Source: a virus (taxonomy: Duplodnaviria; Caudoviricetes). From it: a stretch of DNA of 61,241 nt. Location of the stretch: the IMG/VR virus record IMGVR_UViG_3300028809_000014, positions 1-61,241 of that record; one strand, 5' to 3'. This document shows positions 1-61,241 of this stretch, in pieces (positions within the stretch are counted from its first letter, which is position 1; each line of letters opens with the position of its first letter). The position numbers were made by a program, and so were the translations under genes. The notes beneath the pieces are model-generated. The model did no database searches. It worked only from the letters and a program-made list of their open reading frames with translations, and was not told where the DNA came from.

Positions 1-13
1 CCTCTGTCGCACC
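1..13. other. Putative cos site (cohesive end)
   Basis: Window starts CCTCTGTCGCACC, close to GCTCTGCGCACC, the reverse complement of the Chi cos as I recall it (GGTGCGCAGAGC); GpA-type terminase present. Confidence 0.55.
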
Positions 14-146
14 GTTCAGCAGTAGAAACCCTTTAGCGGCTACAGGGTTGGACGAAATTTTTTGTTTTTCGGCCAGGGGACCACCGGGTAACGCGGAAAC
101 ACGGGAGTTTGACCAGATTCGGCACTTTCGGACCCCGGATCGGAGC

Positions 147-523
147 CAAACGCGCAAGTATCCAAACTTGGACGACTGGATCGCAGGTTTAAACGGATTT
201 GTTTGATTCCCGGGCCTGTCTGCCTAGATACCTGGATAGACCCCCATTTTTCAGGTCTCTGGCTAAAATAAATAAATTATATTTTTTGTGTAGGCTAGGC
301 AAAGACTTCAAAAAGGGGGGGGTATCTAGGTATCTAGGCAGCAGAATCAGTCGTCCAAGTATCCCCGTTTAAATTTTCAGTCGTCCAAGTATCCGCGTTT
401 AAATCTCTCGCCCTCGACGCTTCGTGATGCTGCGGCCCCGTGGTCGCAAACGCGCAAGTATCCATATATGGACGACTGGCAGACCACCAACAAACGCGCA
501 AGTATCCATATATGGACGACTGG
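147..523. repeat. Iteron-like repeat array with AT-rich core; putative replication origin or terminase-binding region
   Basis: 33-bp CAAACGCGCAAGTATCCAnAnnTGGACGACTGG at 147, 447, 491; 28-bp TCAGTCGTCCAAGTATCCnCGTTTAAAT at 347, 377; 39-bp inverted repeat 220-258/303-341 around an AT-rich spacer. Confidence 0.8.
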
Positions 524-552
524 GTGTCGGTCGAGCGGAAAACTCACAGACG

Positions 553-577
553 AAAAAAATCCGCCACGAGGGCGGAT
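553..577 (-). terminator. Rho-independent terminator after primase
   Basis: ATCCGCC/GGCGGAT stem followed on the minus strand by a T tract. Confidence 0.75.
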
Positions 578-597
578 CGGTTGGCAAACGGTTTTCT

Positions 598-3132
598 TTA
601 AAACTCGTCGTCAGCGTCGAGGATCTCGTCCTTGCGCTTTTCGTAATACTCCAGCACCTTGTCAGGGTCGAGCACGTCGTTGTCCACGAACAGGGCCGGA
701 TCTTTCGACCAGAGGTACGTGCGCGAGCCGTTGATCGTCATGCGGCCGATCTGCTCGTAGCCTTCACGGTCGAGCATGGTGCCCAGGGCCTTGGCTGAAG
801 GGAACGCCACGTTGATCGCGTCGAAGGCTGCTTCGAGGTGGCCCGTGGCAACCAGCTTGCGCGAGACCAACTCCCAACCGTTGTCGTCGATCACCTCTTC
901 GAGAGTCAGAACGAACGGCGGCTTGGCGCGGCGGATCATCGCGAGCCGGGCCTTGGTGTCCGGGGCGTTGTCCATCGGCTTGAAGTCGTCGGCCTGCTTG
1001 TGATTGATCAGCCAATGACGCAGCGCGCCCGGCGACTCTTCAATGCAACCGTACAACTCGGCGTAGTAGTCCGGGTGCTCGGCCTTGAACTCCTTGAGCC
1101 GCTCGCGGTTCTGCCACTGGCTGAACAGCACGAGGTAGCGTCGGTCGTTGTCGGTGATGGGCAGCGCGTCCTTGAAGTTGGTGAAGAGCAGGTAGCTCGT
1201 CATCGCCTTGATGTTGTGGATCGGTTTGCCCTTGGGGTGGATCTCGACGATGGTGTTGGCAATGAACGGCTTGATCTTGTTGAGCACCTCGTGTTTGTTC
1301 TTGTCGTCCACCAGCCGCACTTCCTCGACGCACGCCAGCACCTGACCTTCGGCCCAGTCGCTGAAGTCCGAGTGGAAGATCTGTGCGTTGAGCATGCGCA
1401 CGTTCGAGATCCCCATGACCATTCGCATCATCTCGGCGAAGAAGGTCTTGCCGTCGCCTTCGACGCCTTGCAGCAGCACGCCGTAGCGCACGTGATCGCC
1501 CGGGTTCTGCACGACCCACGACAGCCAGTCGATCAACATGCGCTGCTCACGCTCATCAGGCAGCAAGTGGGCGATGTGCGCCTTCACGCGGTTGATCGCC
1601 TTGCGGTCACGTGGTGACAACTTCTCAGGCATGGCCGGGATCTCGTTCTCGTGGTAGGTGTTGGCGAACGTGCCGGCCTCGGTGTAGATGATGTCGTCGT
1701 CACCGGGCATGAACCGCAGACCGTTGACCACCGGCACGCGAAAGGTGTTGAGCGCTAGTTCCGATGCCGAGTTCGACGCGGCCTTCTTGCCGTCGAGCAG
1801 ATCCTTCTTCGTGAACGCCTTGCGGTCGTACATCGCGTCGAAGCCTTGCTTGCTGGCTGAGATCTTGCGCTTGAGTGAGAAGAAGCGGTCATTGCTCGTG
1901 TCGTACACCCAGTCGGTACACCACTCGGGGGTCTTGTCGTCAGCACCACCGGAAAATGCAATCGCCTTCTTGATCTCGGACAGCGGGGTCGCGGCGCCAG
2001 TGATCCCATCGAGCGACTTCTTCGCCACCTGGGACAGACGCGAGCGTGTGAGGCTGTCGATCTCGGCTTCGCGCGTGGCTGTGCGGGCCTCTTCCCATTC
2101 CTTTTGGGTCTTCGCGTTCTGGAATCGCTCTTGCAGTTCGACACCCAACTTCAGCGCCGCCGTCTCCATCGCTTCCTTCGCCATCTTCACGATGTAGCGG
2201 GCGGTGATGGGGGCACGCTTCTTGCCACGGATCGCGAACGACTTCCAGCGGCGATCCAGTTCGTCGGCGTCGTAGTTGTCGGCCTCGCTGGCCCACTCGT
2301 TCCACAACTCCAGCCCCTGGTCATCACCGTCGTACTGGTGATAGAGCGCCATGCCGATGTTGATCCACTCATCGTGGTCCTCGGGATGCGGCACCATCAT
2401 CAGGTAGTTGCGCAGTTCATCCTCTTCGATGTCGATGGCGTTGGAGTCTTCGGCCCACGGGTTGTCGTCACCACCGGATGCACCGGCAAGACGCTTACCC
2501 TTGATCTCGCTCCAGCCGCGCTCGCGTGCGAGTTCGTCGAAGTAGTCGAACAACTCTGCGATCTGGCCGGCATCGAGCGTTGGCAGATCCGCCGCGCGCA
2601 CGTTCAACGGGTTCTTCTTGTCAGGCCACGTGTACGGCTTGTTGGTGTCGGGGTGCTTGTGGAAGGCGACGAACTGCTGGCCGTCACCGAGCACCTCGAT
2701 CATCTGGTCTTGACACCACTCGTCCTGATACTTGGTCGAGCGCATCTTGCGGAAGGGCTCATCCGTGCGGAAGACGAAGAGGCGCTTGGGTGCTCGACCG
2801 ATACGCATGGGTGCAGCGCCGAATTTCTTGCGGACCCACGCGTCAACGAGTAGAGCGACCTCTTCATCACGCACGTCGATGTCGATGGCCGGTGTGTTCT
2901 TCGTCAGGACACCGACGCCGGCCCATCGGTGGCCGTCTTTATCAACCCATTCGCGGATCTGTGCCGTGGTTGCTCGTGCCTTTTGCCAGCCGTCGAAGCC
3001 GGGCGCCTTCTTTCCTACCGAGATAGGAACGACGGTGTATCCGTTTTCGATGAGACGTGGACCGTGAAGCGCGAGGTAACCGCCCTTTTGCGACAGAAAT
3101 TCCGCCTCTGTCAGCGGCTTCTTGTCGTTCAT
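598..3132 (-). CDS. Primase-helicase (Prim-Pol AEP + PriCT-2 + P-loop helicase)
   Basis: N-terminal VVPI..GKKAP, AIDID, GQQFVAF; W..IGMAL..W.EW PriCT-2-like segment; Walker A GVEGDGKT, CVEEV Walker B, DRRY. Confidence 0.88.
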   Translation of the reverse strand: MNDKKPLTEAEFLSQKGGYLALHGPRLIENGYTVVPISVGKKAPGFDGWQKARATTAQIREWVDKDGHRWAGVGVLTKNTPAIDIDVRDEEVALLVDAWVRKKFGAAPMRIGRAPKRLFVFRTDEPFRKMRSTKYQDEWCQDQMIEVLGDGQQFVAFHKHPDTNKPYTWPDKKNPLNVRAADLPTLDAGQIAELFDYFDELARERGWSEIKGKRLAGASGGDDNPWAEDSNAIDIEEDELRNYLMMVPHPEDHDEWINIGMALYHQYDGDDQGLELWNEWASEADNYDADELDRRWKSFAIRGKKRAPITARYIVKMAKEAMETAALKLGVELQERFQNAKTQKEWEEARTATREAEIDSLTRSRLSQVAKKSLDGITGAATPLSEIKKAIAFSGGADDKTPEWCTDWVYDTSNDRFFSLKRKISASKQGFDAMYDRKAFTKKDLLDGKKAASNSASELALNTFRVPVVNGLRFMPGDDDIIYTEAGTFANTYHENEIPAMPEKLSPRDRKAINRVKAHIAHLLPDEREQRMLIDWLSWVVQNPGDHVRYGVLLQGVEGDGKTFFAEMMRMVMGISNVRMLNAQIFHSDFSDWAEGQVLACVEEVRLVDDKNKHEVLNKIKPFIANTIVEIHPKGKPIHNIKAMTSYLLFTNFKDALPITDNDRRYLVLFSQWQNRERLKEFKAEHPDYYAELYGCIEESPGALRHWLINHKQADDFKPMDNAPDTKARLAMIRRAKPPFVLTLEEVIDDNGWELVSRKLVATGHLEAAFDAINVAFPSAKALGTMLDREGYEQIGRMTINGSRTYLWSKDPALFVDNDVLDPDKVLEYYEKRKDEILDADDEF

Positions 3133-3425
3133 ACGGTCGGTGTCTTGCTGGTCTTGATTTCGAGGGGGTAGACGAGATGATCTTCAGTGATCAGCGTCGT
3201 GCCGGTGCCGGCGATGATCGTGTGCGCCATGGCGCGAGAGAAACTGCCGTTGCGGATGTGTACGAGAATGGTCACGTTGTTCGTCATCTTGAGAAACTTC
3301 GTGAAGGCCCGGATGCTGGGACGACGGCAGTGGTGAAGCGCGAGAAGATAGATGATGAAGGTGAGGCGGGCGGTGGCTCGCGCCGAGTCGGTCTTCTGAG
3401 ACTCGACCCACTTGGGAAAGTACAT
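3129..3425 (-). CDS. Small putative HTH/Cro-like DNA-binding protein
   Basis: 98-aa ORF coupled to primase start; helical SIRAFTKFL segment; position typical of Chi-like phages. Confidence 0.5.
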   Translation of the reverse strand: MYFPKWVESQKTDSARATARLTFIIYLLALHHCRRPSIRAFTKFLKMTNNVTILVHIRNGSFSRAMAHTIIAGTGTTLITEDHLVYPLEIKTSKTPTV

Positions 3426-3472
3426 AGGGATGCTCCGGTTTGGTCAGGGACGAAAATATTCTACGACAGGGC

Positions 3473-3500
3473 TTGCGACTTGCGGTGAATGCTGCATAAT
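3473..3500 (+). promoter_or_regulatory. Possible sigma70 promoter for the replication operon
   Basis: TTGCGA-N16-CATAAT in the divergent intergenic region. Confidence 0.4.
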
Positions 3501-3676
3501 GCGGTCCATGCACACAGCAAACACCCTTCACACAGCGATGCACGCCGAGGTTATCGTGTAGCATCCGCTTCCCTCCCCAGTCGGCCAAGGCCGGCATCTG
3601 ATCACTTTCCCCGGCCGACGGCAAGACTTGCCCACCTGTTGACGGCTTTCAATTCTCGGGCTATGAGGAACCTCCA

Positions 3677-4051
3677 ATGACCATCGAAACCAAAATCGAC
3701 GAACTGATCGCAGCACTCGACCGCAACACCGCCGCCCAGGGTGGCAAGACCTCGGCTGGCGCCTCGGGCTCGGCCGGCACGACGAGCACCAAGGAAACCA
3801 CGACCAAGCCGTCCGGCAAGGGCAAGGCCGCCGCCTACGAGGCGCAGCACACCAAGGCTGAGGCCCAGGCGCTCGCCAACAAGGTGAAGGACGAGAAGGG
3901 CGTGGAAGTCATCCGTGGCCTGATCAAGAAGCTGGGCTACGACAAGCTGGCCGACATCGCCAAGGCCGAAGACCTCGACAAGCTGTACGACGCGTGCGAA
4001 GCCGAACTCGGTGAAGACGACGCGGGCGGCAGCGACGACGACGGCATCTAA
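3677..4051 (+). CDS. Conserved phage protein with low-complexity linker and helical C-terminal domain
   Basis: RBS GAGGAA; N-terminal coiled coil, G..V...IKKLG.DKLADI domain; usual neighbour of DUF2800 genes. Confidence 0.7.
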   Translation: MTIETKIDELIAALDRNTAAQGGKTSAGASGSAGTTSTKETTTKPSGKGKAAAYEAQHTKAEAQALANKVKDEKGVEVIRGLIKKLGYDKLADIAKAEDLDKLYDACEAELGEDDAGGSDDDGI

Positions 4052-4068
4052 TCGGCCTGGGACTGAGC

Positions 4069-5448
4069 GTGTCTGAGCATCCAATCAATCTGGTTGATCT
4101 CGCGGCGATTCGTGATGGCACCGGCCACACGATTTTCTCGCCATCGAGTTCGGCCATGTGGTTGACATGCTCAGGCTCGCTAATTCCAAACCTTCTCGCC
4201 CCCGACGACGCGGGCGAGGATGCCGCATACGGCACAGTGGCACACGAGTTGACTGAAGAGCAACTGAAAACAGGTCGTGTACCAGTGGATCGTATCGGTG
4301 AGACGGTCACCGTGAAGAACGGGAAGAACGTTTTCAAGATCCTGATCGATGAGGACATGCTGCGGCACGTGCAAACGGCCGTGGACTATTGCGAGTGGAT
4401 GCCCGGTGATCACTTCACCGAGCGTCGCGTCTTTTTTTCGGAGTACACCCCGCTAAAAAAACAGAGCGGCACGTCGGACTTCGCCAATTGCGAACCCCAC
4501 AAGTTGACGATCACCGATCACAAGTTCGGTCAAGGTGTGAAGGTCCATGCCGCGATGAACTACGACGATCCGCGCTGTGTGATCATCAACGACATCGACG
4601 ACAGCTTCGAGTTGAACGGGAATTCGCAGGGCCTGTTGTACGCCCTGGGTTTTTTCCTTGAGTACGACTGGATGTACGACTTCAAAGAGATCGTGATCCG
4701 CATCTCGCAGCCGCGTTTGGACCACTTCGACGAGTGGCGCACCACCCGAAAACACCTGCTCGCCTTTGCTGAGTTTGTTCGTCGTCGCTCGCACGACGCG
4801 TGGAAGCTCAACGCACCTCGCCGTGCCAGCACCAAGGGCTGCGAGTGGTGCAAGGTGAAGGCTGACTGCCCCACCTGGGCGGTGATGTACGAAGACATGG
4901 TGTCGGCCGCTTTCGACGTGCGTGCCGAGGCTGACATCGAGACGGTCGAGGAACTGAAGTCGCGCCTGGATGATCCGATCGATGGGTACAAGGTGCCGTT
5001 CGCCGATGCGATGAAGCTCACCACCGAGCAACTCGAAACGATCCTCACCTTCCGGCGTGCGTCAGAGAACTGGTTCAAGAAGATCGAGGAAACGTTGAAG
5101 CAACGCGCACGTGAAGGCGTTAAGCTCGGTCAATGGAAGCTGGTCGCGACGAACACACATCGCTTCTTCCGCCCTGGCGCCGTGAAGAAGATCCTCGCGC
5201 TGCCTGTGCCCACTGGCCGCAAGCCCATCACACGCGACGAACTCGTGAAAGAGACCGTTGTGTCGCCCGCAGAGGGTGAGAGAATTTTGGCGACGCACGG
5301 GTTCAAGCCCGCGCAGATCGAAACCCTGTTTGCTGACCTGACGGATCGACCGCCAGGACAGCCAACCCTAGCAAGGTCCAACGACAAGCGGCCCGAGCTA
5401 GGTGATCCGACCGATGGCGTCTTCGATGACGTGTCGGAGGATTTTTAA
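4069..5448 (+). CDS. Cas4-like PD-(D/E)XK exonuclease (DUF2800-like)
   Basis: H..FSPSS...W..C, GTVAHE, GTSD, D.KFGQG, Q..LYALG, CEWC.....CP. Confidence 0.85.
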   Translation: MSEHPINLVDLAAIRDGTGHTIFSPSSSAMWLTCSGSLIPNLLAPDDAGEDAAYGTVAHELTEEQLKTGRVPVDRIGETVTVKNGKNVFKILIDEDMLRHVQTAVDYCEWMPGDHFTERRVFFSEYTPLKKQSGTSDFANCEPHKLTITDHKFGQGVKVHAAMNYDDPRCVIINDIDDSFELNGNSQGLLYALGFFLEYDWMYDFKEIVIRISQPRLDHFDEWRTTRKHLLAFAEFVRRRSHDAWKLNAPRRASTKGCEWCKVKADCPTWAVMYEDMVSAAFDVRAEADIETVEELKSRLDDPIDGYKVPFADAMKLTTEQLETILTFRRASENWFKKIEETLKQRAREGVKLGQWKLVATNTHRFFRPGAVKKILALPVPTGRKPITRDELVKETVVSPAEGERILATHGFKPAQIETLFADLTDRPPGQPTLARSNDKRPELGDPTDGVFDDVSEDF

Positions 5449-5487
5449 ACCCTGAAACCCCGCTTAACCGCAAACCCGGAGTATGAA

Positions 5488-6150
5488 ATGAGCAAATTGG
5501 AAGTTGTGAAGAAGGTCAAGAATGGTGTGCTGTACCACGACGACAAGGGTGTACCGCACATCCGACTCGACAACGTGCGCATTTCCTACCCCTTCGTCGG
5601 CACGCCCTCGGAAGACGAGAACGATGAGGGCAAGACGCAGAAGAAGTGGCGCATCGTCGCGATGCTGCCCAAGTCGTCGCACAAGGAACTGAAAGACCTC
5701 GTGAAAGAGCAGATCAACTTGCTGATCGCCGACGCGCAGAAGAAGGACTCGAAGGTCAAGGTGCCGATGTCGCACTGGTGCCTCGCCGACGGCGACGAGA
5801 AGGAAGACTCGAACATGGAAGGCCACTTCCTCGTGAGCGCGAGCGACGGCAAGTACCGTCCGAAGGCTCGCGATGCGCGCGGCATCCTGATCGACGACAT
5901 CGACAAGATCGACGAGACGTTCTACGGCGGCTGCTGGGGCAACGTGATGATCCGCCTCTGGTACTTCAACGGCACCTCGAAGAACAACCCGAAGAAGGCC
6001 CTCGCCAAGCGTATCGTGGCCGGCTTCGTGGGTGTGCAGTTCGTTCGCAATGACGAGCCCTTCGGTTCGGGCAAGGTGGACGACGAAGACGCCTGGGATT
6101 CGGTCGAAGGCGAAGGCGGCGGCGACGGCGAAGACGACGGCGAAATCTGA
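5488..6150 (+). CDS. Single-stranded DNA-binding protein (DUF2815/gp2.5-like)
   Basis: NVRISYP, L.DGD, FYGGCW, VQFVRNDEPFG, acidic C-terminal tail. Confidence 0.85.
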   Translation: MSKLEVVKKVKNGVLYHDDKGVPHIRLDNVRISYPFVGTPSEDENDEGKTQKKWRIVAMLPKSSHKELKDLVKEQINLLIADAQKKDSKVKVPMSHWCLADGDEKEDSNMEGHFLVSASDGKYRPKARDARGILIDDIDKIDETFYGGCWGNVMIRLWYFNGTSKNNPKKALAKRIVAGFVGVQFVRNDEPFGSGKVDDEDAWDSVEGEGGGDGEDDGEI

Positions 6151-6209
6151 CCTGCGAAGGTCGCAACTCTCGGCCGCTTCGGCGGCCATTCACTCAAGAA
6201 GGAAAAATC

Positions 6210-6401
6210 ATGAAGCAAAGCAAAGTCAGTAAGGTCGGCGCGAAGGTCACTGTGACCCGTCGCAATGGCGAGAAGGTCAACGGCAAGGTCGTGAGCGTCG
6301 AAGACCGCCGCAATGGCCGCTGGGTCACGGTGAACGTCGCCGAACCCCGCAAGCCTGCTGTGCACGCCGTCGTGCGTGAATCGCAACTGACCGCGTTTTA
6401 A
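6210..6401 (+). CDS. Small basic beta-rich (SH3/KOW-like) hypothetical protein
   Basis: RBS AAGGA; KVGAKVTV...NGKVVSV pattern. Confidence 0.6.
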   Translation: MKQSKVSKVGAKVTVTRRNGEKVNGKVVSVEDRRNGRWVTVNVAEPRKPAVHAVVRESQLTAF

Positions 6402-6419
6402 ACAGCGCGTGCTCCCCAC

Positions 6420-6448
6420 AAAGCCCGGTTCGCCGGGTTTTTGTTTTT
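6420..6448 (+). terminator. Rho-independent terminator upstream of polymerase
   Basis: AAAGCCCGG-TTCG-CCGGGTTTT followed by T tracts. Confidence 0.7.
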
Positions 6449-6460
6449 GGAAGGAACGTT

Positions 6461-8593
6461 ATGGCATTTGTGAAAGCGCGCTCGGGAACGAAGTTCGGCG
6501 AAGAGCGCCCCACGGCAGTATCCGATACGGAGTGTCTGCCAAACTACTGGTCGATCTTCTTCAAGGATCTCGCAACCGGCCGCGTGGCAAAGATCCGCAA
6601 GATGAACGACGAGCCGCTCAACAAGCGGCAGATCGCCGCGATCATGAAGCGCTATCGCGTGGTCATGTTCAACTCGCGTCACTACGACGAACAGATGCTT
6701 GCCTACGCGATGCACGGGGCCAGCAATCGCGAGTTGAAGATCGCCAGCGACATGATCATTCAAGACGGCATGAAGCCCTGGCAGTTCTACGACTACTTCA
6801 AGTGCGACCGTCTGCCGCGCTTCGTGGACTTGATCGACTTGACCGAGGTGTCGCCAGGATCTCCAGGCAAGCCCAGCTTGAAACTGTCGGCCGCGCGCTT
6901 GCACGCTCGCAAGATCATGGAGATGCCGATCCCCCACGATCAGCCGATCACACCTGACAACATCAACATCCTCTACGAGTACGAGGACAACGACCTTGAG
7001 TTGACCGAGAACGTCTGGAACGAGTTGGCGCCGCAGATCCGCCTTCGGGCCTTGATGTCCGACGAACACAACGTCGATCTGCGTAGCAAGTCCGACGCAC
7101 AGATGGCCGAGGCTGTGCTGATTGCCGAGCTTGAGCGCATCACCGGCTCGAAGGTCAACAAGCCCGAGGTGCGCGCGAAGAAGTTCCGCTACAAGGTTCC
7201 CTCGTACATCAAGTTCAAGACGCCCGCCATGCAGGAATTGATCGCCAAGCTGGCGGTCTCTGACTTCCGCATCGATCACAGCGGCAAGGTCATCGAGCCT
7301 GACTTCCTGAAGAAGATGCCGCTGCCCCTTGGCGATGCGGTCTACACCATGGGTATCGGTGGTCTGCACTCCACCGAGAAAGCGCAGTGGTTCACGCACG
7401 ACCTTGAATGGCTGCTGCTTGATCGCGACGTGACCAGCTATTACCCGTCGATCATCCTGCTGCTGAAGCTGTTCCCTGAGCACCTGGGCCTTAACTTCCT
7501 CAAGGTTCTGCGCAAGCTCTACAACCGCCGCGTGCACGCTAAGAAGATGGCGGCCGAGTGCGCAAAGAACGGCGACAAGGAAGGCGCGCGCAAGTGGGGC
7601 GACATCGCCGAGACGCTGAAGATCGTGTTGAACGGTTTGTTCGGCAAGTTCGGCTCTCCCTACTCCTTGCTCTACGCGCCCGAGTTGATGATTCAGACCA
7701 CCATCACCGGACAACTGTCGGTGCTGATGCTGATCGAAGAACTCGTCGAGCGGGCCTTTGGCGTTGTGTCGGCGAATACCGACGGCTTTGTGACCCGCGT
7801 GCAGGCCTCGCGCCGCGACGAGTTCAACGCACTCATCATGGAGTGGGAGTGGGACACAGGTTTGAGCACGGACGAAACCGAGTACCAGTGGCTGTACTCG
7901 GCGAACGTCAACAACTACATCGCGCTCGACAAGAAGGACGGCAAGGTGAAACGCAAGGGTAAGTCTGCGACGCCTGCCGGTCCAGGTCAAAAGGGCGCAT
8001 CCGGCCTGAAGAAAAACCCGTGGGTCGAGGTGTGCATCGATGCCGTGGTTGCCTACCTCAAAGACGGCACGCCCATCGAAGACACGATCAACTATTGCGA
8101 GGACATTCGCAAGTTCGTCGGCGTCACGCGCGTCACAGGCAAGGGCGTCGTCGCGATGAAGGACGGTGAAGAAATCGGCCGTGCGATCCGGTTCTACTTC
8201 TCGACCGACACCAACACCGCGATCACCCGCAGCGACACGAACGCGCGCATCCCCAGCACGCAAGGCGCCATGCCGTTGATGGAGTTCCCGAAGGAGTTCA
8301 GCGGGGCCGACGACATCCCGGATGACATCGACTACGACTGGTACATCCGCGAGGCATACGCGGTGCTTGAGGGTTATGGCGTGCCCGTGCTCGATCCGAA
8401 GTTCAAGGGCCGCTCTGGCATCTTCACCGGCCTCATGGACGGAACGAAGACCTATCACACAGTCAACCTGCCGACCTGCGTGGCTGTGTGTGGCAAGAAG
8501 CCCAAGTCGATGCGCGAAACATGGTTGGAGATTGCAAAGCCGAATCGTGAGTTCCGCTACTGCGTCAAGTGCGTGAAGGGGAGCGACATATGA
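6461..8593 (+). CDS. DNA polymerase, family B, with 3'-5' exonuclease domain
   Basis: ExoI DTEC, ExoII FN..HYD, ExoIII Y..ND; motif A DVTSYYPS, motif B KIVLNGLFGK, motif C SANTDG. Confidence 0.92.
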   Translation: MAFVKARSGTKFGEERPTAVSDTECLPNYWSIFFKDLATGRVAKIRKMNDEPLNKRQIAAIMKRYRVVMFNSRHYDEQMLAYAMHGASNRELKIASDMIIQDGMKPWQFYDYFKCDRLPRFVDLIDLTEVSPGSPGKPSLKLSAARLHARKIMEMPIPHDQPITPDNINILYEYEDNDLELTENVWNELAPQIRLRALMSDEHNVDLRSKSDAQMAEAVLIAELERITGSKVNKPEVRAKKFRYKVPSYIKFKTPAMQELIAKLAVSDFRIDHSGKVIEPDFLKKMPLPLGDAVYTMGIGGLHSTEKAQWFTHDLEWLLLDRDVTSYYPSIILLLKLFPEHLGLNFLKVLRKLYNRRVHAKKMAAECAKNGDKEGARKWGDIAETLKIVLNGLFGKFGSPYSLLYAPELMIQTTITGQLSVLMLIEELVERAFGVVSANTDGFVTRVQASRRDEFNALIMEWEWDTGLSTDETEYQWLYSANVNNYIALDKKDGKVKRKGKSATPAGPGQKGASGLKKNPWVEVCIDAVVAYLKDGTPIEDTINYCEDIRKFVGVTRVTGKGVVAMKDGEEIGRAIRFYFSTDTNTAITRSDTNARIPSTQGAMPLMEFPKEFSGADDIPDDIDYDWYIREAYAVLEGYGVPVLDPKFKGRSGIFTGLMDGTKTYHTVNLPTCVAVCGKKPKSMRETWLEIAKPNREFRYCVKCVKGSDI

Positions 8594-8910
8594 GCGCGAA
8601 ACTCTTCTACGAGAAGACGATCAAGGAGATCGACAACATCGAGCAGCCTGCGCAGCGCTGGATGCGTGCTCGCGGTTGGATCTTCGAGAAGGTCGTCAGT
8701 CTGTCGCGCAACGGCTGGCCTGATCGTTGTGCGATCAAGTACGGACTTGTCATTTGGGTCGAGTTGAAGGCACCAAAGAAGACGCCGAAGCAACATCAAC
8801 TCGACATTCATGCGGCGATTCGTGCAAATGGCGGCACGGTCGTATGGTTCGACAACCTCGACGCCTTCAAGGCGTACTTCAGGACTATCGATGAGCAAAA
8901 CGCTTTCTAA
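8590..8910 (+). CDS. VRR-NUC domain nuclease
   Basis: GWPDR...VELKAP...Q; ATGA overlap with polymerase stop. Confidence 0.85.
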   Translation: MSAKLFYEKTIKEIDNIEQPAQRWMRARGWIFEKVVSLSRNGWPDRCAIKYGLVIWVELKAPKKTPKQHQLDIHAAIRANGGTVVWFDNLDAFKAYFRTIDEQNAF

Positions 8911-10531
8911 AGAGATCCGGCGTCAACTCGCTGGCGTCAAGCTCAGTAGAGATGAGATGCACGAAGAGCAGGAACTGATGCTCGACTTCCTGCACAAGAC
9001 GCCCTATGCGGCCTTGTTCGCCGAGATGGGCGTTGGCAAGACCATCACTGCGTTGACCCTGGCCGTGGACCTGCTGAATTGCTTTGAGGTCAAGCGCGTG
9101 TTGATCATTGGTCCGTTGAAGGTGGCGTGCGACACGTGGCCGAAAGAGATCGCCATGTGGGACCACACGGCGCCCTTCCGCTTCACGCTTCTGCGTGAGG
9201 ACGACGACGATCCGCGTCTTGCCAAGGCTCGTGCTCGCGCGCGGGCGTTCGGCATGACCGAGGGGTTGAGTCGTGAAGACACCGACCGTATGACGGCTCG
9301 CGCCGAGACGCAAGAGCGCGAACGCATCCGCAAGGATCTTGCCAACACGAAAACGCAGATCCACGTCATCAACCGCGAAGCCGTTACGTGGCTGGTCAAT
9401 CACCATCAGGGCAAATGGCCCTATGACTTGGTGATCATCGACGAGTCGAGCAGCTTCAAGGATCACGCGGCCGACCGCTTCAAGGCTCTGGCGAAGGTGC
9501 GCAAGTACCCGCACCTTATGAAGCGTGTGATCGAGTTGACGGCGACGCCCACGGCCGAGGGTTACATGGGCCTGTGGGCGCAGATGTTCTTGCTGGATCG
9601 CGGCGAACGCCTCGGCAAGAACATCACGGCCTATCGCAAGAGCTACTTCAGCTTCAACCGGTGGTCAAAGCAGTTCGAGATCCGTCCGGGGGCCGAAGAG
9701 AAGATTCTGAAGAAGATCGCGGACATCACCATGATCGTGCGCGCGCGCGACTACGGCAAAGAGCACGTGCCCAAGGTCATCGACCGCAAGTTGACCTTGA
9801 GTCAGCGTGTGATGGGGCAATACGCGACCTTGCAAGACGAATTCGTGTTGCAACTGCCGGATGGCGAGTCGGTATCGGCAGACACGGCCGTGGCGTTGTC
9901 GTCGAAGCTGCTGCAACTTGCCTCGGGCTTTGTCTACGACACCAAGTTGTTGATGGACTGGGACACGGAAGACATCAAGCTCGTCAAGAAGGTGCATCAC
10001 ATTCATGACGAGAAGGTCGCGATGCTCAAGGAAATGGTCGAGGCGTTGCAGGGCAAGCCCGTGCTCATCGCTTACCACTTCAAGCCGTCGCTCGTGCGCT
10101 TGCTCAAGGCGTTCCCTGGCGCCGTGGTCATGGACCCCAAAGGGAAGTGCATCACCAAATGGAACAAGGGGAAGATCCCGATCCTGCTCGTGCACCCGCA
10201 GTCGGCGGGCCACGGGCTCAACCTTCAGCACGGTGGGCACAACATCATCATGTACGACATGCCCTGGTCGCTGGAGAACTACAAGCAGTTGATCGGACGC
10301 CTTGCGCGTCAAGGCCAGAAGTTCGAGGTGATCGTGCAGCGGTTGATCTGCGAAGGCACCATGGATGAAGTAGTCGCCAAGAGCCTGGACAAGAAGGACG
10401 CAACGCAAGAGGACATGTTCCGCATGCTGCGTGCGTACATCAAGGCTCGCCGCAAGATGATGGCGTTGGTGGGCCAGCCGCTGACCAAGCTCGATGTCGA
10501 GATGGACCTCGCCCTGGCTGACGAATTTTGA
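8891..10531 (+). CDS. SNF2-family (SF2) helicase
   Basis: EMGVGKT, DESS, LTATP, SAGHGLNLQ, Q..GRLARQGQ; RBS AGGA before ATG 8891. Confidence 0.9.
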   Translation: MSKTLSKEIRRQLAGVKLSRDEMHEEQELMLDFLHKTPYAALFAEMGVGKTITALTLAVDLLNCFEVKRVLIIGPLKVACDTWPKEIAMWDHTAPFRFTLLREDDDDPRLAKARARARAFGMTEGLSREDTDRMTARAETQERERIRKDLANTKTQIHVINREAVTWLVNHHQGKWPYDLVIIDESSSFKDHAADRFKALAKVRKYPHLMKRVIELTATPTAEGYMGLWAQMFLLDRGERLGKNITAYRKSYFSFNRWSKQFEIRPGAEEKILKKIADITMIVRARDYGKEHVPKVIDRKLTLSQRVMGQYATLQDEFVLQLPDGESVSADTAVALSSKLLQLASGFVYDTKLLMDWDTEDIKLVKKVHHIHDEKVAMLKEMVEALQGKPVLIAYHFKPSLVRLLKAFPGAVVMDPKGKCITKWNKGKIPILLVHPQSAGHGLNLQHGGHNIIMYDMPWSLENYKQLIGRLARQGQKFEVIVQRLICEGTMDEVVAKSLDKKDATQEDMFRMLRAYIKARRKMMALVGQPLTKLDVEMDLALADEF

Positions 10532-10575
10532 GCCGTGCTAGTATGTGTGCGTCGTGAATATTCACGGTGCACATA

Positions 10576-10811
10576 TGCGACAAGCCAAACCATCCAGCAA
10601 TAAGCAACTGCTTGAGTTCGAGCGGCGTACAGCCTTGGGGCCAACGTATGCCGCTCGTTTGCTTTGCGTCGCGTATGTCACATACGCTCAGTACCGCAAC
10701 GGCAGTCGGGTTCTCCCTCCATACTGCGAGGGCCACATGCGGCACCTCCTTCGCATCCCCGACAAACTCCTGCGCACGATCATCGAAGAGGAACTCTATG
10801 GCAACCGGTAA
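10576..10811 (+). CDS. Small HTH protein upstream of terminase
   Basis: LGPTYAARLLCVAYVTYAQYRNG HTH-like pattern; start uncertain. Confidence 0.6.
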
Positions 10812-11415
10812 GCTGAACAACTCGCGCTCGCTCGACCCCGTGAGTCGCGCCATGCTCTATGAGGGCGTGACGCAAGGGCAGATGTGCATTCTGTTCCGCA
10901 TCGATCAGCGTAACCTCGCACGCAAGATCCACCGATGCCAGCCCGTGGGTGAACGCTCGGGCACGCCGATTTACGACTTGGCTGAGTGTGCGGCCTACCT
11001 CATCAAGCCGGCCTACGACATCGAGGCGTACATCAAGCGGATGCACTCGAACGAGTTGCCAAAGCACCTGAGCAAAGAATACTGGGCAGGCAAGCGTTCA
11101 CAGCAGGAGTACGAACTGAAGGCCGGCGACCTGTGGCCGACCGCCAAGGTGCTGGAGAAAGTCGGCGAACTCTTCAAGCTGGTCCGCATGTCGGCACTGC
11201 TCACCGTGGACAACATCGAGCGCAACAACGAACTGACCGACAAGCAGCGCGCCTTGATGAGCAGCCTGATGTACGCGATGCTCGACGAACTGCGCAAGTC
11301 CATTCAGAAGGAGTTCGCCGGCCCTGACGAAAAGCCTGTCGAACTGGATCTGAGTACGCAGATGCCCGATGAATCTGAAGAGGATGACGGTGATGAAGAA
11401 GAAGCCGAGTTCTAA
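10798..11415 (+). CDS. terS: Terminase small subunit (DUF1441-like)
   Basis: Winged-HTH-like N-terminus (PIYDLAE), KEYW..K.....Y...AGDLW; RBS GAGGA; directly upstream of TerL. Confidence 0.8.
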   Translation: MATGKLNNSRSLDPVSRAMLYEGVTQGQMCILFRIDQRNLARKIHRCQPVGERSGTPIYDLAECAAYLIKPAYDIEAYIKRMHSNELPKHLSKEYWAGKRSQQEYELKAGDLWPTAKVLEKVGELFKLVRMSALLTVDNIERNNELTDKQRALMSSLMYAMLDELRKSIQKEFAGPDEKPVELDLSTQMPDESEEDDGDEEEAEF

Positions 11416-13492
11416 GAAATACGCGTCGCTCAATTCGATCTTCGTTGATCTGGCTGAGATGCTTCAGCCGCCAGAACAGATCAGCGTTTCTCAAGCGGCC
11501 GAGCGATATCGCAAACTGAACAATCCGGGCTCGTACACGGGCGATTGGAAGAACTCCATGGTGCCGCCGATGGTGGAGCCGATGGACATGATGATTTCGC
11601 GCAATCACGAAGGCGTGATCTTCGTCGCGCCCGCTCAGACCGGTAAGACGGACTCGCTCGTGGTCAACACCCTCGTGTACCACATCAAGGTCAACCCGAT
11701 GGACGTGATGCTTGTGTGCCCCACGCAGATCGACGCACGTGACTTCTCTTTCCGGCGTATCGACCGCCTGCACCGCCACAGCACGGAAGTCGGCGACATG
11801 TTGATGCCGGGTTCGTCGGGCGATAACGTCTACGACAAGCACTACCGCAACGGCATGCTGTTCACGCTCGGCTGGCCGACGGCCTCACAACTCGCGGGTA
11901 AGCCGATTCCGATCATGCTGCTTACCGACCGTGACCGCATGGACGACGACGTTGAAGGCGACGGCGAGCCCTACGACCTTTCGGCGAAGCGGACCACAAC
12001 CTTCGGCAGCTATGCGATGACGATGGCCGAGTCGTCGCCGTCTAAGCCCATCACGGACCTGAAGTACATCTGCAAGGGTCATGAGGCGCCGCCAAGCGAA
12101 GGCATCCTCAAGCTCTACAACCGTGGCGACCGCCGCCGCTGGCACTGGCCGTGCCCTTTCTGCAATCAATACTTCGAGGGCAACTTCACCGATCTTGAGT
12201 GGGACAACGACATGATCGGCACGAACCACGAGAAGGCCAGCACCGTGCGCATGGTGTGTCCGCACTGCAAGGAGCGGATCGCCCCTGACTACCGAGAAGA
12301 GATGCAGTCGTGGGGCCAGTGGCTGAAGGACGGCCAGAAGATCGACAGCAAGGGGCGCGTAACCGGCCCTGAGCCAAAGACGCGCATCGCGTCGTTCTGG
12401 CTGAACGGCGTGGCCGCTGCATTTACGTCCTGGCGCAAGCTGGTGTCGGTCTATCTCGATGCCTACGACGAGTTCAACCGCACGGGCTCGGAAGAAGCGC
12501 TGCGCAAGTTCTACAACACCGACTTGGGCGAACCTTACTATCCGCAGTCGTTCTCCGAGGATGATCGCAAGCCCGAGGTGATCCGCTCGCGCGCCGATAA
12601 GTTGCTCGGGCAACACCTCGTGCCGCCTGGAACGAACTTCCTGATCGCCACCATCGACACGCAGACCAACAAGTGGGTCGTGCAGGTGTTTGCGATTCGC
12701 GGCGGTGAGCGCTTCGACATGGTTGTCATCGACCGGTTCGACATCAAGTATTCGGCGCGGCTCAACGAGAACGACGAACGCCACTGGGTGAAGCCGCACA
12801 AGGAGCTTGAGGACTGGGACCAGATCACCGAGCAGGTCATCAAGAAACGCTACGTGCTCGACGAGCCCGATAACAAGGGTCAGCGCCGCACGATGGGCAT
12901 CTGGTACACCACGTGTGACTCCGGTGGCCGTAAGGGTGTGGCGACCATGGCCTACAACTACTATCGCCGGCTGCGCGCGCAGAACATGCATCGCAACTTC
13001 ATGTTGCTGCGTGGCGATCACGGCTTGAACCTGCCGCGCACTCGCATCGGTTACCCGGACTCGAATCAGAAGGGCTTGCTCGCTGGCGCGCGCGGCGACA
13101 TTCCCGTGCTGTTTCTGAACTCGAATCAGTTGAAGGACGACTTGAACAGTCGCCTTGGTTGTCTGACCCCGGGCATGGGTATGTACATCACCCCAACATG
13201 GTTGCCCGACAACTTCTACACCGAGCTTTGCGCCGAGATCCGCACGCCGAAGGGTTGGGAGAACCCGAACGACGCTCGTAATGAATCAACCGACTTGAGC
13301 TATTACTGCATCGGCGTTTGCGTGTCCGAGATCATCTCCATCGAGCGCATCAACTGGGAAAATCCGCCCGCCTGGGCGAGCGCCGATTGGGACGTGAACC
13401 TGAGCGTCGCCATTGATGAAGAAGACGGTCGATTTGCTCCTAATCTACAATCCCGCTACGATTTTGCCGCCGCTGGCAAGGCTCTTGCTTAA
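11393..13492 (+). CDS. terL: Terminase large subunit (lambda GpA-like)
   Basis: Walker A APAQTGKT, KRTTTF, ESSP, GDRRRW..PCPFC/CPHC, NT.LGEPY, DSGG, RNESTD; start could be 11369-11393. Confidence 0.93.
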   Translation: MKKKPSSKKYASLNSIFVDLAEMLQPPEQISVSQAAERYRKLNNPGSYTGDWKNSMVPPMVEPMDMMISRNHEGVIFVAPAQTGKTDSLVVNTLVYHIKVNPMDVMLVCPTQIDARDFSFRRIDRLHRHSTEVGDMLMPGSSGDNVYDKHYRNGMLFTLGWPTASQLAGKPIPIMLLTDRDRMDDDVEGDGEPYDLSAKRTTTFGSYAMTMAESSPSKPITDLKYICKGHEAPPSEGILKLYNRGDRRRWHWPCPFCNQYFEGNFTDLEWDNDMIGTNHEKASTVRMVCPHCKERIAPDYREEMQSWGQWLKDGQKIDSKGRVTGPEPKTRIASFWLNGVAAAFTSWRKLVSVYLDAYDEFNRTGSEEALRKFYNTDLGEPYYPQSFSEDDRKPEVIRSRADKLLGQHLVPPGTNFLIATIDTQTNKWVVQVFAIRGGERFDMVVIDRFDIKYSARLNENDERHWVKPHKELEDWDQITEQVIKKRYVLDEPDNKGQRRTMGIWYTTCDSGGRKGVATMAYNYYRRLRAQNMHRNFMLLRGDHGLNLPRTRIGYPDSNQKGLLAGARGDIPVLFLNSNQLKDDLNSRLGCLTPGMGMYITPTWLPDNFYTELCAEIRTPKGWENPNDARNESTDLSYYCIGVCVSEIISIERINWENPPAWASADWDVNLSVAIDEEDGRFAPNLQSRYDFAAAGKALA

Positions 13493-13506
13493 AAGGACTC
13501 ACTCAC

Positions 13507-13761
13507 ATGGCCTGCACTCCCGAAAAATGCGCGAAGCTCGAAGCCGATTTGGCTGACGCTCTGGCCGCTCTTCACAAGATCAACACGGGCGGTTCGGCCC
13601 GTGTTGTCGTTGATCAGAACGGTGAGCGTGTCGAGTTCACTGCTGTGAATCTCAACGGCTTGCGCAGCTACATCAACTCGTTGAATGCGCAACTTGTGGC
13701 GTGCGGTTGCCCCGGGCACTCGCTACCCACGCCCAGCGGCCCGGCGATGTTCATCTTCTGA
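13507..13761 (+). CDS. Head-tail joining protein (gpW-like)
   Basis: ALHKINTGG....VDQNGERVEFT..N...LRSYI; between TerL and portal. Confidence 0.8.
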   Translation: MACTPEKCAKLEADLADALAALHKINTGGSARVVVDQNGERVEFTAVNLNGLRSYINSLNAQLVACGCPGHSLPTPSGPAMFIF

Positions 13762-13769
13762 GGCACACC

Positions 13770-15398
13770 ATGGCAAAACCACCCAAGATCACCACGGCCA
13801 TCGAGCCGACCAAGGAACTCGCGCTATCCGGTGGCGGCGGTATCGAAGGTGCCGAGCGCACGAGCCGAGAGTTGCTTCGCTGGACGCCCGCGATCATTGG
13901 CCCCGATCAGCAGATCAGCCCGATCAAGGACATGGCCGACGCGCGCGGGCGCGACATGCTCCAGAACGATGGCTACGCCCTTGGCGCGAACTACACCCAC
14001 CGCGACAGCATCGTTGGCGGCGAGTACCGTTTGAACGCACAGCCCGACTTCCTGGCTCTCGGTGCTGACGAGGACTGGGCTGACGAGTTTCAAGAGATCG
14101 TCGAGAGTCGCTTCAACCTCGTGGCGAACAGCACGAAGAACTGGTTGGACGCGGCGGGCTCGACGAACTTCACCGGTCAGATCCGCCTAGGTGTCGGCTG
14201 CTTCATGATGACCGGTGAGGTGTTGGCAACGTCCGAGTGGATGCGCTCGGATCTTCGTCGCCCCTGCAAGACGGCCATTCAGATGATCGCCCCCGCACGA
14301 CTGAGCAATCCGTCGGGTGAGGCCGATACCTTCTATCGTCGTCGCGGTGTGCAGCGTGATCGTTTCGGCAAGCCGCTGGGCTATCACATTCGCTCGCGCT
14401 TCCCGAGCATGGGCTACTTCGATGGCCCGGACCCTTACGTCTGGAACTACGTGCCCGCGACGAAGCCGTGGGGCCGCCAGATGGTGATCCACATCGTCGA
14501 GGCTCTTCAGCCGGACCAGACGCGCGGGATCTCCGACATGGTGTCGGTGCTGAAGAACATGCGCATGACGCAGAAGTTCCAAGACGTGGTGCTGCAAAAC
14601 GCCGTCGTTAATGCGACCTACGCGGCGGCCATCGAATCCGAACTGCCGCGTGAACTGGTCTTCGGTTCGATGGGCGCGGGTCAAGGTGCTGCCGGCCTCA
14701 ACGAGATGATCCAGGCCTACATGACTGGCCTTGGCGAGTTCCTCGAAGGCTCGACAAACATCAAGCTCGACGGCGTGAAGATGCCGCACCTCTATCCGGG
14801 CACCAAGCTGACGATGAAGCCGGCCGGCACGCCGGGCGGTGTCGGCACGGACTTCGAGCAATCCCTGCTGCGCCACACGGCCGCTGCGCTCGGTCTGAGC
14901 TACGAGCAGTTCTCTCGCGACTACACCAAGACGAACTACTCGTCGGCGCGTGCATCTATGGCTGAGACGTGGAAGTACATGAGCGCGCGCAAGAAGATGG
15001 TGGCCGACCGTCTCGCCAACAGCATTTACATGCTGTGGCTGGAGGAAGAACTGAACAACGGCAACGTGCCGCTGCCTCCTGGGCTGTCGGTGGCTGACCT
15101 GTACCGTGATCCGCTGAAGCTCGAAGCGCTGTGCGCCTGCGACTGGATCGGCGCCTCGCGCGGCCAGATCGACGAACTGAAGGAAACGCAGGCGGCAGTG
15201 ATGCGGATCAAGTCCGGCCTGTCCACCTACGAAGCCGAGAACTCGCGACTGGGCCAAGACTGGCGTCGCGTGTTCCGTCAGCGCAAGCGCGAGCAGAAGC
15301 TGATCGACGAGTACGGCCTGGAGTTCGACACGGCCGCCACCAAGCCGGGCGTCAATGACGCTCAAAACACCATGCGTAATGCAGGAGAAGAACAATGA
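13770..15398 (+). CDS. Portal protein (lambda family)
   Basis: ARGRD..QND, GVQRDRFGKPLGY, QTRGIS, SYEQFSRDY..TNYSSARAS, IDELKE. Confidence 0.92.
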   Translation: MAKPPKITTAIEPTKELALSGGGGIEGAERTSRELLRWTPAIIGPDQQISPIKDMADARGRDMLQNDGYALGANYTHRDSIVGGEYRLNAQPDFLALGADEDWADEFQEIVESRFNLVANSTKNWLDAAGSTNFTGQIRLGVGCFMMTGEVLATSEWMRSDLRRPCKTAIQMIAPARLSNPSGEADTFYRRRGVQRDRFGKPLGYHIRSRFPSMGYFDGPDPYVWNYVPATKPWGRQMVIHIVEALQPDQTRGISDMVSVLKNMRMTQKFQDVVLQNAVVNATYAAAIESELPRELVFGSMGAGQGAAGLNEMIQAYMTGLGEFLEGSTNIKLDGVKMPHLYPGTKLTMKPAGTPGGVGTDFEQSLLRHTAAALGLSYEQFSRDYTKTNYSSARASMAETWKYMSARKKMVADRLANSIYMLWLEEELNNGNVPLPPGLSVADLYRDPLKLEALCACDWIGASRGQIDELKETQAAVMRIKSGLSTYEAENSRLGQDWRRVFRQRKREQKLIDEYGLEFDTAATKPGVNDAQNTMRNAGEEQ

Positions 15399-16777
15399 GT
15401 GATATCGCAGCCCGCGCAGCTTTGACGCGTATGAACCTGCGCGAGATCGCGCTGTCGCCGCTCTACTCGGGCACCGCCCTGGCCGCTGACATCGCCTACA
15501 TGGCGAAGACCGACCCGGACGAGGCACAGACCAAGTTCCTGAAGAACCGCGCCGAGCACTGCGCGGCTTTCGGTCTCGACGGCCGCGATCAGGACAAGCC
15601 GTTTGCCTTTGCGGCCGGCCTCGCGATCATCCCGGTGACGGGCACGCTCGTGAATCGCTTCAGTTGGTCCTACGGCTCGATCACCGGCTACAACTTCATT
15701 CGTTCACAACTGCGGATGGCCCTGGCCGACGAGGACGTGACCGGCATCGTGTTCGACGTGAACAGCTACGGCGGCGAGGCGGCGGGTTGCTTCGAGCTTG
15801 CCGACGAGATCTACGCAGCGCGTTCCGAGAAGCCGTCCCTGGCCGTGGTGGACTCGAATGCCTACAGCGCTGGTTATGCCGTCGGCTCGGCGGCTTCGCG
15901 CATGGTCGTGATCCCCAGCGCGGGCGTCGGCTCCATCGGTGTGATCGCAATGCACATCGACATGAGCAAGATGCTGGAGGACTGGGGCCTGAAGATCAGC
16001 CTCATCTTCGAGGGCGCCAACAAGGCCGACGGCAACCCCTTCGAGGCCCTATCGGACGACGCTCGCAAGAACATCAAAGCGGGCATCCACACCTCCTATG
16101 AATCCTTCGTTTCTCTGGTCGCTAAACAGCGAGCAGTGGACGCAAAGGTTGTGCGTGAGACACAATCACGCGGTTTTCGGGCTGAAGAGGCTCTGTCTCT
16201 CGGCCTTATCGACGCTATTGCATCGCCCTCAGAAGCGGTGCAAGCGTTCCTCGGCGAGCTTTCCGGCTCGACTCTTAAACTTGAAATGAAGGAAGTCACT
16301 ATGACTGCAACCACCGCGCCGGCCGCCACCACCGAGGCCCAAGCGACCCAAGCCGCCGCTGATCAAGCACGCGTTGAAGAACGCGCCCGCGTGACCGGCA
16401 TCCTCAACTGCGAACACGCCCAGGCAAACCCGAAGCTGGCAAACCACTTCGCGTTCAACACGTCGATGTCCGTGGCCGATGCGACCGCCGCCCTGGCTGC
16501 TGCTGCCCCCGAGAAGGCTGCAACGCCGGCCACGCCCGCCGCCCCGGCTACCGGCGCTGCTGCTGCTGCTCCTGCCGCATCGACCCGTGCTTCGACCGAG
16601 AACGCCAACAACTTCAACGCGGCCATGGCCGGCACGCAGAACCCCAACGTGGGCGCTGACGGCGGCGGTGAAGGCGGCGGCGAGGGCGGCGGTCAGCAGA
16701 TGACCGCAGGCCAGCGCGCCGCCGCTGCCCATCGCTTGGCGACGGGCTCGGACATGGCCGCCAACGCGAAGAAGTGA
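15395..16777 (+). CDS. Prohead protease (S49 family) with C-terminal scaffold
   Basis: DVNSYGGE, AYSAGY..GSAA, VGSIGV, GLID; Ala-rich C-terminal region. Confidence 0.9.
   Translation: MSDIAARAALTRMNLREIALSPLYSGTALAADIAYMAKTDPDEAQTKFLKNRAEHCAAFGLDGRDQDKPFAFAAGLAIIPVTGTLVNRFSWSYGSITGYNFIRSQLRMALADEDVTGIVFDVNSYGGEAAGCFELADEIYAARSEKPSLAVVDSNAYSAGYAVGSAASRMVVIPSAGVGSIGVIAMHIDMSKMLEDWGLKISLIFEGANKADGNPFEALSDDARKNIKAGIHTSYESFVSLVAKQRAVDAKVVRETQSRGFRAEEALSLGLIDAIASPSEAVQAFLGELSGSTLKLEMKEVTMTATTAPAATTEAQATQAAADQARVEERARVTGILNCEHAQANPKLANHFAFNTSMSVADATAALAAAAPEKAATPATPAAPATGAAAAAPAASTRASTENANNFNAAMAGTQNPNVGADGGGEGGGEGGGQQMTAGQRAAAAHRLATGSDMAANAKK
16301..16777 (+). CDS. Nested in-frame scaffolding protein (lambda Nu3-like)
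   Basis: Internal RBS AAGGAAG before in-frame ATG 16301; ERARVTGIL scaffold-type motif. Confidence 0.6.
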   Translation: MTATTAPAATTEAQATQAAADQARVEERARVTGILNCEHAQANPKLANHFAFNTSMSVADATAALAAAAPEKAATPATPAAPATGAAAAAPAASTRASTENANNFNAAMAGTQNPNVGADGGGEGGGEGGGQQMTAGQRAAAAHRLATGSDMAANAKK

Positions 16778-16819
16778 TAATCGCGCGGTCCCAACCTTTT
16801 CAACTTCAGGAGAAACGAC

Positions 16820-17191
16820 ATGGCAGTCAACGATCTCGCAGGTAGCGCCCTCGAAGGCACCTACACCCCCGAGCAGCTTTACGCCGGTGAAGCGCCCATC
16901 ATCACGGGCGCGGCCAAGGCCACCACCGACATCAGCAAGTACGAAGTGGTCAAGAAGTCCACGACGACCGGCACCGTGGCCCGTGTGGCGACCGTCGGCT
17001 CCGACCTGGGCCAGGACTACGTGATCGCCGCGCAGCCCAGCGCCAACGGCAAGGACACGCCCTACTTCGACGCCGGCTTCTTCAACCACGCTGTGCTCAT
17101 CTGGCCGTCGGATCTCGACACGCTGGTCAAGCGCCAAGCGTTCTTCCGTGGTACCACCATCCGCGTCGGCGCCATCGTGCCCGGCCACTGA
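16820..17191 (+). CDS. Head decoration protein (gpD-like)
   Basis: LYAGEAPIIT, Y..GFFNH..L.WP; between protease and capsid. Confidence 0.8.
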   Translation: MAVNDLAGSALEGTYTPEQLYAGEAPIITGAAKATTDISKYEVVKKSTTTGTVARVATVGSDLGQDYVIAAQPSANGKDTPYFDAGFFNHAVLIWPSDLDTLVKRQAFFRGTTIRVGAIVPGH

Positions 17192-17245
17192 TCGGCGGCT
17201 CCTTCAACTCACAACAACTTTCCCGCAACTTCACGGAGTCACACC

Positions 17246-18304
17246 ATGGCAATGGATCTCTACAGCACCGCAGACATGCTCGACGTTCTGCGTTACACGC
17301 GCCAGCCCACCCGCTGGTTCCTCGACCGCTTCTTCCCGCGCGCGATCAACTTCACCACCGAGCAGATCTTCTTCGACCGCGTGTTCGACGACAACCGCCT
17401 GATGGCTCCGTTCGTCGTGCCGAACGTGCAGGGTCGTGTGCTCGGCATGACCGGCTACGACAGCGTGTCGTTCAAGCCGGCCTACGTGAAGCCGAAGTAC
17501 GTGGTCGATCCCAACATGGTGCTGCCGCGTCGTGCTGGCGAGACCCCGTTCACCGGCACCCTGTCGCCGCAACAGCGCAAGGATGCGGTCATGGCCGAAC
17601 TCACGCAGAAGGGCCGCGACGCCATCGCCAACCGAAACGAATGGCTCGGCGCACAGGCGCTGCAATACGGTCAAGTCACCATCGTCGGCGAGGACTACCC
17701 CTCGACGCTGGTGGACTTCCGTCGTGACGCATCGCTCACCAGCGTGCTGACCGGCGCGGCCCGCTGGAGCCAAGCGACCTCCGACCCGGATGCGAACCTG
17801 CGCTTCATGCGCAATCGCTCGAACATCCTGTCGGGCTCGCGCATCACCGACTACGTGTTCGGCCAGGACGCCTGGGAGAAGTACACCAGCCGCGTGAACG
17901 TGCGTGACCAGATGGACAAGCGCTACGACGGCTACGACTCGCGCGTGTCGATGGTGCTGGACGGCTACGAGGGCGTCGAGTACGTCGGCCGCCTGGGTGG
18001 CCTGGACGGCAAGGGCAAGATGGACATCTGGATTCACACGGGCAAGCTGATCGACCCCGTGGACAACACCGAGAAGTTCATCTTCGACCAGAACTCGGTG
18101 ATGGGCGTGTCGGCACAGACCGTTCAAGGTGTGCGCTGCTTCGGCGCCATCAAGGACTTCGACGCGAACCTCCAGGCGCTGGAGATCTTCGCGAAGAACT
18201 GGCGCAACGAAGACCCGAGCGTCGAGTACATCCTGATGCAGTCGGCGCCGCTGATGATCCCGAAGCAGCCCAACGGCACCTTCCTGATCGACACGGGCAC
18301 CTGA
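17246..18304 (+). CDS. Major capsid protein (lambda gpE-like)
   Basis: FLDRFFP, MAPFV.P, FKPAYVKPK, EWLGAQAL, DPSVEYILMQSAPL. Confidence 0.92.
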   Translation: MAMDLYSTADMLDVLRYTRQPTRWFLDRFFPRAINFTTEQIFFDRVFDDNRLMAPFVVPNVQGRVLGMTGYDSVSFKPAYVKPKYVVDPNMVLPRRAGETPFTGTLSPQQRKDAVMAELTQKGRDAIANRNEWLGAQALQYGQVTIVGEDYPSTLVDFRRDASLTSVLTGAARWSQATSDPDANLRFMRNRSNILSGSRITDYVFGQDAWEKYTSRVNVRDQMDKRYDGYDSRVSMVLDGYEGVEYVGRLGGLDGKGKMDIWIHTGKLIDPVDNTEKFIFDQNSVMGVSAQTVQGVRCFGAIKDFDANLQALEIFAKNWRNEDPSVEYILMQSAPLMIPKQPNGTFLIDTGT

Positions 18305-18320
18305 TCGTTTCACCCCGCAA

Positions 18321-18348
18321 GGCCCGAGCAATCCCGCTCGGGTCTTTT
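18321..18348 (+). terminator. Terminator after capsid gene
   Basis: GGCCCGAGC/GCTCGGGTC stem then TTTT. Confidence 0.65.
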
Positions 18349-18372
18349 CAACTTTCAAAGGAGATCCACAAC

Positions 18373-18624
18373 ATGTCCAAGACCCAATCGACCGGCGCCT
18401 CCACTCGCACCGTCAGCCGCGTCCCCCGCTGCACCGTCGTCATCGTGCGTGACGGCAAGCAAGTCGTGCCCGAAGTCGGCAAGGCTTTCGACTTCACGGC
18501 CCAGGAAGTGGCCGACATCGAGAAGTCCTCGGTCAAGGCGCTGTATCCCACCGAAGGCGCGAGCGCGGGTTCGCTGACCTCCGTGGACGACGGCCGCTCG
18601 GTCTCGACCGACAGCGAGATCTAA
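18373..18624 (+). CDS. Hypothetical protein (post-capsid position)
   Basis: RBS AAGGAG; synteny with lambda FI position. Confidence 0.7.
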   Translation: MSKTQSTGASTRTVSRVPRCTVVIVRDGKQVVPEVGKAFDFTAQEVADIEKSSVKALYPTEGASAGSLTSVDDGRSVSTDSEI

Positions 18625-18629
18625 TCGCA

Positions 18630-18980
18630 ATGGCTGCATTCGACTTTGCAGCCGCTAAAGCGTCGGTTCGCCGCGTGGTGCAAGACACCCTCGGCGTTCC
18701 GGCGCTTTACCGCGAGAGCGATATGGCCGATATCCCGGTTGGTCTCACCGCACGCTGGCACAACAAGATTGACCGCTTCGGCGACATCGAGAACCAGGGA
18801 TATGCGGAGTTCATCCAGGGTATCGACCGAATCGTTCTTATCCCTTCCGACACCCCCGCGCTCGTGTTCAAGAAAGACGTGCTCATCGAGTTCCCGGCCT
18901 ACGGCAAAGTCTTCAGCCTTCAGGTGAAGGAGAAGAGCAGCGGCCCACTCGAAGAGATCTGGCAAGTCGCAGAGCTATGA
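18630..18980 (+). CDS. Head-tail joining protein (FII-like)
   Basis: Synteny; beta-rich 116 aa. Confidence 0.6.
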   Translation: MAAFDFAAAKASVRRVVQDTLGVPALYRESDMADIPVGLTARWHNKIDRFGDIENQGYAEFIQGIDRIVLIPSDTPALVFKKDVLIEFPAYGKVFSLQVKEKSSGPLEEIWQVAEL

Positions 18981-19567
18981 CCGCATTCGTCCTGGCTCAA
19001 GGTCTCGACAGCGTGTATCGCTTCTTCGAGGCGCTGCCGGACGTTGCCGAGCAAGCAGCGGTGCTCGCCGTCAACGACGTTGCCGAGCGCCAGGGCATCA
19101 CCGCCATGCGCCAAGAGATGCGCAAGGAAGTTGACTTCCCAAAGGGCTATCTCGAAGGCGAGCGCCTTCAGGTCGTGAAGAAGGCCCGCAAGGGCGACAT
19201 CAGCGCCATGATCCGTGGCCGTGACCGCGCCACTTCCCTCGCCCGCTTTGCCGAAGGGCAGAACCCCGAGAACACCAAAGGTCGAGGCGTGCGTGTACGC
19301 GTGAGCCCAGGCCAAACGCGCACGATGCCCAAAGCCTTCATGGTGCGGCTGAAGAACGGCAACCTGGGCGTTGCTGTGCGGCTCAGAGAGGGCGATCAGA
19401 TGCGCAGGTCATCTAAGGCCTTCAAGCTCAAGGACAACACCTTCTTGCTCTACGGTCCTTCCGTCGATCAAGTCTTTCGCGGTGTGGCAGAGGACGCGAC
19501 CCCCGAGATCCAACGTCTGCTCACCACCCAGTTCCTACGTCAATTCGCGAGGCTCTCCCGTGGCTGA
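18977..19567 (+). CDS. Tail completion/minor tail protein (gpZ-like)
   Basis: Basic; TSLARF, GVRVRV, AFMV, LLYGPSVDQVF. Confidence 0.72.
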   Translation: MTAFVLAQGLDSVYRFFEALPDVAEQAAVLAVNDVAERQGITAMRQEMRKEVDFPKGYLEGERLQVVKKARKGDISAMIRGRDRATSLARFAEGQNPENTKGRGVRVRVSPGQTRTMPKAFMVRLKNGNLGVAVRLREGDQMRRSSKAFKLKDNTFLLYGPSVDQVFRGVAEDATPEIQRLLTTQFLRQFARLSRG

Positions 19568-20078
19568 TCCATTCCGTCTTACCGTTCTCAAGCGTCTCAC
19601 GGCCGTGCTCGAAGAGACGCTCGACCCACCCGCCGAATTCAACACCGTTGGCAAGGTTCAACGCGGCCGGCTGTTGACCGGCGAAGAAAGTTCCCTGCCG
19701 TATATCACCGTGGTCGAGGCCCCGCGCTCAGGCTTCAACGCCTACGTGGGCGGCCAGGAAGCAACGAAGACCACGTGGCCGCTGCTCGTTCAGGGCTACT
19801 GCAACGACGATTTGAAAGAGCCGACCGACGCGCTCTATCGCTTCGGGCATGAAGTGTCTCTGCGCCTCGCGGCTATCACGGCCATGAAGGACGACGGCAG
19901 TGGCCGCGAGGCGTACCCGCAGTTCCACATGCTGGGCCGTGACGATGAGAACCGGCCGTTGATCGCGGCCTTCGAGTTCGGCCCACTCATCGTTCGTCCA
20001 CAAGATCCCGCACAGAGCGTGAAGGCTTGTTTCTACTTGCCGGTCACGATCACTTTCGCCAGGGAGGTAAGCGCTTAA
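19560..20078 (+). CDS. Tail terminator-like protein
   Basis: GTG start overlapping upstream stop; V.RGR......LP pattern; precedes tail tube gene. Confidence 0.62.
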   Translation: MADPFRLTVLKRLTAVLEETLDPPAEFNTVGKVQRGRLLTGEESSLPYITVVEAPRSGFNAYVGGQEATKTTWPLLVQGYCNDDLKEPTDALYRFGHEVSLRLAAITAMKDDGSGREAYPQFHMLGRDDENRPLIAAFEFGPLIVRPQDPAQSVKACFYLPVTITFAREVSA

Positions 20079-20137
20079 AGACCAATGAGCCATAATCCGC
20101 ACCGCAAGTTTTTTTCCACTCTCTAAGGAGCATCACC

Positions 20138-20974
20138 ATGCCAATCACCGCAGACCTTGGCGGCAAGGACTACACCCTCGGCCGGGGCAAGATCTTCTTC
20201 GACCGCTACCCGGACGGCGTTGCCATCAACGCAACGACCCAGGGTTCGGGCGAACGCTACTTCGGCAACACGCCCGAGTTCTCGACCACCAGCACGTCGG
20301 AAGACCTCGACCACTTCGACAGCGACTCTGGCATCCGCACGAAGGACGACTCCGTGCAGTTGTCGTTCGACCGCACCGGCACCGTCGTGTGCGACAACAT
20401 CTCGGCCGACAACATCGCGCTCCAGTTCCTCGGCGACGATCCCACCACGGTCGTGACCGCTTCGGCAACCGCCGTGGTCGATTCCGACAAGGTGGGCGTG
20501 AAGCGCGGCACCTTCATCCAACTCGGTGCCACGACCGCTTTGCCCTCGGGCGTGCGCAACGTGTCCAACGTGCTGGTCAGCAAGGTCGTCAGCGGCACGC
20601 CGACTCCGGTCACGCCGGCCGGCAACATCGAAGTGGACGAAGCCCTGGGCCGCGTCTACATCGAAGACGTTGCCACGGCCACCGGCATCGCCGACGGCGA
20701 CACGCTGCGCTTCACCTACGACGTTGCCGCCACGTCGCGCGAGCAGGTCATCTCGAAGAACAAGTCGATCTACGGCGCGCTGCGCTACGTGGCCGACAAC
20801 CCGAAGGGCACGAACCGCGACTTCTACTTCCCGTATGTCAAGCTGACCCCCGACGGCGACTACGCCTTCAAGGGCGACGACTGGCAGCAGATGACCTTCG
20901 CGGTCGAGATCCTGAAGAAGGCCTCGAACATCGAGTCGGTCTACGTGGACGGCCGCGCCGTCGTGACGCCGTAA
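20138..20974 (+). CDS. Major tail tube protein
   Basis: YTLGRGKIFFD, RYFGNTPEF, GALRYVADNPKG, LTPDGD..FKGDDWQ; RBS AAGGAG. Confidence 0.82.
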   Translation: MPITADLGGKDYTLGRGKIFFDRYPDGVAINATTQGSGERYFGNTPEFSTTSTSEDLDHFDSDSGIRTKDDSVQLSFDRTGTVVCDNISADNIALQFLGDDPTTVVTASATAVVDSDKVGVKRGTFIQLGATTALPSGVRNVSNVLVSKVVSGTPTPVTPAGNIEVDEALGRVYIEDVATATGIADGDTLRFTYDVAATSREQVISKNKSIYGALRYVADNPKGTNRDFYFPYVKLTPDGDYAFKGDDWQQMTFAVEILKKASNIESVYVDGRAVVTP

Positions 20975-20987
20975 GCGAAAGGGGATC

Positions 20988-21434
20988 ATGAGCTTCGCCC
21001 ACTACAAAGCACCGAAGCGCGTTTTCCCCATGAGCGATAAAGAAGGCCAGTCGGTAACCCTGACTGGCCTTTCGCTTGTGGCAATCGCCTCGCTACTCGA
21101 AGAACACATCGACGATCTCGAATCGCTCTGGTCGCTGGCCTTCTCTGGCCGTAGCATCAGCGTGAACGACTACGACACCCTGGCGCCGATCCTGATGACG
21201 CACGCGCCCGGTCTGGTCGCCAACATCATCGCGCTCGCGGCCGGCCTACCCGAAGAAGCACCGCTGGTCGAGAAGATGTCGGCGCCACGACAAATCGAAA
21301 TGCTGATCGCTATCGGCGATCTCACCTTCGAGGAAGTGGGTGGCGTAAAAAAATGCATGGAGATGGTCTCGGGTCTCATGAAGAACATGATGGGCCAAAC
21401 GGCGACGGTCAAGAAGACCGTGAAACGCCGCTGA
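20988..21434 (+). CDS. Tail assembly chaperone (gpG analogue)
   Basis: Between tail tube and tape measure; contains slippery A7. Confidence 0.78.
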   Translation: MSFAHYKAPKRVFPMSDKEGQSVTLTGLSLVAIASLLEEHIDDLESLWSLAFSGRSISVNDYDTLAPILMTHAPGLVANIIALAAGLPEEAPLVEKMSAPRQIEMLIAIGDLTFEEVGGVKKCMEMVSGLMKNMMGQTATVKKTVKRR

Positions 21435-21673
21435 CCCGTTTCTACCTGGGCCTTCGCCGAGATGTCAGCCTACTACTGTCCGAAGGTCATGAACATGCAC
21501 GAGAGTACCCGGTCGTGCATGTGTGGAATGAAGCAAGGATTGTTCGTCAACGTCACTCGACACGCCGCTTCCGTGATTCAGCGTTGACGCAATTGATCCT
21601 TTCCACCCTCTTCAACAAGAAGGCTGGGAAGGAACTTCAAAAGCTGTTGAAGAAGGTGGCTGAAAGTGATTAA
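21347..21673 (+). CDS. Frameshifted extension of tail chaperone (gpGT analogue); -1 slippery site A AAA AAA at 21347-21353
   Basis: GTA AAA AAA TGC; -1 frame open to 21673, overlapping the TMP start. Confidence 0.75.
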   Translation, partial: KKMHGDGLGSHEEHDGPNGDGQEDRETPLTRFYLGLRRDVSLLLSEGHEHAREYPVVHVWNEARIVRQRHSTRRFRDSALTQLILSTLFNKKAGKELQKLLKKVAESD

Positions 21674-24600
21674 CAAGCAAGAGATCGATCTGCTGATCCG
21701 GGCTTCGGTTCAGAACAAGCAGGATTTGCAGAGCATCCCGAAGACCATCAAGGCCCTCGAAGATGCACTTGACCGTCAGGCGGCCGCCGCGAAACGCGGT
21801 GAGTCGTCCATCGACGAACTCAAGGCCACGCTCTTGTCCCTCCAACAAACCCAAAGTGCTCTCACGAGCAACGCGGGTCTTGTTGGGGCTTTTCAAAAGC
21901 TCGGCGAAACCGTACAGCGCACCGAAGAGCGTGTCGCCCGCACGGCAAAGACCTACGAGGACTACCGCAAGCGCCTCGACGGGTTGAACGATGTCACGGA
22001 GAAGCAGCAAGAGCGCCTCATCAAGCTCTCGCAGGCTTCCGAGCGCGCCAACAGCACGCTGTCGAAGCAACGTCTCAGCTACACCGAGATGGCTGCGGCG
22101 CTCAAGACTGCCGGCATCGAGACCAACAACCTCGCCGACGCTGAACTCAAGATCCGCGATGCCGCCGCGCAGCTTGGCGTGGTGATGAACAAGAACCAAG
22201 CCGCGATCACCAACTACGGCGACGCGGTGCGCAAGGCTCGCGACGAAGAGAAGAAACGCGCCGCCGATGCTGCCGCCAACGCGCAAGCGCAAGTGGCTGC
22301 ACAACGGGCCATCGAGGCACAGCAGCAACGCCTCCTGGCCGCCAGTAACAAGGCCGCCATCGCTGCTGCCGCTGCGAAAGACGCGTTCGCTCAAGACAAC
22401 GCGCTCATCACCCAGGCCGACAACGCCGAGCGCGCTGCTCGCAGCTACACGTCGCTCGCTCGCGCGGCAAAGGATCTGAGCCCGGCAACGATCACGCTGC
22501 GTGAGGCCGTGAACCAACTGATCAATCCGGTCAACAAAGCCACGCAGAGCATCGACGGCCTGGAGAAGTCCTTGATGGACACGGGCAAATCGATTGGCAG
22601 CATCAAGGGCCCGGTGCGCGAGTACAACCAGTCGCTCAAGGCGCTGAGCGATGCGCAGAAGGCAATCGGCGCGCAATCGCAACTGGTTCAGGACTTCCAG
22701 CAGCAGGCCGCCGCGCTGCGGGCCGCTCGCACGGAATTCACCCAGGCGCGCGCACAGGTCCAGCAGTACGCCGATGCGGTCCGCCAAGGGGGTGATAGCG
22801 GGCAACGCTTTGCGAAGGCTCTGGCAGACGCGCAGGTACGCGCACGGGCCACTGCCGAAGCGCTTAACGCCCAGGTCCAGGCAACCCGGAACTCCCGCGA
22901 GGCTTTGGAGCGCGCTGGGATCTCGACCCGAGCCCTGGCTGACGCCGAACAGCGTCTCGTGCAGGCCGCCCGCACGTCAGTCTCGCAACTGAATGCGCTC
23001 AAGCAGGCCGTGACTGAATACGGCGTCGCCAGCGAGAAGGCTGGCAAGCAAAGTCTTGGCGCGGGCGACGGCGAGCGCACCACGCTGAACTTCGCGCAGC
23101 GCTTGCGCGGCCAGATCCTGTCGCTGACCGCCAGCTATGTTGGTCTGTTCGGCGCAATCCAACAGGCCAAGGGCGCCATCGACTCGATGGTTGGCCTGCA
23201 AACGATCAACCAGCGAATTGCCGTTGGCTTGGACACGACCGACCCGCGCAAGGTGGGCCAGGAGTTCGATTACCTGCGCAGCCGTGCGGACTTCTACGGT
23301 GTTGGTCTGCGCGCCCTGGCCGACAGCTACGGCTCGTTCGCTATCGCCTCGCGCAGTGCGAACCAAGACGCCAAGACCACGCGCTTCGAGTTTGAGCAAC
23401 TCACGGCGGGTTTTCGCGTGATGAAGTTGACGACCGATCAGCAGTCGCGCGCGTTTGCCCAGGTCAACCAGATCTTGAGCAAGACCAAGCCTGAACTCGA
23501 AGACATCAAGACCATCGCCGAGGCCGGCTTTCCGGCGCAATCGATCATGGCAAAGGGTCTGCGTGAGATCGGCGTGGCGGGCATTCGCGCCGGCACCGAA
23601 GTGCAGGACATGGCAAAGCTGATGAAAGATGGCCTGCTGTCATCGCAAGACGCGGTGCTTGGCTTGGCTGTCGGCATTCAGAAGACCATGGGCAATCAAG
23701 TGCCCGCTGCTGTCAAGACGCTGCAAGCCGAACTCGGCCGCTTCGAGACAGCCTGGTTTGATTTTCAAAACAAGGTCGCTGAGTCCGGCTTCGGTGAGGC
23801 GTTCCAACGTGCGCTCGTCAACGTGCGCGAGTTCCTCAATAGCGAAGACGGCAGCAAGGCGGCCGAGTCCATCGGCAAGGCGTTCGAGGCCATCACCAAC
23901 GGCGCGATCCTTCTGCTGAAGAACATCGAGACCGTGAAGACGTTGAGCGAAGCCTTCATCGCCCTGTGGGTGACGGCGCGTTTCAGCGAAGCGGTCACCG
24001 GCCTCGCCAATCTGAAGAACGGCGTCGATGGCGTTGGCAAGGAGATCACGAAGACGCAGAAGATCTTCAAGGCCTTCGACGCGTTGATCATTGGCTGGAC
24101 CATCGGTACCGTGATCCGCCAGAAGTTCGCCATCGTGCGCGAGGCCGGCGAGTGGATGGCCGACGGGCTTGAAGCGACCTGGGCCGTGATCTCGAACTCG
24201 TTCCTTGCGATGGTCAACGTGTTGCCGATCTACTTCACGAACGCGCTGAAGCGAATGGTCAATAACATGGGCGGCCCGCTCACCGCAATCGCGAAGGGCT
24301 TCTCGAACATCGCTGGCGCCATCGGCCTGGATGGCACGAAGACCGCGCTCGACAAGGCTGTGCAAACCGTCACCTTCGAGTACGAGGACACGAAGGACGT
24401 GGTAGCGAAGGCCCGCGCGCAACTGGACAAGGATCTGGCCGCGATCAAGTCCAACCGCGCGTTCCTGAGCACGAAGCGCGAAGGTGTGGTGCTTGCTGCC
24501 GGTGCGACGGATATCACGCCGACCGGTCGCCCCGCTCGCTCGGGCACGCGGCTTGAAGACGACAAGAAGGCCGAGGCCGCAGCGAAGAAGCGTCTTGCCG

Positions 24601-26012
24601 ACATCGAGTCGATCACCAAGTCACTCGAATCGCTGACGGTGCGCAGCGACAAGGCGCAGAGCGATTCGCTCGAAGCGCAACTCAAGGCCGTGGACGTGCA
24701 GTACGAGGCGCTGTCTCGCCGCATCAAGGCCCTGGGCGGTAAGGAAGGCGCAGAGTTCGCCAAGGCGTTCGCTGATGGCATCTCCAGCTTGAAGGGCCAG
24801 ATCACGGACAACTTCAACAAGAAGCTCGCAGACGAACAGGCCTCGTTGACCAAGAAGCTCGAAGACGCCGAGGCTGCTGCCGGTCGTCGTAGCAAGGACT
24901 CGCTCGATGCGCGGCTGAAGGCTGTGACCGACAAGTACGCACAGACCTATCGCGAGATCGACGAACTGCGCCGCAAGCTCATCGACAACGGTCAGGACGC
25001 GGGTGTTGCCGATCAGATGAAGACTCGTCTCGACCTGGGTGTGCAGGAGATCCAGAACCTCGAAAAGACGAAGTTCATCGAAGACCAACTGCGCGACAAG
25101 GCCCAGGAGGTGAACAACCTCGTGCAGGCCCGCAATGCCACCATCCAGGCGAACAAGGAACTCGAAGAGGCCGGACTGATCAACAACGCCGAACTGCGTG
25201 ATCGCATCCGCAATACGGTCGAGCAGACACAGCCGGCCATCCAGGCGCTCACCGCTTCGGGCATTGCGTTCGCGCAGTCGCTCGACTCGGCGTTCGATCC
25301 TGCGAAGGTGCAGCAGTTCATCGCGAAGATGCAACTGGCCGTGGCTACCGGTCAATCGCTGAACAAAGAGTTCGAGATCACGCAGAAGCAGTTGAGCGAC
25401 GCCATCGCCAACAACGGCGCCAAGGCGTTCAACACCATGGCCGACGCAATCGGTCAGGCGGTGAACAAGCAGATGTCGTGGAGCGATGCGCTGAAGGCCA
25501 CGGGCCGGGCCGCGTTGCAGTTCTTCGCGGACATGCTCAAGTGGTATGCCGAGGCAATCATCAAGCAGCAGATCTTGAACTCGCTTCAGACCGGCAGCAG
25601 CGGTGGCAGCTTTCTGAAGTTCTTCGGCGCGCTGTTCGGCGTGGGCGTGAATCACGAAGGTGGTGTTGTCGGTGACGTGAACAACCGCACGCGCAATGTC
25701 TCGCCGCTGTGGTTTGCCAACGCACCGCGCTATCACACGGGCGGTCTCGCTGGCATCGCGCCGAACGAGTTCCCGGCCATCCTGAAGCGAAACGAAGAAG
25801 TGCTCACCGAAGGCGACCCGCGCAACGTGCTCAACGGCGGTCTCAATCCGTCAGGCGGTGGCGGTGCCGGCTCGCCGACGAGCGTGGTGCTCGTCGATAG
25901 CCGCGAGCGTGTGCCACAAGCCATGGCCGGCTCGGCAGGCGGCAAGGTCGTGGTGCAGCAGATCAAAGACAACCTCCCGACTATTCGGGCGATGCTCAAA
26001 GGAGGAAATTGA
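21666..26012 (+). CDS. Tape measure protein
   Basis: 1448 aa Ala/Gln-rich coiled coil; C-terminal HEGGVVG/RYHTGG/EFPAILKRNEEVL. Confidence 0.92.
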   Translation: MINKQEIDLLIRASVQNKQDLQSIPKTIKALEDALDRQAAAAKRGESSIDELKATLLSLQQTQSALTSNAGLVGAFQKLGETVQRTEERVARTAKTYEDYRKRLDGLNDVTEKQQERLIKLSQASERANSTLSKQRLSYTEMAAALKTAGIETNNLADAELKIRDAAAQLGVVMNKNQAAITNYGDAVRKARDEEKKRAADAAANAQAQVAAQRAIEAQQQRLLAASNKAAIAAAAAKDAFAQDNALITQADNAERAARSYTSLARAAKDLSPATITLREAVNQLINPVNKATQSIDGLEKSLMDTGKSIGSIKGPVREYNQSLKALSDAQKAIGAQSQLVQDFQQQAAALRAARTEFTQARAQVQQYADAVRQGGDSGQRFAKALADAQVRARATAEALNAQVQATRNSREALERAGISTRALADAEQRLVQAARTSVSQLNALKQAVTEYGVASEKAGKQSLGAGDGERTTLNFAQRLRGQILSLTASYVGLFGAIQQAKGAIDSMVGLQTINQRIAVGLDTTDPRKVGQEFDYLRSRADFYGVGLRALADSYGSFAIASRSANQDAKTTRFEFEQLTAGFRVMKLTTDQQSRAFAQVNQILSKTKPELEDIKTIAEAGFPAQSIMAKGLREIGVAGIRAGTEVQDMAKLMKDGLLSSQDAVLGLAVGIQKTMGNQVPAAVKTLQAELGRFETAWFDFQNKVAESGFGEAFQRALVNVREFLNSEDGSKAAESIGKAFEAITNGAILLLKNIETVKTLSEAFIALWVTARFSEAVTGLANLKNGVDGVGKEITKTQKIFKAFDALIIGWTIGTVIRQKFAIVREAGEWMADGLEATWAVISNSFLAMVNVLPIYFTNALKRMVNNMGGPLTAIAKGFSNIAGAIGLDGTKTALDKAVQTVTFEYEDTKDVVAKARAQLDKDLAAIKSNRAFLSTKREGVVLAAGATDITPTGRPARSGTRLEDDKKAEAAAKKRLADIESITKSLESLTVRSDKAQSDSLEAQLKAVDVQYEALSRRIKALGGKEGAEFAKAFADGISSLKGQITDNFNKKLADEQASLTKKLEDAEAAAGRRSKDSLDARLKAVTDKYAQTYREIDELRRKLIDNGQDAGVADQMKTRLDLGVQEIQNLEKTKFIEDQLRDKAQEVNNLVQARNATIQANKELEEAGLINNAELRDRIRNTVEQTQPAIQALTASGIAFAQSLDSAFDPAKVQQFIAKMQLAVATGQSLNKEFEITQKQLSDAIANNGAKAFNTMADAIGQAVNKQMSWSDALKATGRAALQFFADMLKWYAEAIIKQQILNSLQTGSSGGSFLKFFGALFGVGVNHEGGVVGDVNNRTRNVSPLWFANAPRYHTGGLAGIAPNEFPAILKRNEEVLTEGDPRNVLNGGLNPSGGGGAGSPTSVVLVDSRERVPQAMAGSAGGKVVVQQIKDNLPTIRAMLKGGN

Positions 26013-26013
26013 A

Positions 26014-27690
26014 GTGAGCGCAACCCCTGTGTTCGAGTTCGATGTGCCGGCGCCATACGACGCCAGCTTCACCCACGGCGAAAAGGCCCTGGCCGTGCAC
26101 GACCCGATGAGCGCCACCCCGCCGCTGTCGGGCTACTACTTGGCGCGCTGGCTTCCGGTGCCGGCCGGCCTGTACGTGCTCAAGTCCGTGGTCGATGACG
26201 CGGCGCAGTGGTTCGTCGGTGTTGCGGTCGTGCTGTCCTCGCAGAAGAACCAAGGTGTGTTCGAGACGCAGATCTACTTTCCGCCTGGAACGACGCGGAT
26301 GGATCTGACTTTGCAGAACATCGACACCCTGGCTGCGCAATGCTTCGTCGCGTTCTCGCTGCATCAGGCCGGCCGGCTGATCTATGCGTCGTCGGCCGAT
26401 GGCTGGATGTTCGACACGACACCCATCGCCGATGCGGATCTCGGCCCGGCCCCGGACCCGCGTGCGAGCCTGCCCGTGTTCTCGGTCCTGCCGAACTGGG
26501 GTGAAGCCATCCTCGAACGCCTGGAGTGGTTCAGCGACGTGATGGTGAGCGAGAGCGGCGCCGAGATGCGCCGTTCGATTCGTCCTGAACCCCGCCGCTC
26601 GGTCGAGGCCAGCTTCCTCCGCGCAGGGTCTCAGCGCTCGATGCTCGACACCTTCTTCGCGGCCATCGGGCAGAAGATCTTCATGATGCCGCTATGGTTC
26701 GAGCAGTACCGCCCACCGCAAGGTCTTGCCATGGGGCAAACGGTGATCACCGTGGATGACGGCACGCTGGCATGGCGAGCCTTCCGCCCCAACGATCTGG
26801 TCATCATCATGGACCGCAATCCCAACGACTACGACATTGCCACGGTGTTTTCGGTGGACACGGCCCTGGGCGAGATCACGCTGACCGGCTCGCTGCCCCG
26901 CGCCTGGAGCTACGGGTCGCGAGTGATTCCGTTGCGCAAGGTGCGCATCACCGAGCCGCCCGAACTGGCGAACCCCACGTCGCGCGTCGGCCGCTCCCGT
27001 GCGCGCTTCATGCTCGAAGAGCCCGAGCAGCAAGTCACGCCGGACTGGGTTGGCGGTGAGGGGCGACAGTTCCCGTTCAAGCCGAACCGTGCGACCGACA
27101 TGACGATGGTCTACAACCGGATCACCTACTCCATCGACAACGAGACCGCAACGCCGACCAATCTGGATCTCGGCAATCGTGCTCTCATCGCGCAACGTCT
27201 GGAGTTGCTGCTGTTCGGCCGCCAACTCACCGCCGAGTTGCGCGCATGGCTGGGCGAGACCCGTGGCCGCACGCGTCGCTTCTACCTGCCGACCTACGAG
27301 ATGGACATCATCCCCAAGCAGGATCTCGTGGGCTCGCAGATCGTGGCTGAGCCGATGGGCTTTGCCGACTACATGACTCAGCCGCAGGAGGCTCGTCGCT
27401 ACATCGGTGTCCATCTGACCAGCGGTGCCACGGTGTATCGGCGCATCGCCAGTATCACCGCCGTGCGTTCGACCTACGGCCGCGTGACGAGCGAGATCTT
27501 CACGCTCACCACGCCGTTCGACGACGTGATCTCTGTCGGCGAGATCCGTCGCATCGACTTCATGGTGCCATCGCGCTTCGATCAGGACGCTTTCGAGTTG
27601 ACGCACTACGTGGACGAGAACGCCGCCGTGGGTGTCAACGTGGTCACACGCTCTACCGATTCGGCGGGCATGCCGGACTTGATCGTCTAA
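26014..27690 (+). CDS. Distal tail protein with N-terminal beta-sandwich
   Basis: RBS GGAGG and GTG 26014; PNW....ERLEW.SDV..SESG.E.R..IR..PRR, GR..RFYLPT. Confidence 0.7.
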   Translation: MSATPVFEFDVPAPYDASFTHGEKALAVHDPMSATPPLSGYYLARWLPVPAGLYVLKSVVDDAAQWFVGVAVVLSSQKNQGVFETQIYFPPGTTRMDLTLQNIDTLAAQCFVAFSLHQAGRLIYASSADGWMFDTTPIADADLGPAPDPRASLPVFSVLPNWGEAILERLEWFSDVMVSESGAEMRRSIRPEPRRSVEASFLRAGSQRSMLDTFFAAIGQKIFMMPLWFEQYRPPQGLAMGQTVITVDDGTLAWRAFRPNDLVIIMDRNPNDYDIATVFSVDTALGEITLTGSLPRAWSYGSRVIPLRKVRITEPPELANPTSRVGRSRARFMLEEPEQQVTPDWVGGEGRQFPFKPNRATDMTMVYNRITYSIDNETATPTNLDLGNRALIAQRLELLLFGRQLTAELRAWLGETRGRTRRFYLPTYEMDIIPKQDLVGSQIVAEPMGFADYMTQPQEARRYIGVHLTSGATVYRRIASITAVRSTYGRVTSEIFTLTTPFDDVISVGEIRRIDFMVPSRFDQDAFELTHYVDENAAVGVNVVTRSTDSAGMPDLIV

Positions 27691-27714
27691 CATTGCCATC
27701 CGCAAAGGAATGAG

Positions 27715-28536
27715 ATGACCTATCAGCAATACGATCAATCAATCGAAGACGGCCAACCGGTCGAGTTCTTCGCTTTCGCGTTGGGGACTAACGTCTTCCG
27801 CTACACGAACAGCGCCAAGAACGAGATGACACCGGACGGCTTTGTGTGGCAGTCGGCCGCGATCTCGCACGACGGCTTCAAACAGACCGGTGAGTCGGCC
27901 ACGGACGCAACGGTGATCACGATGCCGAGCGAACTGACGCCGGCCATGATCTTCGCTACGTCGCCGCCCTCGGGCAAGATGGCCGTGCGCATCCTGCGCA
28001 AGCAGCGTGACGACAACGAGACCCGCGTGACCTACATCGGCACGGTCTCTCAGGTCAATCTCGATGAGCCAGGCAAGGCGACCGTCACGTGCGAGACGCT
28101 CTCGGCCTCGATGCAACGCAGCGGTTTGCGTCTGCCATGGCAGCGCACGTGCCCGTATGCGCTGTACGACCCGGTGACGTGTGGCGTCGATCCTGAACCC
28201 CTGGCCGTCAACGTCAAGATCTTGCAGGTCAGCGGCTTTTGGGTTCGTACCGACGTGGCGGGCAGCTATCCCGACGGCCGCTTCGCTGGCGGCTTCTTCC
28301 GTTGGAACGCGGCGGCACGCGGTCTGGAGTACCGACAGATCGAAGCGCACGTCGGTTTTGACCTGCGGCTCTTCGGCGTGATCAACGACCTGTACGTGGG
28401 GCAGGAGTTGCAGATCTTCCCTGGCTGTGCGCGCACCGTCGCGGCATGCCTTTCGTTCGACAACCTGGGCCGATACGGCGGTGTGCCGAACATGCCCGGC
28501 CGCTCGCCGTTCGACGGCAACCCTGTCTTTTACTAG
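27715..28536 (+). CDS. Tail tip protein (DUF2163/BR0599-like)
   Basis: QRTCPYALYD..CGV, PGCART...C..FDNL..YGG.P..P. Confidence 0.8.
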   Translation: MTYQQYDQSIEDGQPVEFFAFALGTNVFRYTNSAKNEMTPDGFVWQSAAISHDGFKQTGESATDATVITMPSELTPAMIFATSPPSGKMAVRILRKQRDDNETRVTYIGTVSQVNLDEPGKATVTCETLSASMQRSGLRLPWQRTCPYALYDPVTCGVDPEPLAVNVKILQVSGFWVRTDVAGSYPDGRFAGGFFRWNAAARGLEYRQIEAHVGFDLRLFGVINDLYVGQELQIFPGCARTVAACLSFDNLGRYGGVPNMPGRSPFDGNPVFY

Positions 28537-28545
28537 GAGCACGCA

Positions 28546-28773
28546 ATGGGATGGGACACACTGATCTACTTGATCGCGTCGTATGTAATCAGCTACGCGC
28601 TGACGCCGAAGCAGAAGCCGCCCAAGCCGGCCGCGTTCGAGGATCTCGACATTCCACAGATCGAAGAGGGCACCGCACAAGGCGTCGTTTTCGGTGACTG
28701 CTGGACCGGTGACTGGCAAGTCCTGGCTGTCGGCAACTACCGCACTGTGCCAATCACAGCGGGAGGCAAGTGA
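28546..28773 (+). CDS. Small tail assembly protein
   Basis: Hydrophobic N-terminus, P..EEG....VVFG. Confidence 0.72.
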   Translation: MGWDTLIYLIASYVISYALTPKQKPPKPAAFEDLDIPQIEEGTAQGVVFGDCWTGDWQVLAVGNYRTVPITAGGK

Positions 28774-28973
28774 TGAGCGAGATCATCGTTCGAGCAGAGC
28801 ACGTGCGTCGTGCGGGTCTGTGCGGTCGCGGTATGCGGCAATGGTTCAAGGCGCACAACCTTGACTTGCTGGACTTCATCAACAACGGGATGCCGGAAAG
28901 CAAGGTCGTCGCACTGAACGATGCTCTTGCCAATCGTGCACTAGAGATTGCAAAGAAAGAGGTGACCAAATGA
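28770..28973 (+). CDS. Small tail assembly protein
   Basis: HVR...LC..G.R.WF..H.LD..DF...G. Confidence 0.72.
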   Translation: MMSEIIVRAEHVRRAGLCGRGMRQWFKAHNLDLLDFINNGMPESKVVALNDALANRALEIAKKEVTK

Positions 28974-31900
28974 GCGGTGGCGGCGGAAGCGGCATTCGGG
29001 GGTACTGGTACTTCCTGGGACTCCACATGGGCATTGGCCGTGGACCGATCAACTCCGTGGTCGAGATGCGCGTGGGCGATAAGACGCTCGTGAACATCGA
29101 GATTGCCGGCGACGCCGTGTTCCCGATCTACCGGCCGGATCTGTTTGGCGGTGAAGACGCTGAAGGTGGTGTCGGCGGTGCGTGCTACGTGATGATGGGT
29201 GGCCCCACGCAAGAGGCTCCGTTGGCGTTGCGCACGATGATCGGTGGCGGGATCATTCCGGCCGTGTTGCCCGGCTTCCGTCGCATGGCGACCATCTTCT
29301 TCGACGGCTTCATTGCGGCCATCAACCCGTACCCCAAGCCGTGGAAGTTCCGTGTGCGCCGCACGACCGCTGGCTGGGACGGCGCACCGTGGTACCCCGA
29401 GAAGTGCCTGATCGAACTCACGCGCCCGTGGACGCTCGCTGAGATCACGAGCAGCCCGATGATCCACGCGATGAACCCGGCACACATCTTCTACGAGGTG
29501 ATGACGAACCGTGAGTGGGGCCGAGGCCTTCCGCGTGCGGCCATGGATGATGCCAACCTGCGCGCCGTGGCTGACGCTCTGCATGCCGAAGGGTTCGGCC
29601 TTTGCCTGCGTTGGACGCGCAGCGACAGCATCGAGACTTTCGTTCAGTCGATCCTCGATCACATCGGCGCCGTCATGCGGCCGAACCTTGTGACGGGCGA
29701 ACTGCAACTCAAGCTGCTGCGCGACGACTACGTGTTTGCGGATCTGCCGCTGTTCACGAACGAGTCCGGCTTGCTCGACATCACCGAGGCCTCCGTGGCC
29801 GCAACGCCGACGATCATCAACCACGTGCGTGTGAACTTCAACGATCCGATCACGGGCAAGGCTGCGAGCGTGGGCACGCACAACCTCGCGGGCGTGCAAG
29901 GGTCGGACGGTGAGATCAACACCCAGGTGAAGGACTACCCTGGACTGTGCACACCGGATCTGGCTGCGCGCGTGGCCTTGCGGGATCTACGCCTGTCGAG
30001 CAACTCGCTGCGCCGCTTCACGCTCACGCTGGATCGCCGTGGCGCCGACGTGCGGCCGGGCGACGTGATCCGCATTCAAGACCCGACGCGGATGATCCCG
30101 GACATGGCCGTGCGTGTTGGCCGCTTCGAGGATGGCCCGATGACCGACGGCCGCATTCGGATCACCGCCGTGCAGGACGTGTTCTCGCTGAGCGCCGCGT
30201 CGTACATCGGCAATCAGCCGCCATCGTGGGAAGCGCCGAACACGACGCCGTGCATTGGCTACAACCGCTCGTTCGAGATCCCTTACTTCATGCTGGCCCG
30301 CATGATGAGCAAGGCGGATCTCGACTACCTCGATGACGATGAAGGCCGGCTCGGTGAAGTCGTTGAGCTTGGCGGCCGTCCGATGAACTCGGGCTACCGT
30401 TTGGCTGTGCGCAACGGCGCGCCGACTGAAGAGGACATCCCTGACGCTGACACCGACTACTGTCCGACCGTGCCTGCGCACTGGGATGGTGGTGACTGCG
30501 TGCGCGTGGTTGTTGGTGAAGGTGGAGTTGTCATCAACGTTGCGCCCGCTTGGTCGCCTATGCCCGATCCTGATTACGGAGACATAACTCTGTACATGCA
30601 CGGGACCGTTGTGAGTCCTGATGGCTTGACGTTGAGCACAGCCGACGGGCCCGTGTCAGCACCACAGTACGTGGATATCAGCGGCGGCTCTGAGAACTAC
30701 CTTTTTTCGGATCAGTCACTTCGAGTTGAATTCAATGAAGGAAGCAATCCAGAGTTGACTCCGACGATGCCGTTGCGACTTTATAACGGCACGACTCTCG
30801 TCTATAGCAGCACGCTCTACCGCGCGGGAGGTACCTTCCCTGGGTTCCCGGACGTGGCCGTCTACTTCGAGCGCCCTGTCGCAGATATCGCCGTTGTTCC
30901 GTGGCCTGAGTTTCCAGCTACACACTCGACCGTGCCGAGCAACCCGATGGCTCCGTTCGTTGGCGAGAGTCTGCGCATGGAACTCGGTGATGTGCCAGAG
31001 CGCGTTGTCGAGGCGTGCTGCGTGTGTCTTGAGATCCGCATGCACGGCGCGCCTGTGTCGGCTGGTCTTCCGTATCAACACTTCGTCACTGATGGTGTCA
31101 TCGACACGCCGAGCAGCTTGACGCCATCACCACTCACCCCGTCCTGGGGTAGCCCGTATGTGAGTGAAGAAGAAGGGGTCTACAACTATTCGGATACCAG
31201 TCTTGTCTTCGGCTTTCAACCCGATACGAGCCCGTTCCTTACGAACGTGATGACCTGCAAGGTGTACGACGACGATGATGGTGGCGCGTTGGTCTACGAG
31301 ACAGTTCTCTATCGGCCTGACGCGATTACTTCTGGCTCAACGGCGCCGTACTACGAACGTCCGATGGCTTCATGGCCGGCCGACATTCAGGCGACTTACC
31401 CGCTGCTCCACACGTCGCCGCCGTCGAACCCTGCCGTCGCTCTTGCCGGTCACAACCTGCGGTTCGTCTTGAACACGGCCAGTGCGTGCTGCGGTGGGTT
31501 GCCGTCTTCATGCAACGGCTACTACGAGTTCACCGACCGTGATGTTGACAGTCGTGCCGGTGCTATTTTGGTTATGCGTTCCATTGGCAGTTTGGTGACG
31601 GGCCTTCGAGACGCGCATGACGGCGGCACATCATGTAGCACGATCCTCGGCTTCATACCCACCTACGTCACGCAGTTCAATCTACCGCAAGTCGGCTATG
31701 TTGAAGACGGCAGTGTCGTCACTCTTTCAACTTTCGTGCCAGGGAACGGTGAGAGCAACACCAGTGACTATACGCAGAACTTGATCCTTGAGATTGACGA
31801 CGTGAACTATGGTTGGTGGACATGCAACTTCGCGGCTGACGGCACGTTGCTTAGTTTTGTTGACAACACGACCTACGGGCCAACCGTGCAGATCGGCGGG

Positions 31901-32044
31901 GTTGGCGGCGCTGCGGAAATGACGATCTTCCCTGGCGCCCTGGCGAAAGGCGGTTATTTCCCGAATCAACACGTCCTCACGGACATCAGCGATCATGAAG
32001 CATGGCTGACGTGCATCATCCCAGCCTGCGCTATCGAACTCTAA
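28970..32044 (+). CDS. Central tail tip/hub protein, N-terminal part plus unrelated C-terminal insert
   Basis: GY.Y..GLHM, LFGG...EGG, NPYPKPW, MNPAHI, EGFGL, LKLLRDDY, PGDVIRI, AVQDVF. Confidence 0.82.
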   Translation: MSGGGGSGIRGYWYFLGLHMGIGRGPINSVVEMRVGDKTLVNIEIAGDAVFPIYRPDLFGGEDAEGGVGGACYVMMGGPTQEAPLALRTMIGGGIIPAVLPGFRRMATIFFDGFIAAINPYPKPWKFRVRRTTAGWDGAPWYPEKCLIELTRPWTLAEITSSPMIHAMNPAHIFYEVMTNREWGRGLPRAAMDDANLRAVADALHAEGFGLCLRWTRSDSIETFVQSILDHIGAVMRPNLVTGELQLKLLRDDYVFADLPLFTNESGLLDITEASVAATPTIINHVRVNFNDPITGKAASVGTHNLAGVQGSDGEINTQVKDYPGLCTPDLAARVALRDLRLSSNSLRRFTLTLDRRGADVRPGDVIRIQDPTRMIPDMAVRVGRFEDGPMTDGRIRITAVQDVFSLSAASYIGNQPPSWEAPNTTPCIGYNRSFEIPYFMLARMMSKADLDYLDDDEGRLGEVVELGGRPMNSGYRLAVRNGAPTEEDIPDADTDYCPTVPAHWDGGDCVRVVVGEGGVVINVAPAWSPMPDPDYGDITLYMHGTVVSPDGLTLSTADGPVSAPQYVDISGGSENYLFSDQSLRVEFNEGSNPELTPTMPLRLYNGTTLVYSSTLYRAGGTFPGFPDVAVYFERPVADIAVVPWPEFPATHSTVPSNPMAPFVGESLRMELGDVPERVVEACCVCLEIRMHGAPVSAGLPYQHFVTDGVIDTPSSLTPSPLTPSWGSPYVSEEEGVYNYSDTSLVFGFQPDTSPFLTNVMTCKVYDDDDGGALVYETVLYRPDAITSGSTAPYYERPMASWPADIQATYPLLHTSPPSNPAVALAGHNLRFVLNTASACCGGLPSSCNGYYEFTDRDVDSRAGAILVMRSIGSLVTGLRDAHDGGTSCSTILGFIPTYVTQFNLPQVGYVEDGSVVTLSTFVPGNGESNTSDYTQNLILEIDDVNYGWWTCNFAADGTLLSFVDNTTYGPTVQIGGVGGAAEMTIFPGALAKGGYFPNQHVLTDISDHEAWLTCIIPACAIEL

Positions 32045-32053
32045 GGAATCCAT

Positions 32054-32899
32054 ATGGCAGCAATCGACTACAACATCCGCAGCGTTCTCAATCAGATGTG
32101 CCCCAACGCAATGCTTGAAGGCGTGATGGCGCTTGCAGGCGGCCCGACGGCCACGGCGATCTTTCGCATGCAACACGTCAGCAACATGGTCAGCAACCCT
32201 GACGTGCGCATCGGCCAAGGGGTCATGATCCAAGACGAGATCATGCGCATCGAAGCGTTCACTGACACGTCGTTGATCCTGGCCCGTGGTTGTGCCGACA
32301 CGATCCCGCAGGCGCACACCGACGGGGCGATGATCTGGTTCTTCGATGGGTGGATGGGCACGGACAACCAAGAGTACATCTCGGGCGAGACCATCGGCGT
32401 CAAGGCGCTACCCACGACGGTCGGCGGTACGAGCGTACCGGTTGACGGCGTGCCGCCCACGCAGTTGATCTTTAACAGCCGGCAGGTGCGGCCGTATGCG
32501 CCCGGGAACATGAAGGCGAACGGCGACATCTGGACGACCTCGCACGACATCACCTTGGCCGCTCCAACGCTGACCCTTACATGGGCGCACCGTGACCGCA
32601 AGACGCAGCACGACATCTTGGTGGCGCACCACGAGGCAGGCACCGGCCTGGAGGCTGGATCGAGCTACACGATCCGCGCACTGAGCACCACGGGCACCGA
32701 GCGTGCGGCCTACACGGGCGTGACCGACGAGACCTGGGCATACACGTTGGCGCAGGCGCAAACGGACTACGGCATCACCCCTGGCACGGGGCCGGCGTTC
32801 GTCGAAGGGATCATCGAGTTGAAGACCGTGCGAGACGGCTTTGACTCGTGGTCGATCTACCGCATTCCCTTCCGCGTCTCCAACGAAGTGACGCCCTAG
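32054..32899 (+). CDS. Tail tip protein C-terminal part encoded as a separate gene
   Basis: DEIMRI...LARGCADTIPQAH, R..RPYAPGN, LTWAHRDR..Q, RDGFDSW; RBS AAGGA. Confidence 0.7.
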   Translation: MAAIDYNIRSVLNQMCPNAMLEGVMALAGGPTATAIFRMQHVSNMVSNPDVRIGQGVMIQDEIMRIEAFTDTSLILARGCADTIPQAHTDGAMIWFFDGWMGTDNQEYISGETIGVKALPTTVGGTSVPVDGVPPTQLIFNSRQVRPYAPGNMKANGDIWTTSHDITLAAPTLTLTWAHRDRKTQHDILVAHHEAGTGLEAGSSYTIRALSTTGTERAAYTGVTDETWAYTLAQAQTDYGITPGTGPAFVEGIIELKTVRDGFDSWSIYRIPFRVSNEVTP

Positions 32900-32977
32900 C
32901 CAAAACCGGGCGGCGGCCTATAATCTGCCGCGCATTACCCTGTTTCCCCTCTGTAGTCAATCTGAAAGGAATCACCC

Positions 32978-33223
32978 ATGGCAGCACAAGAGCAAACCAC
33001 GCCGAACCTCGGCCTGGAGATCGGTCGGCTCGGCGACGAGTTCGCCATCCGCAAGAACTTCGAGAAGATCGACGAGGCATTCGCAGGTCTCGCCGAGCCA
33101 GCTGAACCGGTCGAGCCCGGCACGCTGGCAATGTTGACGGCAGGTACCGACACCGTGCCGCGTCTGTTCAGCGCGAAGGACATCAGCGACTTCGTGAACG
33201 CCAAGATCGCAGCCATCCCCTGA
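32978..33223 (+). CDS. Small virion-associated hypothetical protein
   Basis: RBS AAGGA; TPNLGL...NFEKID fibre-type N-terminal motif. Confidence 0.6.
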   Translation: MAAQEQTTPNLGLEIGRLGDEFAIRKNFEKIDEAFAGLAEPAEPVEPGTLAMLTAGTDTVPRLFSAKDISDFVNAKIAAIP

Positions 33224-33247
33224 TCCACTGGCGCACGCCAACCCTCG

Positions 33248-33282
33248 GACCATCAGCGATCACACGACGCTGGTGGTCTTTT
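33248..33282 (+). terminator. Terminator
   Basis: GACCATCAGCG/CGCTGGTGGTC stem then TTTT. Confidence 0.6.
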
Positions 33283-33310
33283 CACATCAAGCATTTGAAA
33301 GACAAACATC

Positions 33311-34891
33311 ATGAGCGATACGTTCTTCCCAATCGGCAAACTCCCCATCAAGGCCATCGACAACGGTGACGGCACCTACTCGATCTCGACCAGCGGCGGT
33401 GGCGGGGGCGGCGGTGCAGATCGCGAGCTGTCGATCACGACCTACCGTGCGAACAAGAACTTCACGGGCGCGACCACGGGCAACCTGATCACGGCTACGC
33501 GCATGATCGACGTGAGCGGCACGGAGCCCACGCAAGTCGGCGACACGGTGTGGCGCAACGAGACAACGAACACGGTACTTGCCGGCGCACCTCTGGCCGC
33601 AGACATCGATCTGGCGACGGGCGGTGGTGGCGCCACGAATGCCGAGATGACTGTGTTGATCGAGGCGCAGACGGCAGCGATCAAGGCCGGCGTGATTGCT
33701 ACGGGCAACGTGGCCGATAACGCGACGGACTCGGGTAATGCCATCAAGGTCGCCGGTATTAACAAGACCGCCCGTCCCACTTATGGCGCGGACTCTCGGG
33801 TTCCTTTGCACATGGATACCCGAGGCAACTTGTTCACGTCTATCTCAAGTGGCACGGACGTGGCGGTAGTTAGCCCGAGCAAAATTGACGCAATGCCTAA
33901 TACCACGGTATCGCTTGCAACCACGGGTTATGGCTTTGTTTATAACGGTACAAACTGGGACCGCATGCGGGGCAGTGTGAACGGTCTGTTCATGCAAGGT
34001 AACGTTGCCTCTGCCGTGGCCGACGCAGGTAACCCGCTGAAGCTGGGCGCTGTCTATAGCAATGCGCAGATTCCGGTCGCAACCGGTCAACGCACGAATC
34101 TGTACACCACGCTTCACGGTTCTTTGCTGGTTGCACAGGAAAATGGTGCAGGACTGTCCGACTCGATGCAGGCCTACGCGACGATTGGCCGTAACGGGTC
34201 CGATCTTCTGTTTGGCTCAGCAAACATGGTCTACGACGGCAGCAACTACCTGCGCATGCGCGGGGGCCTGCAAGGCGTGATGATGCAAGGTGGCACGGCC
34301 AGCGGTTCTACTGACGCAGGCAACCCAGTGAAGATCGGTGGCGTCTACAGCGTCACCCCCGCCAACATCTCAGATGGTCAGCGCGGGAACATCCGCATTG
34401 GCTTTAACGGGGCCGTGATTCAATCGCCAAACTTCGGGGCAACCGCCGCAGCCGACACGAATAACAACAACGTTGTTCGCGGTGTTCTGGACAACGGCAA
34501 CAACCAGATCATCCAATTGGTTGGTTCCGTGGTCCATAACGGCACAACGTGGGACCGCATGCGCGGCGATACGACCGGCCTTGCCGTCAACGTGCTCAAG
34601 GCCCCACTCGTCGCCCGCAAGCTCACGGTCAGCGGCACGACCGCTGAGGTGGCTCTGACCGGTGGCTGCAAGCGCGTGTCGATCTACAACCGTGGCACCG
34701 ACACGCGTTTCGTGATCGCCAACGCAACGGGCGGCACGGTCAACAACGCAACGGACCACTTCATCGCTGCCGGTGAGCGATTGGAGTTCGGCAACCTGGA
34801 CATCAGCGTTGGCGCCACGCCGTTCATCAAGGTCATCCGCGACAGCGCTGTGTCGGCGGACGGCGAACTCAACATCACGGAGCTTTCGTAA
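33311..34891 (+). CDS. Fibre-like virion protein with three internal repeats
   Basis: Three repeats of D.GN..K..G ... (Y/H).G..(W/Y).RMRG. Confidence 0.65.
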   Translation: MSDTFFPIGKLPIKAIDNGDGTYSISTSGGGGGGGADRELSITTYRANKNFTGATTGNLITATRMIDVSGTEPTQVGDTVWRNETTNTVLAGAPLAADIDLATGGGGATNAEMTVLIEAQTAAIKAGVIATGNVADNATDSGNAIKVAGINKTARPTYGADSRVPLHMDTRGNLFTSISSGTDVAVVSPSKIDAMPNTTVSLATTGYGFVYNGTNWDRMRGSVNGLFMQGNVASAVADAGNPLKLGAVYSNAQIPVATGQRTNLYTTLHGSLLVAQENGAGLSDSMQAYATIGRNGSDLLFGSANMVYDGSNYLRMRGGLQGVMMQGGTASGSTDAGNPVKIGGVYSVTPANISDGQRGNIRIGFNGAVIQSPNFGATAAADTNNNNVVRGVLDNGNNQIIQLVGSVVHNGTTWDRMRGDTTGLAVNVLKAPLVARKLTVSGTTAEVALTGGCKRVSIYNRGTDTRFVIANATGGTVNNATDHFIAAGERLEFGNLDISVGATPFIKVIRDSAVSADGELNITELS

Positions 34892-36966
34892 TGAAGTCGC
34901 GCGCCACTCGAATGAGACAGATCGGGGGCCGCGTGCTCCCTATCGCTGCTGTCGTTGCTTCGATCTTCACCACGGCCGCCTCGCAAGGTGCGCAGATGTG
35001 GCGATACGAAGCGGGGGACATGAGTTCGATGTATCAGGATTCAATCGGCTCCAGTCCGGTTTTCAAGTTGGAACAACCTGTAGGTTTGATGCTCGACAAG
35101 TCCAAGGAGACCACGAGCGCAATCAACGTAGCTCCCGAGCTTGTGTCGGCCAATTGGCCCACGCAAAACGTGTCTTGGGTTGTCGCCGATGGTGTTGCGT
35201 CGTGCTCTGGAACGGGTACAGGTTCTACGGCTACTGTGTCTGGAACCCTGCAAGCTCGCAAGATTTACAGAGCTGAGTTTGAAGTCTTCGAGTACGTCAG
35301 CGGTTCGGTGACATTGCCCTATGACGGATCAGGCCAGAACGCGAAGTTTGTAAACGGCACAGGCAAATACTCGCACACGTTCATTCCAGTTGGCTCGGCT
35401 CTCGCCATCTACAGCAATCTTTTCGTAGGTAAGGTTCGCAACGTGCGGCTATATGAAGTGCCGTTCACTGAGTTAGTGACGAATGGCTATTTCGACACGG
35501 ACCTTTCAGGCTGGACGCCAACGAACGTCGGGGCCGGTACATCCACGTGGTCAGCAGGTACGGTTGCTATCGACAGTGGTGCAACCACGGGGGACAGCAC
35601 ACGTATTCGTCAGGCTGTTGTCGCTATCGCAGGCTGGTATGAAATCCAATGGACAGTGACAAATTGGACCGGGCTTTCCGTTAACAATCGAATCACCGTT
35701 GGCTCGACTCCTGGGAACACGGATTATCTTGCGGTGAACATTGGGGCTAACGGGCTGGGTCGTCGTGTCTTCTACGCGTCCGCTGGAACTCTCAACATTG
35801 AGGTGCTGTCCAGTAACGCATCTGGCACGCGGAATCAGTTCAATCTTGACGCTGTGACGATGCGCGCAGTCCCCGGCAACCACCGCTACCAACCTACGTC
35901 CACGGCACGGCCTGTGTTGAGTGCTCGGTTGAACCTGCTCACGTACAGTGAACAGATGGACAACGCCGCATGGTCCAAGCAGCCGGGCGGTGTGGGGACA
36001 GCCCCTGTTGTCACTGCAAATCAAGCGACCGCACCTGATGGGACGATGACGGCTGACTTGGTGACTTTCGCACTTAATGGCGGCACAACCAGCGCGGATA
36101 TCTCCCAGCTACAAGCCTCGGCTACGTCCGTTGTCAACGGGGGCACTTATACCGCGTCTATCTGGATGAGAACAAGTGACGGCTCTACTGTTTCCGTTAA
36201 CTTGGTTAATGCAGCAGGGCAAATTCTGGCTGCGTCGGTCACTCCTGCATGGCAGCGCTTTTCTGTCGGTGGTTTGTCTTCAGCTACAGGCAGCAGTAAT
36301 TTGCGTGTTCGCCTTAGAGGCGCTGAAGGTACGGCCAACGCAGCAAGCCTGTATCTGTGGGGCGCACAGCAAGTTATCGGTAGCGCCCCTGAGCGCTATC
36401 AACGCATCGTCGCAGCCACGGACTACGACGCAGCGGGCTTCCCGTCTTACCTGAAGTACGACGGCGTTGATGATTGCTTGTTCACGCCGGGCAACGTGGA
36501 CTTCACGAACACGGACAAGATCACCGTGGTCACGGGCATTCAGAAGAACAGTGATACAGGCGCAGGCGTTGTTTTTGAGTTTGGGCCATCCATCAGTACA
36601 GCAGACGGCAGCTTTGCTATTTTTGCTCCTGCCTCGGCAGCACCAAATATCCAATGGCTCGCACGCGGGACAATTCTGGTCAGCACAACGCCATCAGGCT
36701 ACCCCGCGCCATCACGCTTAGTTGTCTCCGGTCAGAATGACATCAGCGGTGCCCGCAGTGTCATTCGAGTTGGTGGTGTCGCATTGAATAATGCCAATGG
36801 GCAAGGTACTGGAAACTATGGCAGTTACCCGCTTTACTTCGGACGGCGGGCCAACGCATCGCTGCAATGGAACGGCCAAGAGTACAGCAGTATGGGTATC
36901 GGCCAGAAGCTGTCGCCTGACAACCTACTAACCCTTGAGCGGTACACCGCAGGAGTTACGCAATGA
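34891..36966 (+). CDS. Tail fibre/receptor-binding protein with carbohydrate-binding-like and LamG-like domains
   Basis: QD..G..PV...QPVGL.LDKS, ELVTNGYFDTDLSGW, NLL.YSE....AAW, APDGT.TAD, WGAQ, YLKYDGVDD. Confidence 0.72.
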   Translation: MKSRATRMRQIGGRVLPIAAVVASIFTTAASQGAQMWRYEAGDMSSMYQDSIGSSPVFKLEQPVGLMLDKSKETTSAINVAPELVSANWPTQNVSWVVADGVASCSGTGTGSTATVSGTLQARKIYRAEFEVFEYVSGSVTLPYDGSGQNAKFVNGTGKYSHTFIPVGSALAIYSNLFVGKVRNVRLYEVPFTELVTNGYFDTDLSGWTPTNVGAGTSTWSAGTVAIDSGATTGDSTRIRQAVVAIAGWYEIQWTVTNWTGLSVNNRITVGSTPGNTDYLAVNIGANGLGRRVFYASAGTLNIEVLSSNASGTRNQFNLDAVTMRAVPGNHRYQPTSTARPVLSARLNLLTYSEQMDNAAWSKQPGGVGTAPVVTANQATAPDGTMTADLVTFALNGGTTSADISQLQASATSVVNGGTYTASIWMRTSDGSTVSVNLVNAAGQILAASVTPAWQRFSVGGLSSATGSSNLRVRLRGAEGTANAASLYLWGAQQVIGSAPERYQRIVAATDYDAAGFPSYLKYDGVDDCLFTPGNVDFTNTDKITVVTGIQKNSDTGAGVVFEFGPSISTADGSFAIFAPASAAPNIQWLARGTILVSTTPSGYPAPSRLVVSGQNDISGARSVIRVGGVALNNANGQGTGNYGSYPLYFGRRANASLQWNGQEYSSMGIGQKLSPDNLLTLERYTAGVTQ

Positions 36967-37355
36967 GCAAGCATGGTCTCTTTGGCATTCGTCGTTGGCG
37001 TGATGACAAATCAGGGCGAGAAGGTTTGTCCTTCTGGTGCCCTGGCTGTAAGTCGGCACACAGCATCGGGCTCAGCGGTCCTGGCCCTAACTGGAGCTTC
37101 AACGGCGACTACGACAAGCCTGTGCTGTCACCAAGCATTCTCGTGTCTATCGGTGGTGAAGGAACGCGTGACCCCGACACGGGCCTGCCGTATCCACGGG
37201 AAACCCTGTGCCACTCGTTCGTCGGCTGCAATGGCGCGCAGCCAGGACAGATCGTCTACCTGGGTGACAGCGGCGCACATGAACTTCGAGGTGCGCACGA
37301 CCTTGAACCATGGCCGCGCGACTACGGCTTCGGCTCTGAAGGAGATGACCAATGA
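36963..37355 (+). CDS. Cys/His protein (DUF6527-like)
   Basis: FWCPGC...H, WSFNGD..KP..SPSIL, CHSFV, GQI.YL.D..H. Confidence 0.65.
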   Translation: MSKHGLFGIRRWRDDKSGREGLSFWCPGCKSAHSIGLSGPGPNWSFNGDYDKPVLSPSILVSIGGEGTRDPDTGLPYPRETLCHSFVGCNGAQPGQIVYLGDSGAHELRGAHDLEPWPRDYGFGSEGDDQ

Positions 37356-37756
37356 CGTACATCCACCGTTGCATGATCGTGCCCGCTGCGAACGCGCCAC
37401 TTGCGCGCGAATTGGTCGTGGTGCTTGCCGGCGAGCCTGCGGCCAACATGTTCACCACGGGTCTGTCGCCAACCGGAGATGAGCCGTTCACGCACTTCAT
37501 CTCGTCGGGCATGATCGAGGACACGTTCGGCGCGGTGCTCACCGATCCTGCCTTGATGGCATCGCTCTGCGTGAACGCCGGCAGGCAGATCACCGAGGTC
37601 GAGTGTGCGGCTCTCCTGGCCGCGTGCGACATCAGCGAAGACGATCCGTTCGTTGCGCTGGAACGCCTGAACCTCGTGATGCTGACGGCTGAGCAACTGG
37701 CCGAACGTGCGGCGGCACGACAGGCCGCAAATGGCGGGGTGGTGCTCAATGGCTAA
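37352..37756 (+). CDS. Hypothetical protein, fibre-associated
   Basis: RBS AAGGAG; MF..GLS.TG..P.TH.ISSG. Confidence 0.65.
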   Translation: MTYIHRCMIVPAANAPLARELVVVLAGEPAANMFTTGLSPTGDEPFTHFISSGMIEDTFGAVLTDPALMASLCVNAGRQITEVECAALLAACDISEDDPFVALERLNLVMLTAEQLAERAAARQAANGGVVLNG

Positions 37757-38174
37757 AATCTCCCAAGACCCACCATCTGGAGAAGCAATGTCATCCGACA
37801 CCCAACCCGGCAAATTGCTCGACAGCCACGGCCAACCGATCAAGCACTCACGCGTGAAGCTCGACTTCACGATCAACATCCCCACGTTGATCTCGATCAT
37901 CAGCCTGAGTGCCGGTTTGGCGACCTGGGGCGTGCGCACCTACTACGAGATGAGCGCGCGCACTGATCGCAACACTTACGACCTCGCCGTTCTTCAAGAT
38001 CGCCTTCGTGCGATTGAAGGGCAGGTCACCCAGGTACGAGCCGACAACAGCACCTCGGTGCAGGCTCTACGCGGCGAGATCCGTGTTGATCTGCTGGAGA
38101 TCAAAGGGACTCTCAAAGACCTCATGTTCCGCCAGCCGGGCGGCGGTCGCAACCTTCAAGAATGGAGCCGATAG
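37749..38174 (+). CDS. Putative holin or antiholin (one TM plus coiled coil)
   Basis: INIPTLISIISLSAGLATWGV TM segment; directly upstream of endolysin; start uncertain. Confidence 0.5.
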   Translation: MAKISQDPPSGEAMSSDTQPGKLLDSHGQPIKHSRVKLDFTINIPTLISIISLSAGLATWGVRTYYEMSARTDRNTYDLAVLQDRLRAIEGQVTQVRADNSTSVQALRGEIRVDLLEIKGTLKDLMFRQPGGGRNLQEWSR

Positions 38175-38873
38175 ATGGCAACTAGCAAGTCTCTTCCCCG
38201 TGGCATTCGCGCGAACAATCCGGGCAACATCGACCGCAACCCCGCCAACAAGTGGCAAGGTCTCGCGGCCGACCAAAGCAGCGATTCGCGGTTCTGCGTG
38301 TTCACCGATCCGACCTGGGGTATCCGCGCCCTGGCCGTGACCCTGACCAGCTATCAGGACAAGTACGGCATCCGCACGATCAAGGACATCATCGGCCGCT
38401 GGGCGCCGGGCCACGAGAACGACACCGATGCCTACGTGCGCATGGTCGCGCAGCAAACCGGCCTGACGGCAACGATGCGCCTGGATCTGCACGACTACCA
38501 GTTCATGGAGCCCATCGTGCAGGCCATCATCCGCCACGAGAACGGCAAGGGCCCGCTGAGCACGCCCAACACGTGGTACGGCCAGGACGTGATCGACTCG
38601 GCCCTGGCGCGTGCCGGCATCGTCAAGAAGGCATCCATGGTTGCCAAGGTGCCCGTGACCCGCGAGACCGTGGCTGCGACCTCGGTGGGTACGCTGGGCG
38701 TGGCGCAACTCGCGGACATGGCCCCGCAGATCTCGGCCGCGCTGGACAAGTCGCAAGACAACCTGTCCTCGGGCTCGTGGGTGCGCATCGTCATCGGCGT
38801 CGCCACCATCGCCTTCGCGGTCTATATCGCGTGGTCGCAGGTCAAGAAGCACAAGCTGGGGGTGGTCGAGTGA
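38175..38873 (+). CDS. Putative endolysin (lysozyme-like) with C-terminal membrane segment
   Basis: PRGIRANNPGNI, II.RWAP..ENDT.AY, AIIRHENG; C-terminal TM; upstream of spanins. Confidence 0.75.
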   Translation: MATSKSLPRGIRANNPGNIDRNPANKWQGLAADQSSDSRFCVFTDPTWGIRALAVTLTSYQDKYGIRTIKDIIGRWAPGHENDTDAYVRMVAQQTGLTATMRLDLHDYQFMEPIVQAIIRHENGKGPLSTPNTWYGQDVIDSALARAGIVKKASMVAKVPVTRETVAATSVGTLGVAQLADMAPQISAALDKSQDNLSSGSWVRIVIGVATIAFAVYIAWSQVKKHKLGVVE

Positions 38874-39142
38874 TTACCGTGCTCATGGCCCGCCTGCAAG
38901 GCTGGGCGCTCACCACGCTGGCTGTCTTAGCCGTGTTGGTGGGCGCCTACGCTTACGGCCATCGCACGGCCAAGAAGGCGGCGAAGAAGGAATCGGATCT
39001 GGCCGAGGCACAGCGCGCGACGGCCGGCGCGAAAGGAGTTGAAGATGCAAGGCGTGAAGTCGATAAGCTGCCTGACGGTGGCGCTGCTGATGAGCTTCGT
39101 CGTGACTGGATGCGAGACGACCCCGCCGATCCGCCACCCTGA
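38870..39142 (+). CDS. Inner-membrane spanin (Rz-like)
   Basis: GTG start overlapping endolysin stop; N-terminal TM then helical domain ending LRRDWMRD. Confidence 0.72.
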   Translation: MITVLMARLQGWALTTLAVLAVLVGAYAYGHRTAKKAAKKESDLAEAQRATAGAKGVEDARREVDKLPDGGAADELRRDWMRDDPADPPP

Positions 39143-39257
39143 CTTCTGTGCCACGGCCGCGCCGATCTTCATCAGCAAGGCCGACGTGATCTCGGATCGA
39201 ACGGCTCGCCGGATCTTGGAACACAACCTCTCCGGTCGAAAGCTCTGCGGTTGGTAG
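39045..39257 (+). CDS. Outer-membrane spanin lipoprotein (Rz1-like)
   Basis: RBS AGGAG; lipobox VTGC; overlaps i-spanin in another frame; DFC...PI, ILEHN...LCGW. Confidence 0.78.
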   Translation: MQGVKSISCLTVALLMSFVVTGCETTPPIRHPDFCATAAPIFISKADVISDRTARRILEHNLSGRKLCGW

Positions 39258-39275
39258 GATCTAACCGCCAAAAGG

Positions 39276-39299
39276 AAAGCCCGCTTAGGCGGGCTTTTT
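39276..39299. terminator. Bidirectional terminator between converging arms
   Basis: AAAGCCCGC-TTAG-GCGGGCTTTTT. Confidence 0.8.
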
Positions 39300-39321
39300 C
39301 ACGTGTGAAGCTACCTACCCC

Positions 39322-39675
39322 TTAGTCATCTGCGTAAAGGCGCCCTGCGGTCGATCCGATTGGCTTCGCCAAGGCCAGATCACCCATGGCTCTAGCCAAC
39401 CTAGCGCGACAGTGGCGAACATAGGCCTTCTTTCGTTCGACGTAGGCGGCCATGGCTTCCTCGGCGGTCGGATGCGCGTAGCGCTTGCGTGACGAGTTCG
39501 ACACCCAACGGCGTTCTCCCCAGCCATCGATCCAGAAGCCGCACTTGGTCACCTTGGTCACGGCGAAGCGGAGCAATTGCAATTCAGGGGCGCTCACGCC
39601 ATATCGGTCGGCGTCAGCGTCGATGACCACGGAGTAGCGTTTAGCCTCGTAGCGGTAGAGGACTTGATCGGTCAC
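39322..39675 (-). CDS. Hypothetical phage protein
   Basis: RBS AGGAG and GTG; KVTKCGFWI..RWV....KRYAHPT.EEA. Confidence 0.65.
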   Translation of the reverse strand: MTDQVLYRYEAKRYSVVIDADADRYGVSAPELQLLRFAVTKVTKCGFWIDGWGERRWVSNSSRKRYAHPTAEEAMAAYVERKKAYVRHCRARLARAMGDLALAKPIGSTAGRLYADD

Positions 39676-39962
39676 AGCGACTCCTTTTGAGCCTTGGCCG
39701 ATCTGACCACGCTCTGGCCCTTGCTGGTGATGTATACCTCGCCGTACCCGACATCGGTGTAGCGGATCTTGACGTAGTTCTCGGCCGCGAGCTTCTGGCA
39801 ATAGCCCGCGCCAGATCTCGTGGCCTGTTGCGACCATAGGCCGCGTGTACCTGTGCGGTGGCCGGCCAGGAAACGTTGAGCGATAGCGCCGACCATACAG
39901 CCGGGGTGCGAGGCGATGAACTCCAGCACCTCCAGGCGCTTGGGTGTGAGGTTGAAGGTCAT
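39672..39962 (-). CDS. Winged-helix protein
   Basis: LTPKRLEVLEFI..HPG....IA ... YITSKG. Confidence 0.55.
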   Translation of the reverse strand: MTFNLTPKRLEVLEFIASHPGCMVGAIAQRFLAGHRTGTRGLWSQQATRSGAGYCQKLAAENYVKIRYTDVGYGEVYITSKGQSVVRSAKAQKESL

Positions 39963-40588
39963 GGCGTCACCGGGGCCGAGAACCACGTGCGCAGTGCGTT
40001 GCTGCAAATGTTCGCGATCTCGCTCTTCGTTGCCGCGCGCGGCTCGGCCGAGACGAAGCCGGCTTTCGGTTTGAAGTAGACATGCGCGAGATCCTCGCCG
40101 ACACGCTTGCGCTTGACCAGGGTCACGGTGCCGCGCCGGCAATCGGTCCAGTGAATCTCATCGGCCGCTTGCTCGTAGGTCTCGCCTTCGGTGTATTCGG
40201 TACAGCCGTCCGGTGCGTCGAGGCCTGTCTTGCAGGTTATCCAGGCCTGCTCGTCGTGCAGCGACTTGAGACCTTCGCCCGGCTTGATGGTGCGCTTGGT
40301 CATGAGCACGGGGTAAAGACCTTCGGTCGTGTTACTGACCTCCTTGTACTTCCAGTTGATCAGCGAACCCGCGACGATCAGCGACTTGAAGTGCCACGGA
40401 TGGTCGTGGATCTCCGACACGCCTTTGACCTTGTAGCGGTCGTCCCAAACGTGCAGGCGGATGTCGTCCGTCAGGTAGGTGCGCAGCATGCCGAAGCCCT
40501 GCAACGTCCAGTCGTAGGCGTGCGGGGCCGACAGGATCTTGTGGACCAACGCCTTGGTTGGATCGAAGTCGATGTTGAACTCTTTCAC
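39959..40588 (-). CDS. Cupin-fold (double-stranded beta-helix) protein
   Basis: RLHVW...IHDHPW.F.S.IVAG ... IHW; RBS AGGAG and GTG. Confidence 0.6.
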   Translation of the reverse strand: MKEFNIDFDPTKALVHKILSAPHAYDWTLQGFGMLRTYLTDDIRLHVWDDRYKVKGVSEIHDHPWHFKSLIVAGSLINWKYKEVSNTTEGLYPVLMTKRTIKPGEGLKSLHDEQAWITCKTGLDAPDGCTEYTEGETYEQAADEIHWTDCRRGTVTLVKRKRVGEDLAHVYFKPKAGFVSAEPRAATKSEIANICSNALRTWFSAPVTP

Positions 40589-40598
40589 CGTTTTCTCC

Positions 40599-40997
40599 TT
40601 AGAAACAAAACCAGCCAGGGCACTTGGTGCACTTAATCCCACCGCCGCGTTGCGCGACAACGTTGTGTTTGCAGTTCGGATCTGCATCCCACAGCTCTTC
40701 GTCTTCTTCAAGCATCTCGTCGAACGTCTTTTCGACTTCGGCGACGAACGCAGAAGGCGCCGGACGTTTACACATGAAGCGGCCGGGCATTCCAGCGCTT
40801 GGCGGCGCGAAGTGACCATCGCCAGTCAGGATCTCGCCGCAGTTCATGCATTCACGAACGCCCTGAAGACGATATTCGATGGGGATCTCTTGACCCTTGC
40901 CGACCGCAGCCCGAACCTCTTCTCCGAAGCGCATCATTCTGACCTGCCGCAGCTTCCATGCGTTGTGCCTGTTGGCGTCGCGTTGTTTTCGGTTCAT
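40599..40997 (-). CDS. Cys-rich hypothetical protein
   Basis: CMNC..H..C and LWDADPNCKH...GIKCTKCPGWFC; RBS GGAG. Confidence 0.62.
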   Translation of the reverse strand: MNRKQRDANRHNAWKLRQVRMMRFGEEVRAAVGKGQEIPIEYRLQGVRECMNCGEILTGDGHFAPPSAGMPGRFMCKRPAPSAFVAEVEKTFDEMLEEDEELWDADPNCKHNVVAQRGGGIKCTKCPGWFCF

Positions 40998-41524
40998 CGT
41001 CCGCTCCTTCCACGCGTGCGCCATGAGGGGCCCTGTTGACGTTCCAACGACGCGAAGGCTTTCTTGGCCCGCTCGATTGCGTCGTCCATGTTGTTGACCG
41101 CCATGCGGGCACGAGCCATAGCGGCCGTCTCGGCGCCGAGCGAGGTCTTGTTCGGCTCGCAGTCGTAATGATTGCCGGTGGGGCCATAGCGCGGCTGGCC
41201 GTCGAGCACGGGCTTCTTGCAGATCTCGCACACATGCGCGGCCGGTTTAGCTGCACGCACTCGATCAATGCGGTCCTGCGCGACCTCGCCGACTTGCCCT
41301 GAGCCCTCGAACGTCGGGGCCGTGATGTCGCACACCCGCTCGATGTTCTTCATCATGTCCTCGGCGTCGGCGATGCAACCGCAGACGGCCCAGGCGTGGA
41401 TCTCGTCCGTGATCGATCGGAGGCGCAGGATCTCTTCGGCCATGGCGCGCACGACCAGAGGTGGGAGTGGCTCCGTGGTCGAGACTGCGTGCAAGATTGC
41501 TCGACCGATGTCTGCGCGGTTCAT
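40994..41524 (-). CDS. Hypothetical protein with CxxC...HxxC
   Basis: CEIC...HYDC; ATGA overlaps with neighbours. Confidence 0.55.
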   Translation of the reverse strand: MNRADIGRAILHAVSTTEPLPPLVVRAMAEEILRLRSITDEIHAWAVCGCIADAEDMMKNIERVCDITAPTFEGSGQVGEVAQDRIDRVRAAKPAAHVCEICKKPVLDGQPRYGPTGNHYDCEPNKTSLGAETAAMARARMAVNNMDDAIERAKKAFASLERQQGPSWRTRGRSGR

Positions 41525-41817
41525 GCGTGATCTCCGAAGAGGCCTTGAAGGAAACGGAATAACAACGACGGCGTGCGTTCGTTGAGTCGGTTGCGCCCAC
41601 GGTGAGTGATGTAGAACCGATAGCGGTAGACCTTGGTGTTGGGGATGGATTCTCTGGTGAACTCGACGCAATGCCAGTCAACCATGTCGAAGGTACGCGA
41701 GTAGACAAACGGGCGCCACTGGCCGGTCTTTTCCGCGATCTCATTGCCGAACAGTGGGCCGTGATCGCGCAGCGCTTCAAGAATTGCGAATTGCTTGTGG
41801 GTGAAGAAGCCATTCAT
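41521..41817 (-). CDS. PadR-like winged-helix protein
   Basis: ILEALRDHGPLFGNEI...RFYITHRGR. Confidence 0.55.
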   Translation of the reverse strand: MNGFFTHKQFAILEALRDHGPLFGNEIAEKTGQWRPFVYSRTFDMVDWHCVEFTRESIPNTKVYRYRFYITHRGRNRLNERTPSLLFRFLQGLFGDHA

Positions 41818-42197
41818 TTCGAGATCCTTTCGACAGCAGCGGCACGCAGTGTGTCGAGCGCTCCTTTCTCACGACCGCAATATTTGCAGCGTGGCGTGCC
41901 GAAGCCGCGCCGTTCAAAGACGCAAAACACGTCCTGCTCGGCCATGCAGTAACTGGCGAGCTTTTGATCCATGTCCTCCATCTCTTCGAGGTTTCTTTCG
42001 ACAGATTCACGCTGCTCTGCGACTTCGGATCGCATGCCGTTGATCATGTTCGCGACCTCGGTGGCGCCCTGCTTGCGGCCGTCCTCGTGACCACGGGCGT
42101 AGCCGTGCTTGCAGCCCAGGCGGTAGCTGATCGCTTGACCGAAAAACATGACGACGATGCAGGCCATCGTTGGCCAGAAGTATTCAGTGACTTCCAT
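41814..42197 (-). CDS. Membrane-anchored hypothetical protein
   Basis: N-terminal TM, G...G...G repeat, CKYC. Confidence 0.55.
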   Translation of the reverse strand: MEVTEYFWPTMACIVVMFFGQAISYRLGCKHGYARGHEDGRKQGATEVANMINGMRSEVAEQRESVERNLEEMEDMDQKLASYCMAEQDVFCVFERRGFGTPRCKYCGREKGALDTLRAAAVERISK

Positions 42198-42450
42198 TTG
42201 CAAGCTCCATTTGGTTGAAGGATTCGATCTCGACAATACGCTTGGCCTCGCACTTGGCGCGGTATTCAGCGTCCTTTCGCGCCCAGTGGGCTTCACGAAG
42301 CATCCGTGCGAACGGTTCGTTGTTCATGCGATTGACCGCGTTACACGCCTCGATCTTCAACGCCCGATAGATGCCCGTGTTTTCCTTTCGAGTCATCCTT
42401 CGATTGAGTACGCGCCAGTAGCCGTCGCGAAAGAAGATGTGCGGGATCAT
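42184..42450 (-). CDS. Hypothetical protein
   Basis: Coupled ORF; PHIFFRDGYWRV. Confidence 0.55.
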   Translation of the reverse strand: MIPHIFFRDGYWRVLNRRMTRKENTGIYRALKIEACNAVNRMNNEPFARMLREAHWARKDAEYRAKCEAKRIVEIESFNQMELANGSH

Positions 42451-42983
42451 GGCTGCTCGTCCTCGTCCATACGGGCCAGCGTCTCCCAGGTGTTTTCGAC
42501 CCGCTCGATGACCGCCTGTTTTCTGAACGCCAGCCAGGGCATCTCCATGATCTCGTTGCGCAGGTCAGCCAGGGCACGGTAGCGGCGGTTCGCGGCGCCG
42601 GCCTGTGTAGCGCGCTCGCGGATGCACGGAACGGCCATGGCTGCAAGCATCGGCGCCTTGCTGTCGTTGCTGCCCCTGGTCGTGATGTTGCGCACACCGT
42701 TGGTCGGTACGTCGGCCGGACGCCAGATGTGCCCGCAGTTGTGGCACAGGTGCGAGCGGTGCGGCGGGTTGGTCCATGCAATATCGGTCTCTTTCCAATC
42801 CGCGCCATCTTCGGGCATGTCGGGGCGGTCAAGGTGCTGCTGACCGCAGTTCGGGCAGAACAAGATCATGTTGATCGGGTCTTGCGCGTGGTCGGGGCGG
42901 CTCACGATGCGCATCAGGATGCCGATGATCACGAGCACAGGCACGGCGATCACCAGAAGAACGTCGGAATCGAAGTCAGCCAT
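42447..42983 (-). CDS. Zinc-finger protein with N-terminal TM
   Basis: LFCPNCGQQH.D...WTNPPHRSHLC..CGHIWRP. Confidence 0.62.
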   Translation of the reverse strand: MADFDSDVLLVIAVPVLVIIGILMRIVSRPDHAQDPINMILFCPNCGQQHLDRPDMPEDGADWKETDIAWTNPPHRSHLCHNCGHIWRPADVPTNGVRNITTRGSNDSKAPMLAAMAVPCIRERATQAGAANRRYRALADLRNEIMEMPWLAFRKQAVIERVENTWETLARMDEDEQP

Positions 42984-43318
42984 TAGATGTTCCTTCCGAT
43001 GCGATCCATCGCTTTTTCGAGTTCGGTAATACCGCTCTCGATGTTGAACAACACGCTCTCGCCGACCGACTCACGGATGCCCGCGAGGTGCTCGATGATC
43101 ACGGTCATGTCGGCCGACCGTTTGCACGTCTCAGCCTCGATCAGCTTGCGCAGGGTGTCGGCCGATTGCGACGACTCGATGGTGCTACCGTCGCCCAGGC
43201 GCACGAAGCTGGCAACGCCACGATACGCAGAGGCACCCAGTGCTACCGTGATGGCCTTGATGTCGTCAGCCGCAACGATGGCGACGAGACCGTTCAGAGG
43301 TGCGTAGATCTCGATCAT
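42983..43318 (-). CDS. Hypothetical protein
   Basis: Coupled ORF in leftward operon. Confidence 0.55.
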   Translation of the reverse strand: MIEIYAPLNGLVAIVAADDIKAITVALGASAYRGVASFVRLGDGSTIESSQSADTLRKLIEAETCKRSADMTVIIEHLAGIRESVGESVLFNIESGITELEKAMDRIGRNI

Positions 43319-43320
43319 GG

Positions 43321-43824
43321 TCAGGCCTTCCGCGTGCGCCGGATGTTGTCCGACCAGAGGTATTCGCCGTCTTCGATACGCGTCACGTGGACGCCGAGAG
43401 GCACGTCCGGCGTGAACTCGGGGATGCGAACCATCTTCGTCAACGCGTTGAAGTCTTTCACGTCACTCACGCCGGGCACGTTGACGTTGAGAACCGGACG
43501 CACGCCATCGTGCCAACGTTCTGTGTCGGCATGCGTCTCGACCGGCTGACGCACCACGGCGCGCACGTCCGGCACCATCAGGTAGGCGCCCATGCGTGGC
43601 GGGAAGCCCGACACGAGGCGGATCGTGACCACTTCGTCGCGGGCAAGTGCGAGGTTGATCACGGCTTGCACGCATTCGAGCGTGGTCTTCATTTGGCTTT
43701 CGGCGTAGAGCCCGAGCGCGTCTTTGATGGCATCAGAGATCATCGCGTTGTCCACGACCCCGTTTTCGTCGGGGAAGACGCAGGCAGCAATGCACGCGTC
43801 AATCTGGTCTTGGGTCAGCAACAT
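43321..43824 (-). CDS. Hypothetical protein
   Basis: RBS GAGGA; packed operon. Confidence 0.55.
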   Translation of the reverse strand: MLLTQDQIDACIAACVFPDENGVVDNAMISDAIKDALGLYAESQMKTTLECVQAVINLALARDEVVTIRLVSGFPPRMGAYLMVPDVRAVVRQPVETHADTERWHDGVRPVLNVNVPGVSDVKDFNALTKMVRIPEFTPDVPLGVHVTRIEDGEYLWSDNIRRTRKA

Positions 43825-43833
43825 GGTGTTTCC

Positions 43834-44037
43834 TCAGTAAATGATCTTGGTATCGCGGCACGTCATGATGAACGTGAGTTGCGGGGCCTTGCCCGTTATG
43901 CGATGACGGATTGACGCGGGATCACAGCGCGTCACGAATGCGTTGAAGTCTCGATGAGCTTGCGTTTCATTGGTGTCGCCGCAAGCAGCGAGCACGACCA
44001 CGCAGACCAGAACGAGCACACGCTTGACTGTCAACAT
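43834..44037 (-). CDS. Small lipoprotein
   Basis: KR + hydrophobic signal + lipobox LAAC; RBS AGGAG. Confidence 0.65.
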   Translation of the reverse strand: MLTVKRVLVLVCVVVLAACGDTNETQAHRDFNAFVTRCDPASIRHRITGKAPQLTFIMTCRDTKIIY

Positions 44038-44053
44038 GGTCGTGCTCCTTTCG

Positions 44054-44284
44054 TCAGAACGAGTCGTCGTCGGCCGGAAGCTCTTCTTCCAGGGCTTCGG
44101 CGATCAGGTTGAGCGCGGCGGCCAGGGCGCGGGCGATGGCGGGCACGTCGGACTCCAGCCAGAAGACGCCGTTGCGCTTGCCATCGGGGCGCGCGGCAGG
44201 GCTGAAGCCCATCTCCTTGATCCGGTCAACGCTCAGTTCGACCTCCAGCTTCTTGCAGAGGTCCGTGGTGGAAATAGCGGCCAT
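44054..44284 (-). CDS. Small acidic-tailed hypothetical protein
   Basis: RBS AAGG and ATG 44284; ends DDDSF. Confidence 0.6.
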   Translation of the reverse strand: MAAISTTDLCKKLEVELSVDRIKEMGFSPAARPDGKRNGVFWLESDVPAIARALAAALNLIAEALEEELPADDDSF

Positions 44285-44318
44285 GGTTGTTTTGCCTTTC
44301 AGTAGCGGGGTTGGTTGA

Positions 44319-44936
44319 TCAGAGGTCGTCGCTTGTGGGGCCGGGGTCGTTCCATTCGATGCCGGGGTTGGCACCTTTGGTACGCCAGCCGTGTTTGCCT
44401 TCGGAGCCGAACGGATCTGCGCCGGGGTTGTCGGCGTAACGGTCGGTCGAGCCGAAGCCGCCCGTGCCGCGTGCGGTCGTGCCGAGTTCATCGACGACCT
44501 CGAACTGCACGCGGGGAATCGGGATGATCATGGCCTGGGCAATGCGGTCGCCGGGCTTGACGGTGAAGTGTTTAGCGTTCGTGTCGGCCGTCAGCTTGAC
44601 CATGATCTCACCACGATAGTCAGAGTCGATGATGCCGACGCAGTTGGCGAGCCGCACGTCGCTCTTGAAGCCGTGGCCGCTGCGCGAGAAGATCTGCATG
44701 ACCCAGCCGGGCGGGATCTCAACAGCGAGGCCAGTGCGGAAAACGCCAACATCGTCAGCCCACATGGAGCTTTGTGCCCAGGTGTTGTCTTCGTCCCAGT
44801 CTGCCGGCGCAACGGCGTGCAGGTCAAAGCATGCGGCCTGGAGCGACTGGTAATCGGGCACGATGGCCGCCTCGTGGAGCTTCTTCAGCTTGACGACGAG
44901 CGGGTCAGCCATGCAGGTGCGAAAGGTATTGGTCAT
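44319..44936 (-). CDS. dut: dUTPase (trimeric)
   Basis: AACFDL, RSG, GIIDSDYRGE, GDRIAQ, RGTGGFGST; C-terminal extension. Confidence 0.9.
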   Translation of the reverse strand: MTNTFRTCMADPLVVKLKKLHEAAIVPDYQSLQAACFDLHAVAPADWDEDNTWAQSSMWADDVGVFRTGLAVEIPPGWVMQIFSRSGHGFKSDVRLANCVGIIDSDYRGEIMVKLTADTNAKHFTVKPGDRIAQAMIIPIPRVQFEVVDELGTTARGTGGFGSTDRYADNPGADPFGSEGKHGWRTKGANPGIEWNDPGPTSDDL

Positions 44937-45331
44937 GGTGCGACTTTCAGGTTGATGTCGGGAACGATTGCGGCGGGCTTGAACACGACCACGTAGTGAT
45001 ACGTGCCAACCTTGGCCGGTTCGAGTTGTTCGATGAAGTACGTCACGTTGTCGGACAGCCCGAGGAAGTGCTTCTTGTACGCGCCAGGGCCGACCTTGCA
45101 AGTGATCGAGACCTTTTTCGGGCTGTCGTCATTGCCTCGACTGCAAAGCCCTTCGATGCTGAGCATGTAGTCACCCGTGATGCCGTTGTAAAAGACGACG
45201 CGGCGATTGATCTCGAAGTTGTCGGCGGCTTGTGAGAGGTTGCGCGAGGCAACGTCGGCGTCGGAAGAACAGGCGCCAAGGCCGATGGCGGCAAGGAGTG
45301 TGATGAGGGTTGTCTTTATCATGATGCTCAC
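44933..45331 (-). CDS. Conserved phage lipoprotein
   Basis: Lipobox LGAC; ADVASRNLS.AADNFEINRRVVFYNGITG. Confidence 0.75.
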   Translation of the reverse strand: MSIMIKTTLITLLAAIGLGACSSDADVASRNLSQAADNFEINRRVVFYNGITGDYMLSIEGLCSRGNDDSPKKVSITCKVGPGAYKKHFLGLSDNVTYFIEQLEPAKVGTYHYVVVFKPAAIVPDINLKVAP

Positions 45332-45684
45332 AGCGATGAAGGTTGAGGGGCAGGTGATGGCGGCATGCGCCCATAGCCGGGAGGGCGTTGAGGCATGACA
45401 TATCCGCCCGAGGCTAACTTCTTGGCAGCAGGCTCGGGCAACTTCACGCCGTCGGCCTGTAGACGCGCAATGCGCTTCTTGTGCATGGCGGCCGAAGCGG
45501 CGAAGTGCTCGCTCCAGGCCGTGTCCTCGACGAGCTTCAGCATCGACTCGGCGAGTTGCTGTTGGGCCACGGTCTCGGCCGTCGGTGCCTTCGCGTGGCC
45601 CCAGCGGCGCGCGAGGTGCGCCAGGATGAAGGCCAACACGACGAAGATGCCGAAGCCGATCACGGCTTGGATGTTGTTAGACAT
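45328..45684 (-). CDS. Membrane-anchored hypothetical protein
   Basis: N-terminal TM; Pro-rich tail. Confidence 0.58.
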   Translation of the reverse strand: MSNNIQAVIGFGIFVVLAFILAHLARRWGHAKAPTAETVAQQQLAESMLKLVEDTAWSEHFAASAAMHKKRIARLQADGVKLPEPAAKKLASGGYVMPQRPPGYGRMPPSPAPQPSSL

Positions 45685-46462
45685 CGACGCCTGCTCCTAC
45701 CTTGTCGTTAAGTAGCACATGAAAGACCTTCGTCAACGCCTGCACCGAGGCTTCGGGCACGTGGCACAGACGATCACTGTTGATCGCAAAAAGTGCGACG
45801 ATTTTCTTGGTCGCATCAACGCCGAACATGCTTCTGTAGTCAGTCGCGGCTTCGTTCATATCGGCCCGCGTGAACTCGGACGGCGCCACGGCTTTCTCGG
45901 GGATGACGTATTCGCCCTTGTCGCCGACGACACCGGGAATCGGCGCGGCCGAAGCGATCCCGCCCGTGGCATAGCTCACGTTGCTGGCGAACTTGGTGTT
46001 CTCGATCTCGTTCAGGTAGGTCACGATGCCGGCGAGGTAGTTGATGCCGCCCAGCATCTCGTTCACGCGGGCCTCGTGCGTCGGCAGGTTGATGCCTTCG
46101 GTGATCTTCTTGACGGCCTGGAAGACCATGCCGAGCGGCGAGTTGATCATCTGGCTGATCGACTGCATGCGCTGCTTGTGGAACGGGATGTCGCCGCCCA
46201 GGTTGTGGCGGGCGTGACCTTTGCCGCTGGCCGCTTGCTTGTAGGCCGAGATCAGCACGTGTTCGAGCTTTTCGTAGCCTTCGGTCGTTTCGGTGTCGTT
46301 GAACTTGAGGGTTTGCATGTCGAGGTACTCTCCGATGAATGCTGCAAGCAGCGGTTTGATGAATTCGGCTTCCCTGTAGCGCCGCCAATCGTTCATTTGC
46401 GCCCAGTGGGCGCGCATACTGTCGGCGGCACTCTCGTAGAAGGGTTCGTTGTCGTCTAGCAT
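45677..46462 (-). CDS. Multidomain protein, possible all-alpha NTP pyrophosphatase-like core
   Basis: AYKQAASGKG..RH, PF..Q, QAVKK..E, E.LG.INYLA; start may be the internal MQTLKF. Confidence 0.5.
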   Translation of the reverse strand: MLDDNEPFYESAADSMRAHWAQMNDWRRYREAEFIKPLLAAFIGEYLDMQTLKFNDTETTEGYEKLEHVLISAYKQAASGKGHARHNLGGDIPFHKQRMQSISQMINSPLGMVFQAVKKITEGINLPTHEARVNEMLGGINYLAGIVTYLNEIENTKFASNVSYATGGIASAAPIPGVVGDKGEYVIPEKAVAPSEFTRADMNEAATDYRSMFGVDATKKIVALFAINSDRLCHVPEASVQALTKVFHVLLNDKVGAGVDV

Positions 46463-46470
46463 TTGCAATA

Positions 46471-46803
46471 CTATACACGAGAATTTTCGTAACCGAAGTG
46501 AATTTTTTGTCGTCCAAGGAATTCGGCCCGGGTCAGTTCCACGGTCAGACCGGCAGCAATGCTGTCGCCGTTGATCGGCAAAGGCTCACCGGGCAAGGTT
46601 GCCCAGTAGTCATCGCTTTCCGGGATGTGCCAATACCGCACGCCCGGAATATCGAACTCAAGCATGCCTTCCTGCTTGATCGCTTCGATGGACGACTCAG
46701 CCTCATAAAGGCAAAGAACCGGGCGACGCCCGGCTTTAACCTCTTCGCGAATGTGTTGGCGCATGAGCGCCAGGGCCTCAGCCCGCTTGTTGGCGTATTT
46801 CAT
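46471..46803 (-). CDS. Hypothetical protein
   Basis: Fills the gap in the leftward operon. Confidence 0.55.
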   Translation of the reverse strand: MKYANKRAEALALMRQHIREEVKAGRRPVLCLYEAESSIEAIKQEGMLEFDIPGVRYWHIPESDDYWATLPGEPLPINGDSIAAGLTVELTRAEFLGRQKIHFGYENSRV

Positions 46804-46805
46804 GA

Positions 46806-47414
46806 TCAGAAGTCGTCATCGCTAGGCCCCTTTACGCTCTTCTTCAGATTCATGAAGCACGACGCAATGGCTCGGGCCTGCCACTTTGCATCGTCGAGCG
46901 CGTGATGGGCCACGGCCTTCGGATCGTTGATGCTGCCGTCACGGTGGGGGTCATAGCCGATCAAGTAGTCAGCCACGTCAACCACGGTGCGCATGTCGCG
47001 GATCGAACGGAAGTGCCATGGCTCCTTCAACCCCACCGTACCCGTGTCGTAGGCGTGCTCCAGCCACGTGATGTCGGCCGTAGCGCCGTTGCCCCACGGC
47101 TGTACCTGGCCGGGCAGCGCGCGACCCCAGGAGGTGAACTGCTGCAACGCGGTTGCGAGTGCGAGTTTCAGGCGGCCGGTGTCCTGAAAGAGTTGGCGCG
47201 CCTCGGCGTTCTGCCGCATCCACCATGCCACGGTCTCGCCGTCCACGCGCGCGTTCTTGCAGGCGCTCGCGAACTCGATCTCTTCGTAGTAGGTCTGACC
47301 CAGCTTGCCGCTGCGTCGGTCGAACGCTACGGCGCCGATGGCGATCACTGGTGCGTCCCAGCGCTTGCCCAGGCTTTCGCAGTCAACGGCCACGTCGATG
47401 TATGGGCTCTTCAT
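46806..47414 (-). CDS. DEDDh 3'-5' exonuclease (Rv2179c/DUF5051-like)
   Basis: VDCESLG, IAIGAV.F, TVAWW..Q, WGNG...D, RDMRT, HHALDDA..QA. Confidence 0.82.
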   Translation of the reverse strand: MKSPYIDVAVDCESLGKRWDAPVIAIGAVAFDRRSGKLGQTYYEEIEFASACKNARVDGETVAWWMRQNAEARQLFQDTGRLKLALATALQQFTSWGRALPGQVQPWGNGATADITWLEHAYDTGTVGLKEPWHFRSIRDMRTVVDVADYLIGYDPHRDGSINDPKAVAHHALDDAKWQARAIASCFMNLKKSVKGPSDDDF

Positions 47415-47872
47415 TTCACAATTCCTAGCGCCGCGTGAACGGCAGAGCGAGCGTACCGACGGACGTTCTCTGCGTCCGCGTCGCTCAGTTGGTTGACGGT
47501 GGTGCCATGGATGCTGAAGGCCAGTTGTTCCGTAGCCGCCGTGTAGTCGATGGCGACCGCAGGCACATCCTTCATGCCCAGGGTTTCGATGTACCTGTCA
47601 GCACCGATGCTGGCAAGGCGGCGCAGCGTGCCCTCGGCCGCGCGATAGGTCTTGTCCTGCTTGCCATGCAGGAAGGCGCTCACGTAGGCCTTCTCGATGT
47701 GCGGCAGCATCGACGCAGTGGGCGGCAAGATGTGCGGCCGGGCGATGTAGAACGGTGTGACCTCGCGGATCACCTCGTGCCCATCGGGTTTCTTGCCAAG
47801 CACACACGTCCGGTTGCCCGAGGTGTACGTGACGACCCAGCCGTCAGGCGTTGTTGCGCTCATATTGCTCAC
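47411..47872 (-). CDS. Hypothetical protein
   Basis: Coupled ORF; RBS AGGAG. Confidence 0.55.
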   Translation of the reverse strand: MSNMSATTPDGWVVTYTSGNRTCVLGKKPDGHEVIREVTPFYIARPHILPPTASMLPHIEKAYVSAFLHGKQDKTYRAAEGTLRRLASIGADRYIETLGMKDVPAVAIDYTAATEQLAFSIHGTTVNQLSDADAENVRRYARSAVHAALGIVK

Positions 47873-48173
47873 GCTCCTTGTCGGTGTAACGCCAGCGGAA
47901 GTAATGCTCGGTGCCGTAGCTCTCGGACCAGCAGGTCAGCGTGCCGTAGGCCGCCTTGATGATCACGCGACCCTCGAACAACGCCTGCCCGGTGAAGTCG
48001 TCGTTGTCGCAGATCTCGATCTTGATACCGGCCTTGGCGAGCAACTCCTTGAAACGCAACGCGAGCACAGACGGCAGATCGCGCAGCGGGTGGTAGAAGT
48101 CGTGAAGCTGCATGGCTGACATGCGGATCGTGATCTTGTGCGAGCCTTCAGAATTCGTCATCAGCAGCGACAT
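47844..48173 (-). CDS. Hypothetical protein
   Basis: RBS AAGGGAG and ATG 48173; L..AGI motif. Confidence 0.55.
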   Translation of the reverse strand: MSLLMTNSEGSHKITIRMSAMQLHDFYHPLRDLPSVLALRFKELLAKAGIKIEICDNDDFTGQALFEGRVIIKAAYGTLTCWSESYGTEHYFRWRYTDKEREQYERNNA

Positions 48174-48498
48174 GCTTGGCTCCCTTCTGCGCGTAGGCGA
48201 TCCACGAGTAGGTCTTCCCCTGGCCGCGCCGCGCCTCGTGCATCGGCCCATATGCGACAGGCTGACCCTTCTTGTCGTGCGTGCCGTGGGAGTACCACTT
48301 CCACACGTAGATGTCGCCGTCGATGTCGTCAACGGTTTGCATGGTCATGAGCCCCGTCTTGACGCTGCGCAACAGCAGCACACCGTGAATCGGAATGCCG
48401 GCCTCACGCAGTGCGTTCATGACGTGAACGTTGTGCCCGATGTCGTTGGTGATCGTGCGCAACGCGTCTGCGTCATAACGCACTTCGATGATCTGCAT
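48148..48498 (-). CDS. Hypothetical protein
   Basis: RBS AAGGA; LREAGIP; ends DDEF. Confidence 0.6.
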   Translation of the reverse strand: MQIIEVRYDADALRTITNDIGHNVHVMNALREAGIPIHGVLLLRSVKTGLMTMQTVDDIDGDIYVWKWYSHGTHDKKGQPVAYGPMHEARRGQGKTYSWIAYAQKGAKHVAADDEF

Positions 48499-48507
48499 AG
48501 ATGGTCC

Positions 48508-48819
48508 TTAAAAATCGTTGTCGTAAGGCCCTTCGAGACGCCACACGCGCACACCGGGGCTCTCGTGTGAAGGGTCGTCGTAGGTATGGCGAAAGCACAC
48601 GCCCAGGCCGGCGCGCAGGAACGGCTTGCGCAGGAACTCGACATCAGCCAGTTGCGCGTCAGGCACGAAGAAGGAGTCGCGGCCAGGGATGAACCGCTTG
48701 AACTTCTCCACCAGATGCTGCACCGCAGGGTCAGGCGGCCGGCCGGTGCGCGGCTTGTAGGCCGGGTCCGTGATGAGCACGGTGTGCTCGGCCAGTAGCT
48801 TGATGTCGGACTTGCGCAT
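48508..48819 (-). CDS. Putative DNA-binding protein
   Basis: GRP hook, PG.DSFFVP...GVRVWRL; ends DNDF. Confidence 0.6.
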   Translation of the reverse strand: MRKSDIKLLAEHTVLITDPAYKPRTGRPPDPAVQHLVEKFKRFIPGRDSFFVPDAQLADVEFLRKPFLRAGLGVCFRHTYDDPSHESPGVRVWRLEGPYDNDF

Positions 48820-48820
48820 C

Positions 48821-49063
48821 TCAGACGTGGCGAAGCGTCTTGACGCGTTGCACGGCGTTCTTCGAGATCACGCCGGCCGCCTGCGCGCGGGCCAGTTCCT
48901 CGGGCGGCATCGCATGCACAGGGTATCGGCTGTGCCATGCGTTCTTCGCCATGTAGAGCAGGTCAGCGTGCACGCGCTGGGGAAACTTCTCACGAAGCTC
49001 GTTGTAGATCTTCGTGAGGCCGGGGCGACGCTCTTCAGCGTACTCAAGACGCGACTTGCTCAT
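48821..49063 (-). CDS. Hypothetical protein
   Basis: MSKSRLEY... ORF filling gap; start uncertain. Confidence 0.5.
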   Translation of the reverse strand: MSKSRLEYAEERRPGLTKIYNELREKFPQRVHADLLYMAKNAWHSRYPVHAMPPEELARAQAAGVISKNAVQRVKTLRHV

Positions 49064-49065
49064 GG

Positions 49066-49554
49066 TCAGATCGCGTTGTCCGGGTGTTCGGCCAGGAGCG
49101 CGGCCCAGGGCTTGGGCGGCCACTTGGCGGCACCATGGTTGGCGCTGGCCGACTCGGGCGTCTGGAACTGCGGACCCCAGTTGTGGCCGTCCCAGTGGCT
49201 GAAGCCGATGGTGACCATGCCGTCGAGCGCTTCGCTGTCGATCACGGCGTCGTCCTGCTCGGTCACGTAGACGCCCACGCGCGCGGGCGGCACTTCCTTC
49301 GGGTAGAAGACGGAGATCTGGAGGATCTCGCCCGTGGGCATCACGACTTCGCCGCCGATGGGCACCTCGAACATCTTGACCGTCGGCTTGGGCGTCTTCG
49401 AGATGGTCGGGTTTTCGTTGCGCAGGAAGGCGTCGGTGTCGATCACCAGGGCCTGCGTTTCGCCGACGGCAGGCGGGCTGAGTTCACCCACGGGTACGTC
49501 CTTGGGCGGAATGTGCCCTTCGATCTTCGGTTCCTTGCGGAGTTCGTTGTTCAT
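49066..49554 (-). CDS. Hypothetical protein
   Basis: P.RVGVY...GFSHWDG..W domain. Confidence 0.6.
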   Translation of the reverse strand: MNNELRKEPKIEGHIPPKDVPVGELSPPAVGETQALVIDTDAFLRNENPTISKTPKPTVKMFEVPIGGEVVMPTGEILQISVFYPKEVPPARVGVYVTEQDDAVIDSEALDGMVTIGFSHWDGHNWGPQFQTPESASANHGAAKWPPKPWAALLAEHPDNAI

Positions 49555-50547
49555 TTAAAAATCCTCGTCGTTGGTGGTGGAATCGGACTCGTCGGCCGGG
49601 CCGGCAAGTTCCGCGCTGATCGCGGTCACGAGACGACGATAGGTCGTTGCCGTGAGCCACGCGATGGAAAAGAACGCGGTGTCTTTGTCTTCACCACGCT
49701 CTTCGTTGTTGCCTTCGTTCGTCGTGCCGATGGTGCAGCCACGGAAGCACAGCTTGTCGTCGAAGCGGAAGGACATGAGCGGATCGACTTCGCCTTCCTC
49801 GATCCAGTCCATGCCAAGCTCGTGCACGTCGTAGTCGGCCTTCAGCAGGGCCTGGATCTCGTGGGCGCCGATGTCGCGGTCCTTGACGCTCACAACGCGC
49901 TTCTCGGGGCCTTTGAACTTGCCCTCGCTACGCGGATAGAACACCGCTTCGCCGTGCGTGTCGCGGGCCACGCCGTTGAGGTAGCTCACGACGCTCTTCT
50001 CGAACGACAGCGGGCTCGGCGTGAAGTCGTAGAAGGTATTGAAGAAGTTGAACACGATGTCGCAAACCGACTGCGCCTTCTTACCGGCCGCGCAGAAGAC
50101 GAACATCTGCGACTCGGGCGTGATCATCACGTAAACCATCTGTTCACGGATGAACGCCTTGGGGAGCATCTCGAACTCCACCTCGTCACGGGTTTGCGCC
50201 CATTCCTTTTTGCTGCCAGGGCGGCCGGTGAGATCTGCCAACGCGGCCATGCGCACCTTGACCTCTGCATCGCGCACCTTGGCCGGTAGGATGCGTTCGT
50301 TGATCTTGATGCCCAGCAGCACAGCGGCGCCGTTCAGGTCGAGCATGTAGCGGTCGTCGCCGTCGATCTCGGCAAAGCCCAGGCGCGAGTACGAGCCGCC
50401 CGAGGGCTCCATCGCTTCGACCTGCTGCGTTTCGATGTCGTCATTCAGGTTCAGCAGGCCGGCCATCAGATCGTTGCCGGTGAGGTGCTTGGCGCCGTCG
50501 TTGACCGTGAGGTTGTAGACGACAAAATTCTTGAAAGGGTTGCTCAT
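49555..50547 (-). CDS. rdgC: Recombination-associated protein RdgC
   Basis: FKNFVVYNL, RLGF, ERILPAKV, EV.FEMLPKAF, V.ELG..W; RBS AGGAG. Confidence 0.8.
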   Translation of the reverse strand: MSNPFKNFVVYNLTVNDGAKHLTGNDLMAGLLNLNDDIETQQVEAMEPSGGSYSRLGFAEIDGDDRYMLDLNGAAVLLGIKINERILPAKVRDAEVKVRMAALADLTGRPGSKKEWAQTRDEVEFEMLPKAFIREQMVYVMITPESQMFVFCAAGKKAQSVCDIVFNFFNTFYDFTPSPLSFEKSVVSYLNGVARDTHGEAVFYPRSEGKFKGPEKRVVSVKDRDIGAHEIQALLKADYDVHELGMDWIEEGEVDPLMSFRFDDKLCFRGCTIGTTNEGNNEERGEDKDTAFFSIAWLTATTYRRLVTAISAELAGPADESDSTTNDEDF

Positions 50548-50557
50548 GGTTTACTCC

Positions 50558-51100
50558 TTAGATCTTGATGACCTCGAACGCAGATACGGGGGTGCCATCC
50601 TCCCAGCAAAGCCCAGGGATGGGTCGCAGTTCGTCCAGTGAGTGCCCGTGCAGGATGCCGCTATTCACTACGAGAACCTTACGCATCACCTGATTGAGCG
50701 GTGTGCTTTGGGCGGTCACGCGTTGCAGCGTGCGAATGAAGAACTCGTCGTCCGTTTGGCTGAAGCCGATGATCTTGGCGTCGGTGCTCATGTCGATGTC
50801 ATTCAAACCGAACACGACAGCACGGTCGATGATTGCCACGCGGGTACGTTCCACAGAAGGCCTCCAGAAGTCAGTAGGGTTGAAGCCGCCCCACTGGCAC
50901 AAAGCCAAGAAGTTCGGCACGTCGGGTGCAGTCTTGTTGTTGCGGATGCGGCTCAACGTCGCAGGCAGCACGCCAGTGACCGTCGAGACCTCACGCATGT
51001 TCATGTCGCGCTCGTGCGCCTTGTTGTTGAGTGCCAGCCAGAAGGCAACGCCGTCAAACGCGCCCTTGGTCATCTCGCGGTCGCTGGGTGCTCCTGGCAT
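50558..51100 (-). CDS. XRE-family HTH protein
   Basis: MNMREVSTVTGVLPATLSRIRN...PD...FLALC.W. Confidence 0.7.
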   Translation of the reverse strand: MPGAPSDREMTKGAFDGVAFWLALNNKAHERDMNMREVSTVTGVLPATLSRIRNNKTAPDVPNFLALCQWGGFNPTDFWRPSVERTRVAIIDRAVVFGLNDIDMSTDAKIIGFSQTDDEFFIRTLQRVTAQSTPLNQVMRKVLVVNSGILHGHSLDELRPIPGLCWEDGTPVSAFEVIKI

Positions 51101-51387
51101 TACCAGCCTCGGCGAAGAGTGATCTCACCAGCGCGCGCTTTGTTGGCGAGCTTGGTGCCTGCGGGCCAGCCGGCGCGCGGCATCTTGTGGTGGCGTTCGA
51201 TGCGATAGCCGCTCTTCGTGCGCTGACGGCGCGCAGGTCGGCCGCTGTCGGCGTAGTCCTCGTTCGACACGAAGAAACGACGGTCACCGGCCGCCGTTAG
51301 CGTGTCGATCAGTTGGCCGGTCTTTTCAGCGGCCATCGTTGCAGCAGCGCTGAATGCGGCCATGGCGGCCGAGGTAATGAGCTTCAC
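51100..51387 (-). CDS. Small basic hypothetical protein
   Basis: Coupled ORF; PAGTKL motif. Confidence 0.55.
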   Translation of the reverse strand: MKLITSAAMAAFSAAATMAAEKTGQLIDTLTAAGDRRFFVSNEDYADSGRPARRQRTKSGYRIERHHKMPRAGWPAGTKLANKARAGEITLRRGW

Positions 51388-51605
51388 TTGGTTCCTTCCG
51401 AGAGTTTGTCGATGATGCGTTCGGCCGTGTTCAGGTCGAGGATCGCAGCTTCGATCTTCTTGACCGCTGCATTGGCGGCCATGCGTGCGCTGACGGCCTG
51501 GGAGAAGTTGGTCTTGGTCTCCAGTTGCTTGGTGCGCAGGTTGACGTTCTCCCGCGCGAGGTGGGCCGCGTCACGGATGACAGCGATGTTGATGGCAGTG
51601 GTCAT
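51384..51605 (-). CDS. Small coiled-coil hypothetical protein
   Basis: Coupled ORF. Confidence 0.5.
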   Translation of the reverse strand: MTTAINIAVIRDAAHLARENVNLRTKQLETKTNFSQAVSARMAANAAVKKIEAAILDLNTAERIIDKLSEGTK

Positions 51606-51635
51606 GATGATCCGATGGTTGAAGGGATGACGAGT

Positions 51636-52184
51636 TTAATCGTCCTTGCCGATCACGGAGCGCACGTCCGAGGGCGGCGTCACGCGAGCGAAAAAGCGGT
51701 CGTTCGCGAGCACCTTGATCCGTGCGCGCAGCAGGTCCAACTCGGCATCGCTCATCAGCGCGGTCAATGCTTCGATACGCTCGAACGCGGCCATACCGGC
51801 CGTCTCGTCCATTGCTGCGTCGGTCACAGAGGCCTTGCACGTGCCCTGCTGTCGCTCGATCTTGTCCAGAATATCCAGGGCATGAGCAACCGTCGATGTG
51901 GTCTCGAAGTCCGACGTAGGCTCGGCCGCGCGACGCGCTTCCGCGTGGCCCAGGCTCTTAGTGTGATTGAAAGCCAGGAGTTGCAGCGTGAGTTGCCGCG
52001 TCATGGCGTTGATCTGGTCCGTGGTCATCTCCAAGAAGAGATCGCCGACCACTTCACCGTCGCTCTCGTTCTCGGTCAACTGGCGGTGCGTGGTCTGCAC
52101 CTGTTCGGAGAAAGCCTGGATCTTGGCAACGAGTGCGGCGCGGCCCTCGTGTTGCTTGACTGGGGTGTAGGTGTAAGTTGCCAT
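51636..52184 (-). CDS. Hypothetical protein
   Basis: Packed operon; helical. Confidence 0.55.
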   Translation of the reverse strand: MATYTYTPVKQHEGRAALVAKIQAFSEQVQTTHRQLTENESDGEVVGDLFLEMTTDQINAMTRQLTLQLLAFNHTKSLGHAEARRAAEPTSDFETTSTVAHALDILDKIERQQGTCKASVTDAAMDETAGMAAFERIEALTALMSDAELDLLRARIKVLANDRFFARVTPPSDVRSVIGKDD

Positions 52185-52186
52185 GG

Positions 52187-52513
52187 TTAGAACTCTTTCT
52201 TAGGGAAGGGACGGTGGTTGTTGGGAACGACTTTAAGGCGATAGACGTAGACCCAGGCGGGAAAGCCCATGCCTCGCATCTGCGTCAGACCACTCGCGTG
52301 ACGGGTCAACGTGCCACGCGAGTACATCTCGCCGAGATCACGACCGAGTTGCGGAATCTTGTTCGCGCCGAACGGCATGATGAAGACCTGCTTAGGCTTG
52401 CACGCTCGCTCGTATGCATCAACGAACCCTCGGTCGAGAACATCGACGCTTGCTGTAAGCGTGTTGGTGTCGATGTACTTCTCGATCCAGGCGAAACGGT
52501 CGAGGGGCTTCAC
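52187..52513 (-). CDS. Hypothetical protein, possible winged helix
   Basis: VDVLD..FVDAY, G.LTR...W..VYRL. Confidence 0.58.
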   Translation of the reverse strand: MKPLDRFAWIEKYIDTNTLTASVDVLDRGFVDAYERACKPKQVFIMPFGANKIPQLGRDLGEMYSRGTLTRHASGLTQMRGMGFPAWVYVYRLKVVPNNHRPFPKKEF

Positions 52514-52767
52514 GGCTGATCGCCTTCCTGGGGCACGGTGCCTTGCGCCGGGGCGTTGGCACGAAGCTCCTGCTTCAGGCGGCGTACCTTACGTTCCATT
52601 GCGTTGATGTGCTTGCGCAGAGCGGTGCGGGTGTCGTTGTAATCGGTCTCGGCGACGTTCACTGCGTTACCGACGCCCCACTCTTGCAACAAACCGTGGT
52701 GCCGTGCCGCTTCGTCGAACTCGGTGAACAGTCGCTCGCTGGTTGGCGTGAGGGTGAGGGGCTTCAT
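52510..52767 (-). CDS. Hypothetical protein
   Basis: Coupled ORF. Confidence 0.55.
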   Translation of the reverse strand: MKPLTLTPTSERLFTEFDEAARHHGLLQEWGVGNAVNVAETDYNDTRTALRKHINAMERKVRRLKQELRANAPAQGTVPQEGDQP

Positions 52768-53042
52768 AGCTTGATCTCGGGGAAGAGACGCACGAGGTCA
52801 TCGGCGTGCGGCGAACGCATCGGGTGAGCGCCATAGCGCAACGAGCGAACGGCCGACGCGATAGCTTCGCCCTGTTCGCTCGTCAACCCTGCGGCGGTAG
52901 GCACAGCCAAACGAGTCAGTAGTTCGTCGGCCGCGATGGTCGATTGGTGCGCAGCAAACTCGATGTTGTTCTTGGTTGCCTTATGACCGACGAGCATTGC
53001 GGCCATCAGTTGGGTTGCGATCTCGGCGCGTTGGTTGGTCAT
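52764..53042 (-). CDS. Hypothetical protein
   Basis: RBS AAGGA and ATG 53042; IA...MAAML...AADELL..L. Confidence 0.55.
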   Translation of the reverse strand: MTNQRAEIATQLMAAMLVGHKATKNNIEFAAHQSTIAADELLTRLAVPTAAGLTSEQGEAIASAVRSLRYGAHPMRSPHADDLVRLFPEIKL

Positions 53043-53053
53043 GCTTGTTCCTT

Positions 53054-53725
53054 TCAAAGATAGACGAACGTCGTCTTGGGGTGGGAGATCACCGTGCAGG
53101 CGATCCCTTTGTTGTCGATGTAGTGGCGCTTGACCTTGCACGACACCGTGGCCTTCTGGCCCTTTTTGATGAAGTCGGCGCGGCCCTTGTAGCGAAACTG
53201 GTTGCCACTGTCGTCGGCCATGATGAACCAGTAGGAGATCCCGCTGTCATAGTGACTGAACGAGTAGCCTTGCACCTCCATGATGTGCTCGCAGGTCAGG
53301 TCGAGCGACAGTTTGTCGCCTTCCTGGCCGACGTAAGCACTGGCCGCACGTTGCTTGTCGATCTTCTCTTGGTTGGCCTGCTTGAACTCGGCGATCCGGT
53401 TCTGCCGTGCGGCCATAGACTCGAAGCACGCCTCGACCTGCTTGGCGCTCAGCTTGCCGTACTTGTCAAACGACTCCACCATCTTCTGCACGAACGCTGG
53501 CAGCTTGTGCACGAACGCTGGCAGCTTGTGCATCGGGTGGCTCATGCGGTAGGCGCCCTCATCTTCACCCGTGTTCTCCAGCGGATAGCCATTGCCCGTC
53601 AGCACCTCGTTCAAGAACTGCTGCTTCGCCGAGGTACGGCAAAACGTCTTGCGTGCATTCCAGATGATCGCGCGCTTGGTCGCGTTCTCGTAGGCCTGCT
53701 CGTTCTCGATGTAGTGACTGGTCAT
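53054..53725 (-). CDS. Protein with C-terminal OB-fold-like domain
   Basis: YGKLSAKQ, YVGQ.GDK, D.SGN...YKG, KG.......VKRH; first gene after a promoter. Confidence 0.62.
   Translation of the reverse strand: MTSHYIENEQAYENATKRAIIWNARKTFCRTSAKQQFLNEVLTGNGYPLENTGEDEGAYRMSHPMHKLPAFVHKLPAFVQKMVESFDKYGKLSAKQVEACFESMAARQNRIAEFKQANQEKIDKQRAASAYVGQEGDKLSLDLTCEHIMEVQGYSFSHYDSGISYWFIMADDSGNQFRYKGRADFIKKGQKATVSCKVKRHYIDNKGIACTVISHPKTTFVYL
53487..53532. repeat. 21-bp perfect tandem duplication (HKLPAFV x2)
   Basis: TGCACGAACGCTGGCAGCTTG twice plus TGCA. Confidence 0.9.
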
Positions 53726-53804
53726 GGTTGGCGTATAGGGTGGTAAGCGTTTCTGAAGGGTGCCTCGTCCTGGGCGCGAGATCTTTTGCGTTGACGTTTA
53801 TCGA

Positions 53805-53833
53805 ATGCTAGTGATGTAGTTCAACCTTGTCAA
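53805..53833 (-). promoter_or_regulatory. Sigma70 promoter for leftward arm
   Basis: TTGACA-N17-TAGCAT on the minus strand. Confidence 0.7.
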
Positions 53834-53840
53834 CAGAATT

Positions 53841-54236
53841 TCAGGTCGGGTCAATAGTGTCGTCGAGCGAGATGCACGTGACGATCACCAGCACGTAGAT
53901 CAGGCCGGCCAGGGTCTGCACGTCGGTCACCTCGACCGTGTAGCGGTTGCCCGTGCGGTTGCTGGCGCGCTGCACGAGTGGATTGGTGTTGTTGCGCAGC
54001 TTCACCCGCAGGGCAGGCAGGGTGTCCGGCAGATCCACGAGCCGCAGCCCGGGGTCAACCGCCTCGACGCGGGCGGCCGACTGGCCCAGGCCCAGGCGTT
54101 CGATCTGGCCGGTGAAGCCGTTGTTCTCGCGGACCTGGGTGGGCGCGGCACGTTGCACGTCGTCGTCCTTGTGGGTCATGGCGTCGGCGAGCAGAAGGGC
54201 TTTCTCGGTACGGCTGGCCTTGGTGGAAGTAAGCAT
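53841..54236 (-). CDS. Hypothetical protein
   Basis: RBS GGAG and ATG 54236, downstream of a promoter; upstream part of the long ORF is probably non-coding. Confidence 0.62.
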   Translation of the reverse strand: MLTSTKASRTEKALLLADAMTHKDDDVQRAAPTQVRENNGFTGQIERLGLGQSAARVEAVDPGLRLVDLPDTLPALRVKLRNNTNPLVQRASNRTGNRYTVEVTDVQTLAGLIYVLVIVTCISLDDTIDPT

Positions 54237-54269
54237 GAAGTAACTCCAGGGTTGGTTGATGAAGGCTCG

Positions 54270-54299
54270 ATCATAACTGTCTATCAAATGCAGTGTCAA
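54270..54299 (-). promoter_or_regulatory. Sigma70 promoter (leftward)
   Basis: TTGACA-N18-TATGAT. Confidence 0.7.
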
Positions 54300-54719
54300 T
54301 GTTTTTCCCGAACTCCTTTGCAAAAGTGTTTGCCGAATGACCGCCGAACGGTTTGGCTGATCGACTTGCAAAAATCTTGAGCAAAATTCCGCCGAAGTAA
54401 GCGGCCGAACTCGACAGCCGAACGAGTTGCCGGAAGGCGCCGCCAAACCGCCGACCGAAGTCAAACGCTTTTGGCCGTTTGTTCTGAAAAATGCAGAGGG
54501 AAAAACAGACAAAGTAAGCGGTGAGGGCCTGGTCCTTTCACGGTTGGATTCGTTCTAGGTGTCACCGTTCCACGTATACGCGTAGGCGTGCACGAGATTT
54601 TGCCGGATGCTCCCAAAACCATAGCACGATCGCTAGGCGTGGCGCGGTGGGCCAGCGGTTTTGGTAGGTGCTGCGCGACGCATGGCCATCGCGGCGCCCG
54701 GGGTCTAGGTGAAAACCCC

Positions 54720-54749
54720 TTGACACTCTCGGGAAGTGACCGTGAGAAT
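54720..54749 (+). promoter_or_regulatory. Sigma70 promoter (rightward)
   Basis: TTGACA-N18-GAGAAT. Confidence 0.68.
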
Positions 54750-54782
54750 CGAGGTTCGATCAATTCACCCTGAGGTTTTGCT

Positions 54783-54944
54783 ATGGCATCCCGTACCCCC
54801 ACCACGAACCAATTGCGCAAGCGCGCAGCATGGGAACAGATCGCCGGCTTTGTGCCGGTCGAATGGAAAGACAGCCGCACGGCCCGCCCGCGTGTCGCCC
54901 CTTCCCGCAATGACCGCAGCCGCACGCAAGGGGCGCAAGCATGA
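54783..54944 (+). CDS. Small basic hypothetical protein (53 aa, not in ORF track)
   Basis: RBS GAGG and ATG; stop overlaps next ATG. Confidence 0.5.
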   Translation: MASRTPTTNQLRKRAAWEQIAGFVPVEWKDSRTARPRVAPSRNDRSRTQGAQA

Positions 54945-55153
54945 GCCGCGAACGTAGCGAAGCCTGGGCCAATGAGGCCATGCGCGTGAAGTCGGCCAGT
55001 GTGCCTCGCACCTGGGCGCCCAGGGCCCGCAAGTCGGAGCCCGTATGGCTTATCTCGGGCCTCGTGGTCATCGGCGTTATCAGTACCTGCGCCCTGGTTG
55101 GGTACATCCTGGCCGGTGGCGGGCGTTCTATCCTTTCCGCACTGGGGGTTTGA
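54941..55153 (+). CDS. Small membrane protein
   Basis: One long hydrophobic segment. Confidence 0.55.
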   Translation: MSRERSEAWANEAMRVKSASVPRTWAPRARKSEPVWLISGLVVIGVISTCALVGYILAGGGRSILSALGV

Positions 55154-55155
55154 CC

Positions 55156-55407
55156 ATGGCAAAGACGAATCACATGAGTGCCCGCGCGACCCCTGAAGGT
55201 CGCGACCTTTTGCTGTATCAGTCACTGTATCGGCGTGCGCGACAGGCATCCGAAGCGCTCAAGCGGCTGTACCTGAAGCGCGACCGTCCGAGCATCGACA
55301 AGGATGCACTTTGGGAGGGTCACTACGCTTGCCGACTTGAGGCCGAAAGGTTCGTCTCCCTGGCATTGGAGACCGGGCGGATTTTGACCGTCTTTTACGA
55401 CGACTAG
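55156..55407 (+). CDS. Hypothetical protein
   Basis: RBS GGGGG and ATG 55156. Confidence 0.55.
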   Translation: MAKTNHMSARATPEGRDLLLYQSLYRRARQASEALKRLYLKRDRPSIDKDALWEGHYACRLEAERFVSLALETGRILTVFYDD

Positions 55408-55417
55408 GGTAAACCCC

Positions 55418-55447
55418 TTGACACTGCCTCGCAGTGACATCGATAAT
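55418..55447 (+). promoter_or_regulatory. Sigma70 promoter (rightward)
   Basis: TTGACA-N18-GATAAT. Confidence 0.72.
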
Positions 55448-55482
55448 CCCCATACCGATTAATTACTTCACGAGGTTTCCCG

Positions 55483-56304
55483 ATGGCTTCTATCTCTCTT
55501 GGCTCCATGAAGCGCGAACTGTGCGGCGGCCAGTTCGTCATGACCCTTGCCATCGACGGCAAGGCTTTCTTTTCGTTCATCGGTTGGATGAACAATACCC
55601 GCCCGGACATGATCAGCCTCAACACCTACGGGTCGGCAGACATGTTGGAACTCGCTAAGGGTCTCGCCGGCCTGAAGATGAACCGCAGCTATCGCATTTC
55701 CCGCTTCCTGCCTACCGCGATTGAGGGCGACTTTCGCCGTCAACAGGCCACCGCCCGCGCCATGATCACGCAGCCCGTCGAAACGAAAGAAAGCTATCTT
55801 TTGAATTTGCAAGACTTCAGCGAATATCATGCCCGTCGTGCTATGGGCAACCGCAATTGCGCCATGGAGCTAATCAGCAGTGGCCGTGAAGGCTGGCACG
55901 TCGAAAAGGATATCGCTGATTACCGTGCGGTCGCGCTTAAAGAACAAATGCGCGCGGCTGACGCGTTCATGAAAATCGCAGGTGTTCGCGGCCTGTTTGA
56001 TACCCCGGGCATGGATGACGCGCACGCCGTCGAATGCGAACCCTCGCGTATCGACCCTGCGCCCGTAGCGACCCTCTTTTCTGTTCGTCGCTGCGACACA
56101 TGCGGCGCGATGCTTGACGGCACCGAAGGCGCACATGTGTGCATCGACACGTATAAGGCGAGCTACCGCGAAAAGGCGTTCAATGCTTACGGCCGTTATG
56201 CGATCTATTGCGCCCGTGCCAGCGTCACGCCCTATGCGTTCCCCGAGTGGTTCGCTGACTGCTACATGGGCCACGAATCCGACCCCGCCGCTAACTGGAA
56301 TTGA
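55483..56304 (+). CDS. Hypothetical protein with CxxC...HxC
   Basis: RBS GAGG; first gene after promoter. Confidence 0.62.
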   Translation: MASISLGSMKRELCGGQFVMTLAIDGKAFFSFIGWMNNTRPDMISLNTYGSADMLELAKGLAGLKMNRSYRISRFLPTAIEGDFRRQQATARAMITQPVETKESYLLNLQDFSEYHARRAMGNRNCAMELISSGREGWHVEKDIADYRAVALKEQMRAADAFMKIAGVRGLFDTPGMDDAHAVECEPSRIDPAPVATLFSVRRCDTCGAMLDGTEGAHVCIDTYKASYREKAFNAYGRYAIYCARASVTPYAFPEWFADCYMGHESDPAANWN

Positions 56305-56314
56305 AGGAAACACT

Positions 56315-56461
56315 ATGCGCCACATTCAAGCCATCATCCGCGCCGCAGCGCACGCCCTTGCCGTTGCACGTGGCCGCTTGGGCCGCCGTGCTGCCCTGCG
56401 TCACATTGATGCAGTGCTCATGCGCGAAGCCCGCGCGCAAGTCATCGCCCGTCTGTTCTAA
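56315..56461 (+). CDS. Small basic hypothetical protein
   Basis: RBS AAGGA and ATG 56315. Confidence 0.5.
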   Translation: MRHIQAIIRAAAHALAVARGRLGRRAALRHIDAVLMREARAQVIARLF

Positions 56462-56476
56462 CTCCGAGGTATCACC

Positions 56477-57046
56477 ATGACCGAAAAGCACGTTACTTCC
56501 ATGCGCATCGTCAACATGCAAAGCGCCGCCTACTCTGACGGTACCGCCAGCCTCATTAATTGCACGTTTAAGACGGGTATCGATGCGGCCCGCATCCTGG
56601 GTGACGGTACGTTGCAAAACCCGCTCTGCGTCGGTCCTACGCCCGATGCCATCGATCTGACGCTGGCGCCTTCGGATGACTTTCTCAGGAATGTGCTGTG
56701 CACGGCCTGCGAGGGCGGTTCGAACTACTGGGCCGCATTCAAGTGCCTGGAAACGCATGAGGGCGAGTACGGGCCGGAATGGCAACGTGTGCGCGTGACG
56801 GACGTGGAAGAAGTAGATACGGGCAAGCATGAGGTAGGTTTCACGGAATTGCGCGAGGGCATCCGCCGCATCCTGGCTGGCGATATGACCGACAAAGCCA
56901 GCCATGCACAGATCGCCGTGCACCATCGCGCGGCCCTGTTTCAAGCGCTCATCGCAGAGCCTGGGGGCGACGCGGGCATGGTTGACGGCGACCTCGCAGA
57001 CTGCGTTATGCAATGCGCGGCCCTGGGCCGCATCGTCTACGGTTAA
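56477..57046 (+). CDS. Conserved phage hypothetical protein
   Basis: RBS GAGG; EGGSNYWA, D...ADCVMQ.A.LG.IVYG. Confidence 0.68.
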   Translation: MTEKHVTSMRIVNMQSAAYSDGTASLINCTFKTGIDAARILGDGTLQNPLCVGPTPDAIDLTLAPSDDFLRNVLCTACEGGSNYWAAFKCLETHEGEYGPEWQRVRVTDVEEVDTGKHEVGFTELREGIRRILAGDMTDKASHAQIAVHHRAALFQALIAEPGGDAGMVDGDLADCVMQCAALGRIVYG

Positions 57047-57065
57047 GCACACACAAGGACTCATC

Positions 57066-57782
57066 ATGAAAACCATTGAACAATTGCAAGCCGAGCACGA
57101 AAAGCAAATCGCGGCACTCAAGGCAGAGCGTGCCATCGCAGATAAGCTGGTCGCGGCTGGCCTGCCTGCCCCCGACTATGTTGGCGGCGCGCTGTATGGG
57201 GCCATCGGCTTGACGTATCGCAGGGTGGGCAACATGAGCGCGGCTATCGACCTCATGAGCCGCTTCCCCTCTATCGTGCCTTTCGCAGTGCTGCGCGGTA
57301 GCTTCACCATCATGGCCGTTGAAAGTGCACTGTCTGAAAAGTACAGCGAATGCAAACGCGACACTGGGCGCACCAGTGGTGACTATGCGTGTCGCCTTGA
57401 CGTGCGGCATATCGAGGACTCGCCTGCGCCCACTGCGGCGCGCCTGGAGTTTTTCACGCGCATCGACGGAACGCTTTTCAGCGTCAGCCTTGAGTTTGGC
57501 TCGGGTTACATCGACTCATGCCCTGGCCTACGCCCCAGGCGTGTCGAAACCCGTGGTTTCAGAAACCGCCTTGAATCTGTCACGTTCAATGCAAACGAGG
57601 TTGCTTACAGCATGGCCGATGGTTTTCTTAGCTACGGCTCGGGCGATATGGGGCCTATCAAGAAAAGCGCGGATCACCGTTATCTGTTCGTGAGTGATCA
57701 CGGGCAGGATGAATGCACGATCAATGAATGCTCGCATGCAGTCGCGCAACTTCGCAACCTCGCAGCACAAATCGGAGAATGA
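57066..57782 (+). CDS. Hypothetical protein
   Basis: RBS AAGGA and ATG 57066. Confidence 0.62.
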   Translation: MKTIEQLQAEHEKQIAALKAERAIADKLVAAGLPAPDYVGGALYGAIGLTYRRVGNMSAAIDLMSRFPSIVPFAVLRGSFTIMAVESALSEKYSECKRDTGRTSGDYACRLDVRHIEDSPAPTAARLEFFTRIDGTLFSVSLEFGSGYIDSCPGLRPRRVETRGFRNRLESVTFNANEVAYSMADGFLSYGSGDMGPIKKSADHRYLFVSDHGQDECTINECSHAVAQLRNLAAQIGE

Positions 57783-58029
57783 CCATGGCTGACATTTTCA
57801 TTCTCAAGGTGTCGTGCGACAACGATGCATTTACTGACGGTGGCCGCGATGACGAGTTGGTCCGTATCCTGCGCGAGACCGCCGACAAGATTGAGCGCCT
57901 GGGCGCATCGGGCTTCTTTGAAACGATCCACGATATCAACGGTAACGCCGTTGGATCGCACGCGGTCAAACCGCGCGACTACTTCACCAACCATCCGCTT
58001 AGCGCACTCATCGGAGAATGACCATGGCT
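57771..58029 (+). repeat. Exact 20-bp direct repeat ATCGGAGAATGACCATGGCT flanking one gene
   Basis: Copies at 57771-57790 and 58010-58029. Confidence 0.9.
57785..58021 (+). CDS. Conserved small phage protein
   Basis: F.LK...DNDAF...ELVRILR..A..I......I.DINGN.VG. Confidence 0.65.
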   Translation: MADIFILKVSCDNDAFTDGGRDDELVRILRETADKIERLGASGFFETIHDINGNAVGSHAVKPRDYFTNHPLSALIGE

Positions 58030-58506
58030 TACTTCGCGACCTTTTTTCAATTCGCCGTGTACCCCGTGGGCAGCACTGAAGTTATCGAGGCATGTGGAGA
58101 CCGCGCCATCATCATTTTGGATGGCCGTGAGTCCACGCTTAACCATGAACGCATCGCCGCACGCGTGGCACGTGAGCGCGGCTATGTGGGGTACAAACTC
58201 CACAAGGGGTTGATCAACGGCCCGCACGTCAGCACGATGCTGCGCACGGTCTACCGTTACAGCGCATGCCTGCTTGACGGAACGGAACTGTATAAGCAAC
58301 ACACGGCGCAGGCCATCGGCGATGCAGTCATTGCACACGAGGAAGCGGCGCAAGGGCGTGGCCCTCAAATCGCCTACACGTATGACCACAAGGCCGGCCA
58401 AGCCTTCCCCTATACAACCTGGGCGCGCGATGAGTCCGGGCACTGGGTTGGATCGCAACACCGTTCGTTTGATGACGTGCGCGCCGCAGTCATCACACAC
58501 GCTTAA
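58024..58506 (+). CDS. Hypothetical protein
   Basis: RBS GGAG; EACGDR..IILDGR. Confidence 0.6.
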   Translation: MAYFATFFQFAVYPVGSTEVIEACGDRAIIILDGRESTLNHERIAARVARERGYVGYKLHKGLINGPHVSTMLRTVYRYSACLLDGTELYKQHTAQAIGDAVIAHEEAAQGRGPQIAYTYDHKAGQAFPYTTWARDESGHWVGSQHRSFDDVRAAVITHA

Positions 58507-58515
58507 GGGGTAATC

Positions 58516-58956
58516 ATGGCTCAACAATTCGCAAACGTGTCCTGCAAATACGGCGCGCCCATGGGTCGCAGTGCTGACGCAAACCTTGACGACTCGCCTA
58601 ACTCGGTGCGCCTGTTTCGTGTGAACCTCGATAGCGGCGGTTATGACGATGGCGGGGCTTACTGGGGCACTGGTTGCCGGCTCTACTGTGCTATCGATGC
58701 GGACGGCGCGCGTCAGTTCGTGCGGGCAATGACGCGTGAACGTGCGGCCTTTGTGTTGGGTGTCAGTGATCGCGCGTTGAAAGCCAAACTGCATCGCCAT
58801 GGCCTTGAATACGGCCAAGCGTTGATCGATGGCCGGGCACCCATGCCCATGGTGCAGCGTGGCTCCTGGGGCGAAGTGCAGGGCACGCGTGAGCACGCAA
58901 TGGAATGGATGCGCGAGTCCGGCCACTATCACGACGGAACACCGAAAGGGGAATGA
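58516..58956 (+). CDS. Conserved phage hypothetical protein
   Basis: YGAPMGR, RV.LDSGGYD.GGAYWG.G..LY. Confidence 0.68.
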   Translation: MAQQFANVSCKYGAPMGRSADANLDDSPNSVRLFRVNLDSGGYDDGGAYWGTGCRLYCAIDADGARQFVRAMTRERAAFVLGVSDRALKAKLHRHGLEYGQALIDGRAPMPMVQRGSWGEVQGTREHAMEWMRESGHYHDGTPKGE

Positions 58957-58958
58957 TC

Positions 58959-59084
58959 ATGTTTAGCGCTACCACGTATCAAGGCAAGCCGGCTGTTTAC
59001 GACTCGGTTTCCCGGGTGTTCTATTTCTGCAATTCTCATCGTCGTGCGGTTGAGTGGGCGCGCGAATTGAACGAGGGGAAGTGA
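58959..59084 (+). CDS. 41-aa hypothetical protein (not in ORF track)
   Basis: RBS AGGGG; MFSATTYQGKPAVYDS...ELNEGK fills the gap exactly. Confidence 0.5.
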   Translation: MFSATTYQGKPAVYDSVSRVFYFCNSHRRAVEWARELNEGK

Positions 59085-59086
59085 TC

Positions 59087-59473
59087 ATGAAAACACACAA
59101 AGCCATTCGCAACCGCTGGGCGCTTCGCATTCAACCCGGCGACCGCGTTGACTACCACTCTGCCCGCGTGGCCGGGTGTATCAACAGGGGCACGGTCGAG
59201 CGCATCCAAACCGAGTCAACGGGCGTGCGGGTTGTCATGACCTCAGGCGCAACATGCGCGCCGGATGACGTGACCGTGGTGCATATCGAAAAGGGCGCGC
59301 CCGTGCTGCGTCGCGGTGCGGGTATCGAAGTGCCTACGACTCGCAACGGTCGGCCCCGCTATCGCTGGGTGCAGGGTTGGTTTATCGACTACGGCCATGG
59401 CCGCGTCAGCACGCTCATGCGTCTCGCCGAAGCGCGGGCCGTGCTGCGTGAAGCAAAGGGAAAGCAAGCATGA
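59087..59473 (+). CDS. Hypothetical protein
   Basis: RBS GAGGGG; IQPGDRV SH3-like start. Confidence 0.58.
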   Translation: MKTHKAIRNRWALRIQPGDRVDYHSARVAGCINRGTVERIQTESTGVRVVMTSGATCAPDDVTVVHIEKGAPVLRRGAGIEVPTTRNGRPRYRWVQGWFIDYGHGRVSTLMRLAEARAVLREAKGKQA

Positions 59474-59787
59474 TCAAAATCGAACAAATCGGCCTGCCTG
59501 TTGAGGGCACGTCGTGGAGCTACGGCGCCAGCCATATGCGTCAAATCCATATCCGTGACGCGGGTGCACTTTGCGGCCTGTACCCGATGCCCCGCATGGG
59601 GGAGGAAACGATTGTCGGCATCAAACCCGACGTTCGTTTCTCGGGCTTTAAAAAGCGGCTTGTCGTAATGAACGTGGCCGGGGCTTACTTCCTCGCCAGC
59701 AGTGACGCGCCCGTTAGCGAGTGGCCTGCCGTGTTTGGCGTCGAGGTCATCGGGCCCATGGTCGAGACGCATAAGGGGAAAGCATGA
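59470..59787 (+). CDS. Hypothetical protein
   Basis: ATGA coupling. Confidence 0.58.
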   Translation: MIKIEQIGLPVEGTSWSYGASHMRQIHIRDAGALCGLYPMPRMGEETIVGIKPDVRFSGFKKRLVVMNVAGAYFLASSDAPVSEWPAVFGVEVIGPMVETHKGKA

Positions 59788-60071
59788 AAACGCTCGAATG
59801 GGACAACTATGAATTCAAGGTCGCGGCTCACTTCCTGGCGGCCATGATCAACGGCGACTTCAGCGGCATGACTTCGGATGAGTGCATGGCGTACCGCACG
59901 TTTGAACAGGCAGCGTATGCCACCGCAAAGGCAAGCGGGCTCACGGTGGGGCACTGGGCCGATGACCCGGACGACAGTGAAGGCAATGGCTACGGCGTGT
60001 GCGCGATCACTGGTGAAGTCGCAGGACGCGTGCCGGTCAAACTCATGTGCTATCGGGCGGTGGATGCATGA
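59784..60071 (+). CDS. Conserved small phage protein
   Basis: AMINGDFSGM..DE...G.CAITG. Confidence 0.6.
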   Translation: MKTLEWDNYEFKVAAHFLAAMINGDFSGMTSDECMAYRTFEQAAYATAKASGLTVGHWADDPDDSEGNGYGVCAITGEVAGRVPVKLMCYRAVDA

Positions 60072-60274
60072 TGACAACCCCACGCATCCGTAACGTAGAC
60101 CGCAAGCCCTGGCGCCCTGGTGCATGGATCACTGAAGGCGGCGACGTGGTGTTTGTGCCATCGGAACAGGCGAACCAAGCGGCCATGGCAACGATCAACG
60201 GAACGCCCGTAGTCATCGCCCGTGCCATGGCCGCCGCAGATCACACCATCAACTCCAAAAAGGACCAATCGTGA
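60068..60274 (+). CDS. Hypothetical protein
   Basis: ATGA coupling. Confidence 0.5.
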   Translation: MMTTPRIRNVDRKPWRPGAWITEGGDVVFVPSEQANQAAMATINGTPVVIARAMAAADHTINSKKDQS

Positions 60275-60576
60275 AATTCAAAGACATTCCCCCAGGCTTC
60301 CGTTTTCACCTTGAGGGTGATCTGCCCGGCGCGTCCGACCGGGTGAAGATTGACGGCACGCGGTCGATGTTCGTTGACGTGGTAGGCAACACGTCGGGGC
60401 CGGTAGAGCGCATGCCAGCTAACACCCTGGTGAAGCCCCGCCCCATGCAGGCCGCACGCCCGACCATGACCAGCCGCGCAGTGACGGCCTATATCGGCGG
60501 GGTCATCCGCGAGGCCCGGATGCGGGGCTTTGATGAATCGACGCCCATGCGTGCGCTGGGTAAGGGACAGGCATGA
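60271..60576 (+). CDS. Hypothetical protein
   Basis: RBS AAGGA; KFKDIPPG.RF. Confidence 0.58.
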   Translation: MKFKDIPPGFRFHLEGDLPGASDRVKIDGTRSMFVDVVGNTSGPVERMPANTLVKPRPMQAARPTMTSRAVTAYIGGVIREARMRGFDESTPMRALGKGQA

Positions 60577-60749
60577 GCCCGGGTGCATGGTGGATGACCC
60601 TGCTATCGGGCCTATGCGCCCTGGTGGGGGTAGGTGCTGGGGCTTGGACATACTATGTGGATCGTGACCCCGTGAGTGCTGTCCTAGTGCTGGTGGGCAT
60701 GGTATTCGTGTCTGCCTTCCTTCAGCCGGAGTCGCCCCTACGCACATAG
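60573..60749 (+). CDS. 58-aa two-TM membrane protein (not in ORF track)
   Basis: MSPGAWWMTLLSGLCALVGVGAGAWTYYVDRDPVSAVLVLVGMVFVSAFL...; ATGA coupling; followed by terminator. Confidence 0.55.
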   Translation: MSPGAWWMTLLSGLCALVGVGAGAWTYYVDRDPVSAVLVLVGMVFVSAFLQPESPLRT

Positions 60750-60775
60750 GCTAGGCCCTACCCTCTGACTCATCG

Positions 60776-60802
60776 ACCCGCCCTAGTGGCGGGTTTTCTT
60801 TT
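60776..60802 (+). terminator. Terminator of rightward small-gene operon
   Basis: ACCCGCC-CTAGT-GGCGGGT then TTTCTTTT. Confidence 0.78.
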
Positions 60803-61241
60803 GGCCCCTCGCACAGTGCTGCGGCAGGGGTACACACGGGGCGCCTAACCGCAATGGTCGGGCCTATGCATGCCTACCCATGGGCATGGCCCTACAGCTA
60901 CACCACGAGACGCATAGACCTGCCTACAGCTACACCCTGTGGCAGGGGGAACGGGCGCGCCTGCATGCGGCATGTGCGGGGCTTGGCCCTAGGCAAACGC
61001 TTTCCCTTTGCAGGCTATGCCATGGCACGGTCAATCAAACGCGCGCGTTTAAATCGTGGGCATGGGTACGCATGGGCATAGCAGGATGAGCCTACAGGGC
61101 ACGAACGTGTGCAGGACTGCCCGTGCTATGGCCTAGCCTGCGTTCGCCTCTCTGTGGGGCTGCGCGGGGGCACGGTGGGGCGGTCGGAGTCCCTGGCCGG
61201 TTGGCGATGGGTCCCTCTAGCCCTGGACGGCAGGCCGGGAG

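Follow-up and report, generated by a model that had tools for sequence, protein, structure and literature searches.

An acidic C-terminal tag with a genome-specific last residue, shared by unrelated DNA-metabolism and packaging proteins of a Chi/Enc34-like siphophage

The tip of bacterial SSB (DDDIPF), an acidic run with a terminal Phe and a free carboxylate, docks enzymes of DNA metabolism. Sliding-clamp tails (the beta-clamp motifs and the gp45-binding peptides of T4 and RB69) connect many clients to one reader and often lie at the extreme C-terminus with a hydrophobic end, and the eukaryotic EEY/F-COOH (CAP-Gly) and EEVD-COOH (TPR clamp) signals place acidic residues and a terminal free carboxylate on several unrelated proteins read by one type of domain. 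Published work describes the SSB tip as a docking peptide for DNA-metabolism enzymes (PMC3936761). For phage T7, the tail reader is reported to be the family A polymerase (PMC12339929), and the gp2.5 tail is reported to touch the polymerase, the helicase and probably gp6 (PMC12339929, PMC4124056). Tails of small terminase subunits (TerS) are described as disordered and acidic in PaP3 and, in P22, as needed for TerL and DNA binding (PMC7672466).

In this work we describe a C-terminal tag shared by many proteins of a 61,241-nucleotide stretch of viral DNA (hereafter the window), which is a complete Chi/Enc34-like siphophage (Casjensviridae); literature searches found no published description of such a shared tag. 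A sequence-only reading had quoted 14 proteins with an acidic end closed by a hydrophobic residue, and saw none among virion proteins or in the rightward small-gene cluster. All 14 C-termini are present in the sequence at the genes concerned (Table 1), and the functions named (primase-helicase, DUF2800, SSB, SNF2, TerS, exonuclease, RdgC and dUTPase) are backed by Pfam and PHROGs. The label "PolB" holds as far as DNA polymerase (phrog_1252); its family B assignment is weak, with matches to solved family B polymerases at E 0.002-0.03.

Table 1. Gene products of the window with tagged, weakly tagged or borderline C-termini.
Gene product	Position	Strand	Basis	C-terminus
Primase-helicase (Prim-Pol, PriCT-2, DUF5906)	598..3132	-	Pfam	...ILDADDEF
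124-aa protein, phrog_7721	3677..4051	+	PHROGs	...GGSDDDGI
DUF2800 (PD-(D/E)XK-like) nuclease	4069..5448	+	Pfam	...DGVFDDVSEDF
T7-type ssDNA-binding protein (SSB; Enc34/DUF2815 family)	5488..6150	+	Pfam E 4e-20; PDB 5odj E 1e-25	...GGGDGEDDGEI
DNA polymerase, weakly family B-like	6461..8593	+	phrog_1252	...CVKCVKGSDI (weak tag)
SNF2-family helicase	8810..10531	+	Pfam	...DLALADEF
Small terminase subunit (TerS)	10567..11415	+	phrog_141	...EEDDGDEEEAEF, ending EEAEF
83-aa DUF7443 protein, directly 3' of major capsid gene	18373..18624	+	Pfam	...STDSEI
Small ORF, 76-145 aa by start chosen (44054-44284/44491)	44054..44491	-	no Pfam or PHROG family matched	...LPADDDSF
dUTPase with 41-residue extension	44319..45101	-	Pfam	...GPTSDDL
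Rv2179c-like 3'-5' exonuclease	46806..47414	-	Pfam	...KGPSDDDF
116-aa protein, phrog_31589	48148..48498	-	PHROGs	...VAADDEF
103-aa protein	48508..48819	-		...EGPYDNDF
RdgC-family protein	49555..50547	-	Pfam	...GPADESDSTTNDEDF, ending NDEDF
108-aa protein, phrog_24457	52187..52513	-		...PFPKKEF (Glu-Phe after basic residues; borderline, left out of count)

The tag rule, set before other genomes were counted, demands a last residue among FLIMVWY and, in the preceding four residues, at least two Asp/Glu and no Lys, Arg or His. It selects 13 of the 14 quoted tails (the polymerase, KGSDI, fails), and 13 of the 80 called genes in our curated list; this list comes from our own gene caller, which left out some genes (it called 38 in T7), and the count becomes 13/82 when two later recognised ORFs (8569-8910 and 13507-13761) are added. 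Internal pentamers of the window's own proteins predict 1.41 tags (P=1.7e-9 for the 13 observed) and 0.17 Phe-ending tags, against 9 observed (P=1.8e-13), while terminal Phe in any context closes 11/80 window genes versus 67/1608 control proteins. By module, the tag is carried by 6/9 genes of replication plus TerS, 6/32 of the leftward operon, 1/26 virion and lysis genes and 0/13 rightward small genes, a distribution that agrees with the sequence-only reading. Twelve family genomes bear it on 104/812 proteins compared with 40/1608 in controls (odds ratio 5.8, P 1.5e-22). Single controls gave 1/51 (lambda), 1/77 (D3) and 3/53 (Xp10); unique proteins of two other phage groups gave 29/929 (D3-like) and 4/460 (lambda-like), together 33/1389; and distant phages sharing the polymerase gave 12/397 after removal of 3 family loci. 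In T7 the rule picks 2/38 called genes, exactly gp2.5 and gp4 (DEDGDF, NDTDF). In D3-like phages TerS closes with either DEFEDF or NPFDEF, and the end WAVEEF is found on an upstream ORF of 117 aa.

The tag is real and broader than had been noticed: not the peculiarity of one phage but a family trait, with only the Phe ending particular to the window's lineage. Nine related genomes each tag 6-12 proteins, and these are largely shared orthologues: the primase-helicase, DUF2800 nuclease, T7-type SSB, TerS and RdgC, along with a small protein of the head module and small uncharacterised proteins. Primase-helicase orthologues end in acidic residues plus Leu, or plus Val in Chi and Enc34, and the ends on other orthologues are those of the polymerase (DEDDL, DDGEDI, KEDSL, RESEL, VEYEL), TerS (DDDEL, YDDEEL, DDDEV), the 116-aa protein (DEDESL, VDEEL, DPASDL, DPAAGL), the 103-aa protein (EGPYDEL in G002) and the small ORF at 44054 (DDDDDDESL in G001). 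Homologues of RdgC end EDEEDF, DDGEI, QYDEL, DDEEL or DDDEV. SNF2 is tagged in some relatives only, the closest (L002) ending PEEVDF. The DUF7443 family, whose gene position we take by gene order only to be that of lambda FI, is found in 11/12 genomes; all members end in Leu, Val or Ile and 8/11 conform to the rule. All 12 tagged ORFs of Chi are annotated CDS (gp1, 2, 4, 6, 7, 11, 18, 42, 52, 55, 58 and 62). Lineage-specific newcomers are tagged as well, namely the window dUTPase (no orthologue in the 11 other family genomes), the methylase-domain gp52 and NinC-like gp42 of Chi, and the B-type polymerase.

The tails lie beyond the folded domains. Pfam profiles are fully matched up to residue 442/459 in the DUF2800 nuclease, stop at residue 219/260 in the dUTPase and 186/202 in the exonuclease, and reach profile position 296/298 at residue 315/330 in RdgC. 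An AF2 model of the window SSB has a core of pLDDT >90 and a tail of 70/65/56, and the phrog_7721 alignment shows a conserved helical domain and a low-complexity linker followed by a tagged end in 9/10 members. The last tag codon varies synonymously (GTT/GTG/GTC/GTA; CTG/CTT/CTC/CTA/TTG; TTT/TTC), which places selection at the level of the protein.

A further property of the tag is that each genome has a last residue of its own, which is Leu in most genomes, Val in those of Chi and Enc34, Ile or Met in some others, and Phe in the window. Leu closes every tag in G001 (10/10), G004 (7/7), G005 (7/7) and JS26 (11/11) and most in G002 (11/12) and SS2019XI (9/10); Val closes 10/12 in Chi and 9/12 in Enc34, and Phe 9/13 in the window. 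In each of these genomes the dominant residue departs from how often it closes internal matches (P between 9e-3 and 1e-7). Among 72 further loci, 51 have at least three tags, and in 40 of these at least 75% of tags end in one and the same residue (Leu in 29 loci, Val in 9, Ile in 1 and Met in 1). On the primase tree the window falls inside a Leu clade, hence nine proteins changed from Leu to Phe together. Exceptions in the window are the SSB, 124-aa ORF, polymerase and DUF7443 protein, ending in Ile, and the dUTPase, ending in Leu; elsewhere, L099, L101 and L114 have Met on the SSB and Leu on other proteins, and in L109 and L111 the primase and TerS end in Phe but SSB, DUF2800 and SNF2 in Leu. 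Such mixing within genomes may point to several readers, or to a single loose one.

We consider it somewhat better than an even chance (about 0.55) that the tails are a docking motif recognised in trans by a co-evolving pocket that is shared and probably phage-encoded. After the last folded domain, the motif would comprise a flexible stretch, roughly 3-6 Asp/Glu and one hydrophobic residue with a free C-terminal carboxylate, and the family would append it to most proteins acting on phage DNA (those for replication, for recombination and repair, for the supply of nucleotides and for packaging initiation) and not to virion proteins. The putative reader would present a single shared pocket or a small number of them, in which a basic rim surrounds a small hydrophobic hole; pockets on a phage-encoded protein would bring client proteins together on replicating and packaging DNA, and their preference may have drifted by lineage (Leu ancestral; Val, Ile, Met; Phe in the window) with all client tails following. 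A phage rather than a host reader is suggested by the occurrence of both forms in phages that infect enterobacteria: the Salmonella phage Chi and the Hafnia phage Enc34 have Val, and the Serratia phage JS26 has Leu. The polymerase is unlikely to be a universal reader, since its type has been swapped within the family while the tags stay, which removes the T7-style answer. Our first guess at a candidate would be the ssDNA groove of the T7-type SSB, our second the primase-helicase and our third, for packaging clients, TerL. In the reported crystal structure of Enc34 SSB, the tail sits in the beta-sheet groove of a neighbouring molecule (PMC5686142). Among 50 window proteins scanned against Pfam, no sliding clamp and no PDZ, TPR, CAP-Gly or other known C-terminus-binding domain was recognised, and a scan for reader residues tracking the Phe ending gave nothing above the null. 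The original proposal, a docking code serving one hub, is partly supported and is the best-supported reading of tails that are conserved, selected as protein and concerted in their last residue; the hub protein was not found, and binding stays putative. A single replisome hub is hard to reconcile with clients such as TerS and the head-module protein, to which Chi adds an HTH protein and one with a methylase domain.

It is possible, though unlikely, that the tails need no common reader and act in cis, each as a DNA mimic folding back onto its own protein's DNA-binding surface, with the hydrophobic end replacing a base, and thereby sharpening specificity or keeping the protein soluble and off host DNA. 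Almost every client binds DNA or nucleotides, and the Enc34 SSB tail is reported to alter the protein's own DNA selectivity, a cis effect, the tail-less protein binding both dsDNA and ssDNA (PMC5686142). With the last 15 residues left out, several clients come out neutral to basic (net charge of SNF2 +22, TerS +8, dUTPase +6), as such a role would favour, but others keep a strongly acidic charge when the tail is removed (primase-helicase -18, RdgC -15, DUF2800 -9). Moreover, a dozen unrelated folds would hardly need the same last residue within one genome and another in the next, yet this is what is seen.

We regard as improbable that a host protein is the reader, with the tails imitating the SSB tip, or some other signal of the host, so as to borrow or block its repair and replication partners. 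An acidic run with terminal Phe does resemble the bacterial tip, canonical DDDIPF/DDIPF ends occur on single proteins in several fetched loci, and the clients include kinds of enzyme that also partner bacterial SSB (exonuclease, helicase, primase, polymerase). However, no window tail has Ile-Pro before Phe, most relatives end in Leu or Val, related enterobacterial hosts have phages with different last residues, and the Val-type locus L144 encodes a separate protein with a DDDIPF end. Competition with host SSB partners, as had been suggested, fits poorly because the tails lack Ile-Pro-Phe and close with Val, Leu, Ile, Met or Phe depending on the phage lineage.

Ranked lower still, and quite doubtful, is protection from degradation or mere solubility, for which any acidic end would work and the last residue would be a frozen accident spread by copying of tail DNA. 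Three non-homologous genes of G001 share 14 identical bases (GACCCGCTCAACGA), and two of them 20, encoding DPLNDD ahead of the tails, which suggests that tail cassettes can be copied; elsewhere, identical residues are encoded by different codons among the tails of a genome, and copying of one cassette fails to explain the replacement of Leu by Phe on nine window genes inside a Leu clade, as those nine tails differ in sequence. Avoidance of C-terminal proteolysis, another earlier suggestion, leaves the genome-specific last residue unexplained. That the tails merely reflect a nucleotide signal at the gene end, for example the next gene's ribosome-binding site or another DNA motif, is scarcely credible: tail codons of 2-3 window genes could act as a weak ribosome-binding site (e.g. 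GAG GAT TTT TAA ATG at 49555) and G/E-rich ends do occur on untagged genes that have ATGA overlaps, but most tagged genes have 9-59 bases after them, no same-strand gene after them or a 26-47-base overlap, the commonest Chi ending (GAA GTT; gaps -11 to +384) is unlike such a site, and the tail codons vary synonymously. Distances to the next start range from -59 to +1040, and downstream ribosome-binding-site overlap does not account for the enrichment.

A docking motif read in trans would widen the principle of T7 gp2.5 and gp4 from two proteins to a dozen. Like T7, the window has a disordered acidic tail with a hydrophobic end on both its SSB and its primase-helicase, and its SSB belongs to the T7-type fold family as described for Enc34 (PMC5686142). 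Unlike T7, with its two tagged proteins, the window has 13, with nucleases, RdgC, dUTPase, TerS and a head-module protein among them; the family has more than one type of polymerase, of which the B-type carries a tag itself; and the family ends in Leu, Val, Ile, Met or Phe by lineage, whereas T7 tails end in Phe. Clamp motifs are mainly hydrophobic (Gln-Leu-x-Leu-Phe type), in contrast to an acidic run plus one residue, and the CAP-Gly and TPR systems, from another kingdom, offer an analogy of principle only. TerS tails of other phages are limited to packaging proteins, whereas that of the window's family follows the genome-specific last residue of the replication proteins. The bacterial SSB arrangement, finally, would be inverted: there, one tail on SSB, with the Ile-Pro-Phe core that every window tail lacks, meets a pocket on each partner, whereas here the partner-like enzymes carry the tails, and many tails would meet one reader.

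The window carries a completeness rating of 100% (61,241 bases, G+C ~60%) and is a member of the Casjensviridae, the Chi/Enc34/Nazgul-like siphophages, with the gene set and gene order of the named members. At the DNA level its portal gene shares 72-74% identity with those of Chi-like Salmonella phages and of Stenotrophomonas and Xanthomonas phages, and 16 protein families are common to all 12 genomes compared: the window, five related virus records (G001-G005), and Chi, Enc34, JS26, SS2019XI, Salvo and BcepNazgul, all six of which are placed in Casjensviridae by their record taxonomy. The non-virion proteins universal among the 12 are primase-helicase, the DUF2800 nuclease, SSB, SNF2 and the large terminase subunit (TerL). 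The SSB gene encodes an Enc34/DUF2815 (T7-type) ssDNA-binding protein, matching the family profile (PF10991, E 4e-20) and the solved Enc34 protein (PDB 5odj, E 1.2e-25, residues 3-210), with a confident OB-type fold in an AF2 model. Window genes were called with our own codon-usage scorer followed by curation, giving 80 genes; two further ORFs (113 and 84 aa) were spotted later and lie outside this list. Within the tail region, one 691-aa ORF scores very low in codon usage (17-20, against ~166 for the 526-aa gene preceding it); it may be a host-recognition gene of recent acquisition.

Features of the window and of related genomes discussed in the text
Genome	Feature	Position (strand)	C-terminus	Remark
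Window	primase-helicase	598-3132	DADDEF	
Window	ORF124	3677-4051(+)		phrog_7721
Window	DUF2800 nuclease	4069-5448(+)		
Window	SSB	5488-6150(+)	DDGEI	
Window	63-aa ORF	6210-6401(+)	QLTAF	replication module
Window	B-type polymerase	6461-8593(+)	KGSDI	phrog_1252
Window	113-aa ORF	8569-8910(+)	IDEQNAF	replication module
Window	SNF2	8810-10531(+)		
Window	TerL	11369-13492(+)	GKALA	
Window	84-aa ORF	13507-13761(+)	PAMFIF	between TerL and portal
Window	DUF7443 protein	18373-18624(+)		after major capsid gene
Window	691-aa ORF	34891-36966(+)		tail region
Window	ORF 44054	44054-44491		
Window	ORF116	48148-48498(-)		
Window	ORF 48508	48508-48819		
Window	DUF7609 protein	53841-54512		
G001	three genes sharing tail-coding bases	7207-8250, 11972-12283, 17886-18197		non-homologous
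Chi	polymerase	6906-8945	FY(R/M)KD	'DNA polymerase I' in record
BcepNazgul	ORF124 homologue	53305-53829(-)		

The sequence-only reading had singled out 14 window proteins that end in an acidic tail and a single hydrophobic residue, and had proposed that these ends form a docking code; all 14 quoted C-termini are found in the sequence, and the gene names given to them agree with Pfam and PHROGs, the polymerase being weakly family B-like. Here a tag is defined as a last residue in FLIMVWY preceded by four residues with at least two D/E and zero K/R/H. This rule is satisfied by 13 of the 80 window genes (the polymerase end fails it), against 1.41 expected from internal pentamers of the window's proteins (P 1.7e-9), while Phe-ended tags alone number 9 against 0.17 expected (P 1.8e-13). 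Tagged genes make up 6/9 of the replication module with the small terminase subunit (TerS), 6/32 of the leftward operon, 1/26 of the virion and lysis genes and 0/13 of the rightward small genes; SSB and primase-helicase are both tagged. Phe is also the last residue of two replication-module ORFs whose ends lack an acidic run: a basic one of 63 aa (net +9) with zero Pfam and zero PHROG matches, and one of 113 aa with zero Pfam matches.

The tag is a property of the family. By the same rule it occurs in 10/74, 12/71, 6/61, 7/71 and 7/51 genes of G001 to G005, respectively, and in 10/69 of SS2019XI, 11/79 of JS26, 12/66 of Chi and 12/72 of Enc34, an excess of 6-9x over the internal-pentamer expectation in each of these nine relatives. 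Enrichment by the rule is not seen in Salvo (2/62) or BcepNazgul (2/56); in the latter, Leu is the last residue of 11/56 proteins and frequently follows Gly. The same orthogroups are tagged across related genomes, recurrently primase-helicase, ORF124, DUF2800, SSB, TerS, the DUF7443 protein, RdgC and the ORF116 family, joined by the B-type polymerase in genomes possessing one. Across the 12 genomes primase-helicase is tagged in 9 and SSB in 9, with untagged ends mostly still L. In Chi, each of the 12 tagged ORFs corresponds to an annotated CDS: gp1 (HTH protein), gp2 (primase), gp4, gp6, gp7, gp11 (TerS), gp18, gp42 (NinC-like), gp52 (methylase-domain protein), gp55, gp58 ('exonuclease') and gp62. 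In 72 further loci around primase homologues, 268/1209 called genes are tagged, a count that is not de-duplicated and includes parts of records already counted. A search of viral contigs for relatives with RdgC as query gave 19 pattern matches, of which zero were confirmed. In the BcepNazgul homologue of ORF124, the acidic tail of its relatives is replaced by a run of Arg and a long end of unrelated sequence, as expected if a frame shift occurred in a run of Asp codons, in the record or in the phage.

Among controls, T7 has 2/38 tagged proteins, exactly gp2.5 (DEDGDF) and gp4 (NDTDF), and lambda, D3 and Xp10 have 1/51, 1/77 and 3/53. Counting unique proteins, control loci give 29/929 (D3-like) and 4/460 (lambda-like); distant phages that have the polymerase alone in common, with 3 family loci removed, give 12/397, 5 of the 12 being canonical bacterial-type (D/E)IPF ends. 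Tags are more frequent in the family than in the controls (odds ratio 5.8, P 1.5e-22), and likewise more frequent in the window than in the controls (odds ratio 7.6, P 4e-7). In four D3-like loci (L172, L176, L206, L220) the C-terminus of TerS, encoded directly upstream of TerL, is KDEFEDF or NPFDEF, and that of a 117-aa ORF a few genes before it is GWAVEEF; this looks like a small-scale version of the tag confined to the packaging region. Canonical bacterial SSB ends (DDDIPF, DDIPF, EEIPF) occur on single proteins in L144, L012, L015, L016, L027 and L028; L144 combines such an end with five Val-type tags, and the two kinds of tail are therefore able to coexist in one phage.

Tail DNA was examined because acidic codons look like ribosome-binding sites. 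Most tagged window genes lack a start codon at the right distance downstream, the gap to the next gene in Chi (where GAA GTT is the commonest ending of tag genes) ranges from -11 to +384, and the last tag residue is encoded by all synonymous codons; on these grounds overlap with ribosome-binding sites is rejected as the origin of the tags. Since the last-residue codons vary synonymously and start spacing is not fixed, the tag is under selection at the protein level. The terminal Phe codon is TTT in 6/11 Phe-ended window genes, whereas TTT makes up 17% of the 685 Phe codons at internal positions (P 0.005), and the stop is TAA in 7/13 tagged window genes versus 23/80 overall; this bias may reflect CTT codons that recently became TTT, or the influence of stop-codon context.

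The tails are short extensions beyond the folded domains. In 100 tagged tails from ten genomes the D/E share at positions -2 to -6 is 0.85, 0.83, 0.75, 0.52 and 0.44, and at -7 to -12 it is 0.25-0.31, compared with 0.10-0.16 in untagged ends. The Pfam profile ends 15-41 residues before the C-terminus in RdgC, exonuclease, DUF2800 and dUTPase, and in the AF2 model of SSB the tail has pLDDT 56-70 against >90 for the core, with confidence at the last residues not rising in the manner of a docked tail. For RdgC, alignment to solved structures of the family ends short of both C-termini, and no solved relative of the Rv2179c-like exonuclease was found by sequence. Four window tails have Pro six or seven residues from the end, three of them with a Gly-Pro start (GPSDDDF, GPYDNDF, GPTSDDL) and the fourth being LPADDDSF, and longer lineage-specific forms exist, DPLNDD...L in G001 and DPAxxL in G003-G005 and BcepNazgul. 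Three non-homologous G001 genes have 14 identical bases in common (GACCCGCTCAACGA), two of them 20, encoding DPLNDD directly ahead of the acidic ends, which suggests that genes can copy tail-coding cassettes from one another.

The last residue of the tag is specific to the genome. Leu ends 10/10, 11/12, 5/6, 7/7 and 7/7 of the tags in G001 to G005, 9/10 in SS2019XI and 11/11 in JS26, Val ends 10/12 in Chi and 9/12 in Enc34, and Phe ends 9/13 in the window, whose SSB itself ends in Ile. Relative to the share of the dominant residue among internal matches (0.12-0.31), each genome departs from expectation (P 9e-3 to 1e-7), and among 51 loci with at least three tags, at least 75% of the tags agree on the last residue in 40 (L 29, V 9, I 1, M 1), the other 11 being mixed. 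The Val forms group as a single clade in a primase-helicase tree, sister to a group containing Ile and Met, and the window lies deep within a Leu clade. This position, together with acidic-plus-Leu ends on the G001 or G002 orthologues of 7/9 Phe-tagged window proteins, indicates that nine non-homologous proteins switched from Leu to Phe in one lineage. Phe is kept in the closest relatives, with the L002 SNF2 ending EEVDF and a 63%-identity RdgC homologue ending EDEEDF. In Salvo-like basal lineages little is tagged apart from SSB, whose tail looks ancestral, the other tagged proteins having the look of later imitators.

The pattern seen, one last residue on unrelated folds within a genome and another in other genomes, is what a shared binding partner, or reader, predicts, and what tails acting only in cis do not. 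Phages whose hosts are enterobacteria include both Val users (Salmonella, Hafnia) and Leu users (Serratia), which favours a reader encoded by the phage. SSB would rank first among the candidates, because its tail appears ancestral, it is located where most tagged proteins work, and in crystals the Enc34-type fold accepts the tail of a neighbouring molecule in a groove, according to the Enc34 study (PMC5686142). The one pair submitted to complex prediction, residues 1-196 of SSB and the C-terminal 45 residues of DUF2800, scored 0.21 against a mark of 0.32, which favours neither binding nor its absence. TerL may be a second reader by analogy with P22, where the TerS tail is a TerL- and DNA-binding element (PMC7672466), and because TerS and the 117-aa ORF of D3-like phages have [DE][DE]F ends in common; the genomes with mixed endings likewise suggest more than one reader. 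TerL itself has a conserved small hydrophobic tail, ending in L/M/T-A (ALA, NMA, SLA, AMA, LTA, ILA) in 11/12 genomes, with Salvo alone differing (KSLG); it could serve docking of a separate kind, perhaps to the portal. The 84-aa ORF at the position of lambda W, left out by the gene caller because it overlaps the portal start, ends PAMFIF, and a 74-aa family of 8 related genomes ends Phe-x-Phe (AQFLF, FNFVF, MRFVF, and so on).

The polymerase would be the reader suggested by T7, where the gp2.5 tail is reported to sit on a basic patch of the polymerase (PMC12339929), and also to touch the helicase and be required for gp6 stimulation (PMC4124056). Mutations in the T7 polymerase are reported, in a work cited by PMC12339929, to compensate for gp2.5 without its terminal Phe. 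Two unrelated polymerase types occur among the tagged genomes and the B-type carries the tag itself; the polymerase therefore behaves as a client of the tag system, which is indirect evidence against it as the common reader. The enzyme has been swapped within the family: a B-like polymerase is present in the window, G001-G005 and JS26, and Chi, SS2019XI and BcepNazgul have another of ~690-720 aa with a conserved FY(R/M)KD end. Salvo has an untagged ~680-aa protein (end ECYQK) at that position and Enc34 is credited with a DNA polymerase in its own paper, but the window-type polymerase was not found in Salvo or Enc34.

Searches for other readers yielded little. No PDZ, TPR, SH3 or clamp-like domain was found when 50 window proteins were scanned with Pfam and 20 with PHROGs. 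A phyletic search for proteins present in tagged genomes and absent from nearly tagless Salvo found none that is peptide-binding-like, returning ORF124, the DUF7443 and DUF7609 proteins, a spanin and two tail proteins; ORF124 and DUF7443 are also themselves tagged. Scans of SSB, DUF2800, primase, SNF2 and polymerase for columns tracking the Phe tails gave nothing above the null, the polymerase reaching 11 columns where a null with every other lineage gave up to 10 (L109 7, L111 6).

The original observation is thus confirmed and generalised, and the docking-code reading is partly supported: the tag is enriched, kept on orthologues and genome-specific in its last residue, but no reader emerged from the Pfam, phyletic and column scans. 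In its boldest form, to which we assign a probability of about one in five, the tag would be a private address code: a single reader encoded by the phage would assemble a dozen DNA-handling proteins for replication and packaging, and lineages would have repeatedly switched between Leu, Val, Ile, Met and Phe at the last position such that proteins of related phages, or host or satellite copies of the tag, are excluded. Such a code would constitute a mechanism of molecular isolation between co-infecting phages and provide naturally occurring docking tags that are orthogonal to one another, and incoming genes would gain function by acquiring the local tail, sometimes through a copied cassette. 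If there is a single reader, one peptide pull-down could show how replication, recombination and packaging are organised in the Chi/Enc34 family, a little-studied group of phages. As an aid to annotation, the tag makes ORF124, ORF116, the DUF7443 protein and the ORFs at 44054 and 48508 assignable to DNA transactions; the natural variants on offer may be mutually orthogonal; and the joint change of last residue on at least nine proteins would offer an exceptionally clear natural example of a motif co-evolving with its reader.

Docking through acidic tails that end in a hydrophobic residue is a known principle (T7, bacterial SSB), which would here be widened from the two T7 proteins to a proteome-wide rule. 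Excerpts of the Enc34 paper deal with the SSB tail alone (PMC5686142), and in the literature outside subscription journals and supplements we found neither the use of such a tag on a dozen proteins of one phage nor a genome-specific last residue. As in T7 gp2.5 and gp4, an Asp/Glu-rich disordered extreme C-terminus extends beyond the folded domain, and SSB and helicase-primase of one phage both carry it. The terminal Phe of the T7 proteins is found on nine window tails, whereas the window SSB ends in Ile and relatives use Leu, Val, Ile or Met. The bacterial Ile-Pro-Phe tip occurs in none of the window tails, the window SSB being of the Enc34/T7 type, and the bacterial hub is arranged the other way round: there one SSB bears the tail and the pockets lie on its partners, whereas here 13 partner-type proteins are tailed.
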